Notes under the pieces: generated by a model
Databases searched by the model: none
Seen by the model: the letters and a program-made list of their open reading frames with translations, nothing else
Told to the model about the DNA's origin: nothing
Part shown: positions 1 through 64,000 of the stretch, piece after piece
Layout of the letters: each line of letters starts with the position of its first letter
Position numbering within the stretch: position 1 is the stretch's first letter
Program-made: the position numbers and the translations under genes
Origin: a virus
Lineage: Duplodnaviria; Heunggongvirae; Uroviricota; Caudoviricetes
Virus record (IMG/VR): IMGVR_UViG_3300047159_000064
Length of the DNA stretch: 64,000 nucleotides
Direction: 5' to 3' (one strand)

Positions 1-277
1 AGCTTTCGCCATCGTCCTCGAGCAAGTGCCAGTAATAAGAGCCGAAGTCTTTCTCTCTCTCGACGATCGGCATTTTCTTCGTGGCACACGAAGCGAACGA
101 TTTGTATTCTTCTTTTATCCAGGTCTTCATGTCTTTGACCGATTCGAAGTATTTCCGCTCGATGTAGCTTCCGTCGTCCGTGTAGGTCGTCGTCTTCTCC
201 AGCCAGCACTTAGAAGATTTTACGGCATGCGGGTAGCACTTGACACCGAACTCATCGAAGAATTTCGCTTTTGTCAT
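1..277 (-). CDS. hypothetical protein, partial (continues beyond window start); the + ORF 26-361 is its shadow
   Basis: Minus-strand ATG at 275-277 (MTKAKFFDEFGVKCYPHAV...) is open to position 1 and has a conserved promoter box upstream. Confidence 0.5.
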   Translation of the reverse strand, partial: MTKAKFFDEFGVKCYPHAVKSSKCWLEKTTTYTDDGSYIERKYFESVKDMKTWIKEEYKSFASCATKKMPIVEREKDFGSYYWHLLEDDGES

Positions 278-299
278 GATTTTTTTTACCTTTCCTTTA

Positions 300-358
300 T
301 TGATTATATTATAGGCCTTATGCCTTTAGATGTAAACGATTTCCCAAAGAAAATCTCA
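300..358 (-). promoter_or_regulatory. early promoter box copy 1 (TTTACA -35, TATAAT-like -10, conserved CTTCGGAAAACCG upstream element)
   Basis: plus strand tgtaaacgatttcccaaagaaaatc with an attatatta -10 about 17 nt away on the minus strand. Confidence 0.55.
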
Positions 359-359
359 T

Positions 360-860
360 GAGGCCGAGAGCGGATAAATAGCATCGGGCGAATCCGCTCC
401 TGACTTCAGACTAATGCGACGATGTCGGGCACATCGCATCGATGTGTCGTACATGTCACACAGCAGGCTCAGATATATGACATCGCATCCGAGATCCGCC
501 GCATCGGAGATCCCGTCATCGGGCTGCCGTGACTAATTTCATCGAAGGTGCTATGCGGGGCTCGCATCGATGTGTCGTCGAAGAGTCGCACGGCGAAGCT
601 CGGATGCACGGCATCGTATCCGAGATCCGCCAACCGCCTCATACTAATTTCATCGATGGCACGATACGAGCCCTGCATCGGCGAATTCGACGAAAGCCTT
701 CGTTCGACTGAGCGACTAATCAGGCCAGATGACGATCGATGACGGGCATCCCGTCCGACGGGCCCGTCGGGCATGAGAAAAGGCGAGAGTCTCCTCTCGC
801 CCATCGATTTCGCAGATCGCTGTTTTTCCTCCTGGCAGCGGTCTCGAGCCAGACTCCGGC
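360..860. repeat. non-coding mosaic of direct repeats and palindromes (GACTAAT x4, CATCGCATCGATGTGTCGT x2, ATCCGAGATCCGCC x2, GACTAATTTCATCGAnGG x2)
   Basis: Repeated units occur in different reading frames, and the ORFs here (469-804, 529-711, 548-742) are low-complexity or Arg-rich. Confidence 0.55.
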
Positions 861-1111
861 TAGCAGTTCGCCCGCTGAATGTAGAACGAAACTCCGTTGT
901 CGCAGTTGTAAGTCTTGTCGTGCCTGTCGTCCCAGATCTCTCTGATGACCAAGCCCCGCTTGCCTACGATCGAGTACATCTTCTGCTCCGCCGCTTCTCG
1001 GCTTGCGAACAACTCTGACACATTATTCCCAAGGCCCACTGATGCGAGCGAGTAGACATGCCCCTCCGGATTACAGAACATCATCATGCTTTTAGCCTCC
1101 CTGATTTCCAT
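860..1111 (-). CDS. hypothetical protein (83 aa)
   Basis: ORF track; TAG stop; AT-rich -10 region upstream. Confidence 0.5.
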   Translation of the reverse strand: MEIREAKSMMMFCNPEGHVYSLASVGLGNNVSELFASREAAEQKMYSIVGKRGLVIREIWDDRHDKTYNCDNGVSFYIQRANC

Positions 1112-1200
1112 AATTAGTTTATTGTCGTTTCGGACATGAGGCCAAATTTGACGATTCGTCTCAACTTGTTATTTTAGCTTATTATTATACATCTAAAAAT

Positions 1201-1233
1201 GAAAAAACATGTCTTTTTGCGACATGTTTTTAC
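1201..1233. terminator. bidirectional rho-independent terminator (AAAAACATGTC-loop-GACATGTTTTT)
   Basis: Perfect inverted repeat flanked by an A-run and a T-run, downstream of gene 1276-1557. Confidence 0.5.
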
Positions 1234-1275
1234 GAAAATTCAATGTAACCGCTTACAATGACGAATTCTGATGCC

Positions 1276-1557
1276 CTAATCTGACAGAAGGTCTTCGGCT
1301 TCCTGAAGAAGCACTTTCTTTTCTACCGCGTTTGCGGCTAGCTTCACTGCGAGCAAGCTGGCCTTCGTTTTGTTGTAGACCGAGCTGAGCGAGTCGATTT
1401 CTTTCGCCGTGAGCCCCGATTTGTCTTCGTCTCCCGGGTCCGGGATGACCTTGGCCAACCCGTCTAATTTGACGGACAGGTCTTCGGCCTGCTTGTTGAG
1501 CTTTCCGAGCTTGTCGCAATCAGAAAGGTACTTCTTGAGATCCTCTTTGTTCTTCAT
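1276..1557 (-). CDS. hypothetical coiled-coil protein (start at internal Met MKNKEDLKK; upstream part of ORF 1276-1686 is Arg-rich overlap)
   Basis: ORF track; SD AAGGGGGAG immediately before ATG; TAG stop. Confidence 0.5.
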   Translation of the reverse strand: MKNKEDLKKYLSDCDKLGKLNKQAEDLSVKLDGLAKVIPDPGDEDKSGLTAKEIDSLSSVYNKTKASLLAVKLAANAVEKKVLLQEAEDLLSD

Positions 1558-1568
1558 CACTCTCCCCC

Positions 1569-1889
1569 TTATGCCTGAGCGACTTTCTCCGGCTCGGCTT
1601 CGGCGGGCTTGGCTTCTTCGGCGGGGGCGATGAGCTCGCCGTTCTCGTCGAACTTCGGTGCCGACGGATCTTCTTGGGCGAACCATTTCTGGTCGAGCGG
1701 ATAGGCGAAAAGCCGTTTCGATCCGTCTCCGAATTCGACTTCCGCGTAGCTCAAGCCGTTCGTCATGCTGTAGGCCTCGACGATCTTACCGCTCCCGAAG
1801 GTCGAATGGACGACCTCTTTGCCAGCGGCTTCTTCGATGACTGCTGTTTTCTTGGGGGCGATGTAGCCTGCGTTCTTAGTTTCTTCCAT
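1569..1889 (-). CDS. hypothetical protein (106 aa)
   Basis: ORF track; TAA stop; promoter box upstream. Confidence 0.5.
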   Translation of the reverse strand: MEETKNAGYIAPKKTAVIEEAAGKEVVHSTFGSGKIVEAYSMTNGLSYAEVEFGDGSKRLFAYPLDQKWFAQEDPSAPKFDENGELIAPAEEAKPAEAEPEKVAQA

Positions 1890-1917
1890 GATTTGTTATC
1901 TCCTTTTTCCTTATGAA

Positions 1918-1968
1918 ACAATCATATCGCTTTCTTTGACCGTTGTAAACGGTTTTCAGAAGAAAATC
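1918..1968 (-). promoter_or_regulatory. early promoter box copy 2
   Basis: minus strand TTTACA-17-TATGAT preceded by CTTCTGAAAACCG. Confidence 0.6.
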
Positions 1969-2316
1969 TTATCGGATGAAACCGGCATAGACGATGAAGT
2001 GGCGGATCTCGTTCCGCTTGGCCGAAGAGTATTTGGCTTTGTTGGTCGGATAGCTCTTCCCGCCGGCGATCACGGCATCGACATAGGCATTGAGCTGTTT
2101 GGTGGAGTGCATGGCATAAAGGGCATGGACGTATCGCTTAGCCGTTGTGCCTTCCATCTTGCATTCTGAATAGATGAGGTCGATTGCTTTCTTCTGCTTC
2201 GTCTTGAACGAAGAGCCGTTCTTGGAGACGATCTCCTTGCGATGCTTCTTGAAGACGTAAGACACAGACCCTTCCTTCTGATCGTACGTAATCGCTCGCT
2301 TGCTGTTCTTTTTCAT
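1969..2316 (-). CDS. hypothetical basic protein (115 aa)
   Basis: ORF track; TAA stop. Confidence 0.5.
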   Translation of the reverse strand: MKKNSKRAITYDQKEGSVSYVFKKHRKEIVSKNGSSFKTKQKKAIDLIYSECKMEGTTAKRYVHALYAMHSTKQLNAYVDAVIAGGKSYPTNKAKYSSAKRNEIRHFIVYAGFIR

Positions 2317-2339
2317 GGTTTCATTTACCTCTTGTGATT

Positions 2340-2392
2340 ATATTGTATCGCTTCTCTTCAGGCTTGTAAACCTTTTTCCGAAGTATTTTTTC
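2340..2392 (-). promoter_or_regulatory. early promoter box copy 3
   Basis: minus strand CTTCGGAAAAAGGTTTACA-17-TACAAT about 30 nt before ATG. Confidence 0.6.
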
Positions 2393-2759
2393 CGAGAAGC
2401 GGACCTTCTTTCAGAATGAAGATGTCATGGTCGGAAGAGAACGGAGCTTCGGCATAAGTCTTGATGTCCAGCTTCGTTTCGGTGGAATCGTCTTCGAATC
2501 TCGTGCAGACTCCTTTCCACTTGTAATAGCTGGAGTTGGAGTTCAGGATCTGGGCATGCACTCTGGCCAATGCTTTCTTGGCATCGTCCACGGTGTGGAA
2601 GCTGAAGACTTTGTCGACGTTCCAAGGTCGGTCTTTGCATTTGTCGCAGAGCAGGCTCTCCGACTTCCAGATGATCACGGCTCCTGCATCAGGATCGGCT
2701 TCTTCTGCGCACTCGATCCGGCCGAACATCGTCTGGCGAGCGTATTTGCTGTACTTCAT
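2358..2759 (-). CDS. hypothetical protein (133 aa); ends with TGA
   Basis: ORF track. Confidence 0.5.
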   Translation of the reverse strand: MKYSKYARQTMFGRIECAEEADPDAGAVIIWKSESLLCDKCKDRPWNVDKVFSFHTVDDAKKALARVHAQILNSNSSYYKWKGVCTRFEDDSTETKLDIKTYAEAPFSSDHDIFILKEGPLLGKNTSEKGLQA

Positions 2760-2783
2760 GTTTTGTTATCTCCTTTGATTGAT

Positions 2784-2835
2784 AATATTATAGCATGCAC
2801 ATATGGCAAAGTAAACGAAAAACCAAAGAATATTT
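2784..2835 (-). promoter_or_regulatory. early promoter box copy 4 (degenerate upstream element)
   Basis: TTTACT...TATAAT on minus strand. Confidence 0.4.
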
Positions 2836-2855
2836 TTTAAAGAATCAAGAATATT

Positions 2856-3113
2856 TTATTTATCGCACAAGACGAGAATCGCCGAAGGATACTGCTCTCT
2901 GAGTTTCGACTGGACCCAAGCGACGAAAGACGGATCTCCGTAGAGTTCGGCGTACCAGGAATCCGGCTTCTTCACCGCTTCCTCCAAAGTCAGCCCTGAG
3001 TACTCCATGACGTCTTCGTACCACACCTCGTGGCCTTCCGGCAGATCGCCTTCCCCTTTGACTCCGTACTCGAACACGTAATCCGTCTCCTTGACGTCAG
3101 AATCCTGTCTCAT
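2856..3113 (-). CDS. hypothetical protein (85 aa)
   Basis: ORF track. Confidence 0.5.
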   Translation of the reverse strand: MRQDSDVKETDYVFEYGVKGEGDLPEGHEVWYEDVMEYSGLTLEEAVKKPDSWYAELYGDPSFVAWVQSKLREQYPSAILVLCDK

Positions 3114-3129
3114 GACCTGTCCTCCCTAC

Positions 3130-3175
3130 TGATATAATTATAACGAAAAAGAACCCGCTTGTAAACGGGTTCTCT
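3130..3175 (-). terminator. terminator hairpin (GAACCCG-loop-CGGGTTC plus T-run) whose loop contains the TTTACA -35 of the next promoter; a TATAAT -10 follows
   Basis: Inverted repeat gaacccgcttgtaaacgggttc; on the minus strand it is followed by TTTTTCG then TATAAT. Confidence 0.45.
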
Positions 3176-3194
3176 GAGATTATTCGCCGGAAGT

Positions 3195-3757
3195 CTATCT
3201 GTCGCTCAAGCGAGGCTCGACCGTGCCGACCCCCGAGATCAGCCGTTTGCGGACGTCTGCGTCGACTTTCCCGCAGAGGATCTCCTTCGCCCTCTCAGGC
3301 CTGCAGGACAAAATCAGCGTTTTCGCCGGAATCCAGTATTCCTCCGGGCCGATGGTCGGATCGTACGTCGCTTTGATCGTCGTGTACTTGACTCTTGGGC
3401 CGAATGGGGTCAGCGCCACGTCGGAGTACCAGACTTTCTTCTTGTAGTACGCGAATCGGTAGCTCTCCGGAGCCGCTTTGATCGGAATCAGGCAGTTCTC
3501 GTCCTCGTAGAAGTCGGTCGTCTTCTCGAAGGGGATCGGCCTGACACGAAGCAGCTCGTAGACGTACAGATCGCCGGAACCTTTCGGAAATTTTCGTCAT
3601 CATCACGGCTTATCTTGGCATAAGGATAAAACGACACTCCTTTTCGTTTGATAATCAGCGCCTTTGCTTTTTCCGATAAATCAAATCCGCCATAATTTTT
3701 ATTAAGAATAATTTCCATATACTTCCTCTTTTTATATAAAACAATTATTTCATCCAA
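3195..3757 (-). pseudogene. hypothetical protein interrupted by a 1-nt frame break near 3590-3600 (ORFs 3488-3757 and 3195-3419); about 185 aa if repaired
   Basis: Protein-like sequence switches from one frame to the -1 frame at a T-run (gaaaatttcc); the downstream frame carries TGATGATGA. Confidence 0.5.
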
Positions 3758-3761
3758 CCGA

Positions 3762-4157
3762 TCATGCGTCTTCGCAATAAAGGCCTTTGATCACGCATTC
3801 ATCCACACCTCCGGGCTTATGGACGAAGACATTAATGTCATTCGTATAATATCCGTTTTGCTTGGAATAACATGGAATGAAATAACCATTGATCCGAAAT
3901 CCATACCCCGCTTCTTCGATTTTTAGCGTTTTAGCGTTCACAGTCTTGTCTTGCCAAAAACCCGTATCATTCAAAGCTGACCAGTCGGCGTAGTTGAAAC
4001 AGGTATTCCCTGTGTCGTTTTCAGGCCCATCATAGCTAATAATTGTCCCATCGGCCAATATCAGACTATCGCCATTGCCACTTACATGGTGAATTCCGGA
4101 CTCATCGGTTTCTTCATGAGCTGACGTCAATCCATCATACATATCTGCCATTCTCAT
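3762..4157 (-). CDS. hypothetical protein (131 aa); ends with TGA
   Basis: ORF track. Confidence 0.5.
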   Translation of the reverse strand: MRMADMYDGLTSAHEETDESGIHHVSGNGDSLILADGTIISYDGPENDTGNTCFNYADWSALNDTGFWQDKTVNAKTLKIEEAGYGFRINGYFIPCYSKQNGYYTNDINVFVHKPGGVDECVIKGLYCEDA

Positions 4158-4219
4158 AGGTTTTCTCCTTTGTTATGAAACAGTTCTTTCATCTAACTAA
4201 TTTAAAATAAAAACAAATA

Positions 4220-4408
4220 TTAATCTTCTCCCGAAATATTTTTTCTATCTATTGGTTTGACCCGTCTATAATAATACCAACCGCAACTGGGGCCACACTC
4301 ATCACAACGCCAATCACCAGATTGATAAATGCATTTTCCGCAACTAGGTTCTTCCTCATCGGCAGTAAAAGCAAAATACGGTTTGTCTTTTATCCAAACT
4401 ATTTCCAT
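4220..4408 (-). CDS. small Cys-rich zinc-ribbon-like protein (CGKC...CDEC)
   Basis: ORF track; two CxxC pairs. Confidence 0.45.
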   Translation of the reverse strand: MEIVWIKDKPYFAFTADEEEPSCGKCIYQSGDWRCDECGPSCGWYYYRRVKPIDRKNISGED

Positions 4409-4677
4409 CTTACCTTTCCTTTTCTAGACAGGCGGACGTTCTTCGGATCGCTCGGGACGTAATGGGCGAATTTGCCGATCTCGAACTTCGCCACGACCTT
4501 GCCGTTGCAGACGGTCTTCGGATTCGGCCAATTCTTCCGCTTAGTCAGGAAGAAAGGCTCGTATTTTAGATCCGGGCATCCGACGTAGCTCTCCGGACCC
4601 AGCACGTTCTTGACCAGCGTGCCTCCGCGCTTGACGACGTACAGCCTGCATTCTCCGTCCCACTCGATTTCTCCCAT
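4399..4677 (-). CDS. hypothetical protein (92 aa)
   Basis: ORF track; TAG stop. Confidence 0.45.
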   Translation of the reverse strand: MGEIEWDGECRLYVVKRGGTLVKNVLGPESYVGCPDLKYEPFFLTKRKNWPNPKTVCNGKVVAKFEIGKFAHYVPSDPKNVRLSRKGKVRWK

Positions 4678-4678
4678 G

Positions 4679-5203
4679 CTACTTGTCCTCCTCCGAGTCT
4701 TCTGAGCCTGCGCCGCTTTCGCGGTCGCGCAGCTCTCCGAAATAGATCCCCCAGCTCTCCGGCCTCTGATCAGGCGCCAGATCGTAGTCTAACCATTCGT
4801 TCGACCACACTTTGACGTCGTACAGCTTGCTGCCGAGCCTGAGGTTCCAGTCGTGGATCGTGCGAAGGTGATCCCAGCTGTATTCCCCTGATTCGCTCCT
4901 GAGCACGATTATCCAGTTTCCTGAGTCGTACTTGCCGTGATCGCCGTCGGCGTACTTGAATTTGTCGAACGGAATGTACGATCCGACGATCGTCAGCCCT
5001 CTCGCCTTCAGCCTGGCCAGCGTCTCGAACGGATCGGATTCGACTATCCACGAATCGTCGTCTTCCCGCTGCTGCCTGGTCAGCGTTTCGGGATCGAACG
5101 ATTCAGCCGTGCCTTCGTGGTTGATCGCGAGATACATGTCCCAGTAAGCCCTGTACTCGGCGATCAGCCCGTCAAGCTCCGCTTTCGTCTTAGGATTAGC
5201 CAT
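4679..5203 (-). CDS. hypothetical protein (174 aa)
   Basis: ORF track; TAG stop directly followed by the next ATG. Confidence 0.5.
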   Translation of the reverse strand: MANPKTKAELDGLIAEYRAYWDMYLAINHEGTAESFDPETLTRQQREDDDSWIVESDPFETLARLKARGLTIVGSYIPFDKFKYADGDHGKYDSGNWIIVLRSESGEYSWDHLRTIHDWNLRLGSKLYDVKVWSNEWLDYDLAPDQRPESWGIYFGELRDRESGAGSEDSEEDK

Positions 5204-5599
5204 CTATCCAGCCACGTTCGTCGGGGTCGGGACGTACCAGGTGATGACCCAATGATACGGATCTGTGGTGGTGTTCTTCGCCTGCTCGATGACGTAGACG
5301 ACGTTGGCGGCGACGGAGAAGTAGTCCATCTTGAATTCGCTGGGGCCGACCTTGAAGATAAGGCCGATTTCGGAATACGCATCCTGGCTGTCCGTGGTCT
5401 GCACGGAGAAATAGCCTTCCGCCTGATAGAGCATCTTGTCCGTGCGGAGGTTGACGAAAGTCATCCGCCGATAGACCGAGAACTTGTCCGCGTCCTCTTG
5501 GATGTTGTGCTTGACGGTCTCAGCCTCGTTGCATGCGGTCAGAGACGTAGCCGCGGCCAAAGCCGCGAACGCCAAAACGAGCTTCTTCATGAATTTCAT
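5204..5599 (-). CDS. putative lipoprotein (signal peptide MKFMKKLVLAFAALAAATSLTAC lipobox)
   Basis: N-terminal hydrophobic segment followed by an LTAC lipobox. Confidence 0.55.
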   Translation of the reverse strand: MKFMKKLVLAFAALAAATSLTACNEAETVKHNIQEDADKFSVYRRMTFVNLRTDKMLYQAEGYFSVQTTDSQDAYSEIGLIFKVGPSEFKMDYFSVAANVVYVIEQAKNTTTDPYHWVITWYVPTPTNVAG

Positions 5600-5644
5600 C
5601 TTAGTGAAATCCTCCTGTTTTCGCGATAGCCGTGAGGCCTCGCC

Positions 5645-6268
5645 TTATTTGATGGCGCCGCTCTCCTTGAGGGCGTCGATGACGTAGCGATAAGTCATCT
5701 TCTTCGCTGCGGCAATGTCTCCCGCAGCCAAGGCTTCGCGGATCTTGGTGCTGGACACGCAGGCGTATCTCGCCTTGCGTTTATAGAACCTGAAATTCCT
5801 CAGATAAGGCCCCAAGAACTGACATCCCGCCAGAATCGACCCGACGTCGTCCTCGTCTCTCCTGATAACCTCGAATTCAAACTCGCCGAGCAGCTTCTGC
5901 CACTCATGCCACCTGCTCAGCTCGCTCAGCTTGTCCGTCCCGAACGCCAGAATTATCCTGTCGCCGGGATTCTCAGCCCTGATCGCCGACAAGGTGTCGT
6001 AAGTCGACCGGCTTCTGCCAGACGTCTCGATGTCAGACACGGAAGCCCACGGGTTTCTGCGGCAGAACTCCGCCAAAGCCTCTTCCCTGGCCTCGACCGG
6101 GACGATGCTGCCGTCGTCGAACTTCTTCCACGATCTGAGGAACCTGTCCGCGGCCGGGACTATGACGACTCTGTCCGCACCTGCGGCTTTCTTGGCCGAT
6201 CGCATCATCTCGCCGTGCGCTTTGCTGAGGGGGTTGAACGCCCCGCCTACGACGACGATTACGCTCAT
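5645..6268 (-). CDS. nucleotidyltransferase, NadD/NMNAT-like (GGAFNPLSKAHGEM = HxGH motif; SSTKIREAL = SxT.IR motif)
   Basis: Motif match to nicotinate/nicotinamide mononucleotide adenylyltransferases; real start is MSVIVVVGG in an ATGA overlap with the upstream gene. Confidence 0.5.
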   Translation of the reverse strand: MSVIVVVGGAFNPLSKAHGEMMRSAKKAAGADRVVIVPAADRFLRSWKKFDDGSIVPVEAREEALAEFCRRNPWASVSDIETSGRSRSTYDTLSAIRAENPGDRIILAFGTDKLSELSRWHEWQKLLGEFEFEVIRRDEDDVGSILAGCQFLGPYLRNFRFYKRKARYACVSSTKIREALAAGDIAAAKKMTYRYVIDALKESGAIK

Positions 6269-6672
6269 TGATCGCCTTCCGCCAGCTCTGACTTGATCCC
6301 CTCGAGCTCGCTCTTGACGTCGGCCACGAGGGAATCGAAATCGCACGTCACGTAATCGCTGGCCGACTGCTGGAGCTTGATGAGCCTGTCGAGCTGATCG
6401 TTCAGCTCTTCGACTCCGTCCTTGGCGTCTTTGAGCGCCTTGGCGAGAAGCTCTCGCTCGTTGTTCTTCTTATAGGCCTCGAGGAGCTCTTTCGTCGGCA
6501 CCTCGAATCTGGTGAACTCGTATCGGTCGAACTTGCTTCGGCCCTCGAGGGTCTTCTTGTCGATGAGGTAGTCCCAATCGGTCTTGTAGCTGTTGGGGTA
6601 CACCCTGACGATGCGGACCATCTGATCGTGCGTCTCGCTGATGAGGTAATCGCCTGCTTTGAGATCTTCCAT
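6265..6672 (-). CDS. hypothetical coiled-coil protein (135 aa); TGA stop inside an ATGA overlap, with TAA one codon later
   Basis: ORF track. Confidence 0.5.
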   Translation of the reverse strand: MEDLKAGDYLISETHDQMVRIVRVYPNSYKTDWDYLIDKKTLEGRSKFDRYEFTRFEVPTKELLEAYKKNNERELLAKALKDAKDGVEELNDQLDRLIKLQQSASDYVTCDFDSLVADVKSELEGIKSELAEGDQ

Positions 6673-6735
6673 GGCCTAAGCCCTCCTTATCCTTATTATA
6701 ATACCGCGCGCTGGGAAGAGAAACGAGAGGTTTCT

Positions 6736-6885
6736 CTATCGCTCTTCCGCGCCTTGGTGCTTGGCCTTGCGGCTGTACTTGGTGCGGTCGCGGAACGTCT
6801 GGCTCTTGCATCTGCCCCACATCGCTCTGGCGTTGGGGTCTTGGACCTTGCCTTCGCCTCTGACCTTAAGAACAATCTTGTCCAT
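6736..6885 (-). CDS. small basic protein (49 aa, MDKIVLKVRGEGKVQDPNARAMWGRCKSQTFRDRTKYSRKAKHQGAEER), not in ORF track
   Basis: ATG with protein-like composition, TAG stop, promoter box upstream. Confidence 0.35.
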   Translation of the reverse strand: MDKIVLKVRGEGKVQDPNARAMWGRCKSQTFRDRTKYSRKAKHQGAEER

Positions 6886-6911
6886 GGTTCGTTCCTCCGT
6901 TTCTCATTGAC

Positions 6912-6966
6912 GTTATTATTATGCCGCGCTTGATCCGATTTGTAAACGGAAAAACGAAGAAAATTC
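6912..6966 (-). promoter_or_regulatory. early promoter box copy 5
   Basis: tgtaaacggaaaaacgaagaaaattc with a ttattattatg -10. Confidence 0.5.
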
Positions 6967-7189
6967 GCAGAGCTTCCAAGAATCTGATCGCGGCGCCGCC
7001 GAAATCCGACTAATCTCGGCGTCGAAAAAGATCAGGTGCGGTTCTGCACCCGATCCGCACCCCGCACACCGGATCCTCGCAGGATCGAGACAGGATCCTG
7101 ACAGGGTCGGACATCGAGTCGAGCAGCCGCCATTAGTCGCAGATAATACGATGACGGAGCGGCCGAAATCCGTCATCGCCTCGAAAAAG

Positions 7190-7226
7190 GCGCAAAAAAA
7201 AGCCCCTCATTGACTGTAAGGGGGCT
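7190..7226 (-). terminator. rho-independent terminator (GCCCCCTTACAGTCAATGAGGGGC plus T8 on minus strand)
   Basis: GC-rich hairpin with a U-run downstream of gene 7463-7933. Confidence 0.6.
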
Positions 7227-7462
7227 ATGGCGAAGGCTGCATGCTCTTTCGCGCGGTCTATAGGAGGCAGCGAGGACAGGGTTTTGAGCAAAAACCTAGA
7301 TAAGCCTGCGTCCGTGTCTACCCTAATGCAGCCGGGCGGGATTGCTGTACGCAGATGACCCATGGCGTTATCACAAGAAGGAAGTGCGACCTTTCGGCCT
7401 GGACGAATAATTTCATCCTTAGCTTCTCTTGTATTTTAATATACGACGTTTTTTTTAAAATT

Positions 7463-7933
7463 CTACAAATCGAATCTCAGCATGACGACTTCGACGGTCT
7501 TCTCCGATCGGTCGATGATGTCGGCGTAGGCTCCTGACTCGCCTGCCGAAGCGGCGGCGTGAGAAGCGGCGTCCTGAGCGAAGATCTTAGCCTGCTTGGC
7601 TGTCGAGAAATCGTATCCGGACTCGATCGTCTTTCCTGCCGCGTGGACGATGTATTTGTACTCGCCTTTGCCGAACGGGACGGCGACGTCGGCGAGATCC
7701 AGCGATTCGTACGCGAGGCGCTGAGATCCTCCGGCCACTCCCTTGCCTGCGGCTGCGGCCCAGTCGAACGAGCCGCTCAGCACGCTGTCTTTAACGTATT
7801 TGACCAGCTCTGGCGTCCAAGTCAGGTAATATGCCTCGTCCTTGAGCTCGAGCTTCTTCTTTTCGCCGGTGAAATCCGAGATGGAATCCCCTTCCGGCGT
7901 ATAGTCCGTGAACGTGATATGGATGTCTTTCAT
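7463..7933 (-). CDS. hypothetical protein (156 aa)
   Basis: ORF track. Confidence 0.5.
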   Translation of the reverse strand: MKDIHITFTDYTPEGDSISDFTGEKKKLELKDEAYYLTWTPELVKYVKDSVLSGSFDWAAAAGKGVAGGSQRLAYESLDLADVAVPFGKGEYKYIVHAAGKTIESGYDFSTAKQAKIFAQDAASHAAASAGESGAYADIIDRSEKTVEVVMLRFDL

Positions 7934-7945
7934 GTTATTCTCCTT

Positions 7946-8812
7946 TTATGCCGCCCTCAGCAGGTTCTTGCCGGTGCTCAGGCTCAGCATGATCTTCAGC
8001 ATCAGCGCCTCTTTGTCTTCGGGATTGTGGAACACGATCCTTATGCTTCCGCCGCATTTGCAGTAGTCGTTCGGAATGCCGAAATCCTGCGCCATCATCA
8101 GGCTGGCCAGCAACGCGCTGGGAAGCTCGGTCGGCACGAGCTGGTAGAACTCGGTCTCTTCGTGGCAGCTGTCGCAGACGATCTTGATTACCCACTCGCC
8201 GTCGTTGGCCGCTTTGAATCTGCCGAAGTTGGCGTCTGTCGGATGGGCTTCTACCGGAACGGCCGGAGCGAGCTCGGAATTCACCTTGCGGACGTATTTA
8301 AGCCAGCATTCGGAATGGCCTTGGTCCGATCCGTTGAAATACTCCGCCATCTTCGGGTCGGCTCTCATTGCGGCCGATCCGCCTTCCGATATGTAGTAGA
8401 ACCCGGCGGCTATGGCCTCCTGATTCTGAAGCACGTGGCACAGCTCGTGGAGCACGACGTTCTCGATCATGTCCTCAAGCCCGACTTTGGCCAGGTGCCT
8501 GTTGATGGACACCTCCTGCCTGAAGCCGTCTGCGTAGCTTCCGTTCAGCGTCGTCATCCCGAGGATGTTGGTTCCGTTGAACATCTCTTTCTTTATCTCG
8601 CATCTGCTCCAGTCTATCTTGAAGTCGGGCCCCAGGGATTCGATCCCCTTGACGCAGCTCCTGATTATCTCGTCCAGCCTCTGATCCGGCAGCGGATCCG
8701 CCGACTCAAGCAGCCTCATAGCCGCCTCGATGTCCATGTCCATGCTTTTAATCTCTCTTTCGCACAGATAATTTAGCGCTGGATTAGAACGCGGTTCCTC
8801 CGCCTTTGGCAA
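7946..8812 (-). CDS. zinc metallopeptidase-like protein (HELCH = HExxH), SprT/WLM-like
   Basis: VVLHELCHVLQ motif plus C-terminal Cys pairs. Confidence 0.4.
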   Translation of the reverse strand: MPKAEEPRSNPALNYLCEREIKSMDMDIEAAMRLLESADPLPDQRLDEIIRSCVKGIESLGPDFKIDWSRCEIKKEMFNGTNILGMTTLNGSYADGFRQEVSINRHLAKVGLEDMIENVVLHELCHVLQNQEAIAAGFYYISEGGSAAMRADPKMAEYFNGSDQGHSECWLKYVRKVNSELAPAVPVEAHPTDANFGRFKAANDGEWVIKIVCDSCHEETEFYQLVPTELPSALLASLMMAQDFGIPNDYCKCGGSIRIVFHNPEDKEALMLKIMLSLSTGKNLLRAA

Positions 8813-9548
8813 CAGGAGCAGGATTCTGCCGCTGCGGGGCGACTAACGACGGGTTCTTGGCGATCTCGCTTACGCAGATCTTGATCGCGTACGCGGCGTC
8901 CTTCCAGAAATTGGCGGCGCACTTGCCGATGACGTACAGAGTCGTCTGCTTGTCGAGCTTCGCCGCCTGGATCGTCGACACGAAAGTCTCGACGGTCACG
9001 TGGTTGATCCGAGATCCGCTGACGAGCGCCTCGATCCAGCGCTTGTACGCCACTTTGAGATCCTCGTCCGGCTCGACGACGTAAGCCGACAGCCCCGATA
9101 CCATGCCCAGCCTCTTGGCTTCCTTCTTTGCCGCTTTCTTGGCGGCGTCGCGATCATTCAAAGCGGCGGCTTTGGCTTTGTCGACCGTGTCGATGTAGTC
9201 TCCGTCGACTATCAAGGCCAGCACCCCGCTTGAATCCACGCACAGGCGATCCGGGTTGGCTTCGTCCACGAGCATGTATCCGGCGTCGACGAGCAGCCTG
9301 TCGCACTTCCTCTGCTGCTCAGGAGTCAGAGTCGTCTTCTCCTCGACGTATCCGCGATCCAGAAGGAAGAACCCCTGAGGATCGTATTTGCCCTTCTTCA
9401 TGACCTGCCACAGCACGAAAGACAAGGCGTCCCAGTAAACGGCCGCCTCGAGCGAGCCCAAAGCCCTGGCCAAAGACAGATTGAACCCGCCGCGGTTGGC
9501 CGGGCTGAGGGCGGCCAGAGCCGACATCCTGAAATCTTCAGCTGACAT
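8784..9548 (-). CDS. hypothetical protein (254 aa)
   Basis: ORF track. Confidence 0.5.
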   Translation of the reverse strand: MSAEDFRMSALAALSPANRGGFNLSLARALGSLEAAVYWDALSFVLWQVMKKGKYDPQGFFLLDRGYVEEKTTLTPEQQRKCDRLLVDAGYMLVDEANPDRLCVDSSGVLALIVDGDYIDTVDKAKAAALNDRDAAKKAAKKEAKRLGMVSGLSAYVVEPDEDLKVAYKRWIEALVSGSRINHVTVETFVSTIQAAKLDKQTTLYVIGKCAANFWKDAAYAIKICVSEIAKNPSLVAPQRQNPAPVAKGGGTAF

Positions 9549-9596
9549 TCCTATGCTCCTCCTAGGCTTCTAAGCCTATCTATACTATAATACGGC

Positions 9597-9625
9597 AAAA
9601 GGCCGCCTCGCGACGGCCTTTTAAG
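9597..9625. terminator. bidirectional terminator hairpin (GGCCG-loop-CGGCC with A/T runs)
   Basis: aaaaggccgcctcgcgacggcctttt. Confidence 0.5.
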
Positions 9626-9640
9626 ACGAAATCTCCCTGA

Positions 9641-10498
9641 TTACGCCTTCGACGCTGTCAGGCTGAGCCTGAGCGACTTGATGGTGGAATCGACGTACTT
9701 GTAGAGACGCTGGTTGTTGGCGTTTCTCACCGCTTGCACGGCGGCTCTGAGCTCGTCCGCCGAAATCTCGTATTTCTCGGCGAAATAGGCTTCGTAGTCG
9801 TCGGGGAGCTGGCTGAGGATCTGAACGACGCGGTACGGCCAGAACTGGGTGTACTCTTCCGAGCTCTTGACCTCGTTGCCGCTCTCGTCGACGCCTTTCT
9901 TCGTCTCTTTGGTGCGCTTCTCGCAGTCGTTGAAGGCGATGGTGTCCATGACGATGGCCTCGACGGGCTTCTTGGAATCGATGTACTTCTGGATGATGAG
10001 CTTCGCGCTGATCTTGTCCTTCTCGAGCTCGTCCGAGTCGTCGTGGACGGTGTCCAACAGCGTGCTGTCGCCGTCTTCCCCATCCAAAGGCTCGTCGAAG
10101 CTGACGGTCTGGAAATTCGCGCGGTGCTTGTCCAGGTTGGCCTGATAGTAGTGCTGGAGGCGGATGGTCTCGATGCACTGGTTGATGGCCTGCTGGGCGT
10201 TGCACTTCTTCGCCGGATTCTGCCACGCTCTGTACTTGCACGCGTAGTTGATGGCTTCGGCGAGCCACATGAAGAACTCTTCGTAATCGAGGTTGATGCC
10301 GGGGCTTTTGACGGCCATCTTGTCGATGGTGTACCAGAAGCGGAGGATCAAGGCCGAGAAGTAGGCCGACTTCATAGACTCGTCGCCTTCGTCCAATGCC
10401 TTGCAGTATCCGTTGGCCAGATCGTCGCAGCTAATGGACTGATAGTCTCCCAAAAGCTTGGCGTATCTGATGCAGTCCTGTCTTGCGTCTTGAATCAT
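9641..10498 (-). CDS. hypothetical protein (285 aa); candidate regulator (speculative)
   Basis: ORF track; the GAAATCTCCCTGATT palindromic motif overlaps its stop codon. Confidence 0.45.
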   Translation of the reverse strand: MIQDARQDCIRYAKLLGDYQSISCDDLANGYCKALDEGDESMKSAYFSALILRFWYTIDKMAVKSPGINLDYEEFFMWLAEAINYACKYRAWQNPAKKCNAQQAINQCIETIRLQHYYQANLDKHRANFQTVSFDEPLDGEDGDSTLLDTVHDDSDELEKDKISAKLIIQKYIDSKKPVEAIVMDTIAFNDCEKRTKETKKGVDESGNEVKSSEEYTQFWPYRVVQILSQLPDDYEAYFAEKYEISADELRAAVQAVRNANNQRLYKYVDSTIKSLRLSLTASKA

Positions 10499-10526
10499 GA
10501 TGCCGACCTCCTTTCTTTAGCTGTCT

Positions 10527-10895
10527 TTATAAAACGTGGATGATGTTCTGAATGAGATAGCTGTTGTGCTCGACGGCGCATTCCTTGGCGGCCAAGGTGC
10601 GCTGCATGTCGTTGCCGGAGCGGACCAGGCGGCAGAGAGCGTGGCCGCTGAGGATCATGGCCATGTCGTGGCCGTACTTGGTCTTCTTGAGGATGTAGCG
10701 GAAGTCGCGGGTGCCGTAGCGCTCGAAGCCTGAGACGGTCCAGCCGTCCACGGTCTTGCCGAGGTACTTGCTGATGCCGCGCGGGCGGCCGCGCTTGACG
10801 GCGGGTTTCGCGACGAAGGCGATTTTCTTGCCTTTGGCGAAGTTCTTCTTGTTGGCGTTCTTGCGGCTGATGGTGAGTTTCTTGTCTGCTTTCAT
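10527..10895 (-). CDS. basic putative DNA-binding protein (GRPRG AT-hook-like)
   Basis: Lys/Arg-rich N-terminus. Confidence 0.45.
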   Translation of the reverse strand: MKADKKLTISRKNANKKNFAKGKKIAFVAKPAVKRGRPRGISKYLGKTVDGWTVSGFERYGTRDFRYILKKTKYGHDMAMILSGHALCRLVRSGNDMQRTLAAKECAVEHNSYLIQNIIHVL

Positions 10896-10919
10896 GGATT
10901 TTCTCCTTTTCCTTATGGT

Positions 10920-10972
10920 TTTATTATATCAGGCTTTTCGCCCGATGTAAACGATTTTCCGAAGTTTTTTTT
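10920..10972 (-). promoter_or_regulatory. early promoter box copy 6
   Basis: tgtaaacgattttccgaag with a ttattatat -10. Confidence 0.6.
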
Positions 10973-10976
10973 TCAC

Positions 10977-11147
10977 TTCGCTTCGACGGGCACGACGTAG
11001 CATCTGCATTCGCCGTCCGTGTCCTCGCGGCGCTGCTTCACGGCTTTGTTGGCCTCAGGCTTGGTGTCGAACTGGCCGAGCGATTCGTGGTTGCCCTCGT
11101 AGTCGTCGAAGGCCTCGAATTTCTTTTTCTCGCCCATAGGCTACTCC
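10977..11147 (-). CDS. small hypothetical protein (about 56 aa, MGEKKKFEAFDDYEGNHE...), TGA stop
   Basis: Manual translation; coordinates approximate. Confidence 0.3.
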
Positions 11148-11476
11148 CTGCCGAGCACTTTCGCCGTGGCCTCGTAGACGGTCCCGACGTTCTGCTCTTC
11201 TCCGTCGACTTCAACGACCGTCTCGACCTGAAGCATGACGTAGCTAACGCCGTCCGGGACGTCCAGCTTCTGAGCCAGCGCCTCGACGTCGAGATCGACC
11301 GCGGCGCTCACGGCTTCGTCGGGATCAGGCCATTCGCTGATGAACTGCTCGTAGTCGGTGACGTTCATCTTTTTGTCGTAGCCCAAAGCCCAGATCTGAT
11401 ACTTAGGCTTCTGCTCGGCGAAATCCGGGATGTCCTCAGCCATCTTCTCGGCTTCGTCTTTCTTTTCTTCGGCCAT
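11141..11476 (-). CDS. acidic hypothetical protein (start MAEEKKDEAEK)
   Basis: SD AAGGAGGA before ATG; TAG stop. Confidence 0.5.
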   Translation of the reverse strand: MAEEKKDEAEKMAEDIPDFAEQKPKYQIWALGYDKKMNVTDYEQFISEWPDPDEAVSAAVDLDVEALAQKLDVPDGVSYVMLQVETVVEVDGEEQNVGTVYEATAKVLGRE

Positions 11477-11478
11477 GA

Positions 11479-12210
11479 TCAGTCCTCCTTGATCCACATG
11501 AATCTGCCGTCTTCGCTCTTCTCGACCCGGCATCCGCTCTTGTCGGTCCGCGAAAGCAGATCGGCGAACGCGTCGGTCAGGCTCTTGAGGACAGAGATCC
11601 CCGAGACGTCGACTTTGCCGTCCTTGACCTCGAGCGGCTTGATGCCCAAAGCGGCGAGATCCTTAGAGTAATCGCAGTTGAAATCGGACACGGCGGAATT
11701 CATGGCATCTCCCGAGAAGCTCATCTTCGACAGGTCGTTGGCGTAGTCGCGGATGTCGTCGCAGAGCTTGTCGAAATCTCGGACGAGCTTCGTCATGGCG
11801 ACGAGGTTGCCGTGCCAGTCCGCGACTCGCTCGCCTTCGGCCTTGACGGCCTCTTTGAACGAGCCGTAGTCGTCGAACTCGGTGACGTAATCGTCGAGGA
11901 CGTTCTTCATGTCCCGCTCGTTGTAGAGGACGAGGTAGCCGCTCGATCGGCCGTTGAAGCCGACCTTGTAGCCTTTGTGGTCGTACTCCCAGTCTTCGAT
12001 CATCTGATTGACAGTGGCGTATTCCTCTTCCTCGAGGAACTTGAGGGCGGTCCAGCAATCGCCTTCCAAGCCCAAAGAATAGATCTTGACTTTGTTGGCG
12101 ACGCTGTACAGGCCGTTCCACGAGTTGAGCGTGGAATACGTGAAGTGGTCGTGCAAGAACTGCCACATCTCTTTGTCTTTGGTGATGTCGACTCCGGTTT
12201 TGTAGAACAT
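11479..12210 (-). CDS. hypothetical protein (243 aa); genuine TGA stop (junk follows in frame)
   Basis: ORF track. Confidence 0.55.
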   Translation of the reverse strand: MFYKTGVDITKDKEMWQFLHDHFTYSTLNSWNGLYSVANKVKIYSLGLEGDCWTALKFLEEEEYATVNQMIEDWEYDHKGYKVGFNGRSSGYLVLYNERDMKNVLDDYVTEFDDYGSFKEAVKAEGERVADWHGNLVAMTKLVRDFDKLCDDIRDYANDLSKMSFSGDAMNSAVSDFNCDYSKDLAALGIKPLEVKDGKVDVSGISVLKSLTDAFADLLSRTDKSGCRVEKSEDGRFMWIKED

Positions 12211-12227
12211 GTTTGTTTTCCTCCAAC

Positions 12228-12285
12228 TGTTATTATTATAGGCCTGCGAAAGCTGAAAGTAAACGGTTTTCCGAAGATTATCTTC
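12228..12285 (-). promoter_or_regulatory. early promoter box copy 7
   Basis: agtaaacggttttccgaag with a ttattattata -10. Confidence 0.6.
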
Positions 12286-12604
12286 GGCCGCCGTTGTGGG
12301 CGAATTCGTCGTCCAGCCGGACGCCCATGCCGGAGCCTCTCATGTAGGCGTTGTACACGTACTCGACCAGCTGGGTCTTGCCGTGCTTCGCTTTGACGTT
12401 GTCCACGAAATTGCGAAGGGCGATGGTGTCGTTGGCTCCGCTGACCACGGAAAGGATGAGGCTTCTGAACTCTTCTTCGCCGACCGAGCCGTCCGCATAG
12501 GCTTCGTTGATCTTCTGCATGCCGTCGCCGAGGCACTTCGAGTAAGTGCCTTTGGTCTCAGACAGGTCTCTGCAGCGTTTCTTCGTGTCGATGATGACTG
12601 ACAT
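12278..12604 (-). CDS. hypothetical protein (108 aa)
   Basis: ORF track. Confidence 0.5.
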   Translation of the reverse strand: MSVIIDTKKRCRDLSETKGTYSKCLGDGMQKINEAYADGSVGEEEFRSLILSVVSGANDTIALRNFVDNVKAKHGKTQLVEYVYNAYMRGSGMGVRLDDEFAHNGGRR

Positions 12605-12624
12605 TTTGGTGTTCCTCTTTTCTT

Positions 12625-12685
12625 ATGATATCATTATAAGCTGGAAAAACCGTTTTGTAAACGGTTTTCCTGAGAAAATTGACGC
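12625..12685 (-). promoter_or_regulatory. early promoter box copy 8
   Basis: tgtaaacggttttcctgag with a cattataag -10. Confidence 0.6.
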
Positions 12686-12689
12686 GACC

Positions 12690-12986
12690 TTAGGCCTTGT
12701 CGGCCTTATGCCAGTCGCCGTGCTCGTCCTGCTTGATCTCGCCGGCCTTCTCGAGATAGCCGATGGCTTCCGAGCTGGCGTCCGAGAACTCAGGGCAGGA
12801 ATCCTGGACTTTGCTGCGGTGCCGGTCTTCCGGATCGTCTGTGTGGAAGATGTCCTGATTCCAGTCGACTCCGACGTCATTGCCTTCGATCCACACGTTC
12901 ATCCAGTACAGCTTGCGGTCCTGGGACCTCCGCATGCGGACGGCCCATTGCCCGTTCTGCTTCTCGAGCTTGTCTGCCTTGTACAT
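12690..12986 (-). CDS. hypothetical protein (98 aa)
   Basis: ORF track. Confidence 0.5.
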   Translation of the reverse strand: MYKADKLEKQNGQWAVRMRRSQDRKLYWMNVWIEGNDVGVDWNQDIFHTDDPEDRHRSKVQDSCPEFSDASSEAIGYLEKAGEIKQDEHGDWHKADKA

Positions 12987-13142
12987 AGCCGATTCCTCCT
13001 TCGCCTGCCCTATCAGGGGTGGCTGTGCTCTTTCATCCAGGCGGTTCTGATCTGCTTGGCTTTCTCTCCGACTGTCATCGGCTTCTTGGCCGACGAATGA
13101 TGGTATCTGCTCTTTGTCATCGTTTCAATGACCTCCTATTGA

Positions 13143-13200
13143 TGCTATCATATCGCGCTCGATTCGGAAAGTAAACCGTTTTCCGAGGTTTATTTTCGGC
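13143..13200 (-). promoter_or_regulatory. early promoter box copy 9
   Basis: agtaaaccgttttccgagg with a tatcatatcg -10. Confidence 0.55.
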
Positions 13201-13438
13201 CGAGCTTTTTGCGGAGCTGATCCAAAGTGCCGCTGAAGAGCTCTTTCGAGCCGTAGCCGGAAGACGAGCCTTCCGCGACCTCAAGTGTCACGTTGAGCTT
13301 GCCGTCCGCGTCGTAGCTGAGCCTGGTGATGACCGAGCCGTCCCAGGACTGAGCGGCTACCTTGAGCCCGCTGTTCTTGGTGCCGCAGCGAGTGGCTTCT
13401 CCGCGAGAACCGACGATAGAACCGTAGAATGCTGACAT
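13190..13438 (-). CDS. hypothetical protein (82 aa)
   Basis: ORF track. Confidence 0.5.
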   Translation of the reverse strand: MSAFYGSIVGSRGEATRCGTKNSGLKVAAQSWDGSVITRLSYDADGKLNVTLEVAEGSSSGYGSKELFSGTLDQLRKKLGRK

Positions 13439-13461
13439 AGTGATTTCCTCCTCACTTGATT

Positions 13462-13510
13462 CTATTATATGCCTGCCTGATTGAGATGTAAACGGTTTTC
13501 CGAAGAAAAA
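13462..13510 (-). promoter_or_regulatory. early promoter box copy 10 (TTTACA-17-TATAAT exact)
   Basis: minus strand cttcggaaaaccgTTTACAtctcaatcaggcaggcaTATAAT. Confidence 0.65.
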
Positions 13511-13550
13511 AAAAACAAAGCCCGATATCAGGAGGAATTGATATCGGGCC
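13506..13550 (-). terminator. rho-independent terminator (GCCCGATATCA-loop-TGATATCGGGC plus T-run)
   Basis: 11-bp stem followed by TTTGTTTTTTTTTT on the minus strand. Confidence 0.6.
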
Positions 13551-13613
13551 GACTTCGTGCCTTCCCTATGCCCTCACCGGCTGGGACAGGCGGTCTGTTT
13601 GGTTTTCTTTTTT

Positions 13614-13814
13614 TTAGCGAAGCTCCGGCCTGAGCAAGTCGGAAAGCTCGGCGATGTTCGCGAGGAGGCTCTTGCCCGCCGGGTTCATCCCGCCTAGGCT
13701 GGCCATCCCTTTCTTGAGCTCGAAATAAGCGTCTCCGTAAGGATGTGCGACGTCGAGCCCGTAGCGCTCAGCGAGCGTCTTGAGCACGAGATCGAAGATT
13801 TCTTTGTCTTGCAT
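13614..13814 (-). CDS. hypothetical protein (66 aa)
   Basis: ORF track. Confidence 0.45.
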   Translation of the reverse strand: MQDKEIFDLVLKTLAERYGLDVAHPYGDAYFELKKGMASLGGMNPAGKSLLANIAELSDLLRPELR

Positions 13815-13864
13815 TGCTTGCCTCTCTTATATTATACGGCGAATCGATCTGAAGAACGGCCTTT

Positions 13865-14579
13865 TTACGCGACTTTCTTCTCGCAGTATCCGCGAAGCAC
13901 CCTGAGCACGGTCTGGCTGGTGATCGTCCCTACGGCGAAGCCCGACGACACGCCGGCCCATTTGACGCCGCAGTAATTGGCAGAATGCCGCATCTTGTCC
14001 CTGAACGCGCTTTCCTTGATAGTCGAATCGGCCAGGCCTTCGAGAACCATGACGTCGCGGAATTCCTTGACTTTGCCCTCGGGGACCTTGAGCGTGACGC
14101 CGGTCAGCTCGAACGCTTCGGCGACAGGCGCCTCGGACGCCTGAGAGGACTCGGAGACCTGCGCGACTTCGGTCTGAGCGGACTCCGGATGCGGGCCTGC
14201 CGTCAGCGTGAGATCGCAGAGGCTCAAGGGCGAACTTAGACGAAGACGGGATGGCCGGAAGGCTGTCGATTTCGGACAGGTTGCCGGCTATGGCTTTGAC
14301 GTCCGACCGATAGCTGAGGTATCTCTTGATCAGCGAGACGAATTTCATCGTCTGGACCGGAGTCATGTTGCCCATGCCAAGGATGTGGTACAGGTCGATC
14401 ATGACTATGCGGCTCATGATGCCGGATTCCGCGCGGCAGAACGTCCGCAGCTTTAGCAGATCGGCGACGGTCATCTTAGACAGATCGTCCGTCGACTTGA
14501 CGTGATTGAGGTACATGCCGCAGAGCGAGACCCTGTCGGCCAAAGACTTCATGATAAGATCGTAGCTTTCTTTCTTCAT
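13865..14579 (-). pseudogene. hypothetical protein with an apparent frame break near 14215-14230 (N-part in frame of 13827-14579, C-part = ORF 13865-14227)
   Basis: Protein-like sequence changes frame; the continuation of the N-part frame is Arg-rich junk. Confidence 0.4.
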
Positions 14580-14824
14580 CGCATTGCCTCCTGGGCGTCA
14601 GCCTTCTTGACGAGGACGCCTCCGTCGTACTCCTGCTTCCAATAGTGGTAGTTGCCGCCTCGATCGTAGAACTCGATGAGGTAATGGCTTTCCGAATCCT
14701 TGTAGCTGTGGTAGTCCGTCGTGTCGCTGACTATGCGGAACATCTCGTAGAACCCGACGTGCCCGCAGATCCTGATTTTGACGAAATCGCCTTCTTCGGC
14801 TTTGACCAGCTTCTTGCCTTCCAT
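14576..14824 (-). CDS. hypothetical protein (82 aa); genuine TGA stop
   Basis: ORF track. Confidence 0.5.
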   Translation of the reverse strand: MEGKKLVKAEEGDFVKIRICGHVGFYEMFRIVSDTTDYHSYKDSESHYLIEFYDRGGNYHYWKQEYDGGVLVKKADAQEAMR

Positions 14825-14826
14825 GA

Positions 14827-15090
14827 TCAGACTCCCCTCACGTTGATGACTTTGGCTTCCACCTTGACGCCGGGGGCCGGAGAGAACCAGCCTTTGGCCA
14901 CGGTGAAGTCCGTGGCGGCCACCAAAGAGCTCGACAGGCTGCCGATGAACAGGTCTTCGTCGTCTATCTGAGCCAGGCCGTATTGCCAGCCTTCGTCGCA
15001 GAACACGACGATCTCCCCGACTTTCGTCTCGTGGAGCAGGTATTCGCCGACGGTCTTTCCGTTGTGGGCGATGTAGTGATCGATTTCCAT
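14827..15090 (-). CDS. hypothetical protein (87 aa); genuine TGA stop
   Basis: ORF track. Confidence 0.5.
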   Translation of the reverse strand: MEIDHYIAHNGKTVGEYLLHETKVGEIVVFCDEGWQYGLAQIDDEDLFIGSLSSSLVAATDFTVAKGWFSPAPGVKVEAKVINVRGV

Positions 15091-15557
15091 CAGTCCGCCT
15101 CCTTGGCCGCGGCCAGCTCGTTGAAGATGCCGTCTATCGCCTCGAACACGGCCGGCAGCATCAGCTCGTTGATCTTCTTGGCCTCGTCTTTGTCTTCGAC
15201 GGCCCGAAGGTAGGCTTTGCTCGTGTAGTTGCTCCCGCCCTTAAGCATGACCTCGGCGGCCGACTTAAGCGTGTAGAACGAGTCCATGAGGTCGCAGAGC
15301 TTCCAGAGGTCCTCGTCGGAAATCGACATGACTCTGAACTTCTTCTTCATGGCGTCGAACGCGCTTAGCCCAGAATCCGCGACCGTGCAATCCCAATGGG
15401 TGTGCGACTTGAACGACGGGCGCCCTGTGGCGTTGTATCCTTCGAGGTAGCCGAAGCCCCAGTACCAACCGCAGTCCCAGCTCGGCTTAGGCATATAGAC
15501 CTTCTCGCCGTCTTTCGTGACGCCGAGGTAATATCCTTTTTCTGTGATGAGTCCCAT
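15090..15557 (-). CDS. hypothetical protein (155 aa); genuine TGA stop
   Basis: ORF track. Confidence 0.5.
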   Translation of the reverse strand: MGLITEKGYYLGVTKDGEKVYMPKPSWDCGWYWGFGYLEGYNATGRPSFKSHTHWDCTVADSGLSAFDAMKKKFRVMSISDEDLWKLCDLMDSFYTLKSAAEVMLKGGSNYTSKAYLRAVEDKDEAKKINELMLPAVFEAIDGIFNELAAAKEAD

Positions 15558-15569
15558 GGTAAGCCCTCC

Positions 15570-15893
15570 TTAGCTGAGCTTGTATTCCGGATACGCGCAG
15601 AATCCGGACTGGCCGACTTTGCCCGTCGGACGAGCGATGCCGTTGTCCGCGAGGAACTTAGCCGCCCAAGGGCAGTTGTTGGTGTCCAGGAAGAAGCAGC
15701 CTTCTCCGGAAGGCTCGAAATCCGGCAGATTGACCGACAGCGCGGCGAACGGCTCTTCGCAGCCCCACTCAGGCACGTAGTCCCTGGCCTCGAGGGCCAA
15801 AGTCCCGTTGTTGGCGTACGATGCCGTGTGCAGGGTCACCTGGTATCTCTCGCCGAACGCGACGACCTCATATCTCTTTTTTGAATCCAGCAT
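15570..15893 (-). CDS. hypothetical protein (107 aa)
   Basis: ORF track. Confidence 0.5.
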   Translation of the reverse strand: MLDSKKRYEVVAFGERYQVTLHTASYANNGTLALEARDYVPEWGCEEPFAALSVNLPDFEPSGEGCFFLDTNNCPWAAKFLADNGIARPTGKVGQSGFCAYPEYKLS

Positions 15894-15914
15894 GAATCAA
15901 TCCTCCTTGATTCT

Positions 15915-15968
15915 GGATATATTATGCCGCCAATAAAGCCCGATGTAAACGATTTTCCGAACTTTATT
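15915..15968 (-). promoter_or_regulatory. early promoter box copy 11
   Basis: tgtaaacgattttccgaac with an atatattatgcc -10. Confidence 0.6.
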
Positions 15969-16701
15969 TCTGGACGACGTACTGATGGACGTTGACGACG
16001 CAGCACATCTTCCAGCGCTCGGTCATGCTCTCGTCGACCTCGGCTTTCCCGGTCTGCCAGTTGCGCCAGTAAGGATGGACGAAGACGATCTTGGCGCACG
16101 CCTTGATGACTTTGGCCACCGGCTCTTTGGTGTCGGCGTCCAGGATGACCGCGCCTGGGACTACGGTGGCGATGACCGCGTCTTTGGCGGCTTTATCGTC
16201 TTTCGCCCTGACGGCCTCGGCGAAGCTGGAATAGGCCGAGCTCGCGTCGTAGTAGGCCTTCTGCTTCTCGGCGACGCAGAGGTTGATGTAGTTGGAGGCG
16301 AAGACCGTGGCGATCTCCTTCTCGTTCTTGAACATGCTTCCGATGAGCTCCATCATGTCGACCTGGGCCGGATGGTCTTTGCGGCCGAAGTCGCCGATGG
16401 ACCCGACGTTGATCTTGATGCTGTCGAGATAGAGGTACATGTCGAAGTCGGCCCCGAATTCCGTCTTGCCGTCCGGAAGCAGCATGTCGACGCTGACCCT
16501 GGCGTACTGGGCCCCGAGGCAGAGATGAGAGTAATCGTAATCGTGGTCGAGGCGGTCGAAATGGAATTCCGCCTTATAGCCGAAAAGCGCCGTGGCCATC
16601 GCGGCAGCCACCGCGTCTTTGGCCGCTTTGTCGTATTCCTTGAACGCCTTGTCGGACGCGTCTTTGAGCTCGGCGATCTTAGCTTCTTCTTCTTTCGTCA
16701 T
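15964..16701 (-). CDS. hypothetical protein (245 aa)
   Basis: ORF track. Confidence 0.5.
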   Translation of the reverse strand: MTKEEEAKIAELKDASDKAFKEYDKAAKDAVAAAMATALFGYKAEFHFDRLDHDYDYSHLCLGAQYARVSVDMLLPDGKTEFGADFDMYLYLDSIKINVGSIGDFGRKDHPAQVDMMELIGSMFKNEKEIATVFASNYINLCVAEKQKAYYDASSAYSSFAEAVRAKDDKAAKDAVIATVVPGAVILDADTKEPVAKVIKACAKIVFVHPYWRNWQTGKAEVDESMTERWKMCCVVNVHQYVVQK

Positions 16702-16726
16702 GGTTGTTTCCTCCTCAACCTTACGA

Positions 16727-16785
16727 GAATATCATACGCCCATTCAAGGCAGTTGTAAACGGTTTTCCGCAATTTATTTTCTGCC
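16727..16785 (-). promoter_or_regulatory. early promoter box copy 12
   Basis: tgtaaacggttttccgcaa with an atatcatacg -10. Confidence 0.6.
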
Positions 16786-16802
16786 GCAGCAGGCCTGCCG
16801 CG

Positions 16803-16845
16803 GAAAAGAAAAGGCCGGCGCTCTGTCGGCCCTTCTTATTTTGGA
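16803..16845 (-). terminator. rho-independent terminator (GGCCG-loop-CGGCC with T-runs)
   Basis: gaaaagaaaaggccggcgctctgtcggcccttcttatttt. Confidence 0.5.
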
Positions 16846-16853
16846 TCCCGCGG

Positions 16854-17114
16854 CTAAAACCGATAGTCGTACGTCACGACGACCTCTTTGACGAACACCG
16901 AGCCCCATTGGCACTTTATCTCGCCGGTCGCTTTGTCGTACGTCCCGCCGTTCCCCGCGATGTAAGCCTGAGCAGCGAGCCCTGGCGAGCGGTAGAGCTT
17001 GGGCGAATTCGTCGCCTTGATCTCCTCGAGCGGCACGAAATGCCAGCTCCAGCTGCGGCAGCCTACCCCGCCTTCGCCGTTGACTATGCAGTATCTCTTG
17101 TACGTCCTGACCAT
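16854..17114 (-). CDS. hypothetical protein (86 aa, MVRTYKRYCIVNG...); the longer ORF 16854-17450 is Arg-rich overlap
   Basis: SD GGAGGCGG before the internal ATG. Confidence 0.45.
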   Translation of the reverse strand: MVRTYKRYCIVNGEGGVGCRSWSWHFVPLEEIKATNSPKLYRSPGLAAQAYIAGNGGTYDKATGEIKCQWGSVFVKEVVVTYDYRF

Positions 17115-17131
17115 CCTGCCGCCTCCTTGGG

Positions 17132-17701
17132 CTAATCGGCGATCCACCGGATTTCCGGCGAGCCCTTGAAGCCTTTCTCCCAGACCATCCAGCAATAGGC
17201 GACGGCCGAGCCTTCGGTGAAGTCGTCCTTCGCCGAGCAGACCTGCCGCTTGACGAACACGTAGACGGCCTTCGGCGGATTGTCTTTCATCAGGCGGTCG
17301 TATCTGCCTTGGCCTTCCAGGAACTGAAGCCGGAGGAACGCGGCGACCTTCCTGCCGTCTCCGACGAGGCTGAGCGCCTTTGACACGAATTTCTCCGCGT
17401 CGCAGTACGGCGGGTTCATCACGATGTCGCCGCCGAACGGCTCGCCGCACTTCAGGAAGTCTATCATCTCGTCTCCGAAGCCGTAATCGAAGATGTCCGA
17501 CGCCTTGACGTCGTAGCCTTTGGCCTTGAGCTCGTTCACGATGTTGTGATGGCCGGCTCCCGGCTCCCAGACCTCATGGCTGAACGACTCTCTTTCCAGA
17601 AGGCTGCGGACGGCCGACGGGTCGGTGCCGTAGTAATCCAAGGCGGATCTCTCTTTGTCGCTCAGATTCGACGCCCCTAACGTGTTGTTGACGGTGTTCA
17701 T
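17132..17701 (-). CDS. DNA N6-adenine methyltransferase (NPPY motif IV, EPGAGHH motif I)
   Basis: DIVMNPPY and EPGAGHHNI motifs. Confidence 0.6.
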   Translation of the reverse strand: MNTVNNTLGASNLSDKERSALDYYGTDPSAVRSLLERESFSHEVWEPGAGHHNIVNELKAKGYDVKASDIFDYGFGDEMIDFLKCGEPFGGDIVMNPPYCDAEKFVSKALSLVGDGRKVAAFLRLQFLEGQGRYDRLMKDNPPKAVYVFVKRQVCSAKDDFTEGSAVAYCWMVWEKGFKGSPEIRWIAD

Positions 17702-17729
17702 TTTAGTTGGCTCCTTTTTCTCTTAACGC

Positions 17730-17785
17730 CATTATTATGCCGCGGAACGGCTGCTTGTAAACGGTTTTCCGAAGTTTTTTTTCGG
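17730..17785 (-). promoter_or_regulatory. early promoter box copy 13
   Basis: tgtaaacggttttccgaag with a cattattatg -10. Confidence 0.6.
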
Positions 17786-17830
17786 CGGCCCCAAGCGGTT
17801 AGTCGGCCTTTTCTATTTCTTTTTTTCTAG

Positions 17831-18046
17831 CTACTCTTTGTCGAGCAGGTACCTGAACAGGCCCGGCTGGAACATCCAGACGGCCGGAAGCACGCAGAAC
17901 GCGGTCAGGCCTTCTATGACGACGTTCCAGACGCTGAGCCCCAGAAGCGGGATCATTATCGCGTTGGCTATCGTCGGGGCTAGCAGAATCGTCAGAGCGA
18001 TGAGCAGGTTGACGGAGAATTCGAGCAGTCTTTTAATTTTGTCCAT
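17831..18046 (-). CDS. small membrane protein with 2 TM helices (holin-like, speculative)
   Basis: Two hydrophobic helices in 71 aa. Confidence 0.45.
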   Translation of the reverse strand: MDKIKRLLEFSVNLLIALTILLAPTIANAIMIPLLGLSVWNVVIEGLTAFCVLPAVWMFQPGLFRYLLDKE

Positions 18047-18069
18047 ATGCGGGCTCCTTTAAGCCTCAT

Positions 18070-18125
18070 GAAAATATCATATCGCGGAAAAGCGGGTTCG
18101 TAAACGGCTTTCCGAAGAAAATCCG
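18070..18125 (-). promoter_or_regulatory. early promoter box copy 14
   Basis: cgtaaacggctttccgaag with an atatcatatcg -10. Confidence 0.55.
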
Positions 18126-18197
18126 CCGAGCGTCCGACGGGCCAGTCGGGCGGATCCGTCATCCGGCCGGACGGAAACGGCCTAGTCGAAAAGCTCA

Positions 18198-18241
18198 TGC
18201 GCATAAGTATTATAACAATAATACTTATGCGCATGAGGGAT
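18198..18241. repeat. 44-bp perfect palindrome CTCATGCGCATAAGTATTAT-AACA-ATAATACTTATGCGCATGAG
   Basis: Arms are exact reverse complements; shares the core AAGTATTAT with the palindrome at 22186. Confidence 0.6.
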
Positions 18242-18276
18242 CCCATTAGTCGAATCTGAATGCAATGGGATGGCCC

Positions 18277-18726
18277 CTAATCTGCCTCTCCGGAGGGGTA
18301 AGTCGCCGACAGCAGGGCCAGAGCCTCGGAGGCGACGTCGAAATCCCCCAGGCCGCAGCAGTCCAGCCAGACCTTCAGCGTCCTGCCCCAGCACACGAGC
18401 CTGCGATCCGAATGCCCGCCGTTCTGGAACCTCTCGACCCTGGCCCCAGGCCAATCCCTGAACCTGGCGACCGTGTCGAGCTCCGAGTCTATGACTTTCT
18501 CCATGTCGTCCTTGTATTGGGTGTTGCCCGAGCCGAACTCCAGCGTCCCGCCTTTCCACGCGGCGATCAGCTGGTCTCCCATGGGGTCCTCGAAGAAGTC
18601 GACTTCCTGTCCTCTGTAGCTGAGGTGATCGGCGGGCTTTTCCGAAATCCCCCTGATTGCCGAAGAGGCCGAAATCTCCCTGATTCCGCCCTGCCCGGAA
18701 ACCGAAATCTCCCTGATTTCGCCCAT
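18277..18726 (-). CDS. hypothetical protein; N-terminal 30 codons are encoded by three tandem copies of the palindromic GAAATCTCCCTGATT motif (true start may be the internal Met near 18582)
   Basis: ORF track; MGEIREISVSGQGGIREISASSAIRGISEK comes from the repeats. Confidence 0.4.
   Translation of the reverse strand: MGEIREISVSGQGGIREISASSAIRGISEKPADHLSYRGQEVDFFEDPMGDQLIAAWKGGTLEFGSGNTQYKDDMEKVIDSELDTVARFRDWPGARVERFQNGGHSDRRLVCWGRTLKVWLDCCGLGDFDVASEALALLSATYPSGEAD
18640..18725. repeat. three tandem copies of the palindromic motif CGAAATC-YCCCT-GATTYCG
   Basis: ccgaaatccccctgattgccg / gccgaaatctccctgattccg / accgaaatctccctgatttcg. Confidence 0.6.
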
Positions 18727-18730
18727 CCGC

Positions 18731-21131
18731 CTAAGCCTCCAGCACCATGCTCTTCAGCTGGTCCGAGAAACGCTCGTTAGGCACGTCGTCTATGACGTAA
18801 TCGCTGAGATCCTTCTTCTCGCCGACTATCTTCGCCACCCGCTCGTCTATCGTGCCGGCGCAAGAGAGCACCACGACGTTCGCCGGCCTCTGATTGGTGA
18901 CCCTCCATATGCGATCCGTGGCCTGAGAGAACTCCGAGTACGTGTAAGGGGTGTCCAAGGCTATCATGTAGCTGGCCGCGTTGAGCGTTATGCCGGTCGA
19001 GCATTTGCCGAACGTGCCGATGAACGCCTGCTCCTTCGGGTCGGTCTGGAACCTCTCGACGTCGGCGGAGAACACGTCGTCCGGCGTATCTCCAGTGTTT
19101 ATCGAGCCTTTGACCTTGCCTCTCAGCATGTCCGCCAGCTCGTATATCGATTCTTTGAACGTGCCGAAAACGACTACTTTCTCGCCCTGTGACGCGAGCT
19201 CCTCGACGAGCTCGGCGCAGCGCTCCAGCTTGGTGGCAGGTATCTGCTGGGAAGTCAGTATGCTCGGGCAGGACGTGGCCTGCCTGAGCCTGGTCGTGAG
19301 GGCCAGCAGGTTCGCCGGCTTCAGATCTATCTTGTCGGCCTCTTCGCGGACGCCGTCGGCGATCGCGTCGTAGAAGCGCCTGTGCTCGTCGTCCATGTCG
19401 AGCGATTCGTAGGTCACCGTCTTAGGCGGCAGAGAGTCCCTGACCTGGTCGAGCGTCCTCCTGAGGCTGCAGGAGTCGAGCTCCTCCTTCAGCAGATCGA
19501 GGTTCTTGTATCCGACTATCTGGCTGTCGTTGAATCCGCCGAATTCGCAGTATTGCGACTTGAACATCGTCAGCGTCGATCTGTCGTTCTCCGTCCACGA
19601 CAGCGGGACGTACATCGAAATCGGGCTGTTGGTCAGAAGGGTGCCGGTGGCTGCGACTTCGAACGGGGCCTTCAGCTTGAGCAGATTGGTGCCCTGGGTC
19701 GATGACTTAGTCGCGCAGTTATGGACTAAAATGCCGTTCGCATAGAAATTATGGTTGCCCTCGACCGCGAGATCGTAAACTGGCTCTGCTGCTATTACTT
19801 TTTTAGATACTAACTTTGCCATTTTTATGCCAGCTCCCGCCGCCGCTTAAGCCCAGATACCTATTTAATGCGCGAATTTGATTGTATGGGATAAGATAGA
19901 TAAGTTCCAGATGCCTATTAGGGCAATTGTTTTTGTATTTGAGATAATCTCGCTTATAATCTTCGATCTTTACGCCATGAGCCGATATAAAAGCTTCCCA
20001 GTGTAACTTTTTTCTTTCCTTGCCGGAAATCTTTGCGGCGTCTTTCATCCTTTGTCTGTACTCTGGCGTTTTTCACAGCTCTGCTGAGCGCTCTTGCATT
20101 GCGGCTATGCCTTTAGCAATCTTTATATCATCGTCCGCAGTTAAATCTTTTGCCTTTACCCAGCCGCGGTTGTTGGTGTATATCTTGTGCGACGCCGTGC
20201 ATTTTAGCTTTATTGTTCTGTTATCGTCGATCAAGGTCAGCTCCAGAAGCGGCTCTCTCGGCTGCGATTCCGTTACGGACGAAATCTGCCGAAATTCGTT
20301 TTGCCCTGTTTTCTTATTGTAGGAAAGCACCTTAGGCAGAGCTTTTAATTGGCTGATTTCGCCGATAGTAAATTTTCCGGCGTCGGTCAATACTACAGAA
20401 TCTCCGGTAAGGCATTTATGGATTTCGTCGACCGCTATCATGCCGAATTTCGTCTCTGACTTCAGGAAGGCCGCGGTCACCGCGGGGGACCTGAGCGTCT
20501 CGACGTTCGTGATCACGAAAAACTCGGCGATCTCGCCTTTGAGCTCTTTGGCCCTCTCAGGCAGAGACGCGTAATGCACCCTGCCCTTCTTGCTTATCCT
20601 CTCGCCTAAGATCCTGCAGCTCTCGTTCGAGAACCTGGAGATCTCTTTCTTCCAGTTCTGCTTGACCGCGTTGACCCCGCAGACTATGAAGCAGTGCTCT
20701 ATGGCCCCTCTGCGCTTGAGGGCTTCGGCCAGTCAGATTATTTCGGCAGTCTTGCCCAGGCCCATCGAGTCGAGCAGAAGCCACTTGGGGTGTTTTAGCC
20801 CGAAGTCGACCGCTTCTATCTGATGCCTGAACGGCGGCTGCTTGAGGCCGTCTATCTCTTCCTGGGACAGCGGGCGGAATCCCCCTGATTCCGACTCGCC
20901 TTCCGGCCAATCCAGGAGATTCAGCCTCACCTGATCGATGAAAACGGCCGAGTCCAGCAATTGGGCCAGGCAGCTCGCCGGTATCTCTCAGATCCGGTCT
21001 TTCTTGTGGTAGTATCAGTTCGGCAGGGCCTTCAGCGCGGCGACCAAGGCCTCGCTGTACTCCGACCTGACCACGAAGCTGGAAAGCCCGCTGACTTTGC
21101 CCGGCGGGCTGACTTCCGTAATCTCTATCAT
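18731..21131 (-). CDS. SNF2-family helicase containing an intein (with HNH-like endonuclease) after motif II; 4 in-frame TGA codons (about 21015, 20988, 20733, 20073) and a +1 frame break at an A5 run near 19822-19850
   Basis: GLGKT Walker A; DEIHK then CLTGDS intein N-terminus; VYDLAVEGNHNFYANGILVHN-C intein C-terminus; ATGTLLTNSP motif III; QATDRIWRVTNQ motif VI; ORFs 20733-20960, 20073-20579 and 19803-20048 share one frame, separated only by TGA. Confidence 0.65.
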
Positions 21132-21240
21132 GGCCTAAAGCCTCCTAAGAATCCTCGACGCTAAAAAGCGCCCAAAGGCGAAATCTCCCCGATTCCGGCT
21201 CCTTCGCGGCGCGCGAAAACGAAATCTCCCCGATTCCGCC

Positions 21241-21564
21241 TTAGTCTCCCAGTATGGAGGAATAAGGGGTCGTGAAATCGAGCTCTTCGTCCTCCGGCTT
21301 CGTCTTGACGGTCAGAGTCGCCTCTACGACGAACGGCTTCCCGCAGCTCTCGCACGTGAAGTGCTCGACCAGGGTCGGCTCGTCGCCTTCCTTGTATTCC
21401 TCGTAGATGATCTTGCCGAGGGCGTCCTTGATGACGGACGACGGCTTGCCCAGGATCTCCCCCGGCATGAACACCTCCGTCGGGTGGTACTCGCAGTGGC
21501 AGTAAGGGCAGACCACCGTGGCCTTCTTCTGCTGATCGGCTTTCTGGCCGTTTGATGCTGGCAT
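21241..21564 (-). CDS. zinc-ribbon protein (CPYCHC...CESCG)
   Basis: ORF track; two Cys pairs. Confidence 0.5.
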   Translation of the reverse strand: MPASNGQKADQQKKATVVCPYCHCEYHPTEVFMPGEILGKPSSVIKDALGKIIYEEYKEGDEPTLVEHFTCESCGKPFVVEATLTVKTKPEDEELDFTTPYSSILGD

Positions 21565-21720
21565 AGATAAAGTCTCCTTCGGGCCCGCGCTTGGGCGGGG
21601 CTATGGCGCAATCGCCTCTGATATACTATACGGCTTTCGCCTGCGCGGTATGGCCCGAAATTTGGCTGAATTCAGACATTCGCCTAGGCCGGAAAAACGA
21701 GATCTCCCCGATTTCGGCCT

Positions 21721-21835
21721 CGCATGCGCGCGCACGCATATATACGCGCGCCCGCGCGCGCCTCTTGTCTGGATCTATATGATCCAGCGCTATACGCGCG
21801 CACGCACGCGCGCGCCTCTTGTCTGGATCTATAGG
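21721..21835. repeat. two direct repeats of about 50 bp containing alternating CG tracts (cgcgcgcnCGCGCGCGCCTCTTGTCTGGATCTATA) plus the GGATCTATATGATCC palindrome
   Basis: Visible duplication; (CG)n stretches have Z-DNA potential. Confidence 0.55.
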
Positions 21836-21949
21836 ACTGGAGTATTATAATACAGACATACTAAAGATAGTTAATAATAAGTCATACGCTAAAGCGTATG
21901 ACGGGGGACAGGCCCCCGGGCCGCCTGCTTCAGCTCAGCCCTTTCCCTT

Positions 21950-22110
21950 CAGTTTTTAATAATTTAATAAATCATTAATTTAATAAATCATTAAGTCATT
22001 AAATTATTAGTTTAATAAATCATTAAATTATTAAGTCATTAAATTATTAATTTATTAAGTTAATAAATTATTAAGTCATTAAATTATTAAATCATTAAAA
22101 ACGCGAAAAC
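21950..22110. repeat. AT-rich tandem iteron array (units TTAATAAATCATTAA and ATTATTAAGTCATTAAATTATT)
   Basis: Nearly pure A/T tandem repeats inside a GC-rich genome; candidate origin or DNA-unwinding element. Confidence 0.6.
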
Positions 22111-22185
22111 ATCAGCCGAAATCTGACTAATTAGCCAATCGCAAAGAAAAGGCCTTTTCGAGAGATCGCCGTTTTCGGATTTTAA

Positions 22186-22217
22186 GTATTATTATTATCT
22201 ATAATAATAATACTTAC
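22186..22217. repeat. 32-bp palindrome AAGTATTATTATTAT-CTA-TAATAATAATACTT
   Basis: Exact inverted repeat. Confidence 0.55.
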
Positions 22218-22275
22218 CCATTGTATCATACCGCCTTTCGGGGCCAAAGTAAACGTTTTTCCGAAGAAAATCTCC
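22218..22275 (-). promoter_or_regulatory. early promoter box copy 15 (TTTACT-17-TATGAT) pointing into the repeat/origin region
   Basis: agtaaacgtttttccgaagaaaatctcc with an attgtatcatacc -10. Confidence 0.55.
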
Positions 22276-22552
22276 GGCTTCCCAGACCGGGCTCAGGAGC
22301 AGATTCGCGCAAACGGCTCGTTTTGGAGCGATTCGAGGCTCGGCAAGCAATTTATACTAGGAAGCCGACGAAACTCCCCACGGCTTGAATTAGGCTTGTT
22401 TTTGGAGGCTTCGGGGATATTTCCTTCCTGGCCGCGGGAGAGAAAAACGAAATTTCCTCGATTTCGGCATCAGAAAACGATGCCGGGCCAGGCCGAATCG
22501 CAAAATTCCCGAAAAGCCCTTTCGCGCGCGGGAGAACGCCGTATGATATGGT

Positions 22553-22891
22553 ATGAGCAAAACGAAGAAGGAATTCCTGGGGCTCAGACCCAAAAGGCGC
22601 AAAGGGCGCAAGCCGGACGCCGCGGACGAGTATGCGGCGAAGTCGGTGCCGGAAGGGCCGTACTGCGCGGACTGGCCGGTCTGCCCCTTCCACACCTACA
22701 GGAAGATGTCGAAAAAGGAATTCAGGAGATTCCGCGAGACGAGGCCGACGCCTTCGTGGTCTAGGCGGGAGCGCATGGAATACTGCGCCCTGCTCCATGA
22801 CTTCCTGTCCATCCAGGACGGCGTGAAGGACTGCGGCATAAACGACGACTGGCCTGAGGAGAAGCCGGAAAGCGGCGGGGAGAAAAAATAA
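22553..22891 (+). CDS. hypothetical protein (112 aa), plus-strand island
   Basis: ORF track; TAA stop overlaps the next ATG (TAATG). Confidence 0.5.
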   Translation: MSKTKKEFLGLRPKRRKGRKPDAADEYAAKSVPEGPYCADWPVCPFHTYRKMSKKEFRRFRETRPTPSWSRRERMEYCALLHDFLSIQDGVKDCGINDDWPEEKPESGGEKK

Positions 22892-23550
22892 TGGCTGATG
22901 AGAAAAGCGAGTCGGCGGCTGAAGGTTTCTACGAGCTGAACGGGGTCATGGCCAAAGACGTGGCGGGGATCCCGATGACCGTCGACGAGATAGCCAAAGC
23001 CTACGCGGAGGGGCTCAAAGACGGCTCGATGCCCTACATGTCCAGACCCCCGAAGCCGGCCGGAGAGAAGGAGCTCGCCGGGTATTTCGGGCTCTCGGCC
23101 AGGAGATGCCACGAAGGCTGGCTCGAGGCCAAGCGGGCGAACGGCTGGAAGTACGGGCCGAAGGCGGATCCGGCGGAGAAGACGAACCCCTACGTCGTCC
23201 CTTTCGACGATCTCCCGGCGGAGATAAAGGAATCCAACGAGGCTGGCTCCAAGGCAGCCTTAGAGGCTTTGTCCGATCTCGGGCTCATCCCGACCAAGGA
23301 GGGCGATCTCGCTTGGGCCATCGCCCAGAGGCTCCACGACGCCTGGTCCGAGAAAAAGCTCGAGCAAGGCTGGTCCTGCGGCCCGGTCAGGGACGATCGG
23401 AAGAAAATCCATCCCGATCTGCTGCCCTATTCGGCGCTGAGCGATGAGGATCGGTCGTATGACTACGAGGCGGCCTGCTCGGCGCTCAAGGCGCTCAGGG
23501 ATCAAGGTCTGGCGCTCGAGGCGAAGCTCATAGGCGGGCCGATAGGATAA
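22891..23550 (+). CDS. RyR-domain protein (two RyR-like repeats: HDAW...GW.YG...D..K.HP.L.PY..L)
   Basis: Motifs HEGWLEAKRANGWKYGP and HDAWSEKKLEQGWSCGPVRDDRKKIHPDLLPYSAL. Confidence 0.55.
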   Translation: MADEKSESAAEGFYELNGVMAKDVAGIPMTVDEIAKAYAEGLKDGSMPYMSRPPKPAGEKELAGYFGLSARRCHEGWLEAKRANGWKYGPKADPAEKTNPYVVPFDDLPAEIKESNEAGSKAALEALSDLGLIPTKEGDLAWAIAQRLHDAWSEKKLEQGWSCGPVRDDRKKIHPDLLPYSALSDEDRSYDYEAACSALKALRDQGLALEAKLIGGPIG

Positions 23551-23702
23551 GGCCCTCTCGGCGGTATCGTCAGGCGGGCGAGAGTCTGCGGATTCGGCGA
23601 TTCAGCGAGAGCTGGAGGATGCGGAAGCGCGCGGTCTGTCGGGCTAGAGTCAAATCAGGCGTATCGGACTAGGCTCAGTTAGGCCCATCATAAAGTCAGA
23701 AT

Positions 23703-23738
23703 AAAAAAAAAGAGTCAGGCTTTGCCTGGCTTTTTTTA
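23703..23738. terminator. bidirectional terminator (A9-hairpin-T7) closing the plus-strand island
   Basis: aaaaaaaaagagtcaggctttgcctggcttttttt. Confidence 0.55.
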
Positions 23739-23859
23739 TTTTACCGACGGAGCTCGGACGGTCGGCCCTTCCGCGGAGTCGGAGCCGAGCTCTCGAAGTC
23801 GCTCTCCCTTCGGATCGGACTTCGCATAGTTTAGCTTTCAATGTTTTAATGACTTGCCG

Positions 23860-24330
23860 CTGATAGGCCGCGAGCGGCGGATGAAAGCCTGCGCGACAGG
23901 CGAGAGCCCTTGACCGCGGATGCGTCAGACAAGCCTGCGTCTGATGAGCCCTGTCGTCGAGTGGCGCCGCAGAAGGGCGTCGAGCCGCCAGATGCCGATA
24001 TGCGATGTCGGCCGCGTCTGCCTAGTGTCATGCGATGAGCCATATGATATTATTCCTGAAGCGCCTGGATGAGCGCCTGCGAGCATGAAAGCCTGTGAGC
24101 GCCAGATGAGCGATGAGCCCGATGGCCTTTGCTTAGCCTGCGACGAAGCGCAGTCCGTGATGAGGGCGGTCTTAAGCCTGCCCATGAAGCCTGAGCCTGG
24201 CGCCCCATGATCTCCTGACCTGGCTAGCAGGCCTATGGCCGGATGAGCCTTTGGCCTGACGGCATTGCGTTATGCGAGCCATGCCTTATGCCTGATATGC
24301 GACGCTTGCCTCTGTGCTTATGGTTAACGC
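23860..24330. repeat. non-coding iteron-like region: GATGAGC at least 7 times plus ATGAAAGCCTG twice, in different frames
   Basis: Repeat units fall in all three frames, so this is DNA-level rather than protein-level repetition. Confidence 0.5.
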
Positions 24331-24621
24331 TTATGATGCCATGGCGGTATTATCCCTATATGATATTGCTTATTGAAGCCGCGGCTGACCAATGTCTGTT
24401 AGCCTGTAGGGATACGGATGTTTTCTCCGTGTTTTGTTCATGGCCGGGGAAAAAGAAAAAGGCCGGTCCAGCGCTTCGGTCCTTCATTCTGAGCCCGTCG
24501 GCTCGAAAACTTGGATCGGCCTTCCCGGTCGATGTTGCTTTATTATACGGCTTTTCCTAAAATTCGGTCGTCTTTATCCCCTTGCTCCTGGCTATGAGCA
24601 CGCAGTAGGAAGTCCCGCCGG

Positions 24622-24882
24622 TCAGCCCTTTGCCGGTATGCCAGAGCACCTCGTCCGCCTTCGGTCTTTGCCGACTGTTACGAATGTGAACGTCAGCGTC
24701 GTATGGCCTTCGTGGTATTTTCCTGACACCGACCCGTCTATCCTGAATTCGTCGAACGAGCCTTTTTCTATCAGAGCCCTGTCCATCAGCGCCCGTATCT
24801 TGTCGCAGACGTCTCCGACCTGATCGGACGACACCGTCATGTAGACGCAGCGCTCAGGCGCGCCTTCTTTAGCCTTATCCAT
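24622..24882 (-). CDS. hypothetical protein (86 aa); C-terminal residues look frame-shifted or junk
   Basis: ORF track. Confidence 0.4.
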   Translation of the reverse strand: MDKAKEGAPERCVYMTVSSDQVGDVCDKIRALMDRALIEKGSFDEFRIDGSVSGKYHEGHTTLTFTFVTVGKDRRRTRCSGIPAKG

Positions 24883-25243
24883 TTATCTGCTTAGAAAGCT
24901 CCGGGTTCTCGTAGACGTTGCCCAAAACCTCCAGATCCTCCAGCTCATGGACGCTGTACACGCCAGAGTCTCCCCAGTATTCCACTTTCTCGATGTAATA
25001 AGGCCGCATCGAGCTGTAGTCGATGCCTTTGACGACGTCGCCTTCGTAGATCTCTTTGCCGTGGACGTCTTTCATGCCGGTTGACTGCATGAGCACGCAA
25101 TCTCTTCCGACGACCTTCGAAAGCCCGTCGTAGTCGCTGTCTTCGCACGAGGTCTGGATTATGCCTCCGCCAGCCAGAAGCAAATCGCTGACTCCTACCA
25201 TCTTTTTCTCTTTGATGAGCCAAGCCCTGAATTTCAATGTCAT
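24875..25243 (-). CDS. YopX-like phage protein (C-terminal GNVYENPEL)
   Basis: C-terminal motif typical of the YopX family. Confidence 0.5.
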   Translation of the reverse strand: MTLKFRAWLIKEKKMVGVSDLLLAGGGIIQTSCEDSDYDGLSKVVGRDCVLMQSTGMKDVHGKEIYEGDVVKGIDYSSMRPYYIEKVEYWGDSGVYSVHELEDLEVLGNVYENPELSKQING

Positions 25244-25270
25244 GTTAAATCACTCCTGACAGATAATGGT

Positions 25271-25933
25271 TTATCTGTATTTTATCCCTGCGCCTCTGAT
25301 GCGGAAGTTTTTTATCTCGAGATCTCTGTCGCCGTTTCCGCATTCGCATGCCGCTTCAGGGCTGACCGTTAGGACGATCACCTTTTCGGCGGTCTCTTCT
25401 TCGTCTGTGTACCCTTCGCCTATGATGTTGCCCATCTCGTCTATCTGCTCGCGGTAGACAGGCACCAGGATCTTCCTGTAGGCGAAGCAATATCCGCGCG
25501 GCGCTTTGGTCAGCCGCTTAGCGCAGGCTTCGTCTTCGTACAGCTCCGTTATCCCGGTCTGCTCGATTTGGCTGAGCTTGCTCAGGCGGTACGCGAACAG
25601 GTCTTTGCCTTTGGCGTAGCTTCTCAGCTTTTCCAACGACGGCTTTCCGGTCCGCTCGTATGCCTCTTGCTGGCTTATCGACTGCGGCCTGAATCCGTGG
25701 CAGGTACCTAACGAGCATTCGTTTTTTATGGTGAACGCCTCTTCGCAATCGCCTTCCAGGCAGATAGACCCATTCAGCGGATAATAGTCCATAGAGATAT
25801 GGCTGCCGAATTTGCCGGCTGGGCATTTCAATAAGACAAGCCGATGCTTGCTTAGCGCGAATCCGCCTTTGCCGTTCCATTTCTTATAATGGAGGAACGG
25901 GCCTTTTTTGGCGCAATAGATCAAAGCTATCAT
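25271..25933 (-). CDS. hypothetical Cys-rich protein (220 aa)
   Basis: ORF track. Confidence 0.5.
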   Translation of the reverse strand: MIALIYCAKKGPFLHYKKWNGKGGFALSKHRLVLLKCPAGKFGSHISMDYYPLNGSICLEGDCEEAFTIKNECSLGTCHGFRPQSISQQEAYERTGKPSLEKLRSYAKGKDLFAYRLSKLSQIEQTGITELYEDEACAKRLTKAPRGYCFAYRKILVPVYREQIDEMGNIIGEGYTDEEETAEKVIVLTVSPEAACECGNGDRDLEIKNFRIRGAGIKYR

Positions 25934-26187
25934 TTCTGGTCTCCCTTTACGACGTCTCCGTTTTTTATCATGTCGAACAGCGCTTCCAGCGAATCGTCGT
26001 TAACTCTGGCGTCTTCTGTGCTTGTGTAGACGCTGATCCAGCAGCTATCTGAATACTCGACGTACAGCATGATCGCGCATCCGTCGTCGCACCGCAGCTT
26101 TCCGAACCCTGTGTCGCAGTCAAAGCTGAATTCGTACTTGTCTATGAATTCCTGCAGGCCTATTTTTTCGAGATTTACTTTAAGCAT
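25930..26187 (-). CDS. small hypothetical protein, paralog of 26439-26687 (ML.(I/V)N..KI...F..KY...NGDVV..GD)
   Basis: Shared N- and C-terminal motifs; TGA stop immediately followed by TAG. Confidence 0.5.
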   Translation of the reverse strand: MLKVNLEKIGLQEFIDKYEFSFDCDTGFGKLRCDDGCAIMLYVEYSDSCWISVYTSTEDARVNDDSLEALFDMIKNGDVVKGDQK

Positions 26188-26227
26188 CTATTTTATTATA
26201 CCGTGTTATGCTTCGCGCGTAAGCGTT

Positions 26228-26458
26228 TTATTGCTGTTTTTCCGTTTTTATCTTGTTTTTCTGAAACGCGCAGATGCTCGCAAGCCTGTTTGCCTGCTCA
26301 AACGATATTACAGACTGCTTGCCGCTGACGGCCGAGTTAAGCTCGCTCATCAGCTCTTCTGTGACGCAGATCGTCGACTCCTGAGAAGTCGCGCATGCGA
26401 CGTACAGCTCGTCGAAGCTTCCTATAGGTTTTTCCATTCTATCTGTCTCCTGTGACAA
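26228..26458 (-). CDS. hypothetical protein (76 aa)
   Basis: ORF track. Confidence 0.45.
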   Translation of the reverse strand: MSQETDRMEKPIGSFDELYVACATSQESTICVTEELMSELNSAVSGKQSVISFEQANRLASICAFQKNKIKTEKQQ

Positions 26459-26687
26459 CGACGTCTCCGTTTTCTATCATCGCGCCTAGCACGTCCAGAT
26501 CGTCCATGAAGATGTATCCTTCGACGGTGTCTCTGACGAGCACGTTGACTATGCCGAAGCATTTTGATATCTCTATCTGAACGTTTCCGTTTAGGCCCAG
26601 CGCGACCATGTAGGCGCCTTTTGACGCCATATGGTATTTCTCGGCGAAAGCCTTGTCGTCTATTTTGCTGTAGTTTATCCTAAGCAT
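26439..26687 (-). CDS. small hypothetical protein, paralog of 25930-26187
   Basis: ORF track. Confidence 0.5.
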   Translation of the reverse strand: MLRINYSKIDDKAFAEKYHMASKGAYMVALGLNGNVQIEISKCFGIVNVLVRDTVEGYIFMDDLDVLGAMIENGDVVVTGDR

Positions 26688-27048
26688 TCTGTTTTGTGGC
26701 CTCCCACAGTATCAGCAGTGAAATCGCTATCTGGGCGTAGTGCATCAGCTGATCTGCCATTAGGTTGGTCCTTCCGTCGTTTTTCGCCTTGTCTATGAAG
26801 AAGTGCGCCATGACGTTCACTGCGAACAGCAGAACCATCCACCAAGGCGAAGCGAAGCCGAGATACCATATGAACGGCATGAATACGCACAAGCCTCAGA
26901 TTAGGCAATGGCCTATGAGGACGAACGCTCAGCTCGTTTTGTCTTCTGCAGGTCAGCTGCTCTCTTTTTTGAACTTCGCCTGGAAATCGTTTTGAAAGAA
27001 GAAATCGCCTAACGCGTGGCCGCAAAAAGCCAGAACGCACACGGTCAT
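26680..27048 (-). CDS. Trp-rich membrane protein with 3 in-frame TGA codons (about 26953, 26929, 26896), all in one frame
   Basis: Manual translation: MTVCVLAFCGHALGDFFFQNDFQAKFKKESS*PAEDKTS*AFVLIGHCLI*GLCVFMPFIWYLGFASPWWMVLLFAVNVMAHFF...; the ORF track only gives its 3-prime 70 aa. Confidence 0.6.
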
Positions 27049-27058
27049 GAAATTCACG

Positions 27059-27343
27059 CTAGTCTTCCTCCAGTCTGTATAGCCTGCCGCTTTTGTCTTT
27101 GAGCAGCTCGGCAGGCTTGCCGAATCTGTCTAATATGGCCTTGAACGCGGCCTTGCTTTTTTCTGAGCTGAGCTCGCTCATGAACGAGCGCCCGTCCGAC
27201 CAAACGTCTTTCATCAGCCTGTCGTATTCGGCGCTTCCGTCGGAGCTTTCGCAGCACAGGCCGTCGTCACGGCATGAGCAAGCGCCGTCCTTGTTGTAAG
27301 GGCATTTCCATTCGTTGCAGGATTCTACGTATACCTTACGCAT
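27059..27343 (-). CDS. Cys-rich small protein (94 aa)
   Basis: ORF track; CNEWKCPYNKDGACSCRDDGLCC. Confidence 0.45.
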   Translation of the reverse strand: MRKVYVESCNEWKCPYNKDGACSCRDDGLCCESSDGSAEYDRLMKDVWSDGRSFMSELSSEKSKAAFKAILDRFGKPAELLKDKSGRLYRLEED

Positions 27344-28172
27344 CTTTTTTGTCCTCGACTATCTGCGGCTCTTTCTCATGCCGCTTGTCGTATTCTTTTT
27401 GGATGTCTTCGCAGCTCTTGGCCGAGAATATCCTCTTCATGCCATCCTGATCGAACAAGCCGGCGAACGCGATGGCCGAAGCTGTCTCTCTGCTTTTTTC
27501 GTCGTCGTTGAAAAACCACTTCTTGCCGCTTTCGTAATCGTCGCGCTCTTTGCCTTGGAAGCTTTCTGAATCGTAAGAATAGCAGCCGCCGAAAAGCCCT
27601 TTTTCCAGCAGATAGCTTATCACTCCAGCTTTTCTGGCTATCTCTGTGTCGTAGTCTGGGAAAGCGTCTTCGAGCAGCATGAGCTTGGCTGACAAAAGGC
27701 CGGCCTTCATCATCGCCATGTATTCTACCGAGAACTTGAAGGCCTTGTATTTTTTATGCAGGTCTTCTATGTTCTGCCGGTCCCAGCAAAGCCACGCCTC
27801 GTCGTTTAGGCCTGCGTGCCTGACTATGGTCGTGAGATGGGTCATCAGAAGCAAATCGCAGCCGTTTCCGCGGAGGTCGGCGCTGAGCGGCTGAAGGAGA
27901 TCGACGTCAAGCCAATTGAGCGTTATCTTCAATGAGTCCGCCTTGCCTTTCAGAATGCCGAAAAGCCTAAGCGCTTTGTTGTAGCCGGTGTTTTTGTAGC
28001 CGTCAGGCATGTATTCAGCGCTTTCGTAGGCGACGGTTATCTCAGAATATCTGCAGCTTTCTATCAGCTTGAGCAGAACGGCGGTGCTGTCGTATCCGCC
28101 CGAGAAAAGCAAAAAAGCCTTCTTTGCTTTTTCCTGCACGACTTCTTTTACTTCTTTGCAGTCTTCGCTCAT
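27336..28172 (-). CDS. PP-loop ATP pyrophosphatase family protein (SGGxDS), QueC/ExsB-like candidate
   Basis: LLFSGGYDST motif near the N-terminus. Confidence 0.45.
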   Translation of the reverse strand: MSEDCKEVKEVVQEKAKKAFLLFSGGYDSTAVLLKLIESCRYSEITVAYESAEYMPDGYKNTGYNKALRLFGILKGKADSLKITLNWLDVDLLQPLSADLRGNGCDLLLMTHLTTIVRHAGLNDEAWLCWDRQNIEDLHKKYKAFKFSVEYMAMMKAGLLSAKLMLLEDAFPDYDTEIARKAGVISYLLEKGLFGGCYSYDSESFQGKERDDYESGKKWFFNDDEKSRETASAIAFAGLFDQDGMKRIFSAKSCEDIQKEYDKRHEKEPQIVEDKKDA

Positions 28173-28174
28173 GG

Positions 28175-28900
28175 CTACTCGCCTGCCTTTCCGTCTTTTC
28201 TTGAGGCCAATTCTTCAGTCAAAGCTTTTTCGGCGGCTTCGAATGCGTCGAAGTCGCATCCGGCTATTCCCTTTCTGTTCTCCTCGGAATAGCGAGACGG
28301 CAAGACGCTCTTTATTTCATCGGCGAAAAACGCTAGATTTTCAGCATTCATGCCTTTGGCGTACTTTTTAGAGAAGTCTTCGCATAGCGCGCTGACATAG
28401 GTAAAACGGCCCATGGCGTAGTCTAATGCGTCTCCAAACAGCATTTTGAGCTCTGCCTGAGTCAGCGTTTCTTTCTTATCAAGCTCTCTGTCGAAATCGT
28501 CGCCGAAATCAAGGTTTGAGAATTCTTTTGACGCTTTTTCAAGCACTTTGCTTTGGTCGGCTACGCTGTACCATTCTGCGGCGCCTCTGTCGAAGCATGC
28601 AGCTCTGCAAAATCCGCCGAGCCGTCTGACGGCGTCGACGTTCTCTTGCTGGTAGCCGCTGAAGTCATAAAATACTTTCTCTTGGTTGTCTACCTCTTCT
28701 GCGGCGTCGCGCTGGAGTCCGCCGAGGTCGCGGCCTGATATCGCCTTTATATGCTTTTTTAGGAACTCAAGCATCGCCAGGATTTCTTTGTCGTCTTTTC
28801 TGAACGAGTCTCTTACGGCCTGAAATAGGATATTAGACAGGTCGTTGTAGCCGATCTCTATCGTCTCTGCTTTGTTTTTTGCCGTTGTCTTTTTTTTCAT
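28175..28900 (-). CDS. hypothetical protein (241 aa)
   Basis: ORF track. Confidence 0.5.
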   Translation of the reverse strand: MKKKTTAKNKAETIEIGYNDLSNILFQAVRDSFRKDDKEILAMLEFLKKHIKAISGRDLGGLQRDAAEEVDNQEKVFYDFSGYQQENVDAVRRLGGFCRAACFDRGAAEWYSVADQSKVLEKASKEFSNLDFGDDFDRELDKKETLTQAELKMLFGDALDYAMGRFTYVSALCEDFSKKYAKGMNAENLAFFADEIKSVLPSRYSEENRKGIAGCDFDAFEAAEKALTEELASRKDGKAGE

Positions 28901-28901
28901 G

Positions 28902-30539
28902 TTAGTTATTCCTCTTGTAAGTCAAGTCCATGGATTTGTAGCGCGTGGTGTCTAAGAAGCCAAGCTTTTCCCAGTCCTGCTTTTTGCGATTGTAGAATTC
29001 GTGCGCTATGACGTTGTCCTCGTCGATCATGAGATAATGGTGTATCTTGGCGCCGTCGCTCCAAGATCCTTCATTGTCGCGCACCGAGTATTCAGGCGCA
29101 TCAGAGAACGTGTTGGCGAGCAATTTGCCTCCAGGCTTAAGCATGCTCTCAGCCACGGCTATTTCTTCGTTCGTAAGATAGTTTATGGAATCTTCTGCGA
29201 TGATGAGATCGAGCTTGCCGCTTAGTTTTTTAGCCGCGCTTATGCAAGTGTCGAAATCGCTTCCTTTGACGAATGGGTCTATGGAATACGTCGTTCTTTT
29301 TGGCGCTGTGTTTCCGCCTATTTCCGCAGACGTCAAATGAAAGCAGTTCGCCACCTCAGCAGCAGAGGCCAGCCTTTCGTTCTTTTTGCTGAAATACCGA
29401 GAAGGGAAATCTTCGTAGTATCTGCTCCAATCGACGCTTTTGAAATCATGGGCGGCGATATAGCCGTGGTACTTTTCCATCAGCGCGGTTTTGCCCGACG
29501 AAAAAGCGGACGATACCGTTTCTTCTTCCTCTTTGGTGCCTGGGAAAACGTATTCGGCAGTTTTTTCAGCTTTTATCTCTTCGTGTTTGTGAATGACGTA
29601 ATCGTGGCCGTTCAAGGCTGCGGCCAAAGCAGGCGCGTTCAACGTAGGTTTGCCGTCTGCTTTCACCGTCAGCGTGTTTTTGTCTACGCTCATCACCCAG
29701 ACAGGATCCCCGACGTGGCCTCTGCTCGTTGTCACGAAGCCTTCGCTCTCTTTCAGCTTTATGGCTATCGTGCCGTATTTCGCCGTTCTTCTTTCTTCGT
29801 ATTCGCTTACAACGCCTTTCGCGAAGCTGAGCTCGTTCTTTGCGGCTTGGCTCATGTCGGCAGGCGCATCAACGACGTCTGTCTTGTAGTATTCCTGATT
29901 TATGGCGCGGATCATGAATTTTATGTGATCATCGAAAGACATCGGAATAACGGAGCCATCTTGCGTGAGCGCTATCTTTTTTATTTTCGCGTCAATCGGC
30001 CTATTGGCGAAAATCACGTTGGCTTTGGAATCCTCTAACGTTTTTTCGGCGGCCGAGATCAGCTCTTCGTCTGTCGCTGCATCGAACAGCTTATAGCCTA
30101 TGAGGCAGCATCTTTTGTTCTTCTTTTTTATGACGTCTATCGCTCTAGGCGCGATGGTGAATTCTATGTTGAACTTCGCGCCTTCTTTGTACAAGTGAGA
30201 AGGAAATTTTGAATCGTAAGGATGAGTAGGAGCCAAATTAGCCACGGCTGCGGCCATAACGAAAGCATCATAATTCTCTGCGTTATTGCTGAACCATTTA
30301 AAGTAATCGTAAACATCAGATACGCTTACTGTACGTATGATGTCATTGCAAGCGCTCGGCAATTCTGTTCGCTCCCATTTGACGATGGTCACGTTCAGCC
30401 CGGCGGCGGCGAGGCGCCTTGCAGTTTCGAAAGCCAATCCGCCTTTGAATACGTTAGTAAGATATTTAACTGAATCAAGCTTCGCCGGGATAGGCCCGCA
30501 GCTCACTACGACGTTTTTAGCTAATTTGTTGATATACAT
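28902..30539 (-). CDS. two-domain enzyme: N-terminal CoaB/DFP-like nucleotide-binding domain fused to a C-terminal methyltransferase-like domain; possibly leaderless (ATG 7 nt after TATAATATA)
   Basis: VVVSCGPIPAKLDSVKYLTNVFKGGLAFETARRLAAAGLNVTIV matches the DFP/CoaB pattern; C-terminal LDLIIAED...GGKLLANTF. Confidence 0.4.
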   Translation of the reverse strand: MYINKLAKNVVVSCGPIPAKLDSVKYLTNVFKGGLAFETARRLAAAGLNVTIVKWERTELPSACNDIIRTVSVSDVYDYFKWFSNNAENYDAFVMAAAVANLAPTHPYDSKFPSHLYKEGAKFNIEFTIAPRAIDVIKKKNKRCCLIGYKLFDAATDEELISAAEKTLEDSKANVIFANRPIDAKIKKIALTQDGSVIPMSFDDHIKFMIRAINQEYYKTDVVDAPADMSQAAKNELSFAKGVVSEYEERRTAKYGTIAIKLKESEGFVTTSRGHVGDPVWVMSVDKNTLTVKADGKPTLNAPALAAALNGHDYVIHKHEEIKAEKTAEYVFPGTKEEEETVSSAFSSGKTALMEKYHGYIAAHDFKSVDWSRYYEDFPSRYFSKKNERLASAAEVANCFHLTSAEIGGNTAPKRTTYSIDPFVKGSDFDTCISAAKKLSGKLDLIIAEDSINYLTNEEIAVAESMLKPGGKLLANTFSDAPEYSVRDNEGSWSDGAKIHHYLMIDEDNVIAHEFYNRKKQDWEKLGFLDTTRYKSMDLTYKRNN

Positions 30540-30574
30540 ATTATATTATACGATTGAACGCGCCTATTGGAGGC

Positions 30575-30607
30575 CAAAATAAAAGCGCCGCTGCTATGCG
30601 GCGCCGC
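30575..30607 (-). terminator. rho-independent terminator (GCGCCGC-loop-GCGGCGC plus T-run)
   Basis: Hairpin followed by TTTTATTTTGG on the minus strand. Confidence 0.55.
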
Positions 30608-30754
30608 TGTCGTGCTCTTTTTTTGATAAGCAGGATTCAAGGCTTGGTCTGAGCAGCTTCATGGCGGCATGCCAGGCTACTCGGTCTTCTTCGGTTCTTA
30701 TTCCGGCGTAAGACAGCTTAGCTATCGTATTCCAGGCGTCAAGTTTTTCCATGA

Positions 30755-31153
30755 TTATTTTTTGGAAGTCGCCGCGGCTCTGGCGAACAGATACAAAGCC
30801 CCTAAGCCGATTAGCGCGGTTTTCTGATCGACCGGCTTCACGCGCTCTTCGATGACCGTTTTGGTTTTGTAGACAGGGACTTCTTTGACGACCTCTACCG
30901 GCACCTTCACCTCTTTGGTGACCTCTTTGATCACCTCTACGGGTTTTTCGACTATCTTTTCTACGACCTTAGGCTCAGAGAACGTGATTTTCTGCGCTTC
31001 GTAGACAGATTTCAAATTCGACAGCATCTGAAGGAATTCTCTTCGCATATAGGCGCTGTTTTTGTTTCTCATAGCCAAATCGGCCTCATACGCAGACTGT
31101 TCTGCGACGATGCAAGATCCGAGCTCTTGTTCGAATTTATCAGTTTTGTCCAT
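30755..31153 (-). CDS. hypothetical protein with a C-terminal TM anchor and Lys/Val/Glu repeats
   Basis: ORF track. Confidence 0.5.
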   Translation of the reverse strand: MDKTDKFEQELGSCIVAEQSAYEADLAMRNKNSAYMRREFLQMLSNLKSVYEAQKITFSEPKVVEKIVEKPVEVIKEVTKEVKVPVEVVKEVPVYKTKTVIEERVKPVDQKTALIGLGALYLFARAAATSKK

Positions 31154-31220
31154 TTGAAAACCGCCTTTGATTTTTAATAGGCCTTCGGTTATAGAGCGAA
31201 GGCCTTAGCCTCTTTAGGTG

Positions 31221-32774
31221 TTACTTTTTCGACTTGTCGTCGACCGGCTTGACTTCAGTGGTCGTCGCGCCTTTAGGCGAATCGGCGGCCAGGCTTCCGC
31301 CTAAGAAACCTGAGATAACTGATTTGACGTCGATGCCCAACGCGTTATTGAGCCCTTCGAGAATCTGCGTGCCGTTGTTGGTCATCTCTCCGACGAGCTT
31401 CGAAGAATTGCCTTCTCCGTACATCGTGATGTTGCCTACCTTGGCCATGGCCTCTGCCATAGGCTTGCTGTAGGCCTCGACGACCTGCGGGATGATGCCG
31501 GAATCCAAGACGAGTTTCAAGGTAGCGGCTTCGCCGTATTGCTTCATGGCGTCCGCCTTCTTTTGGATGGCTTCGGCTTCGGCTTTGCCTTTGGCTTCGA
31601 TTCCAGTTGCTTCTGCCAACGCTGCCTGTTTGGCGGCTTCGGCCTTTGCGATTTGGGCGTTTGCTTCTGCTTTGGCCTGGATTTCCAAGGCGGCTGCGGT
31701 CTGCGCTTTAGCTTCTTTGTCGGCGATGGCTTGGATCTTTTGCATTTCTGCTTTTTGTTCAAGCTCGTACTTTTCGGCTTCGGCCGCTTTCTGGCGCTCG
31801 AATAACTCGGCTTGCGCTTTAGTTTCAGCGGCGTACCGGTCGGCGTCTGCCTTCTTTTTGATTTCGGCGGTAAGTTGGTTCTCGCGAACGGCGGCTTGCT
31901 GCTCAGACAACGCTACTTCGCGCTCTGTCTTGGCGATTTCCGCGTTGGTCGTCGCGACGGCGATTTCCTTGTTGCGGTTTTGCTTTTCGAGATCGTAGGC
32001 GGCGTCGGCTTCGGCTTTGGCCGTATCAGATTTGACTTTGAGCTCTGCGGTCTTCAAAGCGAGGTTGGTGTTCTGCTCGACGATTGTGGTCTGAGAGGTG
32101 ACATTCGCCTCATTGGCCTCTTTGTCCGCCTGAGCTTGGGCGATGGCGACATCGCGGTTGGCGTTTGCCTTCGCGATGGCGGCGTCTTTAGAAATCTGAG
32201 AGATGTTGTCGATGCCTAAGTTTTCGATAACGTGGTTGTCGTCGGTGAAGTTCTGGATGTTGAAATTGACGACTTCCATTCCGATTTTTTCCATGTCCGG
32301 AACGACGTTGGCGATGACTTTATCGGCGATTCCTTTTCGGTCTTGGACCATGTCGCGAATCGCGGATGAGCCGACGATTTCACGAATGTTGCCTTCGAGA
32401 ACCTGAATGACCTGATTGTTGATCTCTTCTTGGGATTTGCCTAACAACGATTCTGCTGCGCGCTCCAGCAATTCCGGCTTCGACGAAATCTTGATGTTCG
32501 CCACGGCGTCGACGTTGATGTTGATGAACTCTCGCGTCGGTACGCTGCTTCGCGTTTTGATGTCGACGCTGATCAACGACAGCGACAGCACGTTTTTCTT
32601 CTGGAAGAACGGCAGACGCATGCCTGCCTTGCCGATTAGGATTTTGCGCTTACCTAACCCTGTGATGATGATTGCTTCGTCTGTGCTGGCTTTAGTGTAG
32701 CCGCATGCGAAGTAGATTGCCGCGAGGACCAAGAGGGCGCCGACGACAATGCCTACGATTAGCCATGGATTCAT
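31221..32774 (-). CDS. SPFH/band-7 (flotillin-like) protein: N-terminal TM, SPFH domain, long Ala/Glu/Lys coiled coil
   Basis: Domain architecture visible in the translation. Confidence 0.55.
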   Translation of the reverse strand: MNPWLIVGIVVGALLVLAAIYFACGYTKASTDEAIIITGLGKRKILIGKAGMRLPFFQKKNVLSLSLISVDIKTRSSVPTREFININVDAVANIKISSKPELLERAAESLLGKSQEEINNQVIQVLEGNIREIVGSSAIRDMVQDRKGIADKVIANVVPDMEKIGMEVVNFNIQNFTDDNHVIENLGIDNISQISKDAAIAKANANRDVAIAQAQADKEANEANVTSQTTIVEQNTNLALKTAELKVKSDTAKAEADAAYDLEKQNRNKEIAVATTNAEIAKTEREVALSEQQAAVRENQLTAEIKKKADADRYAAETKAQAELFERQKAAEAEKYELEQKAEMQKIQAIADKEAKAQTAAALEIQAKAEANAQIAKAEAAKQAALAEATGIEAKGKAEAEAIQKKADAMKQYGEAATLKLVLDSGIIPQVVEAYSKPMAEAMAKVGNITMYGEGNSSKLVGEMTNNGTQILEGLNNALGIDVKSVISGFLGGSLAADSPKGATTTEVKPVDDKSKK

Positions 32775-32860
32775 TTTTTAAGTTCCTTTCTTGCTAAAAT
32801 AAATCTAAGATATTATACAGCCCTTATTTCGCAGAATCGCGCGATTTCTCGGCTTTTGCA

Positions 32861-32890
32861 ATAAAAAACCCAGGGCCAAACCCTGGGCTT
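32861..32890 (-). terminator. rho-independent terminator (CCCAGGG-loop-CCCTGGG plus T6)
   Basis: aaaaaacccagggccaaaccctgggctt. Confidence 0.6.
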
Positions 32891-32912
32891 ATTGCGTACG
32901 CATTATATGCTG

Positions 32913-33398
32913 TTAGCTTATCTTTCTTGCTTTTTGGTTGTCGCTGACGAGCCAGATGCCGAGCGTTTCGTCGAAAACCTTAGGCCTGTTCGGAACGTAA
33001 CGGCCGAATTTGACGATGATGTTGTCGAACGCGGACAGCTCTTTGATCTGATCGGCGACTTCTTGCTCGTAATAGCCTGTGTAGATGACGACGTCGTCAT
33101 GACAGCCGTAATCCGTTCTCAGCTTCTTGATGAAGCCGTACAGCTCGTCGTATTGCTTAAACGGCTCTAATCCGCCAAACACGATCGCTTCGGTTATGTC
33201 GTTGGCGATGAATCGCTTTATGAGCGCATCGTCAGGGCAGTCTATGACTTTTGATTTTGCCAGCGCGTTATTCTGGCATACCGTTTCAGGGAAGCCGCCG
33301 TCATGGCAGCATTTCCAATCGCATATGCAGGTGCCGATGAACATCGAAGGCTTTTTGTAATTGACGAAATCTTCGTCAAGCAGTTGTTTTATCTTCAT
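32913..33398 (-). CDS. nrdG: anaerobic ribonucleotide reductase activating protein (NrdG-like)
   Basis: DFVN..P..F..C.C...CC cluster motif and VFGGLEP, like T4 NrdG; located next to nrdD. Confidence 0.5.
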   Translation of the reverse strand: MKIKQLLDEDFVNYKKPSMFIGTCICDWKCCHDGGFPETVCQNNALAKSKVIDCPDDALIKRFIANDITEAIVFGGLEPFKQYDELYGFIKKLRTDYGCHDDVVIYTGYYEQEVADQIKELSAFDNIIVKFGRYVPNRPKVFDETLGIWLVSDNQKARKIS

Positions 33399-33401
33399 TG
33401 A

Positions 33402-33851
33402 CTAATCCAATGAGCCCACGTCTTCCCAAGTGTCTAATTTGTATCCGTTGCGCACGCAATCTTTGCAGATTCTGCCGACGAACGGCTCGAATAAAGCTTC
33501 GTCTGCCGGAACCCATTTTCCGCAGTTGTTGCATTTGCATTCGATGTCGGCGTTCTCATTATGCTTGCTTTTGATTCTGAGATAGTCTTCGGCGAAAGCC
33601 TTGCGCCCAACTTTGTCGTTTTTATACTCGAACAGCATGACGCCGCTTTTGAACCAGGCGTCGAAGGTCTTGCCGCCAGTGGAGTTCGTCGCGCTGTAGC
33701 CGATGGTAAGCCCGTTGTCTGTCGTGAACGTGAAATCGTCAGTCGTGTCAGAAGCGAAATAGCGCTTAGGCTGGCATTTGATTCCAACGGCCTCTAAATC
33801 ATCCATGAATTCTTGCTGGCCTTCAGTAAGCTTTAGATTTTCTGGGTTCAT
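33402..33851 (-). CDS. hypothetical protein with C-terminal zinc ribbon (CKCNNCG...CKDC)
   Basis: ORF track. Confidence 0.5.
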   Translation of the reverse strand: MNPENLKLTEGQQEFMDDLEAVGIKCQPKRYFASDTTDDFTFTTDNGLTIGYSATNSTGGKTFDAWFKSGVMLFEYKNDKVGRKAFAEDYLRIKSKHNENADIECKCNNCGKWVPADEALFEPFVGRICKDCVRNGYKLDTWEDVGSLD

Positions 33852-33903
33852 TCGCGTTTCTTCTTTCTTTTTAATTATACGGCTTAAGCTATGCCTTTTT
33901 TAA

Positions 33904-35883
33904 TTAATCTATAAGCGATTTCTGGTCTTCTGCGTATTTGTACCATTGACGCGCCGTGAATTCCTTGAAGCGCTCTTTGCTGTAGCTCTGAGACGGCGTC
34001 AGGAAGCCTACGATACGCTGCCAGGTGTCGGCGACTGGCTCTCCGCAGATCGGGCAGACGTCGGTGCCTACGAAGCCATGGTTGTGCTTGCAGGAGTTTA
34101 TCTTCGTGTTGAACGCGAAGTAGATGACGCCGGCGTGCATTATCTTGTTCAGCATGCTCCATGCCACGTCGGTATTCGGGAAGTTGTTCTCGAGGTTGAT
34201 GTGGGCTATGGCGCCACCTCCGCATTTAGGATCGAGGATGGCGGACAGCTTTATCTTCTCGTCTATCGTGCATTTGGCCGTAAGCGGTATCCATTGGTTG
34301 GAATATATCGAGTCTTCGTGTCTATCGAACAAGAGATTGTCTTTAGCGCAAAGCACTACTGCTGCTTTCTCGGCCGGGACAGATTCGATGTTGAACGAAT
34401 AGTCGGCACCGAACGCGTCTTTAGTCTCGTTGATGACCCGCATGATGTCTTCGGCGAATGCGATGCCGTCGTCGGTGTAGCTGACGCAGCCGAATTCGTC
34501 GGTTTTTGTGTTGCCGAAGAATTTGATGACTTCGTATAAGCCGAGGATGCCGACGGTCGAATACTGCTTTTTGATGTCGATTCCGCCGTCGACGTAGTTG
34601 GGCAAAAGCCCCTTCTCTACGTTGCGCATGATGATGTGCCGCTGGATATCTAGCGTCTTGCAGCACAGATTGACTCTGGCCTTAAGCCTCTTCAGATAGT
34701 CTTTCTTGTCGCTCGATTCTAGCGCTATGCGCATCAGGTTTATCGTGTTGACTTTTATCGAGCCGATCGAAAGCGCGGTCCCGCCGATGCTGTTGACGAA
34801 AGCGTCGAGCTTCGACGTGTCGCTCAATAGGCGGCAGCAGTTGGAAAGCGTGTTGACGTTCTCGCTTCCGAAGAAGTTCGAATCGTTCCACTTGGTGTTG
34901 TGATCCGAGCACCATCTCGCGAAATCGTTGTCTTTGAACAGCTTGTAGTCGTGCGTGTGCTCCATCTCTTTCCATTCTTCGTCCGTCACGTCGTCTCTCT
35001 TGAGGAGCGAATACGTGAGCACCGGATAGGTGAACATGTTCTGCGCGCGGATGTCCGATACGACGTCCATGAACACCTTTTCGTGATTGATGAAGCCATC
35101 TATGTCGTCGACGACCATCGATCCGTCAGGGTAGACAACGCCGCCGAACAGCGATTCTACGTAATAGCGGTCGAATATGGAGACGTTGGTGAACGAGCTC
35201 TGCGTTATCCTCAAGAACGGCTGATTGAGCCTGTAGATGAGCTTTTGGAAGCATTGCTTGAGATAGTAGTCCGGATCTTTGATGTAGTATCCTTCGGCGA
35301 CGTCTTTCTTCCAGAAGTAATATGTCCAGATCAGGACGTTGGGGATTCCGACGGCTCCGGCGCTTCTGTTGCTGAAGAAGCTGATGTACTCGATAAGCAT
35401 GTCCAAGAAGCTGGACAGATGCTTCGGGCCTTGGTGGTTGTAGTTGTCTAAGAAGAAAAGGCCGTCTGTGGCGAGCCTGGTAAGGTCATAGGCGTAGCAA
35501 TACGGAAGATACGTCGAAGTGTGCGCGTCATGGAGATAGAACGCCCCAGACCATTCGTCTTCGAGCCATTCTTTGGCGGTCTTCAGGCCGTACTTTTTCT
35601 TCATCTCGTAGAAGATTTTGTTGAACGCGAAAATCTTGTCTTCAGACTTGTCTTTCTCTGACTTGAACGACACGATGTCTTTGGCTCTGGCGTTTGCCGA
35701 GCCGTCTATCGTGGCGTCAGCTGCCGTCTTGACGTTCTTATCGATGAAATTGTCGATGAACTCAGAATAGTCCAGCTGGCTTTCGGCCACGCCGTTAAGA
35801 ATCTCGAAGTCATGCCCGTATTTGTCTTTCAGGTTGTTGACCGTTCTCTCGAAGTCAGTGTCTAATTTTAAAGAAATTTCCAT
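33904..35883 (-). CDS. nrdD: anaerobic ribonucleoside-triphosphate reductase (class III)
   Basis: C-terminal glycyl-radical motif QRIVGFLTP and zinc ribbon CKHNHGF...CPICG; 659 aa. Confidence 0.7.
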   Translation of the reverse strand: MEISLKLDTDFERTVNNLKDKYGHDFEILNGVAESQLDYSEFIDNFIDKNVKTAADATIDGSANARAKDIVSFKSEKDKSEDKIFAFNKIFYEMKKKYGLKTAKEWLEDEWSGAFYLHDAHTSTYLPYCYAYDLTRLATDGLFFLDNYNHQGPKHLSSFLDMLIEYISFFSNRSAGAVGIPNVLIWTYYFWKKDVAEGYYIKDPDYYLKQCFQKLIYRLNQPFLRITQSSFTNVSIFDRYYVESLFGGVVYPDGSMVVDDIDGFINHEKVFMDVVSDIRAQNMFTYPVLTYSLLKRDDVTDEEWKEMEHTHDYKLFKDNDFARWCSDHNTKWNDSNFFGSENVNTLSNCCRLLSDTSKLDAFVNSIGGTALSIGSIKVNTINLMRIALESSDKKDYLKRLKARVNLCCKTLDIQRHIIMRNVEKGLLPNYVDGGIDIKKQYSTVGILGLYEVIKFFGNTKTDEFGCVSYTDDGIAFAEDIMRVINETKDAFGADYSFNIESVPAEKAAVVLCAKDNLLFDRHEDSIYSNQWIPLTAKCTIDEKIKLSAILDPKCGGGAIAHINLENNFPNTDVAWSMLNKIMHAGVIYFAFNTKINSCKHNHGFVGTDVCPICGEPVADTWQRIVGFLTPSQSYSKERFKEFTARQWYKYAEDQKSLID

Positions 35884-35909
35884 AATGCTGTTTTTGCCTT
35901 TGCCAATCC

Positions 35910-36125
35910 TTACATCGCCTGCTGCGAATTAACCCATTTCACGGCGGTCATGAAATCCATCATCTCGCCGTTCAGGCTGAGCTGCGGCGCGCTGGTTATG
36001 CCTAATTTTATCATCTCGTCTATGTTGTCTACCTCGGTGTAGCCGATGTTCTTCTGCTTCAGCTTCATTTCCAATACCCTGCATTTCGGGCAGTGGCTAG
36101 AATAGAATACGATTTTGTTTTCCAT
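35910..36125 (-). CDS. nrdH: glutaredoxin-like protein (NrdH-like, CPKC)
   Basis: 71 aa, CPKC redox motif, directly upstream of nrdD. Confidence 0.55.
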   Translation of the reverse strand: MENKIVFYSSHCPKCRVLEMKLKQKNIGYTEVDNIDEMIKLGITSAPQLSLNGEMMDFMTAVKWVNSQQAM

Positions 36126-36172
36126 TACTGCTTTTCCTTTTTTAATGGCTTATTAAAACCCTCATAAGATAG

Positions 36173-36198
36173 CAAAACCCCACGTCGAATGGGGTTCT
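36173..36198 (-). terminator. terminator-like hairpin (CCCCA-loop-TGGGG plus T-run) between late promoter motif 1 and nrdH
   Basis: ccccacgtcgaatgggg followed by ttttg on the minus strand. Confidence 0.4.
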
Positions 36199-36213
36199 GA
36201 AGCTCATTTGAAT

Positions 36214-36243
36214 CTGTATATAGTTTAGCAGATTATTATACGG
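36214..36243 (-). promoter_or_regulatory. late promoter motif copy 1 (minus strand AATCTGCTAAACTATATAC)
   Basis: tatatagtttagcagattattata. Confidence 0.45.
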
Positions 36244-36821
36244 TTTTATCCATCAGTATTTTTTAAGCTGAAGCTTAAAAAAGCAAGATAATATCTATAT
36301 AAATAGCTATATAAAATAATAATTATAATAATGCTTATTATTAATATTATTTATATAATAATACAGTATTCTTTATCTATAAAGCGCGTTCTTTTTTGTA
36401 TTCGGCGTAGATCGCGTCGCGCTGCTTGCTCGTCAGCGAGAATCTGCCGTTGTCTATGTAGCACTCGAATATCTTGCTCAGATACACGTGCTTGGCGTCC
36501 ATGGCGTCTGCCAGCGGCTGAAGCTTCTTAAGATGCTCTAGTCGTGAACCCACCTGCCGAGCAGAACTGCGGGCATAGGAAAGTGCAAAGCTGCATCGGG
36601 CAGAATGTTCTGTAGCCGCTTTTCTGCGCCGTCAGGCAATACGCTATGTATTCGTCCGGAGTCATTCGCTTTCAGATGAACACGTCGAACAAATCGAACA
36701 AACGCTCTTTATCGAAAGCGTCAGTCGCATAATCGTTCAATGCGATGAAATCGAAGTCGTGCGGCTCGAAGTCAGCGTAGCTTGAAAAAAACAAGCTAGA
36801 TCCCGTCAGCATGTATTTCAT

Positions 36822-39800
36822 TTATTTCTCTCCCAGCCTGGCTTTAAGCTCTTCGACTTCTTTTTTAAGCTTTTGTATTTCGTAGATCTCTAAGGCGTGA
36901 AGGTCGGTGTAGTTAAGCGCATAGACGCTCTTGCCGTCAATGAAGTTTTTCGACACTATGCCGAAATCAGTCGGGTTAAGTCCTGCCGCGCTCATCGCGC
37001 TTTCGACGTCTTGGGCAACGAAGCCGAATCTAGTCTTGGCTCTGTTGTTTTTGAATCTGAATGACGCAGGCTTAAGCCCGTCGAATAAAGCGTCATATCC
37101 AGATAAGGCGTATTCTATGCCTGTTTTCAGCCTTCTATCAGATGTGTTAGATACCGAATCGGCGGTAAGCTCATTGACCCTTATGGCAGCTTTTTTGCTG
37201 TCTGTGCCGAAGCGTATGCCGTTTATCAGCGCGCCGTCAAGCGAAATTGTTTTTTCTGTCGCTGATATAAGCTGATAGTCTTTTGTTATGCTTATGGTGT
37301 CGAAGCTAATGCTGGCTACTCCAATTACTGTGCCGTTCGACGGTGGAGTTATGTCGCAGTATAGGCTTGTCGGCGTATAAACGTAATTGTTTAATAGCGC
37401 GCTATACGGCATATAGAAGACTTTTGTTTGAGCTGATGTCGCGGTGCTGTATGATGTGCCGGCCGATGTTGTTCCTGCTGCATATTTGTATGCGTAGATT
37501 ATCGTCATTTTTACAGCTATGTTTCCTGAAGTGTTTATTGTTCCGAAACCGAAGTTATCAGCGCCGAGGGCATTGCCGTTGTAGCTGTAGTCATTTAATG
37601 AATTTTGGCGCGTCGTGCTGCTGTCTTTTACATTCTTTATGCTGCCTATTGTTACTCTGTTGTTTACGCACTCATAACCAGCGATTGTCGGCGTCGTTAC
37701 GTAGATTAGTGATATTACATTATTAGTGGTAGAGACATAAGCAGAAATAGGTAAATCGCAGATTGTTGTGCTTGTATCGCTATTGCCAGCGATATTGGCG
37801 CCGGTTATGTTGGCGCGATTTATGTCAAGGCCTGTCATGAATTCTCCGCCGTCTAATGCCAAAGTTGATCCGCTGGCGGTCAGTATACCGTCCAACATTG
37901 TCAGTTTTGGCAAGGCATTTGTGACTGCGTAATCTAAGACATTGTGCATTTTCAGTGTAACAGAATCACCAAAAGTAACCTCAGTTGTAGGATCTCCTAC
38001 TGCAGGCTTTTTAGGCGCGACGATAAATCCGTTTTTTCCGCCTATTACGAGCGTGCCTGGAAGATATAAATCATTATCTTTTGATATGGCACCTTCGCCG
38101 CCTTGTATTGAAAAAAGGTAGTCTCTTGTATTTATGCTGTCTCAACTGCTTACTTTAACGAATACTTCATTTTCGCAATCCCATCTGTAGTAGCATCCAT
38201 CTGTGCTGTTTAAATAGCAAGCAGTGACTTTTTCTGTTATGTCTGTTCCAGTGCTATTTTTAAAAGTTGTGCCGTTTTGCTCCGGTTTGCTGCCGAATAA
38301 ATCGGTGCCAAATCATTCTCAGTCTTGCGTTGTCCCGCTTGATTCTACATTCTTAGCGGCTTGAGTTATGGTATGTGATACCAAATACGGAGCTATGTTT
38401 ATATTTCCTGTCTCAGTAAGCTGCGTAGAATAAACTCTTTGCGTCACTAAAAACCATTGATTGTCGTTTTCTAACGGTACGTTTTCTGACGGCAGGCCAA
38501 ATGATTCTTTTTTGTCCTTTACGTCGCCGCTGCTGTCTGTTTCTTGTATTAGTCCTATTCTGACCGAGCCGTTTTTCACGTCTAAATTGTTGATGTTGGC
38601 GTTGTTCGCGTAAAGGTTTCCTAAATTGTTCACGCCGAAATTATCGCCAGCCGCGAATACTAGGTTAGAAACTTTATTGTCGTTTATGCTGAGGTACTTT
38701 GTTCCGGTGCCGGTCGACATCAAAACGGCGCCGTTTGTGCTGCTGTTTAGCGTTATGGCGCTGTTGTCAGCCTTAGGAAGCGTATAGCCGTTTTGAAGTA
38801 TATTGGCGCCTATTTCGAAGCCGCCTATTCATTTGTTATTTTTTTTATCGAAGCTGGCGCCTATTTGTCCGTGTTCTGCTATTATGTTTCCGGTGATGTT
38901 GGCGTTGTTCGCGTAAAGGTTTCCTAAATTGTTCACGCCGAAATTATTGCCTGCGGCGAATACCAGGTTAGAAACGTTGTTGTCGTTTATGCTGAGGTAC
39001 TTTGTTCCGGTGCCTGTCGACATCAAAACGGCGCCGTTTGTGCTGCTGTTTAGCGTTATGGCGCTGTTGTCAGCCTTAGGAAGCGTATAGCCGTTTTGAA
39101 GCACGCTATCGCCTATTTCGAAGCCGCCAGCACCTGAGGAGTCAGCGCCTATTTGTCCGGATTTTGCCACTATTTTGCCAAATACACTGAGCCCTTCGCT
39201 GTTGGCAACCAGTATGTCTTTCTGAATCTGATCCCCATTTTCATCCGCTATTTTTGCATAGACGGTTCATTCGCTGGCGTCAAGGTTCCATCCGAACCCT
39301 GTCACGTCATTTTTTTTGTTCAGTTTTGCGTCTACCGCTGCGTTTGTGCTTTCTATGCTTGTGGCGTTGGCATCAGCCTTTTTATCCACCGTAGTTACTT
39401 CACTGCGTATGCTTTTAGCCGTTTGCTCTATTAGGCTGGTTATATTTTTGTTTTGATTGTCCTGCGAGGTGATTACCTGCTTGAATCTGTTGCCGTAGTC
39501 TCTGTCCATCTGCCCGAGGTCTTTGTCGAGCGTGCTGACTTTTGCCGTAAGGCTTGACAGCGAAAAATAAGGCGCCGTCGTATTAGGCGTGTCTTTGTCT
39601 AGGCTGCTGCTCATTTTCGTGTCGAACGGTATGGTCGCCGATTTGCTGGTCGCCGACGTTTCGACGTTTATCGTTCCTCTTGGGTCAGCTTTTTCTAATT
39701 CTGCGCCTAGGTAGAGCTTTCCTATCACGACGGGCAGCTCCATTAGGTTGTTTTCGAAAGCTACCCAGACCACGTCGCCGACTTTGTAGCCGTTGTAGCT

Positions 39801-39929
39801 TCCAGGCGTATTGGATATGGTCGCTACGCCGTTTATCTCATCGTTTCCCGCGGATTCGAAGAACGGCATCCTGACGGAGCAGGTGTTGCCGCTTAAGTCT
39901 ATAGAAGTTATCTGGCCTTTTGTAATCAT
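36822..39929 (-). CDS. tail fibre protein (about 1035 aa) with tandem repeats of about 165 aa and a C-terminal S74 intramolecular chaperone domain; about 6 in-frame TGA codons (about 39267, 38829, 38319, 38313, 38142)
   Basis: ORFs 39267-39929, 38829-39170, 38319-38723 and 36822-37949 share one frame and are separated only by TGA; C-terminus SDRRLKTGIEY...GFVAQDVE...LKKEVEELKARL. Confidence 0.65.
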
Positions 39930-39954
39930 TTTCTGTTTAAACCTGCTCGATTTT

Positions 39955-39977
39955 CATATAATTTAGCAGATATTGCC
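39955..39977 (-). promoter_or_regulatory. late promoter motif copy 2 (minus strand ATATCTGCTAAATTATATG), 26 nt before the fibre ATG
   Basis: catataatttagcagatattgcc. Confidence 0.5.
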
Positions 39978-40009
39978 AATAATAGATTTAATAAATTTAT
40001 TCGGCGCAT

Positions 40010-40042
40010 TAAAAAAGCCGACCACAACGGCCGGCTTTTAGT
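40010..40042. terminator. bidirectional terminator hairpin (A6...GCCG/CGGC...T4)
   Basis: aaaaaagccgaccacaacggccggctttta. Confidence 0.4.
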
Positions 40043-40053
40043 CTGTGTTCCTG

Positions 40054-40731
40054 CTATGACAGCTCGCTTATCGCGGATTCTAGCTCGCTTTTGAGCTCGG
40101 CTATGAACTGCTCTTTGGTGAATATGCGCCCTGTCTCTTCTATTATGCCGGTTATTCCGCGGCACAGCGCGTATTTTCCCGTCAGCCTTTTGAAGATGTC
40201 CTTCTCAGGCGAGTATTCCAGCGTTATTACCAGGTCTTCTGACAAAACGCCGTTTTCTAAGGCATACTCGTTGCCCATGAACTTTTTGTTCTCGTACAGC
40301 ACGTCGTTGCCTATTTTTTTAAGCTTCGATCCGTCTGCGCCTAATTTCACGAGCGTTGAGCAGATCGTGTCCGCCGCCATCGTTCTGGCCTTTTGCAGAT
40401 CGTCCGGCGTTCATGAAGCATCGATTTTTATGTGGGCCGTGACTGGCACGGAGTTTTTATTGACCAGTATGTTATATCCTGTTTTGAAGCTGGCTTCGTG
40501 TTTTATGTAGGGAAGGTTGCAGCTGCGCAAGCCGTCTGGCTCCGTCTTTATCAGCGTGTCCGATTTGAGCGGCCGATTCCATCAGAACGGCTCTTGGACA
40601 TCGCCTATGGCTATGACGTTTTCGCCCAGGAACTTGCCTGTGTTCCTTCATTCGAATTGGTTCTTCAGGACGTCGGGTATGACGCCTTTAGAAGGCGCGA
40701 CTTTCTCGACCGTTACTTTTATGTTCTTCAT
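40054..40731 (-). CDS. hypothetical structural protein (about 225 aa) with 3 in-frame TGA codons, including a TGA-TGG pair
   Basis: Single frame from ATG 40731 to TAG 40054: ...KNQFE*RNTGKF...QEPF*WNRPL...IDAS*TPDDLQKARTMAADTICSTLVKLGADGSK... (ORF 40054-40380 is its C-terminus). Confidence 0.6.
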
Positions 40732-40732
40732 C

Positions 40733-41170
40733 CTAGGCCTTCTTTATTTTCTTAGGGTCGCCGAATATGCCTGATTTCTTCAGCCAGTCGTATTGGTCTT
40801 TCAGCGTGTCGGCCTTTCGCGCGAAGCTCCCGCGCTCGACAAGGCGCGGTATCGTGTCGCCTATGCTGCCTTCTACGCAAGCCTGCAGCAGCGGGTAGTC
40901 GCCGTTCGGGTTAAGGCTGGCGAAATTGTTGACGTAGCTCAGCTTTTCGTCAATCCACGGCTGCGCTTCTTTCATCGCGCCGTCTTGATCGTAGTGCATG
41001 CGCTCCTCGTCTCCGATTATCGCGCTTATTTTGCCGTCGTAGAGCTTCAGCACCTCGTCTTGCGTCAGCGCGTTTTTATTAGCCGTTCTGTCAGCTTTGC
41101 TCGCATAGATGTCGTAATTGCCGTTGAGGTCTATCTTTACGTAATTTCCGTTAGGTAGTAAAAGTGCCAT
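40733..41170 (-). CDS. hypothetical protein (start MALLLPNGN with SD AAGGAG)
   Basis: ORF track (start trimmed to ATG). Confidence 0.5.
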   Translation of the reverse strand: MALLLPNGNYVKIDLNGNYDIYASKADRTANKNALTQDEVLKLYDGKISAIIGDEERMHYDQDGAMKEAQPWIDEKLSYVNNFASLNPNGDYPLLQACVEGSIGDTIPRLVERGSFARKADTLKDQYDWLKKSGIFGDPKKIKKA

Positions 41171-41180
41171 TTTCAGCTCC

Positions 41181-42416
41181 TTAGTAAAAGAATACAGCGC
41201 AACCATTCGCGCCAGATTGGCTTGATGTTACTGTTGTTGTGTTTTTGCTGTAAAAATCGCCGCCGCCGCCGCCATACAATGGGTTTGTAGCGGCTTGTAC
41301 GATATCTTGCGATATTTCTGCATATCCTCCATTGCCGAAAGAGTTTCCGCCAGGCACACAGAATGTAAAATTCGCGCCATCAGCGTCTTTTAGCTTAGTC
41401 GTATCAGCTGGTATGGCATTGAGTTGTTTATTGATTTTTACAGCATCATTTTTTCCGCAGAATAACGGCCGTATCGTAGTTTGCTGGCTGATGTTTATGT
41501 TAGTATCGCCCTCATTATAACTGGCGTCAGATCCTGTTCCTCCGCATATGTAAGCAGTTTTAATTAGATGACTGCTGTCATATATCGTTATTTCGCCGCC
41601 TGCGCCGCCGGCAGCAGAAAGGAGAGTACTCTTATTACTATCGTCATAATTTCCGCCTTTGCCACCGCTTCCGCCATGGACAACCGCTATGACTTTTTCT
41701 CAATCGCAGCTGTCGCCTAAAAATATAGCAGAGTCTTCACCATTAATACCATTACTGCCATGCTGAGTATGCGTGGTGTAGGTTGCATTGTTTACGCCGG
41801 CTCCGCCTTTTCCTAGTTTTATTGTGTACTCGTAGTGTTCTACGTCCAATACAGCGATGAATATTCCTCCGCCTCCGCCTCCGGCGCCGGGAAATAATTT
41901 ATTTCTGCTGTCTCCACAACCGTCTTTGTTGCATCCGTCAGTGTCGGCCTCTGCGCTTCCTCCGCCGCTTCCTCCGCCGCCTACAAGAACAAGGCTTATA
42001 TATTTAATATCATCATCAGTTGTTCCGAAGTTTGTTCTGCCAATAGTTACTTGTTTTGTATTTTTGTCTTTAGTTATAGTAAAAATAGTATTATTTGCTA
42101 TATATTCTATTGCTTTCGTTATCGTAGATCCCTTTAGCTTTATGCGGCTGCCGTCGGTATTATCTGAGCACACGACAGGAAAAGTGCCTTTTTCTACGCC
42201 ATAAATAGGCGCAGAGTTTCCATTTTCTGCCTTTTGAAAACATGGTATGGCCTTTTGTCTCGCTATGCCGTTTCCATTGGCTGGGCTTTGCAGCTTTGCA
42301 TCTGGCATGTCTGCGTCATACCCTATGGCATGCAAATCTAAAGATTCCTCGCCGCTGTGCAGCGGTTCAAGATCTTTAGCGAAAGCGTTTGTGTCATTGT
42401 AATTGTAGTTGGCCAT
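41181..42416 (-). CDS. Gly-rich fibre-like protein (about 410 aa) with 1 in-frame TGA at 41700; extends 170 codons beyond the track ORF to a TAA just before the next RBS
   Basis: After ...GDSCD-TGA the same frame stays open: EKVIAVVHGGSGGKGGNYDDSN...LYGGGGGDFYSKNTTTVTSSQSGANGCAVFFY then TAA. Confidence 0.6.
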
Positions 42417-42418
42417 GT

Positions 42419-44974
42419 TTACGCTCCTTTAAGCGCGGATACCTCCTGCTTGAGCGATTTTACTTCTTGGAGCAGAAGATAGACGAGTTTGCTTTCTTCT
42501 ATAGAAAGATAGCCGTTTTCGTCCTCATGCACGATTTCTGGGCATATCTTTATCAGGTCTTGGGCGATGCAGCCTATGTGCTTCGTATGCGTTTCGTCTG
42601 AGATGTATTCGAATTCTTTCACAGGCAGATCTAAGATGGATTTGTCGCAGGCATAGTCTCGCACATTGGTCTTTTTTCTGATATCGGATGTCGCCGTGAA
42701 TGACTGGGCGGTGACAGTTCCGCTAGTATTGAGCGTTATGACAGTCGTGCCTGTAGCGTTGCTTACGCTTAAACCGCTTAACGCGGTTATCATGCCTTTT
42801 ACCGACAAGCTGTCCTTAAGCTCTACTGCTTTGCTTATCGCTAATCCTGTCGTGCTAAGGCTTAATAACGCTGTCGTACCGTCAGCCGCGTTTATCGACA
42901 GGCTATTCTCGTTTATCGTCATGCCTGTGTTGCTGGCTGAGACGAATGTTTTGCTGTCTTTGCTGAGGATTAAGCTTTGCCCCGTTATGCTTTCTCCGGC
43001 CGTCAGCGTCTTTGCTTTTATGGCGCCTGTGGCCGTCAGGCCGGTGTCTACTGTGACTTTATTGAATGTTGCTGCGCCTGTTTCATCAATGCTGCAGCCT
43101 TTGCTCATGGTAAACTTCGAGACGCCGGTTAATTCTGCATTGGATAATTTTACGGCTTTGTTTATCGCGAAAACGTTGTTTGTTTTGTCATAGACTATGG
43201 ATGCGGCGGCATCGTCGCTGCCGAAATAATAGCCGTTCGGCGCGATGACTTTATCGTCTGTTGTTATCTTTAATTTGCTGTATGTTCCATTTCTTGTGAC
43301 GCTGAAATCGCTGTTGTGCGCGCCGAATTCGCCATCGGCATCTAAGTTTCCTTTTATGCTGGCGGCTTCTGCCTCTATGGTCAGCGCTTTTATTTTCGTT
43401 GTGCCGTCTTTCGATAAAGTTGCTCCGGCTTCTGTCGCGCTGAAAACAGCGACGGCCGGATATGCCGCGCCTGATTTATTCGTCAAAGTCGCGCTGCCGT
43501 TCGCCGTCAGCTTGCCTTTGGCGGCTATGTCGCCGTCGGCGGAGATGTCTTTTGTAGTTTTTATTCCGGCTTCATCGGCTTCGAAGCTGGTGACTCCGTC
43601 TTTGGCGACGCTGAATCCTGCAGCTGAGGTTATGCTTCCGGTCGCATCTACGGATTTCGCAGATATGCCGGCTTCCGCTTTCAGCGCTTTGGCGAAGTCT
43701 ATGCCATCGGCTGAGAATTCGGCTATCGGATCTTTAGACGCCGTTTGAATTTTGAAATCAAGCGTCGCTGTGACGCCTGTTTCGTCGGCGCCGATATTAG
43801 GCGCTGCAAAGGTGCCATCGGCCGTCAGCGCGCCTGCGATATGCGTTTTGCCCGCGATGTCTACGTCGCCTGTTTTGCTGGCTGAGAATACAGCCTTTCC
43901 TTTTTCGCCGTATACGGTTATGGCGCCGTATTCTCCGGCCGTCGCGCTGCCTAGCGTAAGCGTGTTGTCGCTCGCCCCAGAGGCTTTTATCGCGCCTTTG
44001 ACGTTGAGCGCGGTATTGACGTCGAAGCCGTCTGCTTTAAGCGCGAGCAGATTAGATCTGTCGTTCTCGCTTGTTCCGTTTCCTACCAGGAACAGCGCCG
44101 CGGCATCTATTAGGTTATAGCGTCCGAAGACCGCTTGGTTTTTGGCTTCGGCTTTCAGATACTCGCCGAAAGCGAATGAGTTTTCGGCGTCAGTTTGAGA
44201 ATAGTAGCCGCCTACGAACGAGTTTTTGCCGTTCTTTGTAGTTGTAGTCGTTTCGCCGCTTGATGCGGAATTTTCTCCGTTGGCAGTAGTTCCTTTGCCG
44301 ATGCCGAATGAATAATCGCCTATCGCTCTGCTGCTGTAGCTGACGTCCGCGATTGTCGCCCCGAGCATTCTCAGCGCGTAAGCGCCTTTGTCGGTGGCAA
44401 GCGCCATGTCGATCGGCATAGCGTTCCAATTCAGCGCGCCAGCGGCTGTAGAGAACGGCTGCAGCGTATAGCTTGCCGTTATTTTGCCTACGTCGTTTTG
44501 GCTGACTAAGCAAAGGCCGGCGAATACGTAGCTTGAGCCTGAAGCCACGTCCAGGTATTGAACCGCGTCGTCGATCCATGAGGCTAGCATCTCTGTTTTT
44601 CTGTTTGGATCTTCCGGCACCGTTGCTGCGGTCGTCATGTCGACGGTGCGCAGCCTTATGGCCAGCAGCCTAGGCGTGCCGTCTGCATCGAAGAAATCGG
44701 CGCTATCAGCGTTATAAAGCTCGAAATAATAGCCGCCGATTACCGCTTTTAGCGTTTTGGTAGCAGCGTCGAACGAAATAACGTAGCTCTCTCTGCTTTT
44801 GCCGAGCTTCGGTCTGGCGTTGACAAAATTATACTCGGTGCTGCTTCTGGCTTCCGGGTCGAATGTTTTGTTGTTTGTTTTGTTGCCTCTGTAAGCGCAA
44901 GGGAATACCTTGACGTCCGCGCTGCTTAGCAGTTTTATCGTGGCGTTTGAGTAAGTGTGATCTGTCAATGTCAT
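42419..44974 (-). CDS. tail fibre protein with C-terminal S74 intramolecular chaperone domain (851 aa, no TGA)
   Basis: C-terminus RKKTNVRDY...IGCIAQDLIKICPEIV...LLLQEVKSLKQEVSALKGA; Ala/Gly/Thr-rich body. Confidence 0.6.
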   Translation of the reverse strand: MTLTDHTYSNATIKLLSSADVKVFPCAYRGNKTNNKTFDPEARSSTEYNFVNARPKLGKSRESYVISFDAATKTLKAVIGGYYFELYNADSADFFDADGTPRLLAIRLRTVDMTTAATVPEDPNRKTEMLASWIDDAVQYLDVASGSSYVFAGLCLVSQNDVGKITASYTLQPFSTAAGALNWNAMPIDMALATDKGAYALRMLGATIADVSYSSRAIGDYSFGIGKGTTANGENSASSGETTTTTKNGKNSFVGGYYSQTDAENSFAFGEYLKAEAKNQAVFGRYNLIDAAALFLVGNGTSENDRSNLLALKADGFDVNTALNVKGAIKASGASDNTLTLGSATAGEYGAITVYGEKGKAVFSASKTGDVDIAGKTHIAGALTADGTFAAPNIGADETGVTATLDFKIQTASKDPIAEFSADGIDFAKALKAEAGISAKSVDATGSITSAAGFSVAKDGVTSFEADEAGIKTTKDISADGDIAAKGKLTANGSATLTNKSGAAYPAVAVFSATEAGATLSKDGTTKIKALTIEAEAASIKGNLDADGEFGAHNSDFSVTRNGTYSKLKITTDDKVIAPNGYYFGSDDAAASIVYDKTNNVFAINKAVKLSNAELTGVSKFTMSKGCSIDETGAATFNKVTVDTGLTATGAIKAKTLTAGESITGQSLILSKDSKTFVSASNTGMTINENSLSINAADGTTALLSLSTTGLAISKAVELKDSLSVKGMITALSGLSVSNATGTTVITLNTSGTVTAQSFTATSDIRKKTNVRDYACDKSILDLPVKEFEYISDETHTKHIGCIAQDLIKICPEIVHEDENGYLSIEESKLVYLLLQEVKSLKQEVSALKGA

Positions 44975-44994
44975 AAAGTTGTCTCCTTATTATT

Positions 44995-45516
44995 TTAATC
45001 TACGTTCTCGACCGTCATTTTCCAGTCTACTATCGTAGTCATGTTTCCGCCTGATTCTGGTATCGTGAATTGCTCTGATTCCGTCAGCGAGACATAGGCG
45101 AGCAGGTCGTTCTGCAGGCTTGATATCATCGGCGGATACAGGCATAGTTTTTTTATCGTGGCGCCCTGCTTCATGTACAAGAACGGTATTCTGAAGTGGA
45201 ATGTCACGCTTGTCTCTTTGTCTTTTACTTCGACGGTAGGCGCTGAATCGTATATGATGGCGGACGACGCGGGATAGTTGTAGAAATTATCGGTGTCGTC
45301 TCTGAACAGGACTATTTTGTTCGGCCGTTCGTTTTTGGCCGACGCTCAGTTGCCCTGCAGGCAGGAAGAAAAGAAATTGAATAGCTTTTTTGAGCCGGAG
45401 TTGCAGTAGCTGTTTGCCGCTATGAGCCTGCCGTTGTCAAGGAAGCTGACCGTCACTTTGCCTTGGTACAGCATGCCGTTATGATTGCTAAGCTCTTTTG
45501 TTTTTTCGTTGTCCAT
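44995..45516 (-). CDS. hypothetical structural protein (about 173 aa) with 1 in-frame TGA (about 45346)
   Basis: MDNEKTKELSNHNGMLYQGKVTVSFLDNGRLIAANSYCNSGSKKLFNFFSSCLQGN*ASAKNERPNKIVLFRDD... continuous with ORF 44995-45207. Confidence 0.5.
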
Positions 45517-45529
45517 TTTGCTTTCCTCG

Positions 45530-46204
45530 CTATTTCTGCGCCACTGTGCTGTTGGCTATCGCGCCGGGCAGTTTGGATATGCCTGCGTCCGGCAGGGCAT
45601 CGGTATCGCTGACCCTGGCTATCGCAGACAGCGTGCTCTCGTCGTATAACCCAACGACGGGCAGCTTCTGCTCGATGTTTTTGTATATTTCGACTTCGTC
45701 TTTCGTCGTGAATGTCGTGCTTGCTTCGTGCGTCTTAGAAATCTCTCTGACGAAGCTGCATCCCATGCCGGCCGGCAGAATATAGCTTATAAGATCCTGC
45801 AGCAGCGCCAAATCAGTCAGCTGCTGAGGAAGATACAGCGTTATCTTCTCTTTCGGCGCTATCGAATAATCCAGCGGCTGCGTCAGGCCTTCTGCGACGA
45901 GCATCGCGTTTACCGCGGTTATGATCGCGTTTAGGCTGCCTTTTTGCCTCATTATGATCGGCAGCACGCCGCATACGGCGGTCAGCTGCTTGGCGTTATA
46001 GGCGTGTCTCGTTTTGAATCCGAGGGACATCGACAATAAATTTAGCAGCGATTCGTTCATGCTTTTTCCGACAGGAAGGCTGTCGAGCGCGTCGGCGTTT
46101 GTTTTTGAGTAATTCAAAACGACGTCATAGAGCCTTCCTATGTATTGGAAGTCCCTAGATTGCTGGCAGTATACGGCCGGAGTCAGATCTTGCAGTCTTA
46201 TCAT
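45530..46204 (-). CDS. baseplate/tail-fibre-associated protein (224 aa)
   Basis: ORF track; position in the baseplate cluster. Confidence 0.4.
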   Translation of the reverse strand: MIRLQDLTPAVYCQQSRDFQYIGRLYDVVLNYSKTNADALDSLPVGKSMNESLLNLLSMSLGFKTRHAYNAKQLTAVCGVLPIIMRQKGSLNAIITAVNAMLVAEGLTQPLDYSIAPKEKITLYLPQQLTDLALLQDLISYILPAGMGCSFVREISKTHEASTTFTTKDEVEIYKNIEQKLPVVGLYDESTLSAIARVSDTDALPDAGISKLPGAIANSTVAQK

Positions 46205-46206
46205 CT

Positions 46207-48711
46207 TTATGCCTTAGACGCTCTTGAGAGCGTTATTCCCGTGCTTAGGTAGTCGGCGTCTATTTCGGATATGACAAATTTGTTGTTGACGTTATTGGCG
46301 TCGTACCAGGTAAGAGGAGACGCGAGTGTATCGTCGGCTATGAGCTGGTTGAGCTCTATCGCGTTGTCGCTGTTTATCGGCACGTTGTAATAGAAATCGT
46401 CGGCCACATGCGTATTCGCTATGTCTTTCATCAGCGCGTCTATTCTGCCTTGCGCGGTCGTTATGGTCGTCGTGTCGTATTTGTAGTTGAGCTTGTAATT
46501 GATGTCGACTATAGGCGAAAGCTCTCCGAACACGATCATGCCCTTCAGATTGGCGTCTGGGTAGACCTCGATGGCTGTTACGGTTTTGCTGACTTGAATG
46601 ACGTTTATGCCTTCTTGCAGCGTATATGTCGCAGCCATTTCGGCGCTTGTGTTGAATTTCTTTATCCCAGATACGTCCGCTGCGGCGTTTTTGGCTCTTA
46701 GATAAGGCTTCGCCGCCGTCGTCGTGTCGTTGTTCTTATAGAAGAACATTATTAAGCCGTACTGCGACGTGCTAGGTATGTTGATGCTGAGATTAAACGC
46801 TTTCGTAGCGGCGGTGTAGCCTGAGATGTCTTTGAGATCCGAGAAGTTGAATTTAGTGAATTTCGCGCCGTTGTTCTCGTAGTTGTTCAGCGTGAGCTGC
46901 TTGGTGGTTGCCGCTATCTTTGGCGTATTCTTGCTCGTTATCTTTACTTTGAAGCTTCTGAGGATCGGGTTCGCCGCGAGATCGTATCCGCTGACGACCG
47001 TCGTCACGCTGTCTGTGGCGCTCTGGCAGACGTAATTCGAGTTGATCGAAAGATCGCCTTGCGTAGGTGCTAAAAGCCGCGTCGTTGCTTTATCAGGCGA
47101 CGTGCTGATGTCGCTTATGTTCTTTATGAACAGCGTTATGCTGTCGCCTGCGTGCAGCGTCTGAGCGGTAGTCGTGCTCATGTTGAAATCTAGCCTGCTC
47201 CTTACTTTCCAGCCGTTGTTCTCGGCGATGCCTGAGGTAGAAGAAAAGCTTACTTCTGGTAGGTCTTCGCTTGTGTCTTTTTCCGCGAACTTGTAGTTGG
47301 CTTTTACGACGCTTTTCCATTCGTTGTCGAGATCAAGCGCGATGTTTCCGTTGTTGTCGCTTCCGCTGTTGCTGAGGCTGTTGATCGTATCGCCTTCCGT
47401 CAGCGATATGTATTGGTTTTCTACTATCTTCAGCTTATGCGTCGAGCTGAAGTTGTATTGCTTCCATGGTATAGACGCCGCCAAGCCATAGGTCATTATG
47501 TCTTCTTCAGACACGTCACCGTCTGCCGTCTTCTTAGTAAGGTCGATGTCGTTTCCGGCGTCGGTTATCTTTATTATGGTCGTTCCTGCGCCGTAGTAGG
47601 CGATATCTGTTTTCTTCGCGTCGGTGTAGTAAAGGTGCTCGCCGTCTTTTAAGGTATAGGCGTTATTCGTGCCGTTGTCCCAGCTTTCGTCGAATTCGAA
47701 AGGCTGAGAGGCGCTGTCCGGTATCTCGTCGTTTCTTTCCCAATAGATGTTTGTTCCGGCTTCGTCAAGCTCGACGCTGACGAGCTCTCTTATGCAGATT
47801 TGCTCATTGGTGCCAAGCGTGAACATGCCTGGGCATTCGGGGACTTGCGCGAAATAGTAGTTGTCTTTCTTAGAATAGCTGTGGTTGACGTGGTACAGCT
47901 CGCTGCTCATTACGGCGAAGTTCGGGCTTATGACCGTGTCAGGTCCGTAGTATTTGTTGATGACTTTCTTGGTCTCTGTGCCGTCTGAGGTCGTCGAAGA
48001 GTCAGTGTAGTTTATCAGCAGATATTCGCCGGCCTTGAGCTGATAGTCTGAATTCACGCTAACCGTTTGGTTGTTTGCGTCTGAGCCTAAGCCGTCTTTC
48101 GTGTTATCGGCAGTTTCGGTCAAGGATGTTTTCTGTATGTATCTGTTGTCTATCAGCCTGGCGGTAGAAGACTGCGTCATCACCGTGGTGGCCAATGTGT
48201 ATTTTATCAGATCAATGTCGATGTATTTTCCGAATACGCGGCTGGTGTCTGCACCGAGCGATCTGTAGACGCCTGACAGCGTGACGCCGTTTATGACCTG
48301 GCTCTTTATCCAGGTGTAGAATTTGGCGTACGTGCCCTCGGTGAATTCGAATACGTAATAGGCTGCTTTGTCGAAAGCGGCAGGCGCTTCAGTTACAACG
48401 CTGTAGACGCCTTCGGCCGATTTAGCGAATATCGCCCCGTACAGCTTGACGGCGTCGTCATAGGTCTTCGCGCTGCTTGTTTCAGCGGCGGCTGAAAGGA
48501 GCGTCATGCTCGGACTTACGGTCTCGGCGTTGACGAAATCTTCCCATCTCTGCTTTCCGCTGCTTGAGGCCTCAGACATGAACGTTCTGATGGTTTCGAA
48601 CGTCGCCGGTATCGCGTTTTTAGTCGCTTCCGTCGTCGTCAGATGCAGATAGTAATTGACGTAAGCCGGATACGTTATCGTCGTTTTGAAGTTCGGGCGG
48701 CGGAATTGCAC
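46207..48711 (-). CDS. large baseplate/tail protein (834 aa; gpI/gp7-like by position)
   Basis: ORF track; synteny downstream of the J-like gene. Confidence 0.4.
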   Translation of the reverse strand: MQFRRPNFKTTITYPAYVNYYLHLTTTEATKNAIPATFETIRTFMSEASSSGKQRWEDFVNAETVSPSMTLLSAAAETSSAKTYDDAVKLYGAIFAKSAEGVYSVVTEAPAAFDKAAYYVFEFTEGTYAKFYTWIKSQVINGVTLSGVYRSLGADTSRVFGKYIDIDLIKYTLATTVMTQSSTARLIDNRYIQKTSLTETADNTKDGLGSDANNQTVSVNSDYQLKAGEYLLINYTDSSTTSDGTETKKVINKYYGPDTVISPNFAVMSSELYHVNHSYSKKDNYYFAQVPECPGMFTLGTNEQICIRELVSVELDEAGTNIYWERNDEIPDSASQPFEFDESWDNGTNNAYTLKDGEHLYYTDAKKTDIAYYGAGTTIIKITDAGNDIDLTKKTADGDVSEEDIMTYGLAASIPWKQYNFSSTHKLKIVENQYISLTEGDTINSLSNSGSDNNGNIALDLDNEWKSVVKANYKFAEKDTSEDLPEVSFSSTSGIAENNGWKVRSRLDFNMSTTTAQTLHAGDSITLFIKNISDISTSPDKATTRLLAPTQGDLSINSNYVCQSATDSVTTVVSGYDLAANPILRSFKVKITSKNTPKIAATTKQLTLNNYENNGAKFTKFNFSDLKDISGYTAATKAFNLSINIPSTSQYGLIMFFYKNNDTTTAAKPYLRAKNAAADVSGIKKFNTSAEMAATYTLQEGINVIQVSKTVTAIEVYPDANLKGMIVFGELSPIVDINYKLNYKYDTTTITTAQGRIDALMKDIANTHVADDFYYNVPINSDNAIELNQLIADDTLASPLTWYDANNVNNKFVISEIDADYLSTGITLSRASKA

Positions 48712-48725
48712 GACTTCGTTCTCTT

Positions 48726-50630
48726 TTAGCGTTCTTCCGCCTTAGAGCCGGCAGGTATCTCGAATTTCGACGTCATCTTAGAGATGTATTCGGTGCTCGG
48801 ATTCTCAGGATATTCTGATTTTACGCCGTCGTCTGAGTATTTCGATTCGCTGTAGTCTGTTTTGAAGTTGCTGTCGTACTGGAACGCGGCTATTCTTCCT
48901 GCGAGGATGTTTCTCAGCATCAGCTTGTTGTATTGCGCCTTTGCATCGTCGTCGCTTGACGTTACGTCGTATTCGTTGCCGTTGACGTCCTCTATCATCG
49001 TATAAAGCGTAGGCTCGTCGAGATTGACGTCCTTTATCCTCGAATCGGCGTTTTCTATCACGCTGAGTATCGTGTCGTAAGGTATCTCTTCGCCGAAGTC
49101 TATCTTATGCGCGTTGAAGTTGGCGTAAATCGCCGTATAGACATTCTGCAGGATCGTCGCTTCTTCGCCAGAGGTCACCTTTTTTGTCGTCGTTATCTTC
49201 GCCTTAAGCTTCAGATAATTTTTGATGCAGGCGATATCCGCGTCCGCCGGAGCCTTGAAATTGTGGGATATCGTTTTCGCGTCTTTGATGTCGTTGAGTA
49301 TCTCGGTGTTGTTCTCGGCGTTGTACTTGAACGAGTTCTCGTATTCGTCTTGCGTGTCCAAGCCGTAGACGGTCTTGAACGGATAGAGCATCAGATCGAA
49401 GTTGTCTATCATCGTTTTGCCGCTGTCGTCTTTCAGCGCGACGTCGTCGTAGCTTATTCCGTATTCGTTGAAAGAGCAGAGAGGCGTCGCTCTGTTTATG
49501 TCGTCGCGTATGTCCGACACAACCGCATTGGATACAAGCGGCGTCGTGTCGGTGTCGCTCTTGGTGAGCTGCAGTATCTTATTCATGTAGTCTCTGCAGG
49601 TGACCAGGGTATCGAATGTGCCGATTATCTTTTTGTAGCCGTTGTATGCGTCGGTCAAAGACTCAGGGTTAGCCCCGTTAGTGGCCGCGCTTGTGTTCGT
49701 CACAGAGAAATTGTCCGCCGTGAGCGACGCTATATTGGCGTAGCTGCTGTCCGTGCCGGAGCTCGCCGTGCTCCAAAGAGACGGGATTTCTAGCTTGCTC
49801 AGCGTCCTGGCCGATATGTTGCCTTTGGCCCCGTTTGTCCTGATGTATCTTATTCTTAAGCCGTCTTCTATCAGCTGGTCTATGTCGTCTGGGAATTGCA
49901 GGTAAGGCAGGCTCGTCTTGGAATCGAAGCCGAATTTGTAGACGCACGATCCAGGCAGCTGCGTATTCAGGTTGTCTACCTGCTTCCACAGGGCTGATTC
50001 GCTGTCGTCGCTTATGTTTATCACGAAAACGCCGTTTTCGGCTATTCCGGCCTCAGGCAGGATGTAGCGCTTGCTGTCGTCCAATTGCGTCAGCGATACG
50101 ATGTTGTCGTTGTCGGTTTCGCATTCGATCAGCTCGCCTTCCGCGACGGCCACGCTTCTCGAAGGCTCTGCTTCTTTCAGCGTGAAATCCTCGAGCGTCA
50201 CGTAGTTTATGTCTTCTTCTTTGTTTTTGAGGTTGACGAATTTCGGGAAGTATATCCCTCCGGCCGTTTCGAAATCGTCTATCGTCAGGTCATTGGCGTC
50301 TTTGAAAGATATCAAAGCCGTGCATGTGGCGGCTCTGTAGTATTTCATGCTGTAGCCCATCATCTCGGTGAGCTTGCGCATAGACTCTTCTTGCGTCGCG
50401 CTCGGCATGAAGGCCTCGAGCGTGTTTTTGTCTATGTTGTAGTTAAGCTTGTCGGCTATGGCCGTTAATGCCTTAAGCAGCACTATGCCGGGATCCGATT
50501 CGTTTGTGGATTCAGGCGACCATCTGTCAGAGAGCTTGTCGGCCAGCTCCATCAGCTCATTCCAGATCTGATAGTAGTCTTTCTTGGTCGGCGATAAAGA
50601 AACTTCGCTAATTTCTTTTTCTGTAATCAT
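48726..50630 (-). CDS. baseplate wedge protein (baseplate J / gp6-like, by size and synteny after gp25/W-like)
   Basis: 634 aa immediately after the W-like gene. Confidence 0.4.
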   Translation of the reverse strand: MITEKEISEVSLSPTKKDYYQIWNELMELADKLSDRWSPESTNESDPGIVLLKALTAIADKLNYNIDKNTLEAFMPSATQEESMRKLTEMMGYSMKYYRAATCTALISFKDANDLTIDDFETAGGIYFPKFVNLKNKEEDINYVTLEDFTLKEAEPSRSVAVAEGELIECETDNDNIVSLTQLDDSKRYILPEAGIAENGVFVINISDDSESALWKQVDNLNTQLPGSCVYKFGFDSKTSLPYLQFPDDIDQLIEDGLRIRYIRTNGAKGNISARTLSKLEIPSLWSTASSGTDSSYANIASLTADNFSVTNTSAATNGANPESLTDAYNGYKKIIGTFDTLVTCRDYMNKILQLTKSDTDTTPLVSNAVVSDIRDDINRATPLCSFNEYGISYDDVALKDDSGKTMIDNFDLMLYPFKTVYGLDTQDEYENSFKYNAENNTEILNDIKDAKTISHNFKAPADADIACIKNYLKLKAKITTTKKVTSGEEATILQNVYTAIYANFNAHKIDFGEEIPYDTILSVIENADSRIKDVNLDEPTLYTMIEDVNGNEYDVTSSDDDAKAQYNKLMLRNILAGRIAAFQYDSNFKTDYSESKYSDDGVKSEYPENPSTEYISKMTSKFEIPAGSKAEER

Positions 50631-50645
50631 GTGTCCGTTGTCTCC

Positions 50646-51038
50646 TTATTTGCTTGTCTCTGTCTCATCGAACAGCACCAATGAGTAGGTGTTTATTCTG
50701 TAGTCTATCTGGTTGATGCCAGAGAATTTGCAGTACAGCTTGCCTTTTTCTCTGTCTTGCACTATCGAGATGTTCTTTCTCTCTATGTGCAGCTGCGGCA
50801 GGAATTTCGCCAGCTGGACGTAAATCATGTCTATTATCTGGTCTTTGAGGACGTAGTTGTTCTGATCGAACATGAAATGGCGCAGCAGCAGGCCGAAGTA
50901 AGGGTCGCCTATCAGCTCGCCGCGCTCGCAGTGGAGCAGCAGCTTGGCGTTTTGATCCGTTGCCTGAAGGTATTCCGACGACTTCCACACGTTGGTGCCG
51001 TTCGTCGAGAACATCGAAGGGAATTTTATGCTTCTCAT
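50646..51038 (-). CDS. baseplate wedge protein gp25 / GPW-like (RGE..GDPYFG motif)
   Basis: HCERGELIGDPYFGLLLRHF matches the gp25/W family signature. Confidence 0.55.
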   Translation of the reverse strand: MRSIKFPSMFSTNGTNVWKSSEYLQATDQNAKLLLHCERGELIGDPYFGLLLRHFMFDQNNYVLKDQIIDMIYVQLAKFLPQLHIERKNISIVQDREKGKLYCKFSGINQIDYRINTYSLVLFDETETSK

Positions 51039-51060
51039 TCTTGCGCTTTCCTCTGTCTCA

Positions 51061-51087
51061 AATCATATAATTTAGCAGATTATGATG
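51061..51087 (-). promoter_or_regulatory. late promoter motif copy 3 (minus strand CATAATCTGCTAAATTATATGA)
   Basis: aatcatataatttagcagattatgatg, about 30 nt before the ATG of 50646-51038. Confidence 0.5.
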
Positions 51088-51120
51088 ATATTTTTAATAA
51101 ATATATTTTAGGTCGAAGCT

Positions 51121-51165
51121 AAACAAAAACGGCGCGCGTTTGTTGGCGTTTGCGCCGTTTGTGCT
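51121..51165. terminator. bidirectional terminator hairpin (AAACGGCGC-loop-GCGCCGTTT)
   Basis: aaaaacggcgcgcgtttgttggcgtttgcgccgtttgt. Confidence 0.45.
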
Positions 51166-51476
51166 TTTAGTAGGTAGTGACGGAGTCGTCTCCTGCTATT
51201 CTCGTCATGCTGAGCGTCGTTCTGTAGCCGCTCTCGTTTATGACGTCTTGCTGCTGCGTCACGAGGTAAAGTCCAGACGATATGTGCTTTCTTCCTCCTG
51301 GGAATATGACGTTGAGCCTGACGTAGTTCATCAGTATCGCCGGTCTCAGCAGAGCCTTGGACCGTTATCGTCGCCTTTATGGGGAATTTGGTGACTTTTG
51401 TCCACCAGGTGATGTCAGACGGCCTGGTGATGAAGTTGTCGTTCTTCGAGGTTATCGTAGGCGCCCAAACGTCCTC

Positions 51477-52469
51477 TCATTGGCCTTTGCCGTTTATTCG
51501 CTGCACGTATTGGTCTTGAACCAGCTTGTCGTTGTATTCGTACAGCAGCGAGTAGTTCTCGTCGTCGACGACGGAGAAGCTGGTGACGATCGTTCCGGTG
51601 TTGCCGAAGCCTATGTCTATCTCGAAAGCGTCTGATTTGTTGGTTTTATACGAGACGCGCTCGACTCTGAAATAGGCGCCTTTTATGTCTTGATCCGCCA
51701 GCGTTTTCTCGTCGTATATCGTGTCGTCGTGCATGGTCAGCACGTAGATGTCGGAGCTTGAGTTCTGCAGCGTCGTGAAGCCTGCGGGAAGCATGCAGCT
51801 GACGAGATAGGTAACGTAGTCTATCGCCGAGATGTTCCTTTTGGCGTTGAGCTGAACGTATTTGTCGTCTCCGGCAATCAGATAATCCATGTTGTTGGCG
51901 TTCATGCCGCTGAACAGCGTCTGAAGGCCGTACTTGCCGTTTCTCAGCAGCTTCTTTATTTCGTCGCTCGGCTTTTTCACGCCGCCTTGGAACGTCCAGC
52001 TTCCCGCCGAGCTGAGCGAAGCGCTAGACACCGCGTATACGGTGTAGTTTATGACGCCGCCTTGCAGCGAGAAGCTTGAGGTGACCTTGGTTATCAGCGC
52101 CTCTTCGTTTTTGTAGACGTACGTAGGCATGCTCATGTCGCCGTAGCTGAAGATTATCTTTCTGGTGGCGCTGACGCTCGACAGCACCTTTTCAAAGAAG
52201 TTAGGGTCGTCGGTCTGCCTTACGGGGTAGCTGAGCGAAAGCGTGTATTGGTTTATCTGGCCGTTTATCTTTATTATCGACAGCGACTGCACGAAATTAG
52301 GATACTGGACATGATAAGCGGTATAATAAAAACCTTGGCTGTCTTTGGCCGTTTTCTCTGTTTTGCTGAATACGCCGAATGTGTATTCGCCGATCGTGAC
52401 TTTTATCCACGGAGCCTGGACTCTGGCGCTCGAGGACAGCAGCGATCTTCTTTCGTCGCTGAATGCCAT
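51477..52469 (-). CDS. baseplate protein (330 aa); ends at TGA and is followed in frame by about 50 protein-like codons (EDVWAPTITSKNDNFITRPSDITWWTKVTKFPIKATITVQGSAETGDT), then a frame switch into a 54-codon ORF ending near 51168
   Basis: ORF track plus manual translation of 51168-51476. Confidence 0.45.
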   Translation of the reverse strand: MAFSDERRSLLSSSARVQAPWIKVTIGEYTFGVFSKTEKTAKDSQGFYYTAYHVQYPNFVQSLSIIKINGQINQYTLSLSYPVRQTDDPNFFEKVLSSVSATRKIIFSYGDMSMPTYVYKNEEALITKVTSSFSLQGGVINYTVYAVSSASLSSAGSWTFQGGVKKPSDEIKKLLRNGKYGLQTLFSGMNANNMDYLIAGDDKYVQLNAKRNISAIDYVTYLVSCMLPAGFTTLQNSSSDIYVLTMHDDTIYDEKTLADQDIKGAYFRVERVSYKTNKSDAFEIDIGFGNTGTIVTSFSVVDDENYSLLYEYNDKLVQDQYVQRINGKGQ

Positions 52470-52470
52470 G

Positions 52471-52797
52471 TTATCTTAGATCTCCAAACGATATGTTTGT
52501 TATAGACGGTATTTTTATTATGTCGTATTTGTCTTTCAGCCGGATGAAGGCGTCTTGTATGTCGTTGAAATAGGCTATTATCCACCAGTACGTCGGGTTG
52601 TTGTAGTAGGTCAAAGCTAGTTTGTCTAGCGTGTCTTCGTCCGTGACCTTATGAGCCACCCACTGCGCGTCTTTAAGCATGTTCTTGCCGAGGCCGTAGA
52701 TCTCTTTCTTGTCTCGCGTGTTGTAGTAATATGGCACGCTCGCGTATCTCGACGTGTAGTCGAATTGCGCGTATCTTTTGTTAGTTAGATCATCCAT
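52471..52797 (-). CDS. LysM-like tail protein (P2 gpX-like)
   Basis: DTLDKLALTYYNNPTYWWIIAYFNDIQDAFIRLKDKYDIIKIP resembles a LysM fold motif. Confidence 0.45.
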   Translation of the reverse strand: MDDLTNKRYAQFDYTSRYASVPYYYNTRDKKEIYGLGKNMLKDAQWVAHKVTDEDTLDKLALTYYNNPTYWWIIAYFNDIQDAFIRLKDKYDIIKIPSITNISFGDLR

Positions 52798-52800
52798 CGG

Positions 52801-53391
52801 CTAATCCTCCAGATTCATGCCTTTCTTCAAGCTTTGGACTACTCCGCGGAACCCGCCGTTTTTATAGACCGTCGTAGAATCATAAGGGTCTACTTCTGAT
52901 ATCTGCAGCGACAGCGTTACCTGGGCGTATTTGCCGTTAGACAGTATAGGTTTTTTGAACTCTAAGCCTATGGCGCTTGACACGATGCCTTTTATGAATA
53001 TCTCATTGCCCAGCCTGAGCGCGACTATCGGCGGTTCTACCGCCTTGTTCTGCAGGTTGTATTTCGGTAAGGCTATGGCTTGCAAAGCGCGCAGGAGGTT
53101 GTCGACGTAGTCTTCGCCTTCTCCGAGTTTGGAATTGCTTATTCCGATGTTTATGTCGTCCATGATGTCTCTGTGCAGCGCTATCTGTACCTGAACCGTT
53201 CTTGGGCCAGCGTTGCTGAATGTGTAGACAGGCGCAGTTCTGCCCAGCGCGTTCGTAGGCTGGAAATTAGACTGCATGTTGTCGTTTATGGCGTCAGGCC
53301 ACATCGGCAGCTTCCAGAATTGGAACCCTTCGTCGAGATGGGATATGTACAGGTAGTTGTCGTCTAGCACCTGCATTGATGTCTTGTTCAT
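52801..53391 (-). CDS. tail/baseplate protein (196 aa)
   Basis: ORF track. Confidence 0.4.
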   Translation of the reverse strand: MNKTSMQVLDDNYLYISHLDEGFQFWKLPMWPDAINDNMQSNFQPTNALGRTAPVYTFSNAGPRTVQVQIALHRDIMDDINIGISNSKLGEGEDYVDNLLRALQAIALPKYNLQNKAVEPPIVALRLGNEIFIKGIVSSAIGLEFKKPILSNGKYAQVTLSLQISEVDPYDSTTVYKNGGFRGVVQSLKKGMNLED

Positions 53392-55565
53392 TATTGCGCA
53401 TCTCCTTCTTTAGGCGCGTAAAGGTCGATGTTCGACAGATTCACGCTCGATATGGTTTCGGTAACTTTTGTGCCGTCTTCTTTGACGCTGACGTTGGAAT
53501 ACAGTTTTTCGACGTCTTTGTCTACGTATCCCAGTATGTCGTGGTTGACGTCATTGACGTTATAATGCTTGTTTATGTAGGCGTAGAAAATCGCCCTGAG
53601 CGCAGGCTCCCACAAGTCGTCGGCCTGCATCGTTATCGGATCCAGGCTTCCGTCGTCGGCGAGCAGTTCGTTTTTCTGCACTATCGTCTTCGCGCGTTTT
53701 ATGTTATTGACGATTTCGTCGTCTGACGTTATGGCGTTGCCTGTCAGATACTCCGTCAGTCTGTCCGCGAACGGATAGCTGACGTCCGTGTTGGTTCTCA
53801 GCAGCTGCAGCGGCGTGATGAGCTTGTTTGCCAGCACGCTAAGATCGCCGTCGAAATTTATCGCCGTATGGTTCGTCAGCCTTCTTATCGTCGCTGATTT
53901 CTGCGCCAGGTTGGCGTAGGCGGCGTTGAGTCCGTCGCCGTTTGCCCCAAAAAGGCTCCTAACGATTGATTTAAGGCTCGCCAGCGTCTCTTTAGTGATA
54001 TCTTGCACGTCGGCTATTCTGTTCGCGCCGTTGGTGCTTATTTCGCTTTCGTAGTAGTTTAGGCCGGCCGTCGGGTATCCGGCGAGTATCGAGGCTATGC
54101 GGCTGTCTCCGCTCTTCGAATCGGCGAAAGGCCTTACCAGGTACCTCGTCAGCTTCTCTCCGTCGCTCACGAACGTAGGGTTTGCTTTCTGAAAGGCCGA
54201 CTTGAGCCTTTCTAGCTCTTGCTCGTCCGTCGTCTTCAGCAGCATATAGTCGTTGGATCCAGAGTAATCGCCTTCGAGCACGACGATGGACGATTTGTCG
54301 TTCATCGGCACTTTTATGAAAAGCTTGAGATCGTCTTCCAGCATGGCGAGCTCGGCTTTTTTGTCTTCGGTCATGACGCTGACCGCTTTGTTGAGCGCGT
54401 CATAGACGGCCGGCGAACGGAATTGCATGCTGTTGAAGCACGCGTAAGTGGCGGCAGGCAAGAACGAAAACGCGGCTCTGTCGTCCTGGTATTTGTTGTA
54501 TATGCCGCAGCACACCTCGATGGCGTAATTGCTGTCTATGGCTATCGTGTAGTCTTTGAACAGCTTGACGGGCAGCATGTATATCTTGTAATCTTGGTCG
54601 TCGCTTTTGAAGGCGGCCGTGTAATCGTCAGACACTTTCACCGACAGGCTGAGATTCGGCGCCATTCGGTCGCTGAAGCAGTTGTAAAGCGGCATGAGAT
54701 CTACGCCTTTGAAGTCTCTCTGGAATCTCAGGTAGTCGCCTAGATATTCGTGCGTGTAAGAATCGTATACGCCGTTTTTTACCAGCAGCGTCTTTGTGCC
54801 GTTTGAATCTTTTTGGCCGTAAGAGTAGTATTTAACTCCGGCTATTTTATGCAATACCTCATGACCGTCTTCGAAGGCTATGTGGCTGTCGTACCACTTG
54901 CCCCTAGTTATCTGATTGCCGAGCTGATCGGTCGTCTCCGTTACGACGTATTCTTGGATCTTTCCGTCTTTTATGTACGGGACGTAGCGCATATATTGCG
55001 GATATGATTCATGCTTGTCGCCTGACGCCGATTCCGACGAGCCGTCCTCAAGCTCACCGTAGGTCAGGGAGTCGTTGCGGTATTTTGTGCTTATGACGTT
55101 GAGCTCCGATTTGTTTTGCAGATCTGCCAGCGCCGCTTCGTCTTCGGCAAGTCTTTCTTCGAGCCTTGATAGCTCTTGGCTTTTGCTTATCAGCGACTGC
55201 AGCTCGCTCGGCGATTCGGCGCCGCCGCCCAAACCTATTGAGCTTAGATAGTCGGCGTCATTGGGAAGATTGCCTAGCTTTGTCTCCAGGCTGTCGCTTT
55301 TTTCGTTGTGGGTATTGTAGTATTTCACGTAGTCGGATATGAAAGCGTCGGTGACGTAGGCTTTGCCTATCTTGGTCGCTTTCAGCCTGGATATGCCTGT
55401 TTTCGCAGAATTTATGTCGAGAATCAGCTTTTCTTGCGCTTGCTCGTTTTTCTCGTGATACAGGCGCTGCTCTTCCGTGTATACTCTGTATTTCGGCAGA
55501 TTGAAAGAAGACAGCAGCTGCTTTATGTATCCGGTGAATATTCCGTCGTTGTTGAATTTGAACAT
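53391..55565 (-). CDS. large tail protein (724 aa), downstream of the tape measure (DNA-circulation/hub-like by synteny)
   Basis: ORF track; synteny. Confidence 0.4.
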   Translation of the reverse strand: MFKFNNDGIFTGYIKQLLSSFNLPKYRVYTEEQRLYHEKNEQAQEKLILDINSAKTGISRLKATKIGKAYVTDAFISDYVKYYNTHNEKSDSLETKLGNLPNDADYLSSIGLGGGAESPSELQSLISKSQELSRLEERLAEDEAALADLQNKSELNVISTKYRNDSLTYGELEDGSSESASGDKHESYPQYMRYVPYIKDGKIQEYVVTETTDQLGNQITRGKWYDSHIAFEDGHEVLHKIAGVKYYSYGQKDSNGTKTLLVKNGVYDSYTHEYLGDYLRFQRDFKGVDLMPLYNCFSDRMAPNLSLSVKVSDDYTAAFKSDDQDYKIYMLPVKLFKDYTIAIDSNYAIEVCCGIYNKYQDDRAAFSFLPAATYACFNSMQFRSPAVYDALNKAVSVMTEDKKAELAMLEDDLKLFIKVPMNDKSSIVVLEGDYSGSNDYMLLKTTDEQELERLKSAFQKANPTFVSDGEKLTRYLVRPFADSKSGDSRIASILAGYPTAGLNYYESEISTNGANRIADVQDITKETLASLKSIVRSLFGANGDGLNAAYANLAQKSATIRRLTNHTAINFDGDLSVLANKLITPLQLLRTNTDVSYPFADRLTEYLTGNAITSDDEIVNNIKRAKTIVQKNELLADDGSLDPITMQADDLWEPALRAIFYAYINKHYNVNDVNHDILGYVDKDVEKLYSNVSVKEDGTKVTETISSVNLSNIDLYAPKEGDAQ

Positions 55566-55568
55566 CCG

Positions 55569-57818
55569 CTAAGCTCCCATTCCAGACGATATGTTAGATA
55601 CGTCTAATGCTTTTCCAGGCTCTGTTTTTATGGTAAGAACCGCCGTGCCGTCTTTGAATTCGTGCAGCAGGTCGTATATGGCGACGATGTCTTTGTCTAC
55701 TTGGCTTATAGTCACGTCAGACGATTCGTCTGTCGCGCTGGCCGTCTGCGACTTGGCAGAATCGGTGGTGTCCGACATCGTTTTGTTGGTGACGTCGCTG
55801 CTGTCGGAATTGCCGATGAATGAGCCGGATTCAGATACGGTCGCGCCGCTCGTCGTCGATAAGCCGGCTCCGGTGCCTCTTGTGACCTGCGATATGCTGC
55901 TGTTTATTCCGGCCGCCTTCAAGATACCTGTTCCAGTGATTCCTCCGCCTCCGCCTGCGGCTATCATTTTTGCCATGCTGCTGATTATGCCGCCGGCCAT
56001 TACTCCGCCGCGCATGATATCGGGTACGCTGAATGTCATAGGAAGGCCGTTTCCCATCACCATAGGGACAGAGAAATCAAGGGCGCTGCCTACTGTGTCT
56101 TGCAGCATGCCGCTTATTTTGTACAGCGCGTAAAGGACGGGGCTGCTGGCTATGCCGGACGCCATTGAATATTTGACGTTGTCGAAGGCGTTTGTCATCA
56201 TTTCGCCGATGCTTGTTCTGTTGTACATGCTGCTGGCCATGCTGTTAAGCCTGTCTATGGCAGATGAGTATGTCAGGCCGTTTTTTGATACCGCGTTAGA
56301 TGATTTTGAAAGGTTTACGGCCGCTTTTAAATCAGACGCGGTTACGCCGTAAACACTGGCGAATTGCTGCTGTATTACTTTGCTGCTTCCGGCTTCGTTA
56401 TAGAGCTTGGCCATGTAGTCGACTATGGAGCTCAGCAATTCATTTGTCGTCGTGCTGTCTAATCCGTTATTGAGCAAGTCCGATATGTTCAAGCCTGCTT
56501 GATTCGCCGCCATGATGACCAGGTTGCCTTCTCCGCCTTGGGTTATGGCGTCCAATTGGCCTGCGGCGAGTTTGCCTAATACGTTGCTCAGCCCGTTTAC
56601 GGCCGTGTCTGACATGCCTACCGAGTACATAGAGCCGAGCCATTTCTGAACTTGATACTCGAACGACAGCGCGTTTTCTCCTGACATCAGCGACATGGCC
56701 TCATTGAGGCTGCTTCTTACTTCATTGGCGATATTCTGCATGTACTCTGTCGTTTCGTACATGTTGTTGAGGAACGCGGTTAGCGCGGATTCCATTCCGA
56801 GTCTGCCTGCCGTCGTGTCCTGCTGCTGTATTCTTACCAAGCGAAGCAGCGTTGCGTCAGTCGCGCTGAATGTGTCGGCTATTTTCTTTGATACGGTCTG
56901 CAGCACCGCTCTTTGCTCTACGTCGAAAGAGATGCCTTGCTTTACGAAGTCCGTGACGTTATCGGCGATGTCGCTTTGCTTTATCAAAGGCGAAACGCCG
57001 GCTATGCCGGTTATGTCGCTGCTTATCTTGTTCCAGTAAGAGCCGGAGTAGTCTTTTTGGTTCTTAGATCCCTGCAGCCTGGTGTCTATGGCTGATTTTT
57101 TTCCGGCTATTGTGTCTATCTGCGTTTCTAGTTGCTTAGAGAAATCGCTCAGCGCGGTAGTTAAATTAAGAAGCCCGGCGCCGAGGCTGAATTTAGTGCC
57201 TATGACGTTGCCGTTGCTGTCGAGCGTTCCGGCGGTGAACATGCTCTTGATGGCGCCAGCGCGCTCAGACGGTGTTTTGCCGGCTCCGAAGGCGTTGCTC
57301 GCTAGCTCTTCTTGATACTTTTTGCCGGCTTTTACGGCTTCTTGCCTGACTAGCTTCGCTTCGTTCTTCAGACGAGCGTCTTCTTGCTTTTTCTTATAGG
57401 CTATCTCGTCGTCTATCTGCTTCCTGCGAAGCTTTTCTTCCGCTTTTACTTTCTGCTTCGCCGCCTTGATGTCGACGCTGCTGTTGTTCTTGGCCTCTTT
57501 CGCCAGCGCTTTTCGCTTATCTGCCATTTCTATGGCCAAGGCCTGCTTTTTGGCGGCGCGTTCTTTGTTCAGCAGCGTATTGGCGGCAGCTTCCGCCTTT
57601 TTGGTTATTTCGCGCTCTTGCTGCAGTCTGAGCCTGCCGAGGTTCTGAACGTTGGTCATTCTCAGCTTGTTAAGCTCGTTCTCGTAGCCCTCTTGGTCGG
57701 ACTGCATTCCTTGGATTTGATTCAGCTGCTTCAAAAAGTCCGCGACCGTAGAGCCTTTGTTCTCTCTGTAGCCGTAGTCGTTGCTTTCATTTATGGCAGT
57801 CAGACGCTGTTTCGCCAT
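55569..57818 (-). CDS. tail tape measure protein (749 aa; coiled-coil N-terminal half, Gly-rich C-terminus)
   Basis: Composition and position between the chaperone and baseplate genes. Confidence 0.55.
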   Translation of the reverse strand: MAKQRLTAINESNDYGYRENKGSTVADFLKQLNQIQGMQSDQEGYENELNKLRMTNVQNLGRLRLQQEREITKKAEAAANTLLNKERAAKKQALAIEMADKRKALAKEAKNNSSVDIKAAKQKVKAEEKLRRKQIDDEIAYKKKQEDARLKNEAKLVRQEAVKAGKKYQEELASNAFGAGKTPSERAGAIKSMFTAGTLDSNGNVIGTKFSLGAGLLNLTTALSDFSKQLETQIDTIAGKKSAIDTRLQGSKNQKDYSGSYWNKISSDITGIAGVSPLIKQSDIADNVTDFVKQGISFDVEQRAVLQTVSKKIADTFSATDATLLRLVRIQQQDTTAGRLGMESALTAFLNNMYETTEYMQNIANEVRSSLNEAMSLMSGENALSFEYQVQKWLGSMYSVGMSDTAVNGLSNVLGKLAAGQLDAITQGGEGNLVIMAANQAGLNISDLLNNGLDSTTTNELLSSIVDYMAKLYNEAGSSKVIQQQFASVYGVTASDLKAAVNLSKSSNAVSKNGLTYSSAIDRLNSMASSMYNRTSIGEMMTNAFDNVKYSMASGIASSPVLYALYKISGMLQDTVGSALDFSVPMVMGNGLPMTFSVPDIMRGGVMAGGIISSMAKMIAAGGGGGITGTGILKAAGINSSISQVTRGTGAGLSTTSGATVSESGSFIGNSDSSDVTNKTMSDTTDSAKSQTASATDESSDVTISQVDKDIVAIYDLLHEFKDGTAVLTIKTEPGKALDVSNISSGMGA

Positions 57819-57861
57819 TTTGGCTTCCTCCCGAATCTAAATCCTTTCTTGCGTTTATGTT

Positions 57862-58843
57862 TTATGTATTGTGCTTTTCTTGCTTCTGCTTCATCTCGGC
57901 GATTGCTTTTTCAGTGGCTTGCTGTTTTTCTGTTATGTAGTCTATCAGATAAACGCGTTCTTGCACGCTGAGATCGAGCACGTCGGAGTAGCTGGTGTGA
58001 AGCTGATCGCTTATGAACCAGCACTCCTTGACGATGTCTTTGTAGCGCTTCGGGCCGTAAGGCTTGCCTTCTTTAGATAGTTGTGGGTCGAAAAAACTCT
58101 GATCCGAAGCGAAAAAATGTCTTTACTTCTCTCCCGCACTCAGGGCAGTCAAGTAATAATTCTGCCGATAGGCCGATGCAAGAATTTAGCGCATCGAGGT
58201 TGTTTATGATCTTGGTCATGTCTTTCGCGGGCAGCTTGTTTATGTACGATTCTGCGTTCATCGGATCGAGCTTCTCGCCGTTGACCTCGTCGATTATCTC
58301 TTCCAGCAAGACGAGCAGATCGAATTCGATGTCTGCTTCTCTGTATTTGCGCTTCATCTCTTTAGTCTTGGCCTCGATTTCGTCCAGCATCCTCGGCGTT
58401 TCGAATTTTATTTTGACGCTGTCGCCGGACACCGGAAGCGTGAACGATTGCAGGTCGTCGAATTTCTTTTGATCGAATTCTTTAACTTCGAGCTGCTCTA
58501 GGTCGGCCGTGGTTTCGAATTCTTTTCCGCAGTACGGGCAGGTCAGCGCCATTTTGTATTCTGGGCCGTAGGTGACGATTCTGAGCTTGTGCAGCAGGAA
58601 TTCGTAGTCGCCGAGCGCCATGTCGTATACGTGGATGGCTGGTTTTTCTATCATGCAGCCTTCGATGATGTCCGCCAGGCGCTTGAATTGCGTCGTAGAC
58701 GGAGAAAGGCGCTTCATTTCGTCTCTTGCGGTCATGCTTCTCAGCTCGACGTGAGAGTTTACTTTGTCGCTGTATATCTTGCCGCCTGATGGCAGCTCGT
58801 ATCCTTCTGCGACGGTGTAGTTTGTCTGTTTTGTCTCTTCCAT
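57862..58843 (-). CDS. tail assembly chaperone candidate (256 aa, 58073-58843) with an about 70-codon protein-like +1-frame extension (57862-58072) that lacks its own start: G/GT-like frameshift product
   Basis: The +1 frame after the T6 runs reads ...DPQLSKEGKPYGPKRYKDIVKECWFISDQLHTSYSDVLDLSVQERVYLIDYITEKQQATEKAIAEMKQKQEKHNT then TAA, with no ATG. Confidence 0.4.
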
Positions 58844-58869
58844 TTTGTTTTTTCCTTTTCTTGTTTTAT

Positions 58870-59034
58870 TTAGGCCCTATGGTCTTCGAAGAACTGCTCC
58901 AGTATGCCGCGTATCAGCGCTGATACAGTCATTCCTTGCTCTTTGGCGGCGTCGTTCAGCCTGACTTTTAGCGGCTTAGTCGTTTCGAAAGTCTGCATTA
59001 TCTTGTCGCTTCTGTCTATCTTTCTTCTTCCCAT
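58870..59034 (-). CDS. small DNA-binding-like protein (54 aa from internal Met MGRRKIDRS...; RHH-like)
   Basis: SD AAGGGA before the internal ATG; the late promoter motif lies inside the longer ORF. Confidence 0.35.
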   Translation of the reverse strand: MGRRKIDRSDKIMQTFETTKPLKVRLNDAAKEQGMTVSALIRGILEQFFEDHRA

Positions 59035-59081
59035 GATTGAATCCCTTTCATAATGAGCAAAGTTAGGTTTTCGCCTTCTTA

Positions 59082-59105
59082 CACTATAATTTAGCACATA
59101 AAGGC
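59082..59105 (-). promoter_or_regulatory. late promoter motif copy 4 (minus strand TGTGCTAAATTATAGTG)
   Basis: acactataatttagcacataaagg. Confidence 0.45.
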
Positions 59106-59135
59106 TCAATAGATTTATTAAATTTATTTCTGGCC

Positions 59136-59172
59136 ATAAAAAAAGCGCTTCGTTCAGAAGCGCTTGGTTTTT
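59136..59172. terminator. bidirectional terminator (A7-AGCGCTTC-loop-GAAGCGCT-T5) after the tube gene
   Basis: aaaaaaagcgcttcgttcagaagcgcttggttttt. Confidence 0.6.
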
Positions 59173-59181
59173 ACTGTGCAG

Positions 59182-59802
59182 CTACTGTGCAGCCGTTTCG
59201 TCGAGGCTCATGATGGCGCGATCGTACGAGATGCTTACGGTCAGCTGGCGTTTTGTGCCGCTGTCCTCTTCTTTGTTGAATTCGCTCTCTTCGATGCCCG
59301 TTATGAAGCAGCCTTCCAGCGTCCAATGGCGGATCTGCGTGTAGTCTTGCGTGTACTCGATGAGGGTGCACGTCTTCTTGTAGTCTTTCATGCGTCCGCC
59401 TTTTCTTGTGTGCGGATTGTACGCGAGATACAGCCAAGAATACAGGATTGATTTTGTGTCCAGGCCTACGACGTCGTCTACCGTTATAGAGCCGTCTGCG
59501 AACGTCGGCAGTCCGGCGAAATGGACAACGTCGTTGCCGCGTCTGTATTCGTCTTTGCTGACGGTGAAGTTAGGCACGCTCGATTTTACGACGTTGAGCC
59601 TGATGGCGTCAGACGCGACTTGGCCGTTGTACAAGGTCTTGTCGTCTTCTGTCGCCGTTCCTGAATCCGGATCGAAATCCGGGTGCAGCAGGTTAGTCAG
59701 CTCCTGCGGCGCTACGACGAATACGAAGAACGAGCTTCTGGCCGCTTCGTAATCGCGCAGGTTGGTGCTGATGTGTGTAGTATTTAAGCTTTGGTCAAAC
59801 AT
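59182..59802 (-). CDS. tail tube protein (206 aa)
   Basis: Position immediately downstream of the sheath gene; size. Confidence 0.5.
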   Translation of the reverse strand: MFDQSLNTTHISTNLRDYEAARSSFFVFVVAPQELTNLLHPDFDPDSGTATEDDKTLYNGQVASDAIRLNVVKSSVPNFTVSKDEYRRGNDVVHFAGLPTFADGSITVDDVVGLDTKSILYSWLYLAYNPHTRKGGRMKDYKKTCTLIEYTQDYTQIRHWTLEGCFITGIEESEFNKEEDSGTKRQLTVSISYDRAIMSLDETAAQ

Positions 59803-59815
59803 TGTTTATCTCCTT

Positions 59816-61405
59816 TTATTCAGCCTCTTCTTCATTGGCTGTCATTACGATGCCGGCCAAAGAATCTTCGAGGTAAATGCTGATGTCGAAATCTTCGACT
59901 GCTTCGATAGGCACTATTCTTATCTTGGCGGTGAGCAATGCTTTCTTGTCGTTTATCACGCGGGTCAGCTTGTATCCGCGGATGCCCTGGTCGGCTTTCA
60001 TGGCTTCTAGGGTAGGACGGATCGTGTTGACGAAGTTTATCCAGAGCAGGTCTGAGTTCGGATCGAACGTGAACTGCCTGAGCGCCGTGTAAAGATCCTG
60101 TTTTATCGTGCAGCAGAGCTGTCTGATATTGAGGAAGTGGCTGAACGTCAGCCCAGACGCATTGAGCGGCTCGGCCGTTCTGTTGCCCCACAGATAATAG
60201 CTGTTGTGCTCTTTGAGGATGAGGTTGACGGCTTTGGTCGCGTAGCTGTTTGTAATTCTAGGCGCGAGCGTGTTGATCGCGACTTCGCCGAGGGCGATTG
60301 TCGTGCGATCGATGCTATAGCTCGAAATGCCGCGCGTATAGCCAGCGACGGCGTACCATTCGGCGTATTTTTCGAACGCGTGAGCGGCGCATGCCAGATA
60401 ATGGAATGACGCCGGGAACGTGACGTTGTTGCCGAAATCCGAATCGACGGTCATGTTGTAAACGACCCTCGGTCCGAATATGGCGGTGTATTTATTGCCT
60501 TTGTCTATTTTGCCGATGTTTTTGCTTAATGCGCTTACGATGCTCGCCGTTGTCGTTCCAGACACTCCGGTTTCGTCGATGTCGCACAGGGCGATTATGT
60601 CGCCTCTGCCAGTCGAATTGCCGACTGTTTCGGCGGTCTCGAGCGTAACTTTGTTGTCGAAGTTAGCAAGCTGGGCGATTTGATTCATGACTGCGGCATC
60701 ATAGCAGCCGCCAGACATGACATATCTGAAATTGAATATCGATTTGTCTTTGAGCGGCTCCCAGAAAGAAGCGTCGCTCAGTTGCTGGATTGCGCTCTTC
60801 GCCGGATCTATCGCCTTGAACAGGACGGTGTAGCCTAAGCCGAGGAGGTTGTATGCGATCTGATTGCCGATGTGGTTGTCGCTTACCGCGTCGTTGCCGA
60901 CGGAGTCGAGCACGCAGAAGCTGCCTTGCGCGACGTTAGCGGTCCATGTTATGTCTTTGACGCTGCTTACTTTGATGAATCTGTAAGTGACAGCGTTTGA
61001 GTCAGTTCCTTCTGTCTTCAGCAGCTTTCCGTTTTTGCCGTAGTCAGGATCTGTGCTCGCGACTGTCTCAGGGGTGTATACCTTGTCGGCGTAATCTCCC
61101 AAGAATTGGTCCAGCGTTATCTTATTGGTGAACAGATATTTTGTTATGTCTGTGGCGCTTTCGTTGCCTATTTCTAGGGTCGGCGCCGCGGCATCCATCT
61201 TCTTGCCGGCGTGCTTGCCGATGTAGTTGAGGAATTCTGCCTGAGAGGTCAGTTTGTATACGCCGAATCCGCCGATTTCGATATCGGCAGGATCATAGCC
61301 GTTGGCCGGCGTTCCCATATATCCAGGTACTACTACCGTGAAATTAGAAGACGATAAAATACCGGTTGTTGAATTATCGTACTCTCTTGTGACAATTTTT
61401 GGCAT
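59816..61405 (-). CDS. tail sheath protein (529 aa)
   Basis: Size, Gly/Thr/Ser-rich composition and C-terminal NSYYLWGNRT-type sheath region. Confidence 0.55.
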   Translation of the reverse strand: MPKIVTREYDNSTTGILSSSNFTVVVPGYMGTPANGYDPADIEIGGFGVYKLTSQAEFLNYIGKHAGKKMDAAAPTLEIGNESATDITKYLFTNKITLDQFLGDYADKVYTPETVASTDPDYGKNGKLLKTEGTDSNAVTYRFIKVSSVKDITWTANVAQGSFCVLDSVGNDAVSDNHIGNQIAYNLLGLGYTVLFKAIDPAKSAIQQLSDASFWEPLKDKSIFNFRYVMSGGCYDAAVMNQIAQLANFDNKVTLETAETVGNSTGRGDIIALCDIDETGVSGTTTASIVSALSKNIGKIDKGNKYTAIFGPRVVYNMTVDSDFGNNVTFPASFHYLACAAHAFEKYAEWYAVAGYTRGISSYSIDRTTIALGEVAINTLAPRITNSYATKAVNLILKEHNSYYLWGNRTAEPLNASGLTFSHFLNIRQLCCTIKQDLYTALRQFTFDPNSDLLWINFVNTIRPTLEAMKADQGIRGYKLTRVINDKKALLTAKIRIVPIEAVEDFDISIYLEDSLAGIVMTANEEEAE

Positions 61406-61475
61406 GTCAATTTCTCCTTTGTTGACTTTCTAATAGGGCTTTATTTGAAGATCAGTCGTTTTTCAACTCTTAATC

Positions 61476-61493
61476 AATTAATTTAGCAAATGT
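61476..61493 (-). promoter_or_regulatory. late promoter motif copy 5 (minus strand CATTTGCTAAATTAATTG)
   Basis: caattaatttagcaaatg about 70 nt before the sheath ATG. Confidence 0.4.
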
Positions 61494-61519
61494 TTTTATC
61501 GGAAGTCATTCTGTTGGCA

Positions 61520-62251
61520 TTAGCTCTTTTTGAAGTTAACGCCTATATTATCTGATTCGACTACCGTATCTTCAGGCGTCAGGCCTTCGGCTACTTCGAA
61601 TACGCTGTATTCGTCTTGCGGCAGGAGGTCGGTGTCGGTGATGTAAAGCTTCCAATTGCGCTTGTAAGGCACGTCATACAGGAACGCGTCTTGCAGCTCG
61701 AACTGTATCGTCCAGCGCGAGAATTGCCCAGGGAACAGCCTTTCCGCCGTGTCGCTGGTGTCAGATATCGTGCTCAGTATCCTTATGTTGGCTATCTGCT
61801 CTATGTTGACGCCGTTGTACGGTATCGTTATCTTCAGAGACGGGTTGTTTATCAGCTTGAATAGGTATTGTCTGAGGTACTCTGAGCTTTCTTGCATCGT
61901 TTTCGTGTAAATGTCGAGCTGGTATTGCAGCTTGATGGGTATGGCGTTCATGAATGCCGTGCCGTCCGGCGTCTTGCCTTTTGCGGCCAATGAGACAACG
62001 TCTTCTTTGGTCGGCCAAAGCTTCAAGCCGTTGAACGATTGATGGTTCTTGACGTTGAGCAGCAGCTCTATGTCGTTGTTTCTTGACATGGCTATGAGCG
62101 GCAGCTGTATCGGCTTGTCGTCGGTGTCCATGGCGTGCTGCTCGAAAAGGCGCTTAGTCTCATCGGGCTTGAGTATGCGCAGCTTAGAGTCAGTCGGCAT
62201 CCATTTGGCCAATTTGGCCGCTATGATATCGTCGTAATATTCTACAGCCAT
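61520..62251 (-). CDS. hypothetical structural protein (243 aa; neck/tail-completion by position)
   Basis: ORF track. Confidence 0.4.
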   Translation of the reverse strand: MAVEYYDDIIAAKLAKWMPTDSKLRILKPDETKRLFEQHAMDTDDKPIQLPLIAMSRNNDIELLLNVKNHQSFNGLKLWPTKEDVVSLAAKGKTPDGTAFMNAIPIKLQYQLDIYTKTMQESSEYLRQYLFKLINNPSLKITIPYNGVNIEQIANIRILSTISDTSDTAERLFPGQFSRWTIQFELQDAFLYDVPYKRNWKLYITDTDLLPQDEYSVFEVAEGLTPEDTVVESDNIGVNFKKS

Positions 62252-62276
62252 ATGGCTCCTTTCTAACTGCGCATGA

Positions 62277-62589
62277 ATGCGTCTTTTAGTATGTCGCTGC
62301 CTTTTATTTCGCCGTTGCCGTAGGTTATCAGCGAAGCTAGCTTATCGGCTCGCCTGCTGTCGAACAGCGTTATTACCGTGCCGTCTTTGTCTTGGTATGT
62401 TTTGCAGTGCGCCAGCAAGATACAGGCTTGCCTTTATCAGATCGAGCCCTTCTGTGTCTATCAGATATCTGTTCAGTTTCTCTTCGCCGAGCGTTATGCT
62501 GTGAAGCAGTATCACCGTCTTGGCGTCCAGCTTAACTTTCAGTTTCATGAAGTCGTTGTTGGCCGCGCCGTTGTATTTGACGAACATCA
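62277..62589 (-). pseudogene. hypothetical protein with an apparent frame break near 62400 (MMFVKYNGAANN...LIKASLYLAG then ...AHCKTYQDKDGTVITLFDSRRADKLASLITYGNGEIKGSDILKDAFMRS)
   Basis: Protein-like sequence switches frame at gcaaaaca; the tail of ORF 62342-62926 in the first frame is Arg-rich. Confidence 0.35.
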
Positions 62590-64000
62590 TTATGGCGTCG
62601 GCCTTCCGTTTTTGCCGTCGAAGAAAGCCTTGGCAAGGCCTTTGGCGGCCGTGAAGCTCAGCGTCATGCCGAGCTGCGTCACTTTGTTGTTGAGCTTGTC
62701 CATCATCTTTATGAAGTCGTCGTCGATGACAGGGGCCGCGATTGATCCGTAGGTTTTGCGGATTTCGTCTCCTTGCTTGCCTGGGAATCTCAGAGACAGC
62801 CAGTACAGCGCCGTCGTGGCGTCTTTTTTGTTTGTTATCAGCTTGAGCAGCTCGTCTGATGCCGCGTCGTCCCATGGCATATGCGCTTCTGCCTGCCCTT
62901 CGAATCCGACGCAGGCTATGTATCATCTGTTTATGTCTTCCAGGTCGTTGAGCTTCAACGCCTCAGCAGAATCCGGCAGATCGTCGGCTTTGTTGCCTGC
63001 CGCGTCTAGCTTGCCGTACAAAAAGCCTTCCGTTACCTTGTCTTTAGAGCATTTGTAGATATTATCGGCTATCGTCTTCTTAAGCCCTGTCTCTATGGCT
63101 GGGTTTATGGAGCTTAGCTTTGATTCGGCGCTGTAATATATCGTGCGCTGCCATTTAAGGTAGTCTTTTATGTCGTCGGCGCTTTTTCTGTACAGGTCTT
63201 TGCAGAATATGGGATGCGTTTCTCCTAACGGGCCTTTGCCAGCGATGTCAGCCAGGCTCAGTCCTTCTTCGTTGGCCGTGGCGTCGTGCAGCGCGGTATA
63301 GGCGCTGGCTGAGATATCGAAAGCGATGAGGTACTTTTTCAGGAACCCTATGAACGGATTGGTGTCTTCAGTGAAGCCTAGCACGGTGCATTCTTGCTCG
63401 AACGGCATGCTGATCGCTTTTATTCTGCCTAATGCTTTCGGCCATACGGCGTTGAAATATTCGTCTCAGAATGCGTCCTTGTCTGCAGCGTTTTTGTATT
63501 TTTTGCCTCAATCGGTCGAAGCTATCTGCGCTTTTTCAGCCGCGTCTGCCTCATGCGTGTCGCCGGTGCTCTTGGCGACGCTATGCACTACGGCCGCCCA
63601 TTTCTCGTTGAACTTAGCCAGCTGTCCGTTGAAAGAGCCAGCCAGCGTTTTCGCGTTAGCTGTTTTTGTCGTGATGGCGGTTTTTAGCGCCAGCATTGAT
63701 CTATGAAGCGCATCAAGGTCTTCTTTGAATCCTGATTCTGCGGCGCCGCCTTGGCTTTCTAGCCTGCCGAACGCGCTTTTGTTCTTCGCCGCGTACGCTC
63801 TCGCCAAAGCGGGAACTTCGTTAAGCAGGTTTTTGACGCTTTCGATCGTGCCGTTTTTCTCGCCTTCGCCTACTGTTCCGTTGAATGACGTTTCTTCCAG
63901 CAGATTTTGTATCCTATCGACAGATTCTTTTATTTTTGCGATTGTCTTCTTTGACATATCGTCGCTTTCTATTTGTTTTCTTAAAGCGTCGAAAGCTATG
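62590..64000 (-). CDS. hypothetical structural protein, partial (continues beyond window end), with 3 in-frame TGA codons (about 63508, 63466, 62923); merges ORFs 63508-63957, 62923-63408 and 62590-62880
   Basis: All three ORFs share one frame: ...QIASTD*GKKYKNAADKDAF*DEYFNAVWPKALGRIKAISMPFEQ...LEDINR*YIACVGFEGQAEAHMPWDD...; no stop before 64000. Confidence 0.55.

What the first reader, a model, noticed from the sequence alone, without database searches (positions are those of the whole stretch)
300..22275. Sixteen copies of a conserved early promoter cassette (CTTCGGAAAACCG-TTTACA-N17-TATAAT)
Upstream of many small minus-strand genes the plus strand shows TGTAAACGGTTTTCCGAAG(A/T-rich). On the transcribed strand this is a near-consensus -35 TTTACA with 17-18 nt spacing to a TATAAT-like -10, preceded by an invariant 13-nt element CTTCGGAAAACCG. 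The upstream element is far more conserved than a sigma70 UP element needs to be, suggesting a phage or host activator or repressor binding site, or a recombination hotspot for modular gene exchange. One copy has its -35 inside the loop of the upstream gene's terminator (3143-3174).
Basis: seen in the sequence. Interest (0 to 1): 0.6.

Follow-up and report, generated by a model that had tools for sequence, protein, structure and literature searches.

The report
Repeated early promoters of a T4-like phage
A new T4-like phage, probably of an anaerobic Gram-positive host, carries at least 20 near-identical strong promoters in front of its small early genes, built like phage T4's early promoters with a lineage-specific upstream extension: a real feature of a known kind.

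Summary
Sixteen copies lie at 296-22274, all on the minus strand, and none occurs elsewhere in the 64 kb. Near-identical relatives carry four more copies beyond the window's left edge.

Each copy reads: A/T block (-57..-49), CTTCGGAAAACCG (-48..-36), TTTACA, a 17-nt non-conserved G+C-rich spacer, TATAAT, ATAATC, a purine at +1, then a ribosome-binding site (RBS) and ATG at +18..+27. "Invariant" is overstated: only 3 of 16 copies carry the exact 13-mer.

The window is a distant T4-like myovirus. Part of the 13-mer is the known T4-type early-promoter signature: G at -36 completing GTTTAC, and an A-tract near -40. The lineage-specific parts are CTTCGG and CC. Low-GC relatives keep GTTTACA-N17-TATAAT but have a different upstream sequence.

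Among paralogs only the functional blocks are conserved, so these are not recent duplicates. Between orthologs the 13-mer changes about as fast as other intergenic DNA, while the two hexamers barely change.

My reading is host-RNA-polymerase early promoters with a UP-like upstream module. I found no evidence for a dedicated regulator. No indel or replacement between relatives has a mapped boundary at a cassette, so the test for a PeSL-type recombination role was negative on a small sample.

The parts
22213..22274 (-). Cassette 1, the most upstream copy: gagatttt CTTCGGAAAAACG TTTACT N17 TATGAT. No gene follows directly. It fires into a 16-nt perfect palindrome and an AT-rich repeat array.
18064..18125 (-). 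Cassette: CTTCGGAAAGCCG TTTACG N17 TATGAT. ATG of a 71-aa gene at +24. Preceded by a terminator-like hairpin at 18140-18123.
17721..17782 (-). Cassette: exact 13-mer, TTTACA, 16-nt spacer, CATAAT. ATG of a 189-aa gene at +27.
16719..16780 (-). Cassette: TTGCGGAAAACCG TTTACA N17 TATGAT. ATG of a 245-aa gene at +24.
15909..15970 (-). Cassette: GTTCGGAAAATCG TTTACA N17 CATAAT. The upstream gene's stop codon ends at -50. ATG of a 107-aa gene (DUF4313) at +22.
13452..13513 (-). Cassette: exact 13-mer, TTTACA N17 TATAAT. Preceded by a strong intrinsic terminator at 13550-13519 plus a T10 run. ATG of an 82-aa gene at +20.
13135..13196 (-). Cassette: CCTCGGAAAACGG TTTACT N17 TATGAT. Upstream stop codon ends at -50. 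ATG of a 35-aa ORF at +21.
12621..12682 (-). Cassette: CTCAGGAAAACCG TTTACA N17 TATAAT. The -35 lies in the loop of the hairpin GGAAAACCGTTT/AAACGGTTTTTCC. ATG of a 108-aa gene at +23.
12223..12284 (-). Cassette: exact 13-mer, TTTACT N17 TATAAT. Upstream stop codon ends at -50. ATG of a 243-aa gene at +19.
10911..10972 (-). Cassette: CTTCGGAAAATCG TTTACA N17 (with TG before the -10) TATAAT. ATG of a 122-aa gene at +22.
6906..6967 (-). Cassette, T-tract variant: CTTCGTTTTTCCG TTTACA N17 CATAAT. ATG of a 49-aa gene (DUF7230) at +27.
3125..3186 (-). Cassette: CTCAGAGAACCCG TTTACA N17 TATAAT. The -35 sits in and around the loop of a terminator-like hairpin (3175-3148) whose T-run lies in the spacer. 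ATG of an 85-aa gene at +18.
2775..2836 (-). Cassette, the weakest copy and a T-tract variant: CTTTGGTTTTTCG TTTACT N17 TATAAT. Found only by the weight matrix. ATG of a 133-aa gene at +22.
2330..2391 (-). Cassette: CTTCGGAAAAAGG TTTACA N17 TACAAT. The upstream ORF reads through the 13-mer and the -35, and its stop codon ends at -23. ATG of a 115-aa gene at +20.
1909..1970 (-). Cassette: CTTCTGAAAACCG TTTACA N17 TATGAT. Upstream stop codon ends at -55. ATG of a 106-aa gene at +26.
296..357 (-). Cassette: CTTTGGGAAATCG TTTACA N17 TATAAT. An RBS and ATG follow. The gene runs off the left edge of the window; it is 105 aa in relative L092.

Best explanation
These are the early promoters of a previously undescribed T4-like myovirus. 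They are read directly by the host's primary-sigma RNA polymerase as soon as the DNA enters the cell.

**How each part is proposed to work.**
- Each cassette is a maximal promoter. Sigma region 4 reads G-TTTACA (-36..-30), and sigma region 2 reads TATAAT after an exact 17-nt spacer.
- Transcription starts at a conserved C(-1)/purine(+1), 7 nt after the -10.
- A leader of only 18-27 nt carries a strong GGAGG-type ribosome-binding site.
- The upstream half is the A/T block at -57..-49 plus CTTCGG-AAAA-CCG at -48..-36. I read it as a lineage-specific UP-like module. The two A/T tracts are the likely contact points for the alpha-subunit C-terminal domains. The G+C bases between them are a weakly selected frame, not the site of a separate protein.
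- About 20 or more such promoters cut the roughly 30-kb early region into short units of mostly 1-3 genes, though some stretches of 4-5 kb carry none. Each unit is expressed strongly and at once.

**Shown here:** the anatomy, copy number, strand, position relative to genes, block-specific conservation, the resemblance to T4, and the restriction to one lineage.

**Inferred:** promoter activity, early timing, the alpha-CTD contact, and the Gram-positive anaerobic host. The host guess rests on the GGAGG ribosome-binding sites and the anaerobic ribonucleotide reductase NrdD.
For: **Real and non-random.**
- 13 hits against 0.03 expected.
- 16 copies by weight matrix, all on the minus strand and all within 296-22274.
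- They are the top sigma-70-type sites in the region.

**Promoter geometry.**
- TTTAC is present in 20 of 20 copies and G at -36 in 20 of 20.
- A at -11 and T at -7 are present in 20 of 20.
- C at -1 is present in 19 of 20, followed by a purine in all 20.
- The start codon lies at +18..+27 in 14 of the 15 window copies with a gene called downstream.
- In about half the copies the upstream stop codon ends at -50..-76, so the cassette fills the whole intergenic gap.

**Selection, not recent duplication.** Mean pairwise identity among the 20 paralogs:

| Block | Pairwise identity |
|---|---|
| -35 hexamer | 91% |
| -10 hexamer | 84% |
| 13-mer | 72% |
| A/T block | 51% |
| Spacer | 34% |
| Far upstream | 27% |

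**T4-like context.** A relative with a 97% identical tail-sheath protein encodes Gp23, gp13, gp19 and a T4-type baseplate protein. The window encodes a sheath, a baseplate wedge, tail fibres and NrdD.

**Match to published T4-type early promoters.**
- They have GTTTAC at -36..-31, a strongly conserved G at -36, and an A-rich stretch at -40..-44 that resembles a UP element (PMC1524935).
- T4 early promoters are described as 'uber' UP/-35/TGn/-10 promoters with additional regions of consensus (PMC2988021).
- My scan of T4 bases 1-50000 found 12 TTTAC-N17-TATAAT-like sites, 10 of them with G at -36. Several carry the shared upstream sequence TTTTTCAnAAAGTT, which has a T-run, an A-run and G-TTTAC in the same order as here.

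**Comparison with relatives.** Low-GC relatives (33-39% GC, 60-65% identical helicase) keep G-TTTACA-N17-TATAAT. Their upstream sequence is a T-tract, TTTTGTCA, with no CTTCGG.

**A/T-tract behaviour.** Two copies carry a T-tract instead of the A-tract and are still full cassettes.

**A separate promoter class.** GCTAAATTA stands before the structural genes, so the cassette is specific to one temporal class.

**Ortholog divergence.** The hexamers are strongly constrained, at 2/180 changes in L065. The 13-mer changes at 17/195 (Fisher p = 0.0006 against the hexamers). Its rate is not significantly different from the intergenic DNA plus spacer (p = 0.08).
Against: - No transcription data exist for this phage. 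Promoter activity and early timing are inferred.
- The 13-mer carries 15.2 bits, more than the -35 hexamer. It contains six well-conserved G/C positions (C-48, C-45, G-44, G-43, C-37, G-36) that the classical all-A/T UP consensus does not explain.
- The A-tract sits at -42..-39, about 1-2 nt closer to the -35 than the E. coli and T4 positions. The E. coli figure is from my memory of Estrem et al. 1998/1999.
- Unlike T4 and the low-GC relatives, these promoters mostly lack the TG extended -10. They have G(-16)-C/G-G(-14) instead.
- In the most divergent relative (L098) the 13-mer changed less than the spacer: 3/52 against 13/68. Some sequence-specific constraint therefore exists.
- The host is unknown, so alpha-CTD preferences cannot be checked.
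Confidence: 0.6

Rival explanations
1. The 13-mer is the operator of a dedicated regulator, either phage-encoded or host. One candidate is a dimer on the small dyad CGG-N4-CCG centred near -40.5. That position abuts the -35, so a bound protein could shut off all early promoters together, or boost them.
For: - The upstream block carries 15.2 bits, more than one recogniser would seem to need.
- CGG and CCG form a 3-bp dyad. One orthologue reads CTTCGGTTTTCCG, which is the exact inversion of the CGGAAAACCG core.
- The element keeps a fixed position in all copies and never occurs away from a promoter.
- In L098 it changed less than the spacer.
- How T4 shuts off its early promoters is still unexplained (PMC2988021).
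Against: - Orthologous copies change the element at 8.7% (L065) and 5.8% (L098), against about 1-2% for the hexamers. Several copies carry 3-4 changes and remain intact cassettes.
- The dyad arms are only 3 bp long and are broken in several copies, for example AGG, CGG and ACG in place of CCG.
- Near-consensus promoters need no activator.
- No helix-turn-helix or other DNA-binding domain appears in my Pfam scan of ten of the larger early-region proteins. None appears in the precomputed Pfam hits for the rest of the ~30-kb region.
- The motif is not a multi-copy element in any of 185,579 species genomes.
Confidence: 0.15
2. The cassettes are PeSL-type mobile regulatory cassettes, as in RB49/phi1, T4/PST and KVP40/nt-1. 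On this view their sequence uniformity is maintained by, and serves, homologous recombination that inserts, deletes and swaps the small genes between them.
For: - The layout matches the published description: an AT-rich region, sigma-70-like boxes, then the Shine-Dalgarno sequence and start codon of the next gene. The copies are densely clustered among ORFans in a T4-like phage (PMC4122927, PMC2839356).
- The PST/T4 PeSL promoter consensus is TTTACW-N17-TAYWAT (PMC4122927).
- Gene content does vary between close relatives.
Against: - The defining stable stem-loop terminator just upstream of the promoter is absent from most copies. Terminator-like sites number 26 against 22.3 expected by chance. 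Folding the upstream 66 nt gives z-scores mostly between -2 and +2.
- None of the five indels or replacements seen between relatives has a mapped boundary at a cassette. They are window 3577-4429, window 23855-25288, two in L092 against L093, and the L098 replacement ending at window 17156.
- The divergence profile against L065 shows no identity breakpoints at cassettes.
- Only the functional blocks are alike. The longest runs of shared sequence are about 20 nt, which is short for homologous exchange.
Confidence: 0.1
3. The upstream element acts in RNA on read-through transcripts. UUUUC-UUCG-GAAAA would fold into a UUCG-tetraloop hairpin that stabilises or processes the 3' end of the upstream message.
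For: C-UUCG-G is the classic stable tetraloop. In copies 22266 and 18117 and in L092 8567, a T-run before it and the A-run after it can pair.
Against: - Only about 3 of 20 copies can form the full hairpin. In the others the upstream run is A-rich (AAAAAAAA, AAATAAA) or the loop is altered.
- There is no covariation.
- No Rfam family matches.
Confidence: 0.03

Closest known systems
Phage T4-type early promoters ('uber' UP/-35/TGn/-10 promoters; consensus GTTTAC at -36..-31)
   Same: - The context is the same: a T4-like phage, in front of small early genes and ORFans.
- The G at -36 plus TTTAC, the 17-nt spacer and TATAAT all match.
- An A-rich tract lies just upstream of the -35, with an A/T run further upstream.
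- Both have extra consensus beyond the sigma-70 elements.
- Each phage lineage has its own version of the upstream consensus (PMC1524935, PMC2988021; T4 scan).
   Different: - The upstream module here contains conserved G/C bases (CTTCGG, CC).
- The A-tract is 4 nt long and sits at -42..-39.
- There is no TG extended -10 in most copies; G-C/G-G occupies -16..-14 instead.
- The genome is 50-57% GC, and the host is probably a Gram-positive anaerobe, not an enterobacterium.
- No Alt or ModA homologue was found in the window, though only part of the genome was seen.
PeSL (promoter-early stem-loop) cassettes of T4-like phages
   Same: [quoted passage not shown] Both have an AT-rich block, a strong sigma-70-type promoter and a Shine-Dalgarno sequence, and both are concentrated in the plastic small-gene region (PMC2839356, PMC4122927).
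   Different: Most copies have no stable stem-loop terminator, and the indels seen between relatives are not associated with cassettes. Mini-circles cannot be tested with these tools.
UP element of strong bacterial promoters (rrnB P1 type; alpha-CTD binding site at -40 to -60)
   Same: The position matches (-57 to -38). So does the two-part A/T layout of a distal A/T run plus a proximal AAAA. The function in making very strong promoters also matches. The consensus NNAAAWWTWTTTTNNAAAANNN is from my memory of Estrem et al. 1998.
   Different: The classical UP element has no conserved G/C positions. Here six G/C positions are 75-100% conserved, and the A-tract is shifted by about 2 nt. Alpha-CTD binding was not tested.
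Early promoter arrays of host-takeover regions in large Gram-positive phages (for example SPO1); recalled from memory, not tested here
   Same: Many closely spaced, very strong primary-sigma promoters each drive one or a few small early genes.
   Different: The phage lineage is different (T4-like capsid and tail genes). No sequence comparison was made.

Membership tests
T4-type early promoter | GTTTAC at -36..-31, with a strongly conserved G at -36 (PMC1524935) | tested here: met
   G at -36 in 20/20 copies and TTTAC in 20/20. The same holds in 7/7 promoters of the low-GC relatives and in 10/12 T4 sites.
T4-type early promoter | 17-nt spacer and a TATAAT-like -10 with A at -11 and T at -7 | tested here: met
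   The spacer is 17 nt in 15/16 window copies and 16 nt in one. A at -11 and T at -7 are present in 20/20.
T4-type early promoter | A-rich, UP-like sequence at about -40..-44 | tested here: met
   AAAA at -42..-39 in 15-17 of 20 copies. Two window copies have TTTT(T) there instead. The tract is offset by 1-2 nt from the T4 position.
T4-type early promoter | TGn extended -10, or GT-rich sequence 5' of -12 | tested here: not met
   TG precedes the -10 in only 2 of 16 copies. The consensus is G(-16) C/G(-15) G(-14). The feature is present in the low-GC relatives. Nolan et al. describe it as variably conserved among T4-like phages.
T4-type early promoter | Located 5' of early genes and novel ORFs in a T4-like phage genome, in the direction of transcription | tested here: met
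   All copies are co-oriented with the genes. The ATG lies at +18..+27 in 14 of the 15 window copies with a gene called downstream. T4-like structural genes are present.
T4-type early promoter | Transcription by unmodified host RNA polymerase immediately after infection | not testable with these tools
   This needs transcript 5'-end mapping or in vitro transcription.
PeSL cassette | [quoted passage not shown] | tested here: met
PeSL cassette | Stable stem-loop just upstream of the promoter that acts as a terminator | tested here: not met
   Clear terminator-like hairpins occur at only 3-4 of 16 copies (13550-13519, 18140-18123, 3175-3148, and a partial one at 12674). Terminator-like sites are not enriched, at 26 against 22.3 expected. 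Upstream folds are not unusually stable.
PeSL cassette | Indels and replacements between closely related phages lie at or next to the cassettes | tested here: not met
   Five events were examined and none has a mapped boundary at a cassette. The sample is small.
PeSL cassette | Recombination between neighbouring cassettes yields mini-circles | not testable with these tools
   This needs inverse PCR on phage DNA.
UP element | A/T-rich sequence between -40 and -60 with distal and proximal subsites | tested here: inconclusive
   A distal A/T block (-57..-49, 17% GC) and a proximal AAAA are present. They are separated and flanked by conserved G/C bases that are foreign to the UP consensus.
UP element | Bound by the alpha-subunit C-terminal domain and stimulates transcription | not testable with these tools
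   This needs footprinting or transcription assays with alpha-CTD-deleted polymerase.
Transcription-factor operator | Stronger purifying selection than the surrounding non-coding DNA between orthologous sites | tested here: not met
   Pooling L065 and L098, the 13-mer changed at 20/247 positions (8.1%). Intergenic DNA plus spacer changed at 211/3058 (6.9%), and the hexamers at 3/228 (1.3%). The result is heterogeneous: in L098 alone the element changed less than the spacer.
Transcription-factor operator | A cognate DNA-binding protein encoded nearby | tested here: not met
   No DNA-binding domain appears in the Pfam scan of ten larger early-region proteins. None appears in the precomputed Pfam hits on the called genes of the ~30-kb region. 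Most proteins there have no hit, so absence is weak evidence.

The most novel reading that the evidence does not exclude
The G/C frame of the upstream module (CTTCGG ... CCG, with its small CGG-N4-CCG dyad next to the -35) may not be a passive frame. It could be the recognition site for a second player. One candidate is a phage factor that switches all 20 or more early promoters off together at the early-to-middle transition. Another is a virion-delivered modifier of RNA polymerase, analogous to Alt, that makes the polymerase prefer exactly this sequence. This would make early-promoter shut-off or preference in T4-like phages approachable, a question the T4 literature still lists as unexplained.
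Probability: 0.12. Interest if true: 0.7.

Novelty: new member of a known kind. Interest (0 to 1): 0.35.

Why it matters
- It gives a clean early-promoter consensus of about 65 nt for an uncultured lineage of large T4-like phages. The best assembly of this lineage is about 200 kb. Related proteins are common in ENA, JGI and Logan metagenomes.
- It can be used to annotate early genes and operon structure in that lineage.
- It offers a set of 20 or more naturally varied strong promoters for a probably Gram-positive anaerobic host.
- It shows that the T4 early-promoter signature (G-TTTAC with an A/T tract near -40) persists far outside the enterobacterial T4 relatives, across a GC shift from about 35% to about 55%. 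The sequence further upstream is re-invented in each lineage.
- It does not reveal a new mechanism.

Tried and rejected
- **Relatives in the reference phage collection.** Megablast of 12.5 kb of the region found nothing.
- **Other genomes carrying the motif.** I scanned IMG/VR, JGI metagenome contigs (re-scored with the full matrix) and one genome per species of GTDB. Each returned only scattered hits at about the number I estimate for chance. One short contig (L034) had two exact matches, but no locus held a full cassette when re-scored. The element is therefore neither a host promoter motif nor widespread.
- **Exact-protein look-up and viral-contig search with the 250-aa protein.** Neither returned anything.
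- **Cassettes in 60-65% relatives (L024-L026) and in the structural-gene locus L023.** None was found.
- **Recombination hotspot.** Indel mapping and a 100-bp divergence profile showed no association with cassettes.
- **Stem-loop between CTTCGG and an upstream CCGAAG-like sequence.** It pairs in about 9 of 20 copies, but the folds are no more stable than shuffled sequence, so I dropped it as a general feature.
- **UUCG-tetraloop RNA hairpin.** It is possible in only about 3 of 20 copies.
- **Known RNA families.** There are none in the window, and no tRNAs either.
- **Alt/ModA-like ADP-ribosyltransferase or a DNA-binding regulator among window proteins.** Pfam found none in the 20 proteins scanned.
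- **Intermediate-distance relatives through an ORFan next to two cassettes.** Only 88-95% identical homologues exist. No relative at a distance suited to phylogenetic footprinting could be obtained.

Full report

Yes. The 19-mer CTTCGGAAAACCGTTTACA with up to 3 mismatches occurs 13 times, always on the minus strand. Dinucleotide-preserving shuffles give 0.03. Allowing 5 mismatches gives 15 copies. A weight matrix (PWM) built from these finds a 16th, weaker copy at 2775-2836.

All 16 lie between 296 and 22274. None lies in the remaining 42 kb or on the plus strand. The generic promoter scan ranks the same sites at the top, with 25 sigma-70-like sites against 9.7 expected.

- The 13-mer is exact in only 3 of 16 copies. 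The others have 1-6 mismatches.
- The spacer is 17 nt in 15 copies and 16 nt in one. It is never 18.
- The -35 is TTTACA (11 copies), TTTACT (4) or TTTACG (1).
- The conserved cassette is longer than described.

The remark about a -35 inside a terminator loop is correct. The hairpin lies at 3175-3148 with a T-run in the spacer. A second copy (12674) has a comparable hairpin.

**2. Anatomy**

I aligned the 16 window copies with four further copies found in near-identical relatives beyond the window's left edge (L092 positions 7568, 8567, 12312 and 13314). The cassette reads, on the transcribed strand:
- an A/T block at -57..-49 (17% GC, with A at -53 in 18/20 and T at -52 in 17/20);
- CTTCGG at -48..-43;
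- AAAA at -42..-39;
- CC at -38/-37;
- G at -36 (20/20);
- TTTAC (20/20) followed by A or T;
- a 17-nt G+C-rich spacer without sequence conservation except G at -16 and G/C at -15/-14;
- TATAAT (A at -11, A at -8 and T at -7 in 20/20);
- A at -6, then T-C at -2/-1 (C in 19/20) and a purine at the predicted start.

The start codon of the next gene lies at +18..+27 in 14 of the 15 window copies with a gene called downstream. It is preceded by a GGAGG-type ribosome-binding site.

In about half the copies the stop codon of the upstream gene ends at -50..-76, so the cassette is the whole intergenic region. In one copy (2383) the upstream reading frame runs through the 13-mer and the -35.

The most upstream copy (22266) has no gene behind it. 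It faces a 16-nt perfect palindrome, an AT-rich 8-nt-period array and GC-alternating direct repeats.

Conservation is block-specific. The table gives values among the 20 paralogs.

| Block | Mean pairwise identity | Information |
|---|---|---|
| -35 hexamer | 91% | 10.2 bits |
| -10 hexamer | 84% | 9.2 bits |
| 13-mer (-48..-36) | 72% | 15.2 bits |
| A/T block (-57..-49) | 51% | 6.9 bits |
| Start region (-6..+6) | 49% | 7.8 bits |
| Spacer | 34% | 4.9 bits |
| Sequence upstream of -58 | 27% | 2.0 bits |

The copies are therefore not recent duplicates of one another. What is shared is kept by selection on function.

**3. What genome is this?**

No record in the reference phage collection is similar at the DNA level. 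The window encodes a tail sheath, a baseplate wedge, tail fibres and an anaerobic ribonucleotide reductase. The best phage match of the reductase is 40% identical, from Clostridium phage c-st.

A relative with a 97% identical sheath lies on a 113-kb JGI contig. It carries the T4 major capsid protein Gp23, gp13, gp19 and a T4-type baseplate protein. The window is thus a distant T4-like myovirus.

Nearly identical DNA (92-99%) occurs in several JGI, ENA and Logan assemblies, including a 199.8-kb contig. The strong GGAGG sites and NrdD suggest a Gram-positive anaerobic host, but that is inference.

The cassette region holds mostly small proteins without known domains. The exceptions on record are these:
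- an intein-split SNF2 helicase;
- a SprT-like protein;
- a cytidylyltransferase-like protein;
- DUF4313 and DUF7230;
- further downstream, HNH, HD_4, a Tad8-family protein and Thg1.

This is typical early-gene content.

**4. Related sequences**

Relatives whose helicase is 60-65% identical (L024-L026) have 33-39% GC and no copy of the cassette. Their intergenic regions still carry G-TTTACA, a 17-nt spacer with TG before the -10, and TATAAT. Upstream of that they have TTTTGTCA, not CTTCGGAAAACC.

So G-TTTACA-N17-TATAAT with an A/T tract near -40 is shared across the family. CTTCGG and CC belong to the high-GC lineage only.

Exact-pattern scans of IMG/VR, the JGI metagenome contigs and one genome per GTDB species gave 22, 33 and 25 scattered loci. 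That is about the number I estimate for chance. One short contig held two exact matches, but none of the loci contains a full cassette. The element is not a host-genome motif at this stringency.

**5. Evolution of orthologous copies**

The table gives divergence from the window by sequence class.

| Class | L065 (96.7% identical, 15 shared cassettes) | L098 (92.5% identical, 4 cassettes) |
|---|---|---|
| Coding | 2.8% | 6.5% |
| Other intergenic | 5.7% | 15.4% (46/299) |
| Spacer | 4.7% | 19.1% (13/68) |
| -35 hexamer | 1.1% | 0/24 |
| -10 hexamer | 1.1% | 1/24 |
| 13-mer | 8.7% (17/195) | 5.8% (3/52) |

In L065 the 13-mer differs from the hexamers at p = 0.0006. It does not differ from the intergenic DNA plus spacer (p = 0.08).

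Individual copies change CTTCGG to CTTTAA, ATTCGA or CTTCTA, or TTGCGG to TTGTGG or CTGCGG, and stay complete cassettes. One T-tract copy reads CTTCGGTTTTCCG in L065.

The hexamers are under strong constraint. The 13-mer is under weak, degenerate constraint. That pattern is expected for a strength-tuning element. It is not expected for an operator with strict sequence requirements.

**6. Tests of the alternative roles**

*Recombination.* Five indels or replacements between relatives were mapped:
- window 3577-4429, an 852-bp segment that replaces 86 bp and interrupts a 238-aa gene of L065/L092;
- window 23855-25288;
- two small ones between L092 and L093;
- the gene replacement in L098 that ends at window 17156.

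None has a mapped boundary at a cassette. The 100-bp divergence profile shows no breakpoints there.

*Terminator or stem-loop.* Terminator-like sites are not enriched, at 26 against 22.3. Only 3-4 cassettes have one. The 66 nt upstream do not fold better than shuffled sequence, although CTTCGG pairs with a CCGAAG-like sequence in about 9 of 20 copies.

*RNA element.* No Rfam family matches. The UUUUC-UUCG-GAAAA hairpin is possible in only about 3 copies.

*Regulator.* No DNA-binding domain was found. I scanned twenty of the larger window proteins. The precomputed Pfam hits on the remaining neighbouring genes show none either.

**7. Comparison with what is known**

Nolan et al. (PMC1524935) state three things:
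- Predicted early promoters of T4-like phages resemble GTTTAC at -36 to -31.
- The G at -36 is strongly conserved in some of these genomes.

Hinton (PMC2988021) describes T4 early promoters as 'uber' UP/-35/TGn/-10 promoters. They have additional regions of consensus and out-compete host promoters. [quoted passage not shown]

My scan of T4 bases 1-50000 found 12 TTTAC-N17-TATAAT-like sites, 10 of them with G at -36. Several share TTTTTCAnAAAGTT upstream. The order of elements there is the same as here: T-run, A-run, two or three bases, then G-TTTAC. The cassettes meet most defining features of T4-type early promoters. The exception is the TG extended -10, which is itself variable among T4-like phages.

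The PeSL cassettes (PMC2839356, PMC4122927) share the layout and the genomic setting. The PST/T4 PeSL consensus is even TTTACW-N17-TAYWAT. However, their defining stem-loop terminator and their association with indels were tested here and not met.

**8. Verdict**

The feature is real, and it is well explained as the early-promoter set of a new T4-like phage lineage. The striking 13-mer is partly the known T4-type signature (G at -36 and the A-tract). The rest is a lineage-specific, weakly constrained G/C frame within a UP-like module.

Promoter activity, early timing and the alpha-CTD contact are inferred, not shown. A dedicated factor that binds the G/C frame is not excluded, and I put it at roughly 10-15%. 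That reading is the only one that would make this more than a new member of a known kind.

Noticed in passing
window 21600-22230 (read on the minus strand): The roughly 650 nt behind the most upstream cassette are non-coding. They hold a 16-nt perfect palindrome (22183-22216), about 150 nt of AT-rich repeats with an 8-nt period (21956-22107), and two 38-nt direct repeats containing alternating CG runs (21745-21836). A promoter facing an AT-rich, easily unwound stretch recalls transcription-primed origins such as T4 oriF/oriG. That comparison is from memory. In relatives L024 and L025 the nearby helicase gene sits close to a contig end.
   Followed up: partly
window 61479-61487, 59087-59095, 51068-51076, 39959-39967, 8769-8777 (minus strand), and a GCTAAACTA variant in the gap upstream of the 71-aa gene at 35910-36125: This is a second promoter-like motif, (t)GCTAAATTA(tat). 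It has 5 exact copies against 0.5 expected, and all are on the minus strand. Four lie just upstream of the sheath, baseplate and fibre-region genes and one lies inside the early region. The same 9-mer stands before nrdD and other genes in the 33-39% GC relatives L024-L026. Because it is conserved across the family it is probably read by a phage-encoded factor, perhaps a late or middle class analogous to T4's TATAAATA.
   Followed up: partly
window 3577-4429: An 852-bp segment with ORFs of 131 and 62 aa is present in the window and in L064. In L065 and L092 it is replaced by 86 bp. In those two relatives the flanks form a single 238-aa gene. This may be a mobile insertion splitting a gene.
   Followed up: partly
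window 18731-20579: An SNF2-family helicase is split by an intein. The N-terminal part carries Intein_splicing/HINT (20073-20579). An 81-aa ORF follows (19803-20048). The C-terminal part carries the intein end plus Helicase_C (18731-19822). Most homologues are uninterrupted proteins of about 575 aa. Relative L026 has a GIY-YIG endonuclease gene at the same place.
   Followed up: partly
L098 1-893 versus window 17156 to about 18100; window 23855-25288 versus L060 1419-1713: Otherwise 92-99% identical genomes differ by gene replacements. L098 has genes of 100 and 104 aa behind a weak cassette-like promoter, where the window has genes of 71 and 189 aa. L060 has 294 bp where the window has 1433 bp.
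   Followed up: partly
whole window and L024-L026: Base composition is uneven. The early region at 4-22 kb has 53-58% GC, and the structural region has 43-51%. Relatives whose helicase is 60-65% identical have only 33-39% GC. This is a large compositional shift within one phage family.
   Followed up: no
L092 10824-12315 and L093 12988 onward (DNA just beyond the window's left edge): The early region continues with HNH, HD_4 and Tad8-family (PF25189) genes and a Thg1-like gene, interspersed with further cassettes.
   Followed up: no
window 28902-30539, 31221-32774 and 22891-23550: Three unexpected domains occur in a phage. One is a DFP (DNA/pantothenate metabolism flavoprotein) domain in a 545-aa protein. 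The second is an SPFH/Band 7 plus flotillin-like protein of 517 aa. The third is a RyR-domain protein on the opposite strand, next to the divergence point of transcription.
   Followed up: no

What the first reader, a model, noticed from the sequence alone, without database searches (positions are those of the whole stretch)
9642..22470. Palindromic motif CGAAATC-YCCCY-GATTYCG repeated at least 9 times, including 3 tandem copies that encode a protein N-terminus
Copies at about 9642, 18643, 18672, 18703, 20875, 21180, 21215, 21698 and 22450. Each is a 7-bp inverted repeat around a 5-nt C-rich loop, so it is either a dimeric-protein operator or an RNA stem-loop on the minus-strand transcripts. 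The copies flank the SNF2/intein gene, the start of 21241-21564 and the plus-strand island, and lie inside coding sequence of 18277-18726 and of SNF2 (ESESGGFRP). Dispersal of this kind is typical of a regulatory or mobile mini-element.
Basis: seen in the sequence. Interest (0 to 1): 0.6.

Follow-up and report, generated by a model that had tools for sequence, protein, structure and literature searches.

The report
Conserved hairpin repeat around phage SNF2 operon
A 19-base palindromic motif is repeated nine times around a helicase operon of an uncultured T4-like phage; it most likely forms a regulatory RNA hairpin, similar to repeats known in other T4-like phages, and relatives keep it even inside protein-coding sequence.

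Summary
Nine strong copies of CGRAATC-N5-GATTYCG lie at 9627, 18643, 18670, 18703, 20875, 21179, 21220, 21698 and 22448, against about 2 loose matches expected by chance. All nine have the same orientation, with the G-rich loop on the minus (sense) strand. None lies in the other ~45 kb of the window or in 18.5 kb of flanking sequence recovered from relatives. Eight copies sit in the 3.8 kb around a Zn-ribbon / SNF2 / p149 operon.

The phage is T4-like. Relatives with 31-44% GC carry the same element as A-run / CGAAATY / xGGGA / GATTTCG / T-run. It occurs after stop codons, in tandem before SNF2 (where its loop can serve as the Shine-Dalgarno sequence), and embedded in SNF2 coding sequence through rare codons.

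G·U pairs far outnumber A·C mismatches (53 vs 7 in the flanks). The flanks also covary. Both favour a hairpin on the sense transcript over a symmetric double-stranded DNA operator.

Best reading (confidence ~0.45): a cis-acting RNA stem-loop at cistron boundaries that acts in attenuation, mRNA stability or translation control. It resembles the stem-loop of T4-type PeSL cassettes. No binding factor was found, and the exact function is inferred. A DNA operator remains a live rival. A mobile mini-element and a chance artefact are not supported.

The parts
22448..22466 (-). Motif copy 1 (sense CGAAATC-GAGGA-AATTTCG, then TTTTT). It lies in the divergent intergenic region, 87 nt upstream of the + strand gene that starts at 22553.
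   Evidence: kept in relatives L006-L015
21698..21716 (-). Motif copy 2 (CGAAATC-GGGGA-GATCTCG, then TTTTT). It lies 133 nt upstream of the Zn-ribbon gene start and downstream of promoter-like site 21874-21847.
21220..21238 (-). Motif copy 3 (CGGAATC-GGGGA-GATTTCG, then TTTT). It starts 2 nt after the Zn-ribbon gene's TAA stop codon.
   Evidence: MFE -10.8, z -2.25
21179..21197 (-). Motif copy 4, in tandem with copy 3 (41-nt period), 47 nt upstream of the SNF2 ATG. In L010/L011/L015 the left junction of a foreign segment lies 14 nt after it.
20875..20893 (-). Motif copy 5, inside the SNF2 coding sequence (ESGGFR), with a perfect stem CGGAATC/GATTCCG. It is homologous to the P-(E/K)-S-G-E-F-(R/H)-F site of distant relatives.
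   Evidence: MFE -15.4
18703..18721 (-). Motif copy 6. It starts 2 nt after the ATG of p149, and the extended stem sequesters that ATG.
   Evidence: MFE -14.0, z -3.6
18670..18688 (-). Motif copy 7, in tandem (33-nt period), translated as part of the p149 N-terminus.
   Evidence: z -2.65
18643..18661 (-). Motif copy 8, in tandem (27-nt period), with a degenerate 5' arm (GGCAATC); translated.
   Evidence: z +1.0
9627..9645 (-). Motif copy 9 (CGTAATC-AGGGA-GATTTCG). The TAA stop codon of the sigma-like gene 9641-10498 lies inside its 5' arm.
   Evidence: z -2.5
9597..9622 (-). Canonical GC-rich intrinsic terminator (aaaaGGCCG-tcgcgag-GCGGCCtttt), starting 4 nt after copy 9. A promoter-like ccgTATTATAGTATAG follows at ~9580-9595.
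   Evidence: read from the sequence
21241..21564 (-). 107-aa Zn-ribbon protein gene (two CxxC pairs), first gene of the operon. Its position directly upstream of SNF2 is conserved in all relatives.
19803..21131 (-). SNF2 helicase N-terminal part (HARP-like, SNF2-rel_dom), followed by the intein N-terminal part. It contains 4 in-frame TGA codons read as Trp.
18731..19822 (-). Intein C-terminal piece (MAKLVSKKVIAAEPVYDLAVEGNHNFYANGILVHN|C), followed by the SNF2 C-terminal part (Helicase_C).
18277..18726 (-). p149, a conserved 145-150 aa protein that follows SNF2 in all relatives. Its first ~30 residues are encoded by the three tandem motif copies.
20280..20298 (-). Weak, degenerate copy (sense CGAATTTCGGCAGATTTCG) inside the intein coding sequence. 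Similar weak or half copies occur at 21656-21674, 22117-22135 and 5605-5623 (the last is a translation start region with the Shine-Dalgarno sequence in the loop).

Best explanation
The motif is the DNA image of an RNA stem-loop that forms on the minus-strand (sense) transcripts of the Zn-ribbon / SNF2 / p149 operon, with one further copy at the end of the sigma-like gene.

It is the GC-adapted form of an element shared by a clade of T4-like phages: A-run / CGAAAUY / xGGGA loop / GAUUUCG / U-run.

Proposed mechanism: the hairpin forms at cistron boundaries, just after stop codons, in the 5' leader, and at or next to translation start sites. There it most likely (a) partly stops or pauses transcription, or after processing caps the 3' end of the upstream cistron. 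It also most likely (b) sets translation of the next cistron. It would do this by showing a Shine-Dalgarno-like GGAG/GGA in an open loop while pairing the adjacent sequence: the p149 start codon here, and the SNF2 Shine-Dalgarno-to-AUG spacer in relatives. The conserved loop and arm sequences suggest that an unidentified trans-acting factor (a protein, a nuclease or the 30S subunit) reads it.

Shown by the data: the enrichment, the single orientation, the positions relative to genes, conservation in relatives including inside coding sequence, and the strand asymmetry of pairing.

Inferred only: that the RNA rather than the DNA is the active form, and every functional consequence.
For: (1) Enrichment and clustering: 26 matches against ~2 expected. 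There are nine strong copies, all in one orientation, and none in ~63 kb of other sequence.

(2) Positions. One copy starts 2 nt after the Zn-ribbon stop codon. One overlaps the stop codon of the sigma-like gene. One starts 2 nt after the p149 ATG. Tandem copies lie before SNF2. All are in transcribed sense sequence, and none overlaps a predicted promoter.

(3) Strand asymmetry. In the core stems, G·U 25 vs A·C 13. In the +/-5-nt flanks, which were not used for detection, G·U 53 vs A·C 7. Sense RNA is more stable than antisense in 31 of 39 unique 35-mers, by a mean of 2.6 kcal/mol. Random 35-mers from the window show +0.6 kcal/mol, i.e. antisense slightly more stable. Position 3 is G in 10 of the 38 unique 19-mers as a G·U pair, while its partner at position 17 stays T.

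(4) Extended helix. Flank pair +/-2 is paired in 35 of 39 copies, as GU 14, GC 13, AU 6 and UA 2. The covariation score is 0.239 against 0.187 in shuffles (1 of 500 reached it).

(5) Clade conservation. Intermediate relatives (40-44% GC) have aaaaaCGAAATYxGGGAGATTTCGttttt after stop codons. They have three tandem copies between the Zn-ribbon stop and the SNF2 ATG, and the last copy's loop is the SNF2 Shine-Dalgarno sequence (AGGGAGATTTCGTTATG). Distant relatives keep AGGAGATTTCGTTTT as the SNF2 translation start region.

(6) Selection at nucleotide level inside SNF2. Pro is CCG in 9 of 9 cases (background 14.6%). Ala is GCG in 6 of 6 (background 8.8%). Arg is CGN in 11 of 11 (background 39%). 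Neighbouring synonymous sites vary freely.

(7) The phage is T4-like. T4-like phages are known to carry conserved stem-loops at stop codons as part of PeSL cassettes, drawn with G-T pairs and shown to terminate transcription (PMC2839356, PMC4122927).
Against: The hairpins are weak: MFE -6 to -15 kcal/mol with flanks. Four of nine fold no better than shuffled sequence.

Only 3 of 9 window copies have a run of 4 or more U after the stem. The terminator scan flagged only part of one copy.

Copy 9627 is followed 4 nt later by a canonical terminator, and one copy in relative L061 is preceded by one. The motif is therefore unlikely to be a simple terminator.

The arm sequences, not just the pairing, are conserved across 31-55% GC, and true compensatory changes in the core are few. 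This fits recognition of sequence, possibly in double-stranded DNA.

In two contexts in relatives the motif lies exactly 13 nt upstream of TATAATATAAT, at the -35 position of a promoter.

Two good copies in L061 lack the GGG loop.

The copies were found with a matrix built from a palindrome, so the core-stem statistics are circular. The copies are also related by descent, so the counts are not independent.

No binding factor was found. Rfam has no match.
Confidence: 0.45

Rival explanations
1. The motif is a double-stranded DNA operator for a dimeric phage or host transcription factor. The two 7-bp arms would be the half-sites. The factor would act at promoters in relatives and as a roadblock inside the SNF2 operon here, in the manner of mycobacteriophage 'stoperators'.
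For: A near-perfect 7-bp inverted repeat with a fixed 5-bp spacer.

The arm sequence CGAAAT/ATTTCG is conserved over a clade with 31-55% GC and only ~50-60% protein identity.

In distant relatives, CGAAAT half-sites occur as 9-nt direct repeats and as long-range inverted repeats upstream of SNF2.

Motif + 13 nt + TATAATATAAT occurs in two independent contexts in relatives, one of them just after a canonical terminator.

Two L061 copies have perfect arms but unrelated loops.
Against: No window copy overlaps a promoter or has a -10 box 11-15 nt downstream.

The loop is strongly asymmetric and always in one orientation.

Variation is not mirror-symmetric: position 3 is often G while position 17 stays T. 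The flanks are complementary only if G·T counts as a pair (53 vs 7).

Sites embedded in coding sequence with a conserved T-run are unusual for operators.

No helix-turn-helix or other DNA-binding protein was identified nearby. The AlphaFold model of the Zn-ribbon protein was too poor to use (pLDDT 51).
Confidence: 0.22
2. The motif is an RNA operator for a specific trans-acting factor that reads the GGA/GGAG loop. This is a more specific form of the best explanation. Candidates are a CsrA-type translational repressor, a RegB-type endoribonuclease that cuts GG|AG, and an N/boxB-type antiterminator.
For: GGA is in the loop in 7 of 9 copies. GGAG, with GGA unpaired and the fourth G in the closing pair, occurs in 6 of 9. 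That is the context reported as optimal for T4 RegB acting without S1 (PMC3014915), and the phage is T4-like.

Tandem sites 27-41 nt apart, with the last one overlapping the SNF2 Shine-Dalgarno sequence in relatives, match the layout of CsrA-regulated leaders (the comparison with CsrA rests on my own knowledge).

Copy 9627 and one relative's copy lie just upstream of canonical terminators, as nut sites do.

The 112-aa + strand protein has an arginine-rich N-terminus, LRPKRRKGRK.
Against: No CsrA or RegB homologue was found in about 150 kb of held phage DNA. That test used query sequences recalled from memory, so it is weak. PHROGs and Pfam scans gave nothing either.

The sequence 3' of GGAG (AUUUCG) does not fit the T4 RegB/S1 consensus GGAGRAYARAA (PMC3014915).

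Only 4 of 9 loops fit a GNR(N)A boxB-like pentaloop, and no boxA was seen.

Some good copies in relatives lack GGA altogether. The host is unknown.
Confidence: 0.15
3. The motif is mainly a recombination or duplication module: a conserved patch that spreads by local duplication and serves as a homology site for mosaic exchange between related phages (the PeSL 'modular shuffling' idea). On this view it has little regulatory role of its own, close to the reader's 'mobile mini-element'.
For: Copy number at the same intergenic site differs between lineages: 2 here, 3 in L061, 0-1 in distant relatives. Tandem arrays have periods of 27, 33 and 41 nt.

L010, L011 and L015 carry a foreign low-GC segment (a GIY-YIG homing endonuclease gene plus the 5' part of SNF2). 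Its left junction lies 14 nt after copy 21179.

PeSL repeats in T4-like phages are proposed to act this way (PMC2839356).
Against: There is no presence/absence polymorphism of single copies and no target-site duplication among close relatives. Only one mosaic junction was seen, and it is also explained by homing-endonuclease co-conversion.

Rare-codon conservation of the element inside SNF2 across the clade and the strand-specific pairing point to selection for a function rather than passive spread.
Confidence: 0.1
4. Chance, low-complexity sequence, or a repeat selected at protein level (GEIREIS-like peptides).
For: Three copies are translated, and the SNF2 copy overlaps a moderately conserved peptide. 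Single exact 19-mers occur by chance in many unrelated genomes.
Against: None of 100 shuffles reaches the observed count.

Five of nine copies are non-coding. The coding copies are read in two different frames, giving EIREIS and ESGGFR.

Of the 240 loci returned by the two collection scans, the five with more than one hit were the only ones checked for relatedness, and L061 and L134 encode Zn-ribbon and SNF2 homologues.
Confidence: 0.02

Closest known systems
PeSL / PmSL cassettes of T4-like phages (promoter-early stem-loops; Arbiol et al. 2010, PMC2839356; Comeau et al. 2014, PMC4122927)
   Same: The host phage is T4-like. A short stem-loop with a conserved sequence is repeated many times in the early/middle region. 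It sits right after stop codons, has A-rich and T-rich flanks, tolerates G·T pairs, and always points in the direction of transcription. In intermediate relatives it is fused to a -10 box (stop codon / A-run / stem-loop / T-run / 13 nt / TATAATATAAT / start). One mosaic junction lies next to a copy.
   Different: In this window no copy is joined to a promoter. The early promoters here (aaaaCTTCGGAAAAYCG-TTTACA-N17-TATAAT) are a separate repeat.

The stems are AU-rich and weak rather than G-run/C-run. The loop is conserved and resembles a Shine-Dalgarno sequence. Copies lie inside coding sequence (p149, SNF2) and are held there by rare codons in relatives.

The copies concentrate on one operon rather than on hyperplastic ORFan regions. 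Terminator activity has not been tested.
Stoperators of cluster A mycobacteriophages (repressor sites scattered through transcribed regions); comparison from my own knowledge
   Same: There are many copies of one short site inside transcription units, near stop and start codons, all in one orientation relative to transcription.
   Different: Stoperators are asymmetric 13-bp sites spread over the whole genome and bound by the immunity repressor of a temperate phage. This motif is palindromic, clustered on one operon of a (probably lytic) T4-like phage, and no repressor is known for it.
Lambda nut boxB hairpins and T4 RegB / CsrA-type GGA-loop RNA sites
   Same: A short stem presents a purine-rich pentaloop, in leaders and between cistrons and sometimes just before terminators. 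GGAG occurs with GGA unpaired and the fourth G paired, the context described for RegB in PMC3014915. There are tandem sites, one of which overlaps a Shine-Dalgarno sequence in relatives.
   Different: No boxA, N, RegB or CsrA homologue was found. The sequence 3' of GGAG differs from the RegB/S1 consensus. There are nine copies where lambda has two nut sites. Some copies in relatives lack GGA.
Lambda ori iterons (four ~19-bp dyad-symmetric O-protein sites inside the O gene); comparison from my own knowledge
   Same: Tandem 19-bp palindromes lie in phase inside a coding sequence. An AT-rich repeat block is nearby (21960-22100).
   Different: The tandem array here is 3.3 kb from the AT-rich block. 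Other copies are spread over the operon. Pairing is strand-specific (G·U). No initiator protein was identified.

Membership tests
PeSL-type composite terminator/promoter cassette (T4-like phages) | The host genome is a T4-like myovirus | tested here: met
   Gp23, the S77 prohead protease, gp13, gp19 and T4_baseplate domains occur on the same contig as the window's right end. Tail sheath and baseplate PHROGs were also found.
PeSL-type composite terminator/promoter cassette (T4-like phages) | A conserved stem-loop repeated in intergenic regions just after stop codons | tested here: met
   Copies lie 0-2 nt from the stop codons of the Zn-ribbon, SNF2-C and sigma-like genes. The same holds in L061, L074 and L095. 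However, 4 of 9 copies are inside coding sequence.
PeSL-type composite terminator/promoter cassette (T4-like phages) | The stem-loop is physically joined to a sigma-70-like early promoter | tested here: not met
   No window copy has a -35 or -10 element at promoter distance. This feature is met only in relatives, in two contexts with TATAAT 13 nt downstream.
PeSL-type composite terminator/promoter cassette (T4-like phages) | The stem-loop terminates or attenuates transcription | not testable with these tools
   Indirect evidence only: weak stems and a U-run after 3 of 9 copies.
PeSL-type composite terminator/promoter cassette (T4-like phages) | Association with insertions, deletions and mosaic junctions between close relatives | tested here: inconclusive
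   One foreign segment starts 14 nt after copy 21179 in L010/L011/L015. This is a single event and is confounded by a homing endonuclease gene.
Intrinsic (Rho-independent) terminator | A stable GC-rich stem directly followed by a U-tract | tested here: not met
   Core stems give -1 to -8 kcal/mol. A U-run of 4 or more follows 3 of 9 copies. The scan flagged only part of copy 21698. A canonical terminator sits right after copy 9627.
Dimeric-protein DNA operator | An inverted repeat with fixed spacing | tested here: met
   7-bp arms with a 5-bp spacer in all copies.
Dimeric-protein DNA operator | Mirror-symmetric conservation of the half-sites, with no strand preference | tested here: not met
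   The loop is always purine-rich on the sense strand. G3/T17 is common while A3/C17 is absent. Flanks show G·T 53 vs A·C 7.
Dimeric-protein DNA operator | Overlap with, or close proximity to, a promoter | tested here: not met
   Not met in the window. Met in two contexts in relatives.
Dimeric-protein DNA operator | A cognate DNA-binding protein encoded nearby | tested here: inconclusive
   No helix-turn-helix domain was found. The Zn-ribbon protein has a weak PHROG match to 'DNA binding protein' (E 5e-4), but its model is unusable.
RegB-type endoribonuclease target (T4) | GGAG with GGA unpaired and the fourth G constrained | tested here: met
   Six of nine copies (loops AGGGA|G and GGGGA|G). 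The criterion is taken from PMC3014915.
RegB-type endoribonuclease target (T4) | A regB gene in the phage, and an A-rich GGAGRAYARAA context | tested here: not met
   No homologue was found in the held DNA, but the test was weak. The 3' context is AUUUCG.
CsrA/RsmA-binding hairpin | GGA in the loop of a short hairpin; several sites, one over the Shine-Dalgarno sequence | tested here: inconclusive
   GGA is in the loop in 7 of 9 copies. Overlap with a Shine-Dalgarno sequence is seen only in relatives. The host and its CsrA are unknown.
MITE-like / mobile mini-element | Presence/absence polymorphism with target-site duplication; terminal repeats plus a transposase source | tested here: not met
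   Positions are the same in all relatives. The only loss (the SNF2 copy in L010/L011/L015) is part of a 1.2-kb segment replacement.

The most novel reading that the evidence does not exclude
The motif is the recognition site of a so far unknown sequence-specific regulator. The regulator could be RNA-binding (for example an N/boxB-like antiterminator, a RegB-like nuclease or a translational repressor) or it could bind one DNA strand. It would control a Zn-ribbon / SNF2 helicase / p149 module throughout a clade of TGA-recoded T4-like gut and rumen phages. Its sites are written into the SNF2 reading frame through otherwise rare codons (CCG, GCG, CGT) and multiplied to nine copies in this GC-rich lineage.
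Probability: 0.2. Interest if true: 0.6.

Novelty: new variant of a known kind. Interest (0 to 1): 0.4.

Why it matters
The element gives a concrete, testable cis-regulatory signal for a large group of uncultured T4-like phages whose early genes have no recognisable regulators.

It marks the Zn-ribbon / SNF2 / p149 module as a specially controlled unit.

It is a clear case of a nucleic-acid signal kept inside a protein-coding gene by rare codons across genomes that range from 31 to 55% GC. It also shows how such a signal is reshaped when base composition shifts: A-U pairs become G·U pairs on the sense strand only.

If a dedicated factor reads it, that would add a new phage regulatory system. 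If it is only a PeSL-like stem-loop, that would extend the PeSL idea beyond the cultured T4 relatives.

Tried and rejected
- Exact-pattern scans of IMG/VR, metagenome contigs and GTDB genomes. Almost all hits are single chance hits in unrelated organisms. No host genome with many copies appeared, so the idea of a host REP-like or host-regulator site is not supported. Five metagenome loci (L033, L061, L074, L095, L134) carry several copies; L061 and L134 encode Zn-ribbon and SNF2 homologues and the other three share the motif cassettes.
- Rfam at gathering threshold on the whole window and at permissive E-value on 18-22.7 kb: nothing relevant.
- blastn of 17-23 kb against GenBank phages: no match.
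- AlphaFold2 of the Zn-ribbon protein from 11 homologues: pLDDT 51, too poor for a fold search. No fold search was run.
- Pfam and PHROGs on about 45 proteins of the early region: no regulator, RegB, MotA, AsiA or CsrA.
- tblastn with remembered CsrA and RegB sequences: nothing. This is a weak test.
- Alternative start for p149 at Met48, which would have made the three tandem copies non-coding: rejected by homology.
- Phage-type promoter or MotA-box-like element in the window: rejected, because no -10 box follows any window copy.
- SECIS-like role for the in-frame TGA codons: rejected, because the copy lies more than 90 nt from the nearest TGA and Trp fits the homologous positions.
- CRISPR-like array for the three tandem copies: rejected, because the spacers are only 8 and 14 nt.

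Full report

Yes. The pattern CGAAATCNNNNNGATTYCG with up to two mismatches matches 26 times (both strands counted). Dinucleotide-preserving shuffles give 1.96 +/- 1.75, and none of 100 reaches 26.

A position weight matrix (PWM) built from the copies separates nine strong sites (24.9-30.9 bits) from a background of 20 bits or less. The sites are 9627-9645, 18643-18661, 18670-18688, 18703-18721, 20875-20893, 21179-21197, 21220-21238, 21698-21716 and 22448-22466. All nine have the C-rich centre on the + strand. On the minus strand, which is the sense strand of nearly all genes here, the motif reads CGRAATC-RGGGR-GATTTCG.

No strong copy occurs in 25-64 kb, which holds NrdD and the tail genes. 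None occurs in 9.1 kb beyond the left end or 9.4 kb beyond the right end, as recovered from near-identical contigs. Eight of the nine lie within 3.8 kb. The motif is therefore clustered, not dispersed.

**2. Genomic setting**

The window comes from an uncultured T4-like myovirus. The contig that continues its right end carries the Gp23 capsid protein, the S77 prohead protease, gp13, gp19 and the T4 baseplate. The window itself holds tail sheath, baseplate and tail fibre genes. Related contigs are 104-226 kb long.

The motif region is an operon on the minus strand:
- a 107-aa Zn-ribbon protein (21564-21241);
- an SNF2 helicase interrupted after DEIHK by an intein and encoded as two ORFs (21131-19803 and 19822-18731);
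- a 149-aa protein, p149 (18726-18277).

SNF2 contains four in-frame TGA codons at positions where Trp fits and where relatives have TGG.

The copies lie as follows:
- two in the long leader and divergent region (22448, 21698);
- two in tandem between the Zn-ribbon stop and the SNF2 start (21220 starts 2 nt after the TAA; 21179 ends 47 nt before the ATG);
- one inside SNF2 (20875, ESGGFR);
- three in tandem starting 2 nt after the p149 ATG (18703, 18670, 18643);
- one whose 5' arm contains the stop codon of a sigma-like gene (9627).

The window has its own abundant early promoters on the minus strand, aaaaCTTCGGAAAAYCG-TTTACA-N17-TATAAT: 21 sigma-70-like sites against 6.2 expected. It also has a second class, ccGTATAATAWAA, without a -35 box. 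The motif belongs to neither class, and no window copy has a -10 box at promoter distance.

**3. Are the three tandem copies really translated?**

Yes. p149 aligns with the 145-150-aa proteins that follow SNF2 in all relatives. The conserved block begins at D-H-L-S-Y-R-G (residue ~33), upstream of the internal Met48. The only canonical in-frame start is M1.

The motif is read in one frame in p149 (E-I-R-E-I-S) and in another in SNF2 (E-S-G-G-F-R). What is repeated is therefore nucleic acid, not peptide.

**4. Relatives**

*Close relatives* (more than 90% identical; L006-L015) keep every copy at the same place. The one exception is the SNF2 copy in L010/L011/L015. There a 1.2-kb low-GC segment has replaced the region. 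It carries a GIY-YIG homing endonuclease gene and a foreign SNF2 5' part. Its left junction is 14 nt after copy 21179.

*Intermediate relatives* (40-44% GC) include L061 and L134, whose Zn-ribbon and SNF2 proteins are ~60% identical to the window's, together with L033, L074, L095 and L269. They carry many copies of aaaaaCGAAATYxGGGAGATTTCGttttt, always in sense orientation.

These copies lie directly after stop codons. In L061 three tandem copies fill the gap between the Zn-ribbon stop and the SNF2 ATG, and the loop of the last copy is the SNF2 Shine-Dalgarno sequence (AGGGAGATTTCGTTATG).

In two independent contexts the motif is followed after exactly 13 nt by TATAATATAAT. In one of those contexts a canonical terminator lies just upstream of the motif.

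*Distant relatives* (31-40% GC; Zn-ribbon protein 49-57% identical) keep the gene order Zn-ribbon, then an uninterrupted SNF2, then the p149 homologue. They lack the full 19-mer in the intergenic region. They do have clusters of CGAAAT/ATTTCG half-sites upstream of SNF2, and they use AGGAGATTTCGTTTT as the SNF2 translation start region.

*Motif-like sites inside SNF2.* Distant relatives have two motif-like sites inside the SNF2 reading frame, both in the same frame and both encoding K/E-x-G-E-F-R-F.
- At these sites Pro is CCG in 9 of 9 cases (background 14.6% of Pro codons), Ala is GCG in 6 of 6 (8.8%) and Arg is CGN in 11 of 11 (39%).
- Neighbouring synonymous positions vary freely.
- This is strong evidence for selection on the nucleotide sequence CG-AAA...TTT-CG-TTT itself.
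- The window's copy 20875 is the first of these two sites. Its stem has been improved to a perfect CGGAATC/GATTCCG. The second site has been lost.

**5. RNA or DNA?**

Evidence for a single-stranded form on the sense strand:
- (a) All copies, in the window and in every relative, have the same orientation with a purine-rich loop.
- (b) In the seven core pairs of 38 unique copies, G·U occurs 25 times and A·C 13 times. Position 3 is often G while its partner stays T.
- (c) In the five flanking positions on each side, which played no part in detection, G·U occurs 53 times and A·C 7 times. The sense RNA folds better than the antisense in 31 of 39 unique 35-mers, by a mean of 2.6 kcal/mol. Random 35-mers from the window show the opposite small bias.
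- (d) The flank pair at +/-2 is paired in 35 of 39 copies, as GU 14, GC 13, AU 6 and UA 2. The overall covariation score (0.239) is reached by 1 of 500 column shuffles.
- In words: as the lineage became GC-rich, the 5' A-run turned into G's while the 3' T-run stayed. That keeps pairing only in RNA, or in that one DNA strand.

Evidence against:
- The hairpins are weak, and four of nine fold no better than shuffled sequence.
- Core compensatory changes are few.
- The arm sequences themselves are conserved across the clade.
- Half-sites occur as 9-nt direct repeats in distant relatives.
- In two contexts in relatives the motif sits where a -35 element or an activator site would be.
- The copies are related by descent and were found with a palindromic matrix, so the statistics overstate independence.

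I put the RNA reading, in any form, at about 0.6 and a double-stranded DNA operator at about 0.2.

**6. What would the RNA do?**

A plain intrinsic terminator is unlikely, for five reasons:
- the stems are weak;
- only 3 of 9 copies have a U-run;
- copies lie inside two genes;
- copy 9627 is followed 4 nt later by a canonical GC-rich terminator;
- one copy in L061 follows a canonical terminator.

The positions point to a cistron-boundary element: after stop codons, in the leader, in tandem before SNF2, and over or next to start sites. The loop resembles a Shine-Dalgarno sequence. Such an element could attenuate or pause transcription, stabilise or mark mRNA ends, and set translation of the next cistron.

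In the window, the extended stem of copy 18703 pairs the p149 start codon. That would tie p149 translation to ribosomes finishing SNF2.

The conserved loop has GGAG with GGA unpaired and the fourth G in the closing pair in 6 of 9 copies. This is the context described as optimal for T4 RegB (PMC3014915), and it also resembles CsrA-type sites. However, no such factor was found, and the 3' context differs from the RegB/S1 consensus. These functional statements are inference.

**7. Comparison with known systems**

The closest described thing is the stem-loop part of PeSL/PmSL cassettes of T4-like phages. PeSL cassettes are conserved stem-loops at stop codons, drawn with G-T pairs, joined to early or middle promoters. 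They have been shown to terminate transcription and are proposed to mediate modular shuffling (PMC2839356, PMC4122927).

The intermediate relatives fit that description well. The window's copies do not meet one defining feature, because they are not joined to promoters. They also differ in being concentrated on one operon, in having a conserved Shine-Dalgarno-like loop, and in lying inside coding sequence.

I therefore file the motif as working like a PeSL stem-loop, but as a new variant rather than a member. Stoperators, lambda boxB/nut sites, lambda ori iterons and CsrA/RegB sites share single features only (see the membership table).

**8. Verdict**

The finding is a real, non-random, lineage-conserved cis-element. 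It is most likely an RNA hairpin with a regulatory role on the SNF2 operon. Its function is unproven, and the DNA-operator rival is not excluded. It is neither a mobile mini-element nor an artefact.

Interest is moderate (0.4). Repeats of this kind are known in T4-like phages. The clade-wide conservation inside a reading frame through rare codons, and the strand-specific reshaping under GC drift, are unusual and make the element easy to test.

Noticed in passing
window 18731-21131 (- strand); also 36822-39929: TGA appears to be read as a sense codon (Trp). SNF2-N has 4 in-frame TGAs at positions where relatives have TGG (e.g. LPN*YYHKKDRI*EIP). A tail-fibre reading frame, 36822-39929, is continuous (1035 aa) only if 5 TGAs are read through. 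All long confident genes end in TAA or TAG, and most late genes contain no TGA. The window has no tRNA gene. Low-GC relatives (L026, L027) also need TGA read as sense in the Zn-ribbon gene.
   Followed up: partly
window 19803-20400 and 19718-19822 (- strand): The SNF2 intein is encoded in two overlapping ORFs in different frames. The first runs from CLTGDSVV... and carries a ~100-aa extra domain ending at 19803. The second starts at the ATG at 19822 and reads MAKLVSKKVIAAEPVYDLAVEGNHNFYANGILVHN|C, like a split-intein C-piece. Relative L011 lacks 179 nt here and has a contiguous mini-intein. The window's intein is therefore either naturally split or frame-disrupted.
   Followed up: partly
window 10900-18110 (- strand): A second repeat family: at least ten early promoters with the long consensus aaaa(a)CTTCGGAAAAYCG-TTTACA-N17-TATAAT, each in front of a small ORF of unknown function (PeSL-like). 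Several are preceded by terminator hairpins (e.g. 13550-13519).
   Followed up: partly
window, - strand: 30550, 13836, 9592, 21630, 33880, 32818, 26201, 24548, 6704, 36241: A third promoter-like class, ccGTATAATAWAA, with no -35 box. It is strongly strand-biased (16 sense vs 6 antisense for GTATWATW) and lies in front of middle/late-looking genes. It may be the target of the phage sigma-like protein (9641-10498).
   Followed up: no
window 21565-22552: A 1-kb control region whose layout is conserved in all relatives. Its parts, in order:
- promoter TTTACT-N17-TATGAT (22253-22225);
- a 15-bp AT palindrome, AAGTATTATTATTAT/ATAATAATAATACTT (22186-22218);
- a block of TAATAAATTAATAA-type tandem repeats (21960-22100);
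- hairpin GTCATACGC/GCGTATGAC (21881-21902);
- two direct repeats of gcgcgcctcttgtctggatctata with alternating CG/CA tracts (21745-21835).
It looks like a T4 oriF/oriG-type origin (a promoter plus an unwinding element) or a small-RNA locus.
   Followed up: no
window 18205-18230, 21843-21856, 22186-22218: Related AT-rich palindromes, (A)AGTATTAT...ATAATACTT. Each contains TATAAT/TATTAT on both strands. One sits at the end of the SNF2 operon (after p149) and two in the control region.
   Followed up: no
L010 700-1930, L011 730-1960, L015 (relatives): A GIY-YIG homing endonuclease gene plus a low-GC (36%) SNF2 5' segment replaces window 20744-21165 in some otherwise 97-99% identical phages. This is a clear case of co-conversion between phages of very different GC content.
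   Followed up: partly
L061 (reverse complement) 1455-1625; L074 (reverse complement) 870-1040: In intermediate relatives, a motif + TATAATATAA promoter drives a ~190-nt non-coding stretch that ends in a good terminator (ccagc-cgaataa-gctgg + T-run). It may be a small RNA. No equivalent was noticed in the window.
   Followed up: no
window 22553-23550 (+ strand): A plus-strand island encodes a 112-aa protein with an arginine-rich N-terminus (LRPKRRKGRK) and a RyR-domain protein (Pfam E 1e-30). The content of the island differs between close relatives (L006 vs L007/L008).
   Followed up: partly

What the first reader, a model, noticed from the sequence alone, without database searches (positions are those of the whole stretch)
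18731..21131. SNF2 helicase with an intein (HNH-like endonuclease) inserted after motif II, also carrying 4 in-frame TGA codons and a frame break
The extein reads GLGKT...VDEIHK | CLTGDSVVLTDAGKF...(HNH-like KNNCPNRHLELIYLIPYNQ)...VYDLAVEGNHNFYANGILVHN | CATKSSTQ...ATGTLLTNSP...QATDRIWRVTNQ. These are canonical intein block A (Cys1-Leu-x-x-Asp) and blocks F/G (VHN followed by Cys+1), placed exactly between helicase motifs II and III. Four TGA codons lie in frame (LPN*YYHK, DRI*EIP, AEII*LAEAL, SAEL*KTPE). The endonuclease-to-block-F junction needs a +1 shift inside an A5 run (cataaaaatggc). So the gene is either a recoded, intein-containing functional gene with a homopolymer sequencing error, or a decaying gene.
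Basis: partly seen in the sequence, partly recalled or inferred. Interest (0 to 1): 0.8.

Follow-up and report, generated by a model that had tools for sequence, protein, structure and literature searches.

The report
Split intein in phage SNF2 helicase
A phage helicase gene is naturally cut into two genes that are rejoined at the protein level by a split intein. The "frame break" is the real boundary between those two genes, and the piece in the middle is the leftover tail of a GIY-YIG homing endonuclease, in a phage that reads TGA as tryptophan.

Summary

Two of its interpretations are wrong.

1. The frame change is not a sequencing error and not decay. It is the boundary of a naturally split intein. 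One gene encodes the N-extein plus IntN. The other starts at its own ATG (19822) with a 35-aa IntC plus the C-extein. Three other assemblies of the same lineage and five more distant relatives whose C-half is held have the same two-gene layout. In the three relatives read at this junction the +1 offset falls at the same codon, two of them with no A-run.

2. The middle piece is not HNH. It is the C-terminal, all-helical module of a free-standing GIY-YIG homing endonuclease. That enzyme is intact (329 aa) in a 92-94% identical relative. Here it was cut down by a 714-nt in-frame deletion at a 7-nt microhomology.

TGA encodes Trp: the second TGA aligns with W in 135/135 homologues and the third in 119/135. 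The exteins are under strong purifying selection (pN/pS 0.02-0.16).

This is the "fractured gene" arrangement of Dassa et al. 2009, in a new host gene, caught while the endonuclease decays, in a code-4 phage. It is a new member of a known kind.

The parts
20415..21131 (-). N-extein of the SNF2/HARP-like helicase (aa 1-239; motif I GLGKT, motif II VDEIHK). Start ATG 21129-21131, preceded by AGGAGG.
21015..21017 (-). In-frame TGA no. 1 (aa 39, LPN*YYHK). Homologues have Tyr (69) or Phe (56) here.
20988..20990 (-). In-frame TGA no. 2 (aa 48, DRI*EIP). Aligns with Trp in 135 of 135 homologues.
20733..20735 (-). In-frame TGA no. 3 (aa 133, GLGKTAEII*LAEAL). Aligns with Trp in 119 of 135 homologues.
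20112..20414 (-). IntN, the N-terminal half of the split intein (aa 240-340: Cys1-LTGDS ... block B TASH ... NRGWVKAKDLTADDDIKIAK). GC 0.44 for the IntN-plus-remnant stretch, against 0.58 in the extein.
20112..20118 (-). TGCTAAA, the 7-nt microhomology at the junction of the 714-nt in-frame deletion that removed the IntN stop, the spacer and the first two-thirds of the endonuclease gene.
19803..20111 (-). Remnant of the free-standing GIY-YIG homing endonuclease gene (C-terminal all-helical module, no catalytic domain), now in frame with IntN. Stop TAA at 19803-05.
20073..20075 (-). In-frame TGA no. 4 (aa 353, SAEL*KTPE). This codon is CGA (Arg) in relative L013. Read as Trp it gives a 442-aa N-fragment. 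Read as stop it gives a 352-aa N-fragment with a 113-aa IntN.
19834..19838 (-). GGGAG, the likely Shine-Dalgarno for the IntC ORF. It lies within the GGG codons of the endonuclease's conserved GGGS motif, 11 nt before the ATG (GGTGGAGG in L014 and L016).
   Evidence: position read from the sequence
19718..19822 (-). IntC, the C-terminal half of the split intein (35 aa: MAKLVSKKVIAAEPVYDLAVEGNHNFYANGILVHN). ATG at 19820-22. It overlaps the remnant ORF by 20 nt in the +1 frame.
18731..19717 (-). C-extein (Cys+1 ATKSSTQ ... motif III onward, Helicase_C; 328 aa) and stop TAG at 18731-33.

Best explanation
The SNF2 helicase of this TGA=Trp (code 4) myovirus-like phage is a 'fractured gene'. Two adjacent, overlapping ORFs on one strand encode (i) N-extein + IntN and (ii) IntC + C-extein.

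The two polypeptides are expected to associate through the intein halves and trans-splice. That would give a 567-aa helicase with the junction ...VDEIHK-CATKSS... (inferred, not shown).

The DNA between the halves originally held a free-standing GIY-YIG homing endonuclease gene, which mobilises the cassette. The 3' end of that gene supplies the ribosome-binding site and start codon of the IntC ORF.

In this lineage a 714-nt in-frame deletion between two TGCTAAA repeats removed the IntN stop codon, the spacer and the nuclease catalytic domain. Only the C-terminal helical module is left, fused to IntN. The element is therefore immobile and decaying, while splicing is retained.
For: Shown:
- Intein profile hits above cut-off. 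The closest solved structure is the NrdJ-1 split intein, E=1.6e-19.
- Cys1, TxxH, the block F Asp and His, and HN|Cys+1 are all intact.
- Relatives exist as separate proteins. N-fragments of ~335-343 aa end just after ...DDIKIxS. C-fragments of 362-364 aa start Met-IntC.
- Layout in relatives L014, L015, L016, L020, L021 and L022: SNF2-N+IntN, then a 319-384 aa GIY-YIG/NUMOD3 ORF, then an overlapping IntC+SNF2-C. Read in L014-L016, the N-fragment ends at TAA and a spacer with AAGGAG precedes the endonuclease ORF. L023/L024 show the first two genes before the contig ends.
- L013 (92-94% nt identity) keeps a 329-aa GIY-YIG ORF whose last ~100 aa are 84% identical to the window's middle piece.
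- L017, L018 and L019 (94.6-98.6% identity, three other assemblies) share the four TGAs and the deletion. L018 and L019 also cover the +1 junction and show the same offset.
- The IntC start lies at the same codon position in the window, L013, L014 and L016, and the last two have no A-run.
- The 20-nt overlap falls within the 6-69 bp range that Dassa et al. report for such loci (PMC2677866).
- Exteins have pN/pS 0.02-0.16, IntN 0.06-0.34, IntC 0.08-0.28. This includes comparisons within the deletion lineage.
- The spliced extein is colinear with more than 2000 uninterrupted homologues.
- TGA aligns with Trp. The TGA in the L013 endonuclease sits at the conserved EKYW.
Against: - Trans-splicing has not been demonstrated.
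- If TGA 353 is read as Trp, IntN carries a ~100-aa C-terminal extension. Its effect on association and splicing is unknown.
- No suppressor tRNA lies in the window, so the decoding mechanism is not seen.
- pN/pS for the remnant rests on very few substitutions.
- The sequence just after the deletion junction (about 30 nt) is much more diverged from L013 than the flanks. The deletion therefore did not arise from an L013-identical ancestor.
Confidence: 0.85

Rival explanations
1. A contiguous, cis-splicing intein with an internal endonuclease domain. The +1 break would be a homopolymer (A5) sequencing or assembly error.
For: An A5 run does sit at the frame change. Elsewhere in the window another gene seems to change frame, so indel errors in this assembly cannot be ruled out in general.
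Against: The same offset and overlap occur in L013, L018 and L019, which come from separate assemblies. They also occur in L014 and L016, where the homologous codons are TAT GGC and GGT GGC with no A-run. The IntC ORF has its own ATG or GTG and an upstream GGAGG-type site. Database relatives are separate N- and C-fragments. No contiguous version appeared among the 29 hits.
Confidence: 0.03
2. A decaying pseudogene, in which the stops and the frameshift mark loss of function.
For: There are four in-frame stops under the standard code and a truncated endonuclease.
Against: All four stops are TGA, and all are conserved in relatives that differ at 1.4-5.4% of bases. Two of them align with near-invariant Trp. 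Extein pN/pS is 0.02-0.16. All splicing residues are intact. Other genes in the window also carry internal TGAs, and all 56 strong ORFs (delimited by TAA and TAG only) run long, 36 of them with no in-frame TGA at all.
Confidence: 0.04
3. The same split intein, but TGA 353 acts wholly or partly as the stop of the N-fragment. The product would be a compact 352-aa protein with a 113-aa IntN, and the remnant (81-aa ORF from ATG 20048) would be untranslated or made separately.
For: The codon is CGA in L013 and TGA in all four deletion-lineage sequences. It lies 12 codons after the end of IntN, about where relatives place their TAA. Suppression of a recoded stop need not be complete, and phage recoding is thought to be stage-dependent (bioRxiv 10.1101/2021.08.26.457843).
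Against: Three TGAs upstream in the same ORF must be read through to make any N-extein. A ribosome that reaches codon 353 is therefore already in a TGA-decoding cell. No context feature sets this TGA apart (read from the sequence).
Confidence: 0.15
4. A programmed +1 ribosomal frameshift joins the remnant ORF to IntC, producing a single cis-splicing precursor.
For: The two ORFs overlap by 20 nt with a +1 offset, close to an A-rich stretch.
Against: The overlap sequence is not conserved as a slippery site in L014 or L016. A conserved start codon and ribosome-binding site for IntC are present. In relatives with the intact endonuclease, IntN ends at TAA well upstream, so no frameshift could restore a contiguous intein.
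Confidence: 0.02

Closest known systems
'Fractured genes' of Dassa, London, Stoddard, Schueler-Furman & Pietrokovski 2009 (PMC2677866): split inteins with a free-standing GIY-YIG or Vsr-like endonuclease gene between the halves. This set is the source of the gp41-1, NrdJ-1 and IMPDH-1 split inteins.
   Same: - The two extein halves lie adjacent on one strand.
- The intein is split at the canonical endonuclease insertion site.
- Relatives carry a GIY-YIG/NUMOD endonuclease ORF between the halves.
- The endonuclease 3' end overlaps the IntC start (20 nt here, 6-69 bp in the paper).
- The context is phage DNA-metabolism genes.
- The nearest solved structure is NrdJ-1.
   Different: - The host protein is an SNF2/HARP-like helicase. 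It is not among the hosts the paper lists (gp41, IMPDH, DnaE, NrdA, NrdJ, ligase, terminase).
- In the window the endonuclease has lost its catalytic domain, and its tail is fused in frame to IntN.
- The genome reads TGA as Trp.
Cyanobacterial DnaE split intein (Ssp/Npu DnaE)
   Same: It is a class 1 split intein with an IntC of 35-36 aa and an IntN of about 100-120 aa. The IntC segment even matches positions 1-37 of the NCBIfam DnaE C-half model.
   Different: The DnaE halves lie at distant loci with no endonuclease between them. Here the halves overlap within a single locus, and a nuclease remnant survives.
Contiguous SNF2/HepA inteins of bacteria (Novikova et al. 2016, PMC4760082, list 15 in COG0553)
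   Same: The host family is the same, and the insertion lies in the ATPase core.
   Different: As far as I know those inteins are contiguous mini-inteins or carry an in-frame endonuclease domain. I did not compare their insertion sites with this one.
Code-4 (TGA to Trp) recoded phages (Borges et al., bioRxiv 10.1101/2021.08.26.457843)
   Same: In-frame TGA aligns with Trp, only a fraction of genes use it, and structural genes are among them.
   Different: Here a replication-type gene (SNF2) carries three essential TGAs. No suppressor tRNA, RF1 or TrpRS is seen in these 64 kb.

Membership tests
Intein (HINT fold, class 1 splicing) | Profile match to the intein N- and C-terminal splicing regions | tested here: met
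   PF14890 62.8 bits (cut-off 35.8), TIGR01443 44.2 (15.6), TIGR01445 27.8 (24.5) on the joined halves. NrdJ-1 intein E=1.6e-19.
Intein (HINT fold, class 1 splicing) | Catalytic residues: Cys/Ser1, block B TxxH, block F Asp/His, terminal His-Asn, and Cys/Ser/Thr at +1 | tested here: met
   C240, T-A-S-H, VYDLAVEGNHNF, VHN|C.
Intein (HINT fold, class 1 splicing) | Protein splicing actually occurs | not testable with these tools
   Supported only indirectly, by purifying selection on the exteins and the intein halves.
Naturally split intein / fractured gene (Dassa 2009) | IntN and IntC are encoded by separate ORFs, each with its own stop or start, and the arrangement is conserved in relatives | tested here: met
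   Window, L013, L018, L019, L014-16, L020-22. Separate N- and C-fragment proteins in the database.
Naturally split intein / fractured gene (Dassa 2009) | An intact free-standing homing endonuclease gene lies between the halves | tested here: not met
   In the window only the C-terminal ~100 aa remain, fused to IntN. The gene is intact in L013, L014-16, L020 and L021. The window is therefore a degenerate derivative of the arrangement.
Naturally split intein / fractured gene (Dassa 2009) | The endonuclease 3' end overlaps the IntC start | tested here: met
   20 nt in the window and L013, 35 nt in L014, 32 nt in L016. The published range is 6-69 bp.
GIY-YIG homing endonuclease | GIY-YIG catalytic domain | tested here: not met
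   Absent from the window. Present in L013 (33.7 bits), L016 (39.9) and L021 (41.3), and in 5 of the 6 full-length holders of the same C-terminal module.
   No Pfam, NCBIfam or PHROG hit. The AlphaFold model (pLDDT 90) has four helices and no strands. No significant PDB fold match, best E=1.5.
SNF2 family helicase | SNF2-related ATPase domain plus Helicase_C, colinear with uninterrupted homologues | tested here: met
   PF00176 72.6 bits over residues 103-389 and PF00271 39 bits on the spliced sequence. More than 2000 homologues at 99-100% coverage.
SMARCAL1-like annealing helicase (HARP + SNF2) | HARP domain above threshold | tested here: inconclusive
   PF07443 scores 19.2-19.8 bits against a cut-off of 25. 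Some homologues carry a precomputed HARP hit.
Code-4 recoded phage | In-frame TGA aligns with Trp in conserved proteins | tested here: met
   W in 135/135 and 119/135 homologues at two sites. The TGA in the L013 endonuclease sits at the conserved EKYW.
Code-4 recoded phage | Decoding machinery (tRNA-Sup UCA, RF1, TrpRS) | tested here: inconclusive
   No tRNA in the 64-kb window. The rest of the genome is not available.

The most novel reading that the evidence does not exclude
The nuclease-less DNA-binding tail now fused to IntN may not be mere debris. It could be retained for a purpose, for example to bind the former homing site and shield it from related endonucleases, or to bring the N-fragment to DNA.

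TGA 353 could act as a code-dependent valve that sets the ratio of the compact (352-aa) to the extended (442-aa) N-fragment. Helicase maturation would then be tied to the phage's switch to TGA=Trp decoding.
Probability: 0.08. Interest if true: 0.65.

Novelty: new member of a known kind. Interest (0 to 1): 0.45.

Why it matters
1. Annotation. Under the standard code, and without recognising the split, this essential-looking helicase is called as several unrelated fragments. The public protein sets contain exactly such fragments (P0001-P0004).

2. Evolution. The locus and its near relatives show successive stages of one element: an intact GIY-YIG gene between the intein halves (L013), a 714-nt microhomology deletion (the window and three other assemblies), and a further deletion (P0011). 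This traces a path from a mobile fractured gene towards a split intein with no endonuclease.

3. Practical use. The fast trans-splicing inteins used in protein engineering (gp41-1, NrdJ-1, IMPDH-1) come from this class of locus. The SNF2 family found here offers more than a dozen diverged Cys1/Cys+1 IntN and IntC sequences related to NrdJ-1 that could be tested.

4. Recoding. It is an example of a replication-type gene that depends on TGA=Trp decoding.

Tried and rejected
- Megablast of 18000-22000 against deposited phages: no match.
- tblastn of the spliced helicase against deposited phages: at most 40% identity (Dp-1, Flasso, phiCTP1). IntN against the same set: at most 42%, and in other host genes. 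No cultured relative carries this element.
- IMG/VR scan with the C-fragment: only short IntC matches in unrelated loci. Not pursued.
- Pfam, NCBIfam and PHROGs on the middle piece: nothing.
- Foldseek of its model against the PDB: no significant hit. The weak list is dominated by helix-turn-helix proteins, and I treat that as inconclusive.
- ARAGORN: no tRNA in the window.
- Simple ORF-coverage statistics could not separate the genetic codes, because GC-rich off-frames stay open. I replaced this with a GC3-guided ORF set and with homologue alignment.
- TGA=Gly (code 25) was considered and rejected. Only 1 of 135 homologues has Gly at one TGA site, and none at the other two.
Full report
**1. 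What is in the sequence**

The feature lies on the minus strand. From ATG 21129-21131, preceded by AGGAGG, one frame reads MIEITEV...GLGKTAEII*LAEAL...VDEIHK|CLTGDSVV... and stays open to TAA 19803-05. It contains exactly four in-frame stops, all TGA:
- aa 39, at 21015-17
- aa 48, at 20988-90
- aa 133, at 20733-35
- aa 353, at 20073-75

The +1 frame opens after a TAA and has a single possible start, ATG 19820-22. It reads MAKLVSKKVIAAEPVYDLAVEGNHNFYANGILVHN|CATKSS... to TAG 18731-33, giving 363 aa. The two ORFs overlap by 20 nt.

Intein DNA is markedly AT-richer than the exteins: GC 0.42-0.44 against 0.58-0.59.

**2. It is an intein in an SNF2 helicase**

- On the joined halves, Pfam Intein_splicing scores 62.8 bits (cut-off 35.8). 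TIGR01443 and TIGR01445 are also above their cut-offs.
- The best solved relative is the NrdJ-1 split intein (8ubs, E=1.6e-19).
- Cys1, block B T-A-S-H, block F and VHN|Cys+1 are all intact.
- With the intein removed, SNF2-rel_dom aligns without a break over residues 103-389 (72.6 bits, against 34.6 and 26.8 for the halves). Helicase_C follows.
- More than 2000 uninterrupted homologues of 567-576 aa match the 567-aa spliced sequence at 59-64% identity and 99-100% coverage. At the junction they read DEAH(R/K)-(A/L/F/C/I)-(A/S)(T/N)K(S/T)S.

**3. TGA is a sense codon (Trp)**

- In an alignment of 135 homologues, TGA no. 2 falls on Trp in 135/135 and TGA no. 3 on Trp in 119/135. TGA no. 1 falls on Tyr or Phe. 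Gly (code 25) is not supported.
- The window is a myovirus-like phage. It encodes a tail sheath, a gp15-like protein, a tail fibre with an S74 chaperone domain, and NrdD.
- With ORFs delimited by TAA and TAG only and chosen by GC3 signal, 36 of the 56 strong ORFs contain no in-frame TGA at all. Some of these run to 855 aa.
- Several other genes, including structural ones, carry internal TGAs. Examples are 36822-39962, 40054-40743 and 62590-63999.
- The four TGAs are conserved in three other assemblies that differ at 1.4-5.4% of bases.
- TGA-to-Trp recoding in gut phages is established (bioRxiv 10.1101/2021.08.26.457843).
- No tRNA lies in these 64 kb.

**4. The frame break is a gene boundary: the intein is naturally split**

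A search with the joined intein returned no contiguous relative. It returned two classes of separate protein:
- (a) N-fragments, full-length ones 334-350 aa plus some shorter calls, made of SNF2-N plus IntN. The ones I read end just after ...KAKDLTxxDDIKIxS.
- (b) Proteins of 362-364 aa that begin Met-IntC and continue into SNF2-C. This is the same length as the window's C ORF.

Their contigs show the layout directly:
- In L014-L016, L020 and L021/L022, N-extein+IntN is followed by a free-standing GIY-YIG/NUMOD3 ORF of 319-384 aa, and then by IntC+C-extein overlapping the end of that ORF.
- Read in L014-L016, the N-fragment ends at TAA, and a 31-34 nt spacer with AAGGAG precedes the endonuclease ORF.
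- L023/L024 show the first two genes before the contig ends.

The IntC start (ATG or GTG) sits at the second position of the same endonuclease codon in four loci. The codons are AAT-GGC in the window and L013, TAT-GGC in L014, and GGT-GGC in L016. The +1 offset is therefore conserved where no A-run exists.

The upstream conserved GGGS motif of the endonuclease encodes a GGAGG- or GGGAG-type ribosome-binding site.

This is the 'fractured gene' arrangement of Dassa et al. 2009. That paper reports the GIY-YIG option and a 6-69 bp overlap between endonuclease and IntC. It also proposes that the endonuclease 3' end supplies the downstream start.

Sequencing error and programmed frameshifting are therefore rejected.

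**5. The middle piece is the tail of a GIY-YIG enzyme, not HNH**

- L013 (92-94% nt identity) keeps a 329-aa ORF between the halves. It has a GIY-YIG domain (33.7 bits) and one TGA at the conserved EKY-W.
- Its last ~100 aa are 84% identical to the window's segment AKGIAAMQERSAEL*KTPEY...NGKVSI.
- An exhaustive scan of 1.84 billion representatives found only ten holders of this module. It is always at the extreme C-terminus. Five of the six full-length holders carry GIY-YIG, and one (P0157) has an HNH-type N-terminus instead.
- The module itself has no family hit.
- Its model is four helices with no strand (pLDDT 90), and it has no significant fold match. A DNA-binding role is inferred from the bipartite architecture of GIY-YIG enzymes. 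It is not shown.

**6. How the window's version arose**

- Compared with L013, the window lacks L013 positions 416-1158 and has 29 diverged nt in their place. The net loss is 714 nt, which is in frame.
- Both breakpoints carry TGCTAAA (...ATT GCT AAA at the end of IntN...TAT GCT AAA inside the endonuclease). This fits a microhomology-mediated deletion.
- The deletion removed the IntN stop, the spacer, and the catalytic and middle parts of the nuclease.
- L017-L019 share it, so it is a population variant and not an assembly artefact.
- P0011 shows a second, independent deletion further inside the remnant.
- The retained 3' end contains the IntC ribosome-binding site and start, which explains why it persists.

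**7. Is the gene alive?**

pN/pS values:

| Segment | pN/pS |
|---|---|
| N-extein | 0.08-0.16 |
| C-extein | 0.02 |
| IntN | 0.06-0.34 |
| IntC | 0.08-0.28 |
| Remnant | 0-0.76 (only 2-16 substitutions per comparison) |

These values include comparisons among sequences that share the deletion. The helicase and both intein halves are under constraint. The remnant is less constrained, or the data are too few to tell.

**8. Open point**

TGA 353 is CGA (Arg) in L013 and TGA in all deletion-lineage sequences.
- Read as Trp, the N-fragment is 442 aa, with a ~100-aa tail on IntN.
- Read as stop, it is 352 aa with a 113-aa IntN, close to the relatives.

Three TGAs upstream must be decoded before the ribosome reaches this codon. 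I therefore favour read-through, and give the stop or mixed outcome about 0.15.

**9. Comparison and novelty**

- Kind: fractured gene with a split intein and a GIY-YIG endonuclease. This is known (PMC2677866).
- SNF2/HepA is a known host of inteins in bacteria (PMC4760082).
- It is not among the hosts the fractured-gene paper lists.
- My full-text search for split intein, SNF2 and phage gave no title or abstract describing such a case. I read only two of the papers it returned, and neither describes one.
- No deposited phage carries it.
- What is new: the host gene, the observed endonuclease-deletion intermediate with an IntN-tail fusion, and the code-4 setting.

Verdict: a new member of a known kind, of moderate interest.

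Noticed in passing
window 9628-9642, 18644-18718 (3 copies), 21180-21235 (2 copies), 21699-21713: A 15-nt motif, GAAATCTCCCYGATT, occurs 7 times, always on the + strand (0.04 expected by chance). Its arms GAAATC/GATTTC form an imperfect palindrome around TCCCY. The copies cluster in the spacers just upstream and downstream of the SNF2 gene pair. This looks like a regulator-binding or promoter-type site. The called ORF 18277-18726 starts inside the repeats, so its true start is more likely the ATG at 18583-18585.
   Followed up: partly
window 51167-52469 (-), around 51340-51365: A baseplate-like gene reads through a TGA (aa 333). Its coding signal then appears to jump to another frame (ORF 51167-51331, ...MNYVRLNVIFPGGRKH...). 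There is no homopolymer or obvious slippery site. This could be an indel, a frameshift or two overlapping genes.
   Followed up: partly
window 36822-39962 (-): A 1046-aa tail-fibre-like ORF has five internal TGAs and an internal duplication of about 150 aa (GGFEIG...NLYANNANI). Its GC is clearly lower (0.43-0.45) than that of its neighbours.
   Followed up: no
window 1-24000 versus 24001-64000: There is a step in base composition: 0.54-0.58 GC across most of the replication/early-type half (lower, 0.48-0.53, in the first 6 kb) against 0.49-0.51 in most of the structural half.
   Followed up: no
P0157 (representative library) versus P0151, P0153, P0155, P0156, P0158: The same rare C-terminal helical module (CPN(R/K)HLEL...LGLxGGGS) is attached to an HNH-type N-terminal nuclease in one protein and to GIY-YIG in the others. 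This is domain shuffling between homing-endonuclease classes. Only ten cluster representatives in 1.84 billion carry the module.
   Followed up: partly
P0011 (180 aa, no contig held): A close relative carries a second, independent deletion inside the endonuclease remnant. It fuses MKDAAKISG...FISA directly to the IntC reading frame (AGAGIKMAKLVSKK...). This shows continuing erosion of the intervening DNA.
   Followed up: partly
window 28905-30545, 31224-32777, 33907-35928, 17132-17701 (all -): Auxiliary genes that are unusual for a phage: a DFP/CoaBC-like flavoprotein domain, an SPFH/flotillin-like protein, anaerobic ribonucleotide reductase NrdD, and a DNA methyltransferase right next to the helicase.
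   Followed up: no
L014, L015, L016, L020, L021: The relatives that carry the intact SNF2 fractured gene are very AT-rich phages (0.31-0.33 GC in L014-L016) and appear to use the standard code, with TGG at the sites that are TGA in the window. Uninterrupted homologues sit on contigs of 215-228 kb, which suggests a jumbo-phage group.
   Followed up: no
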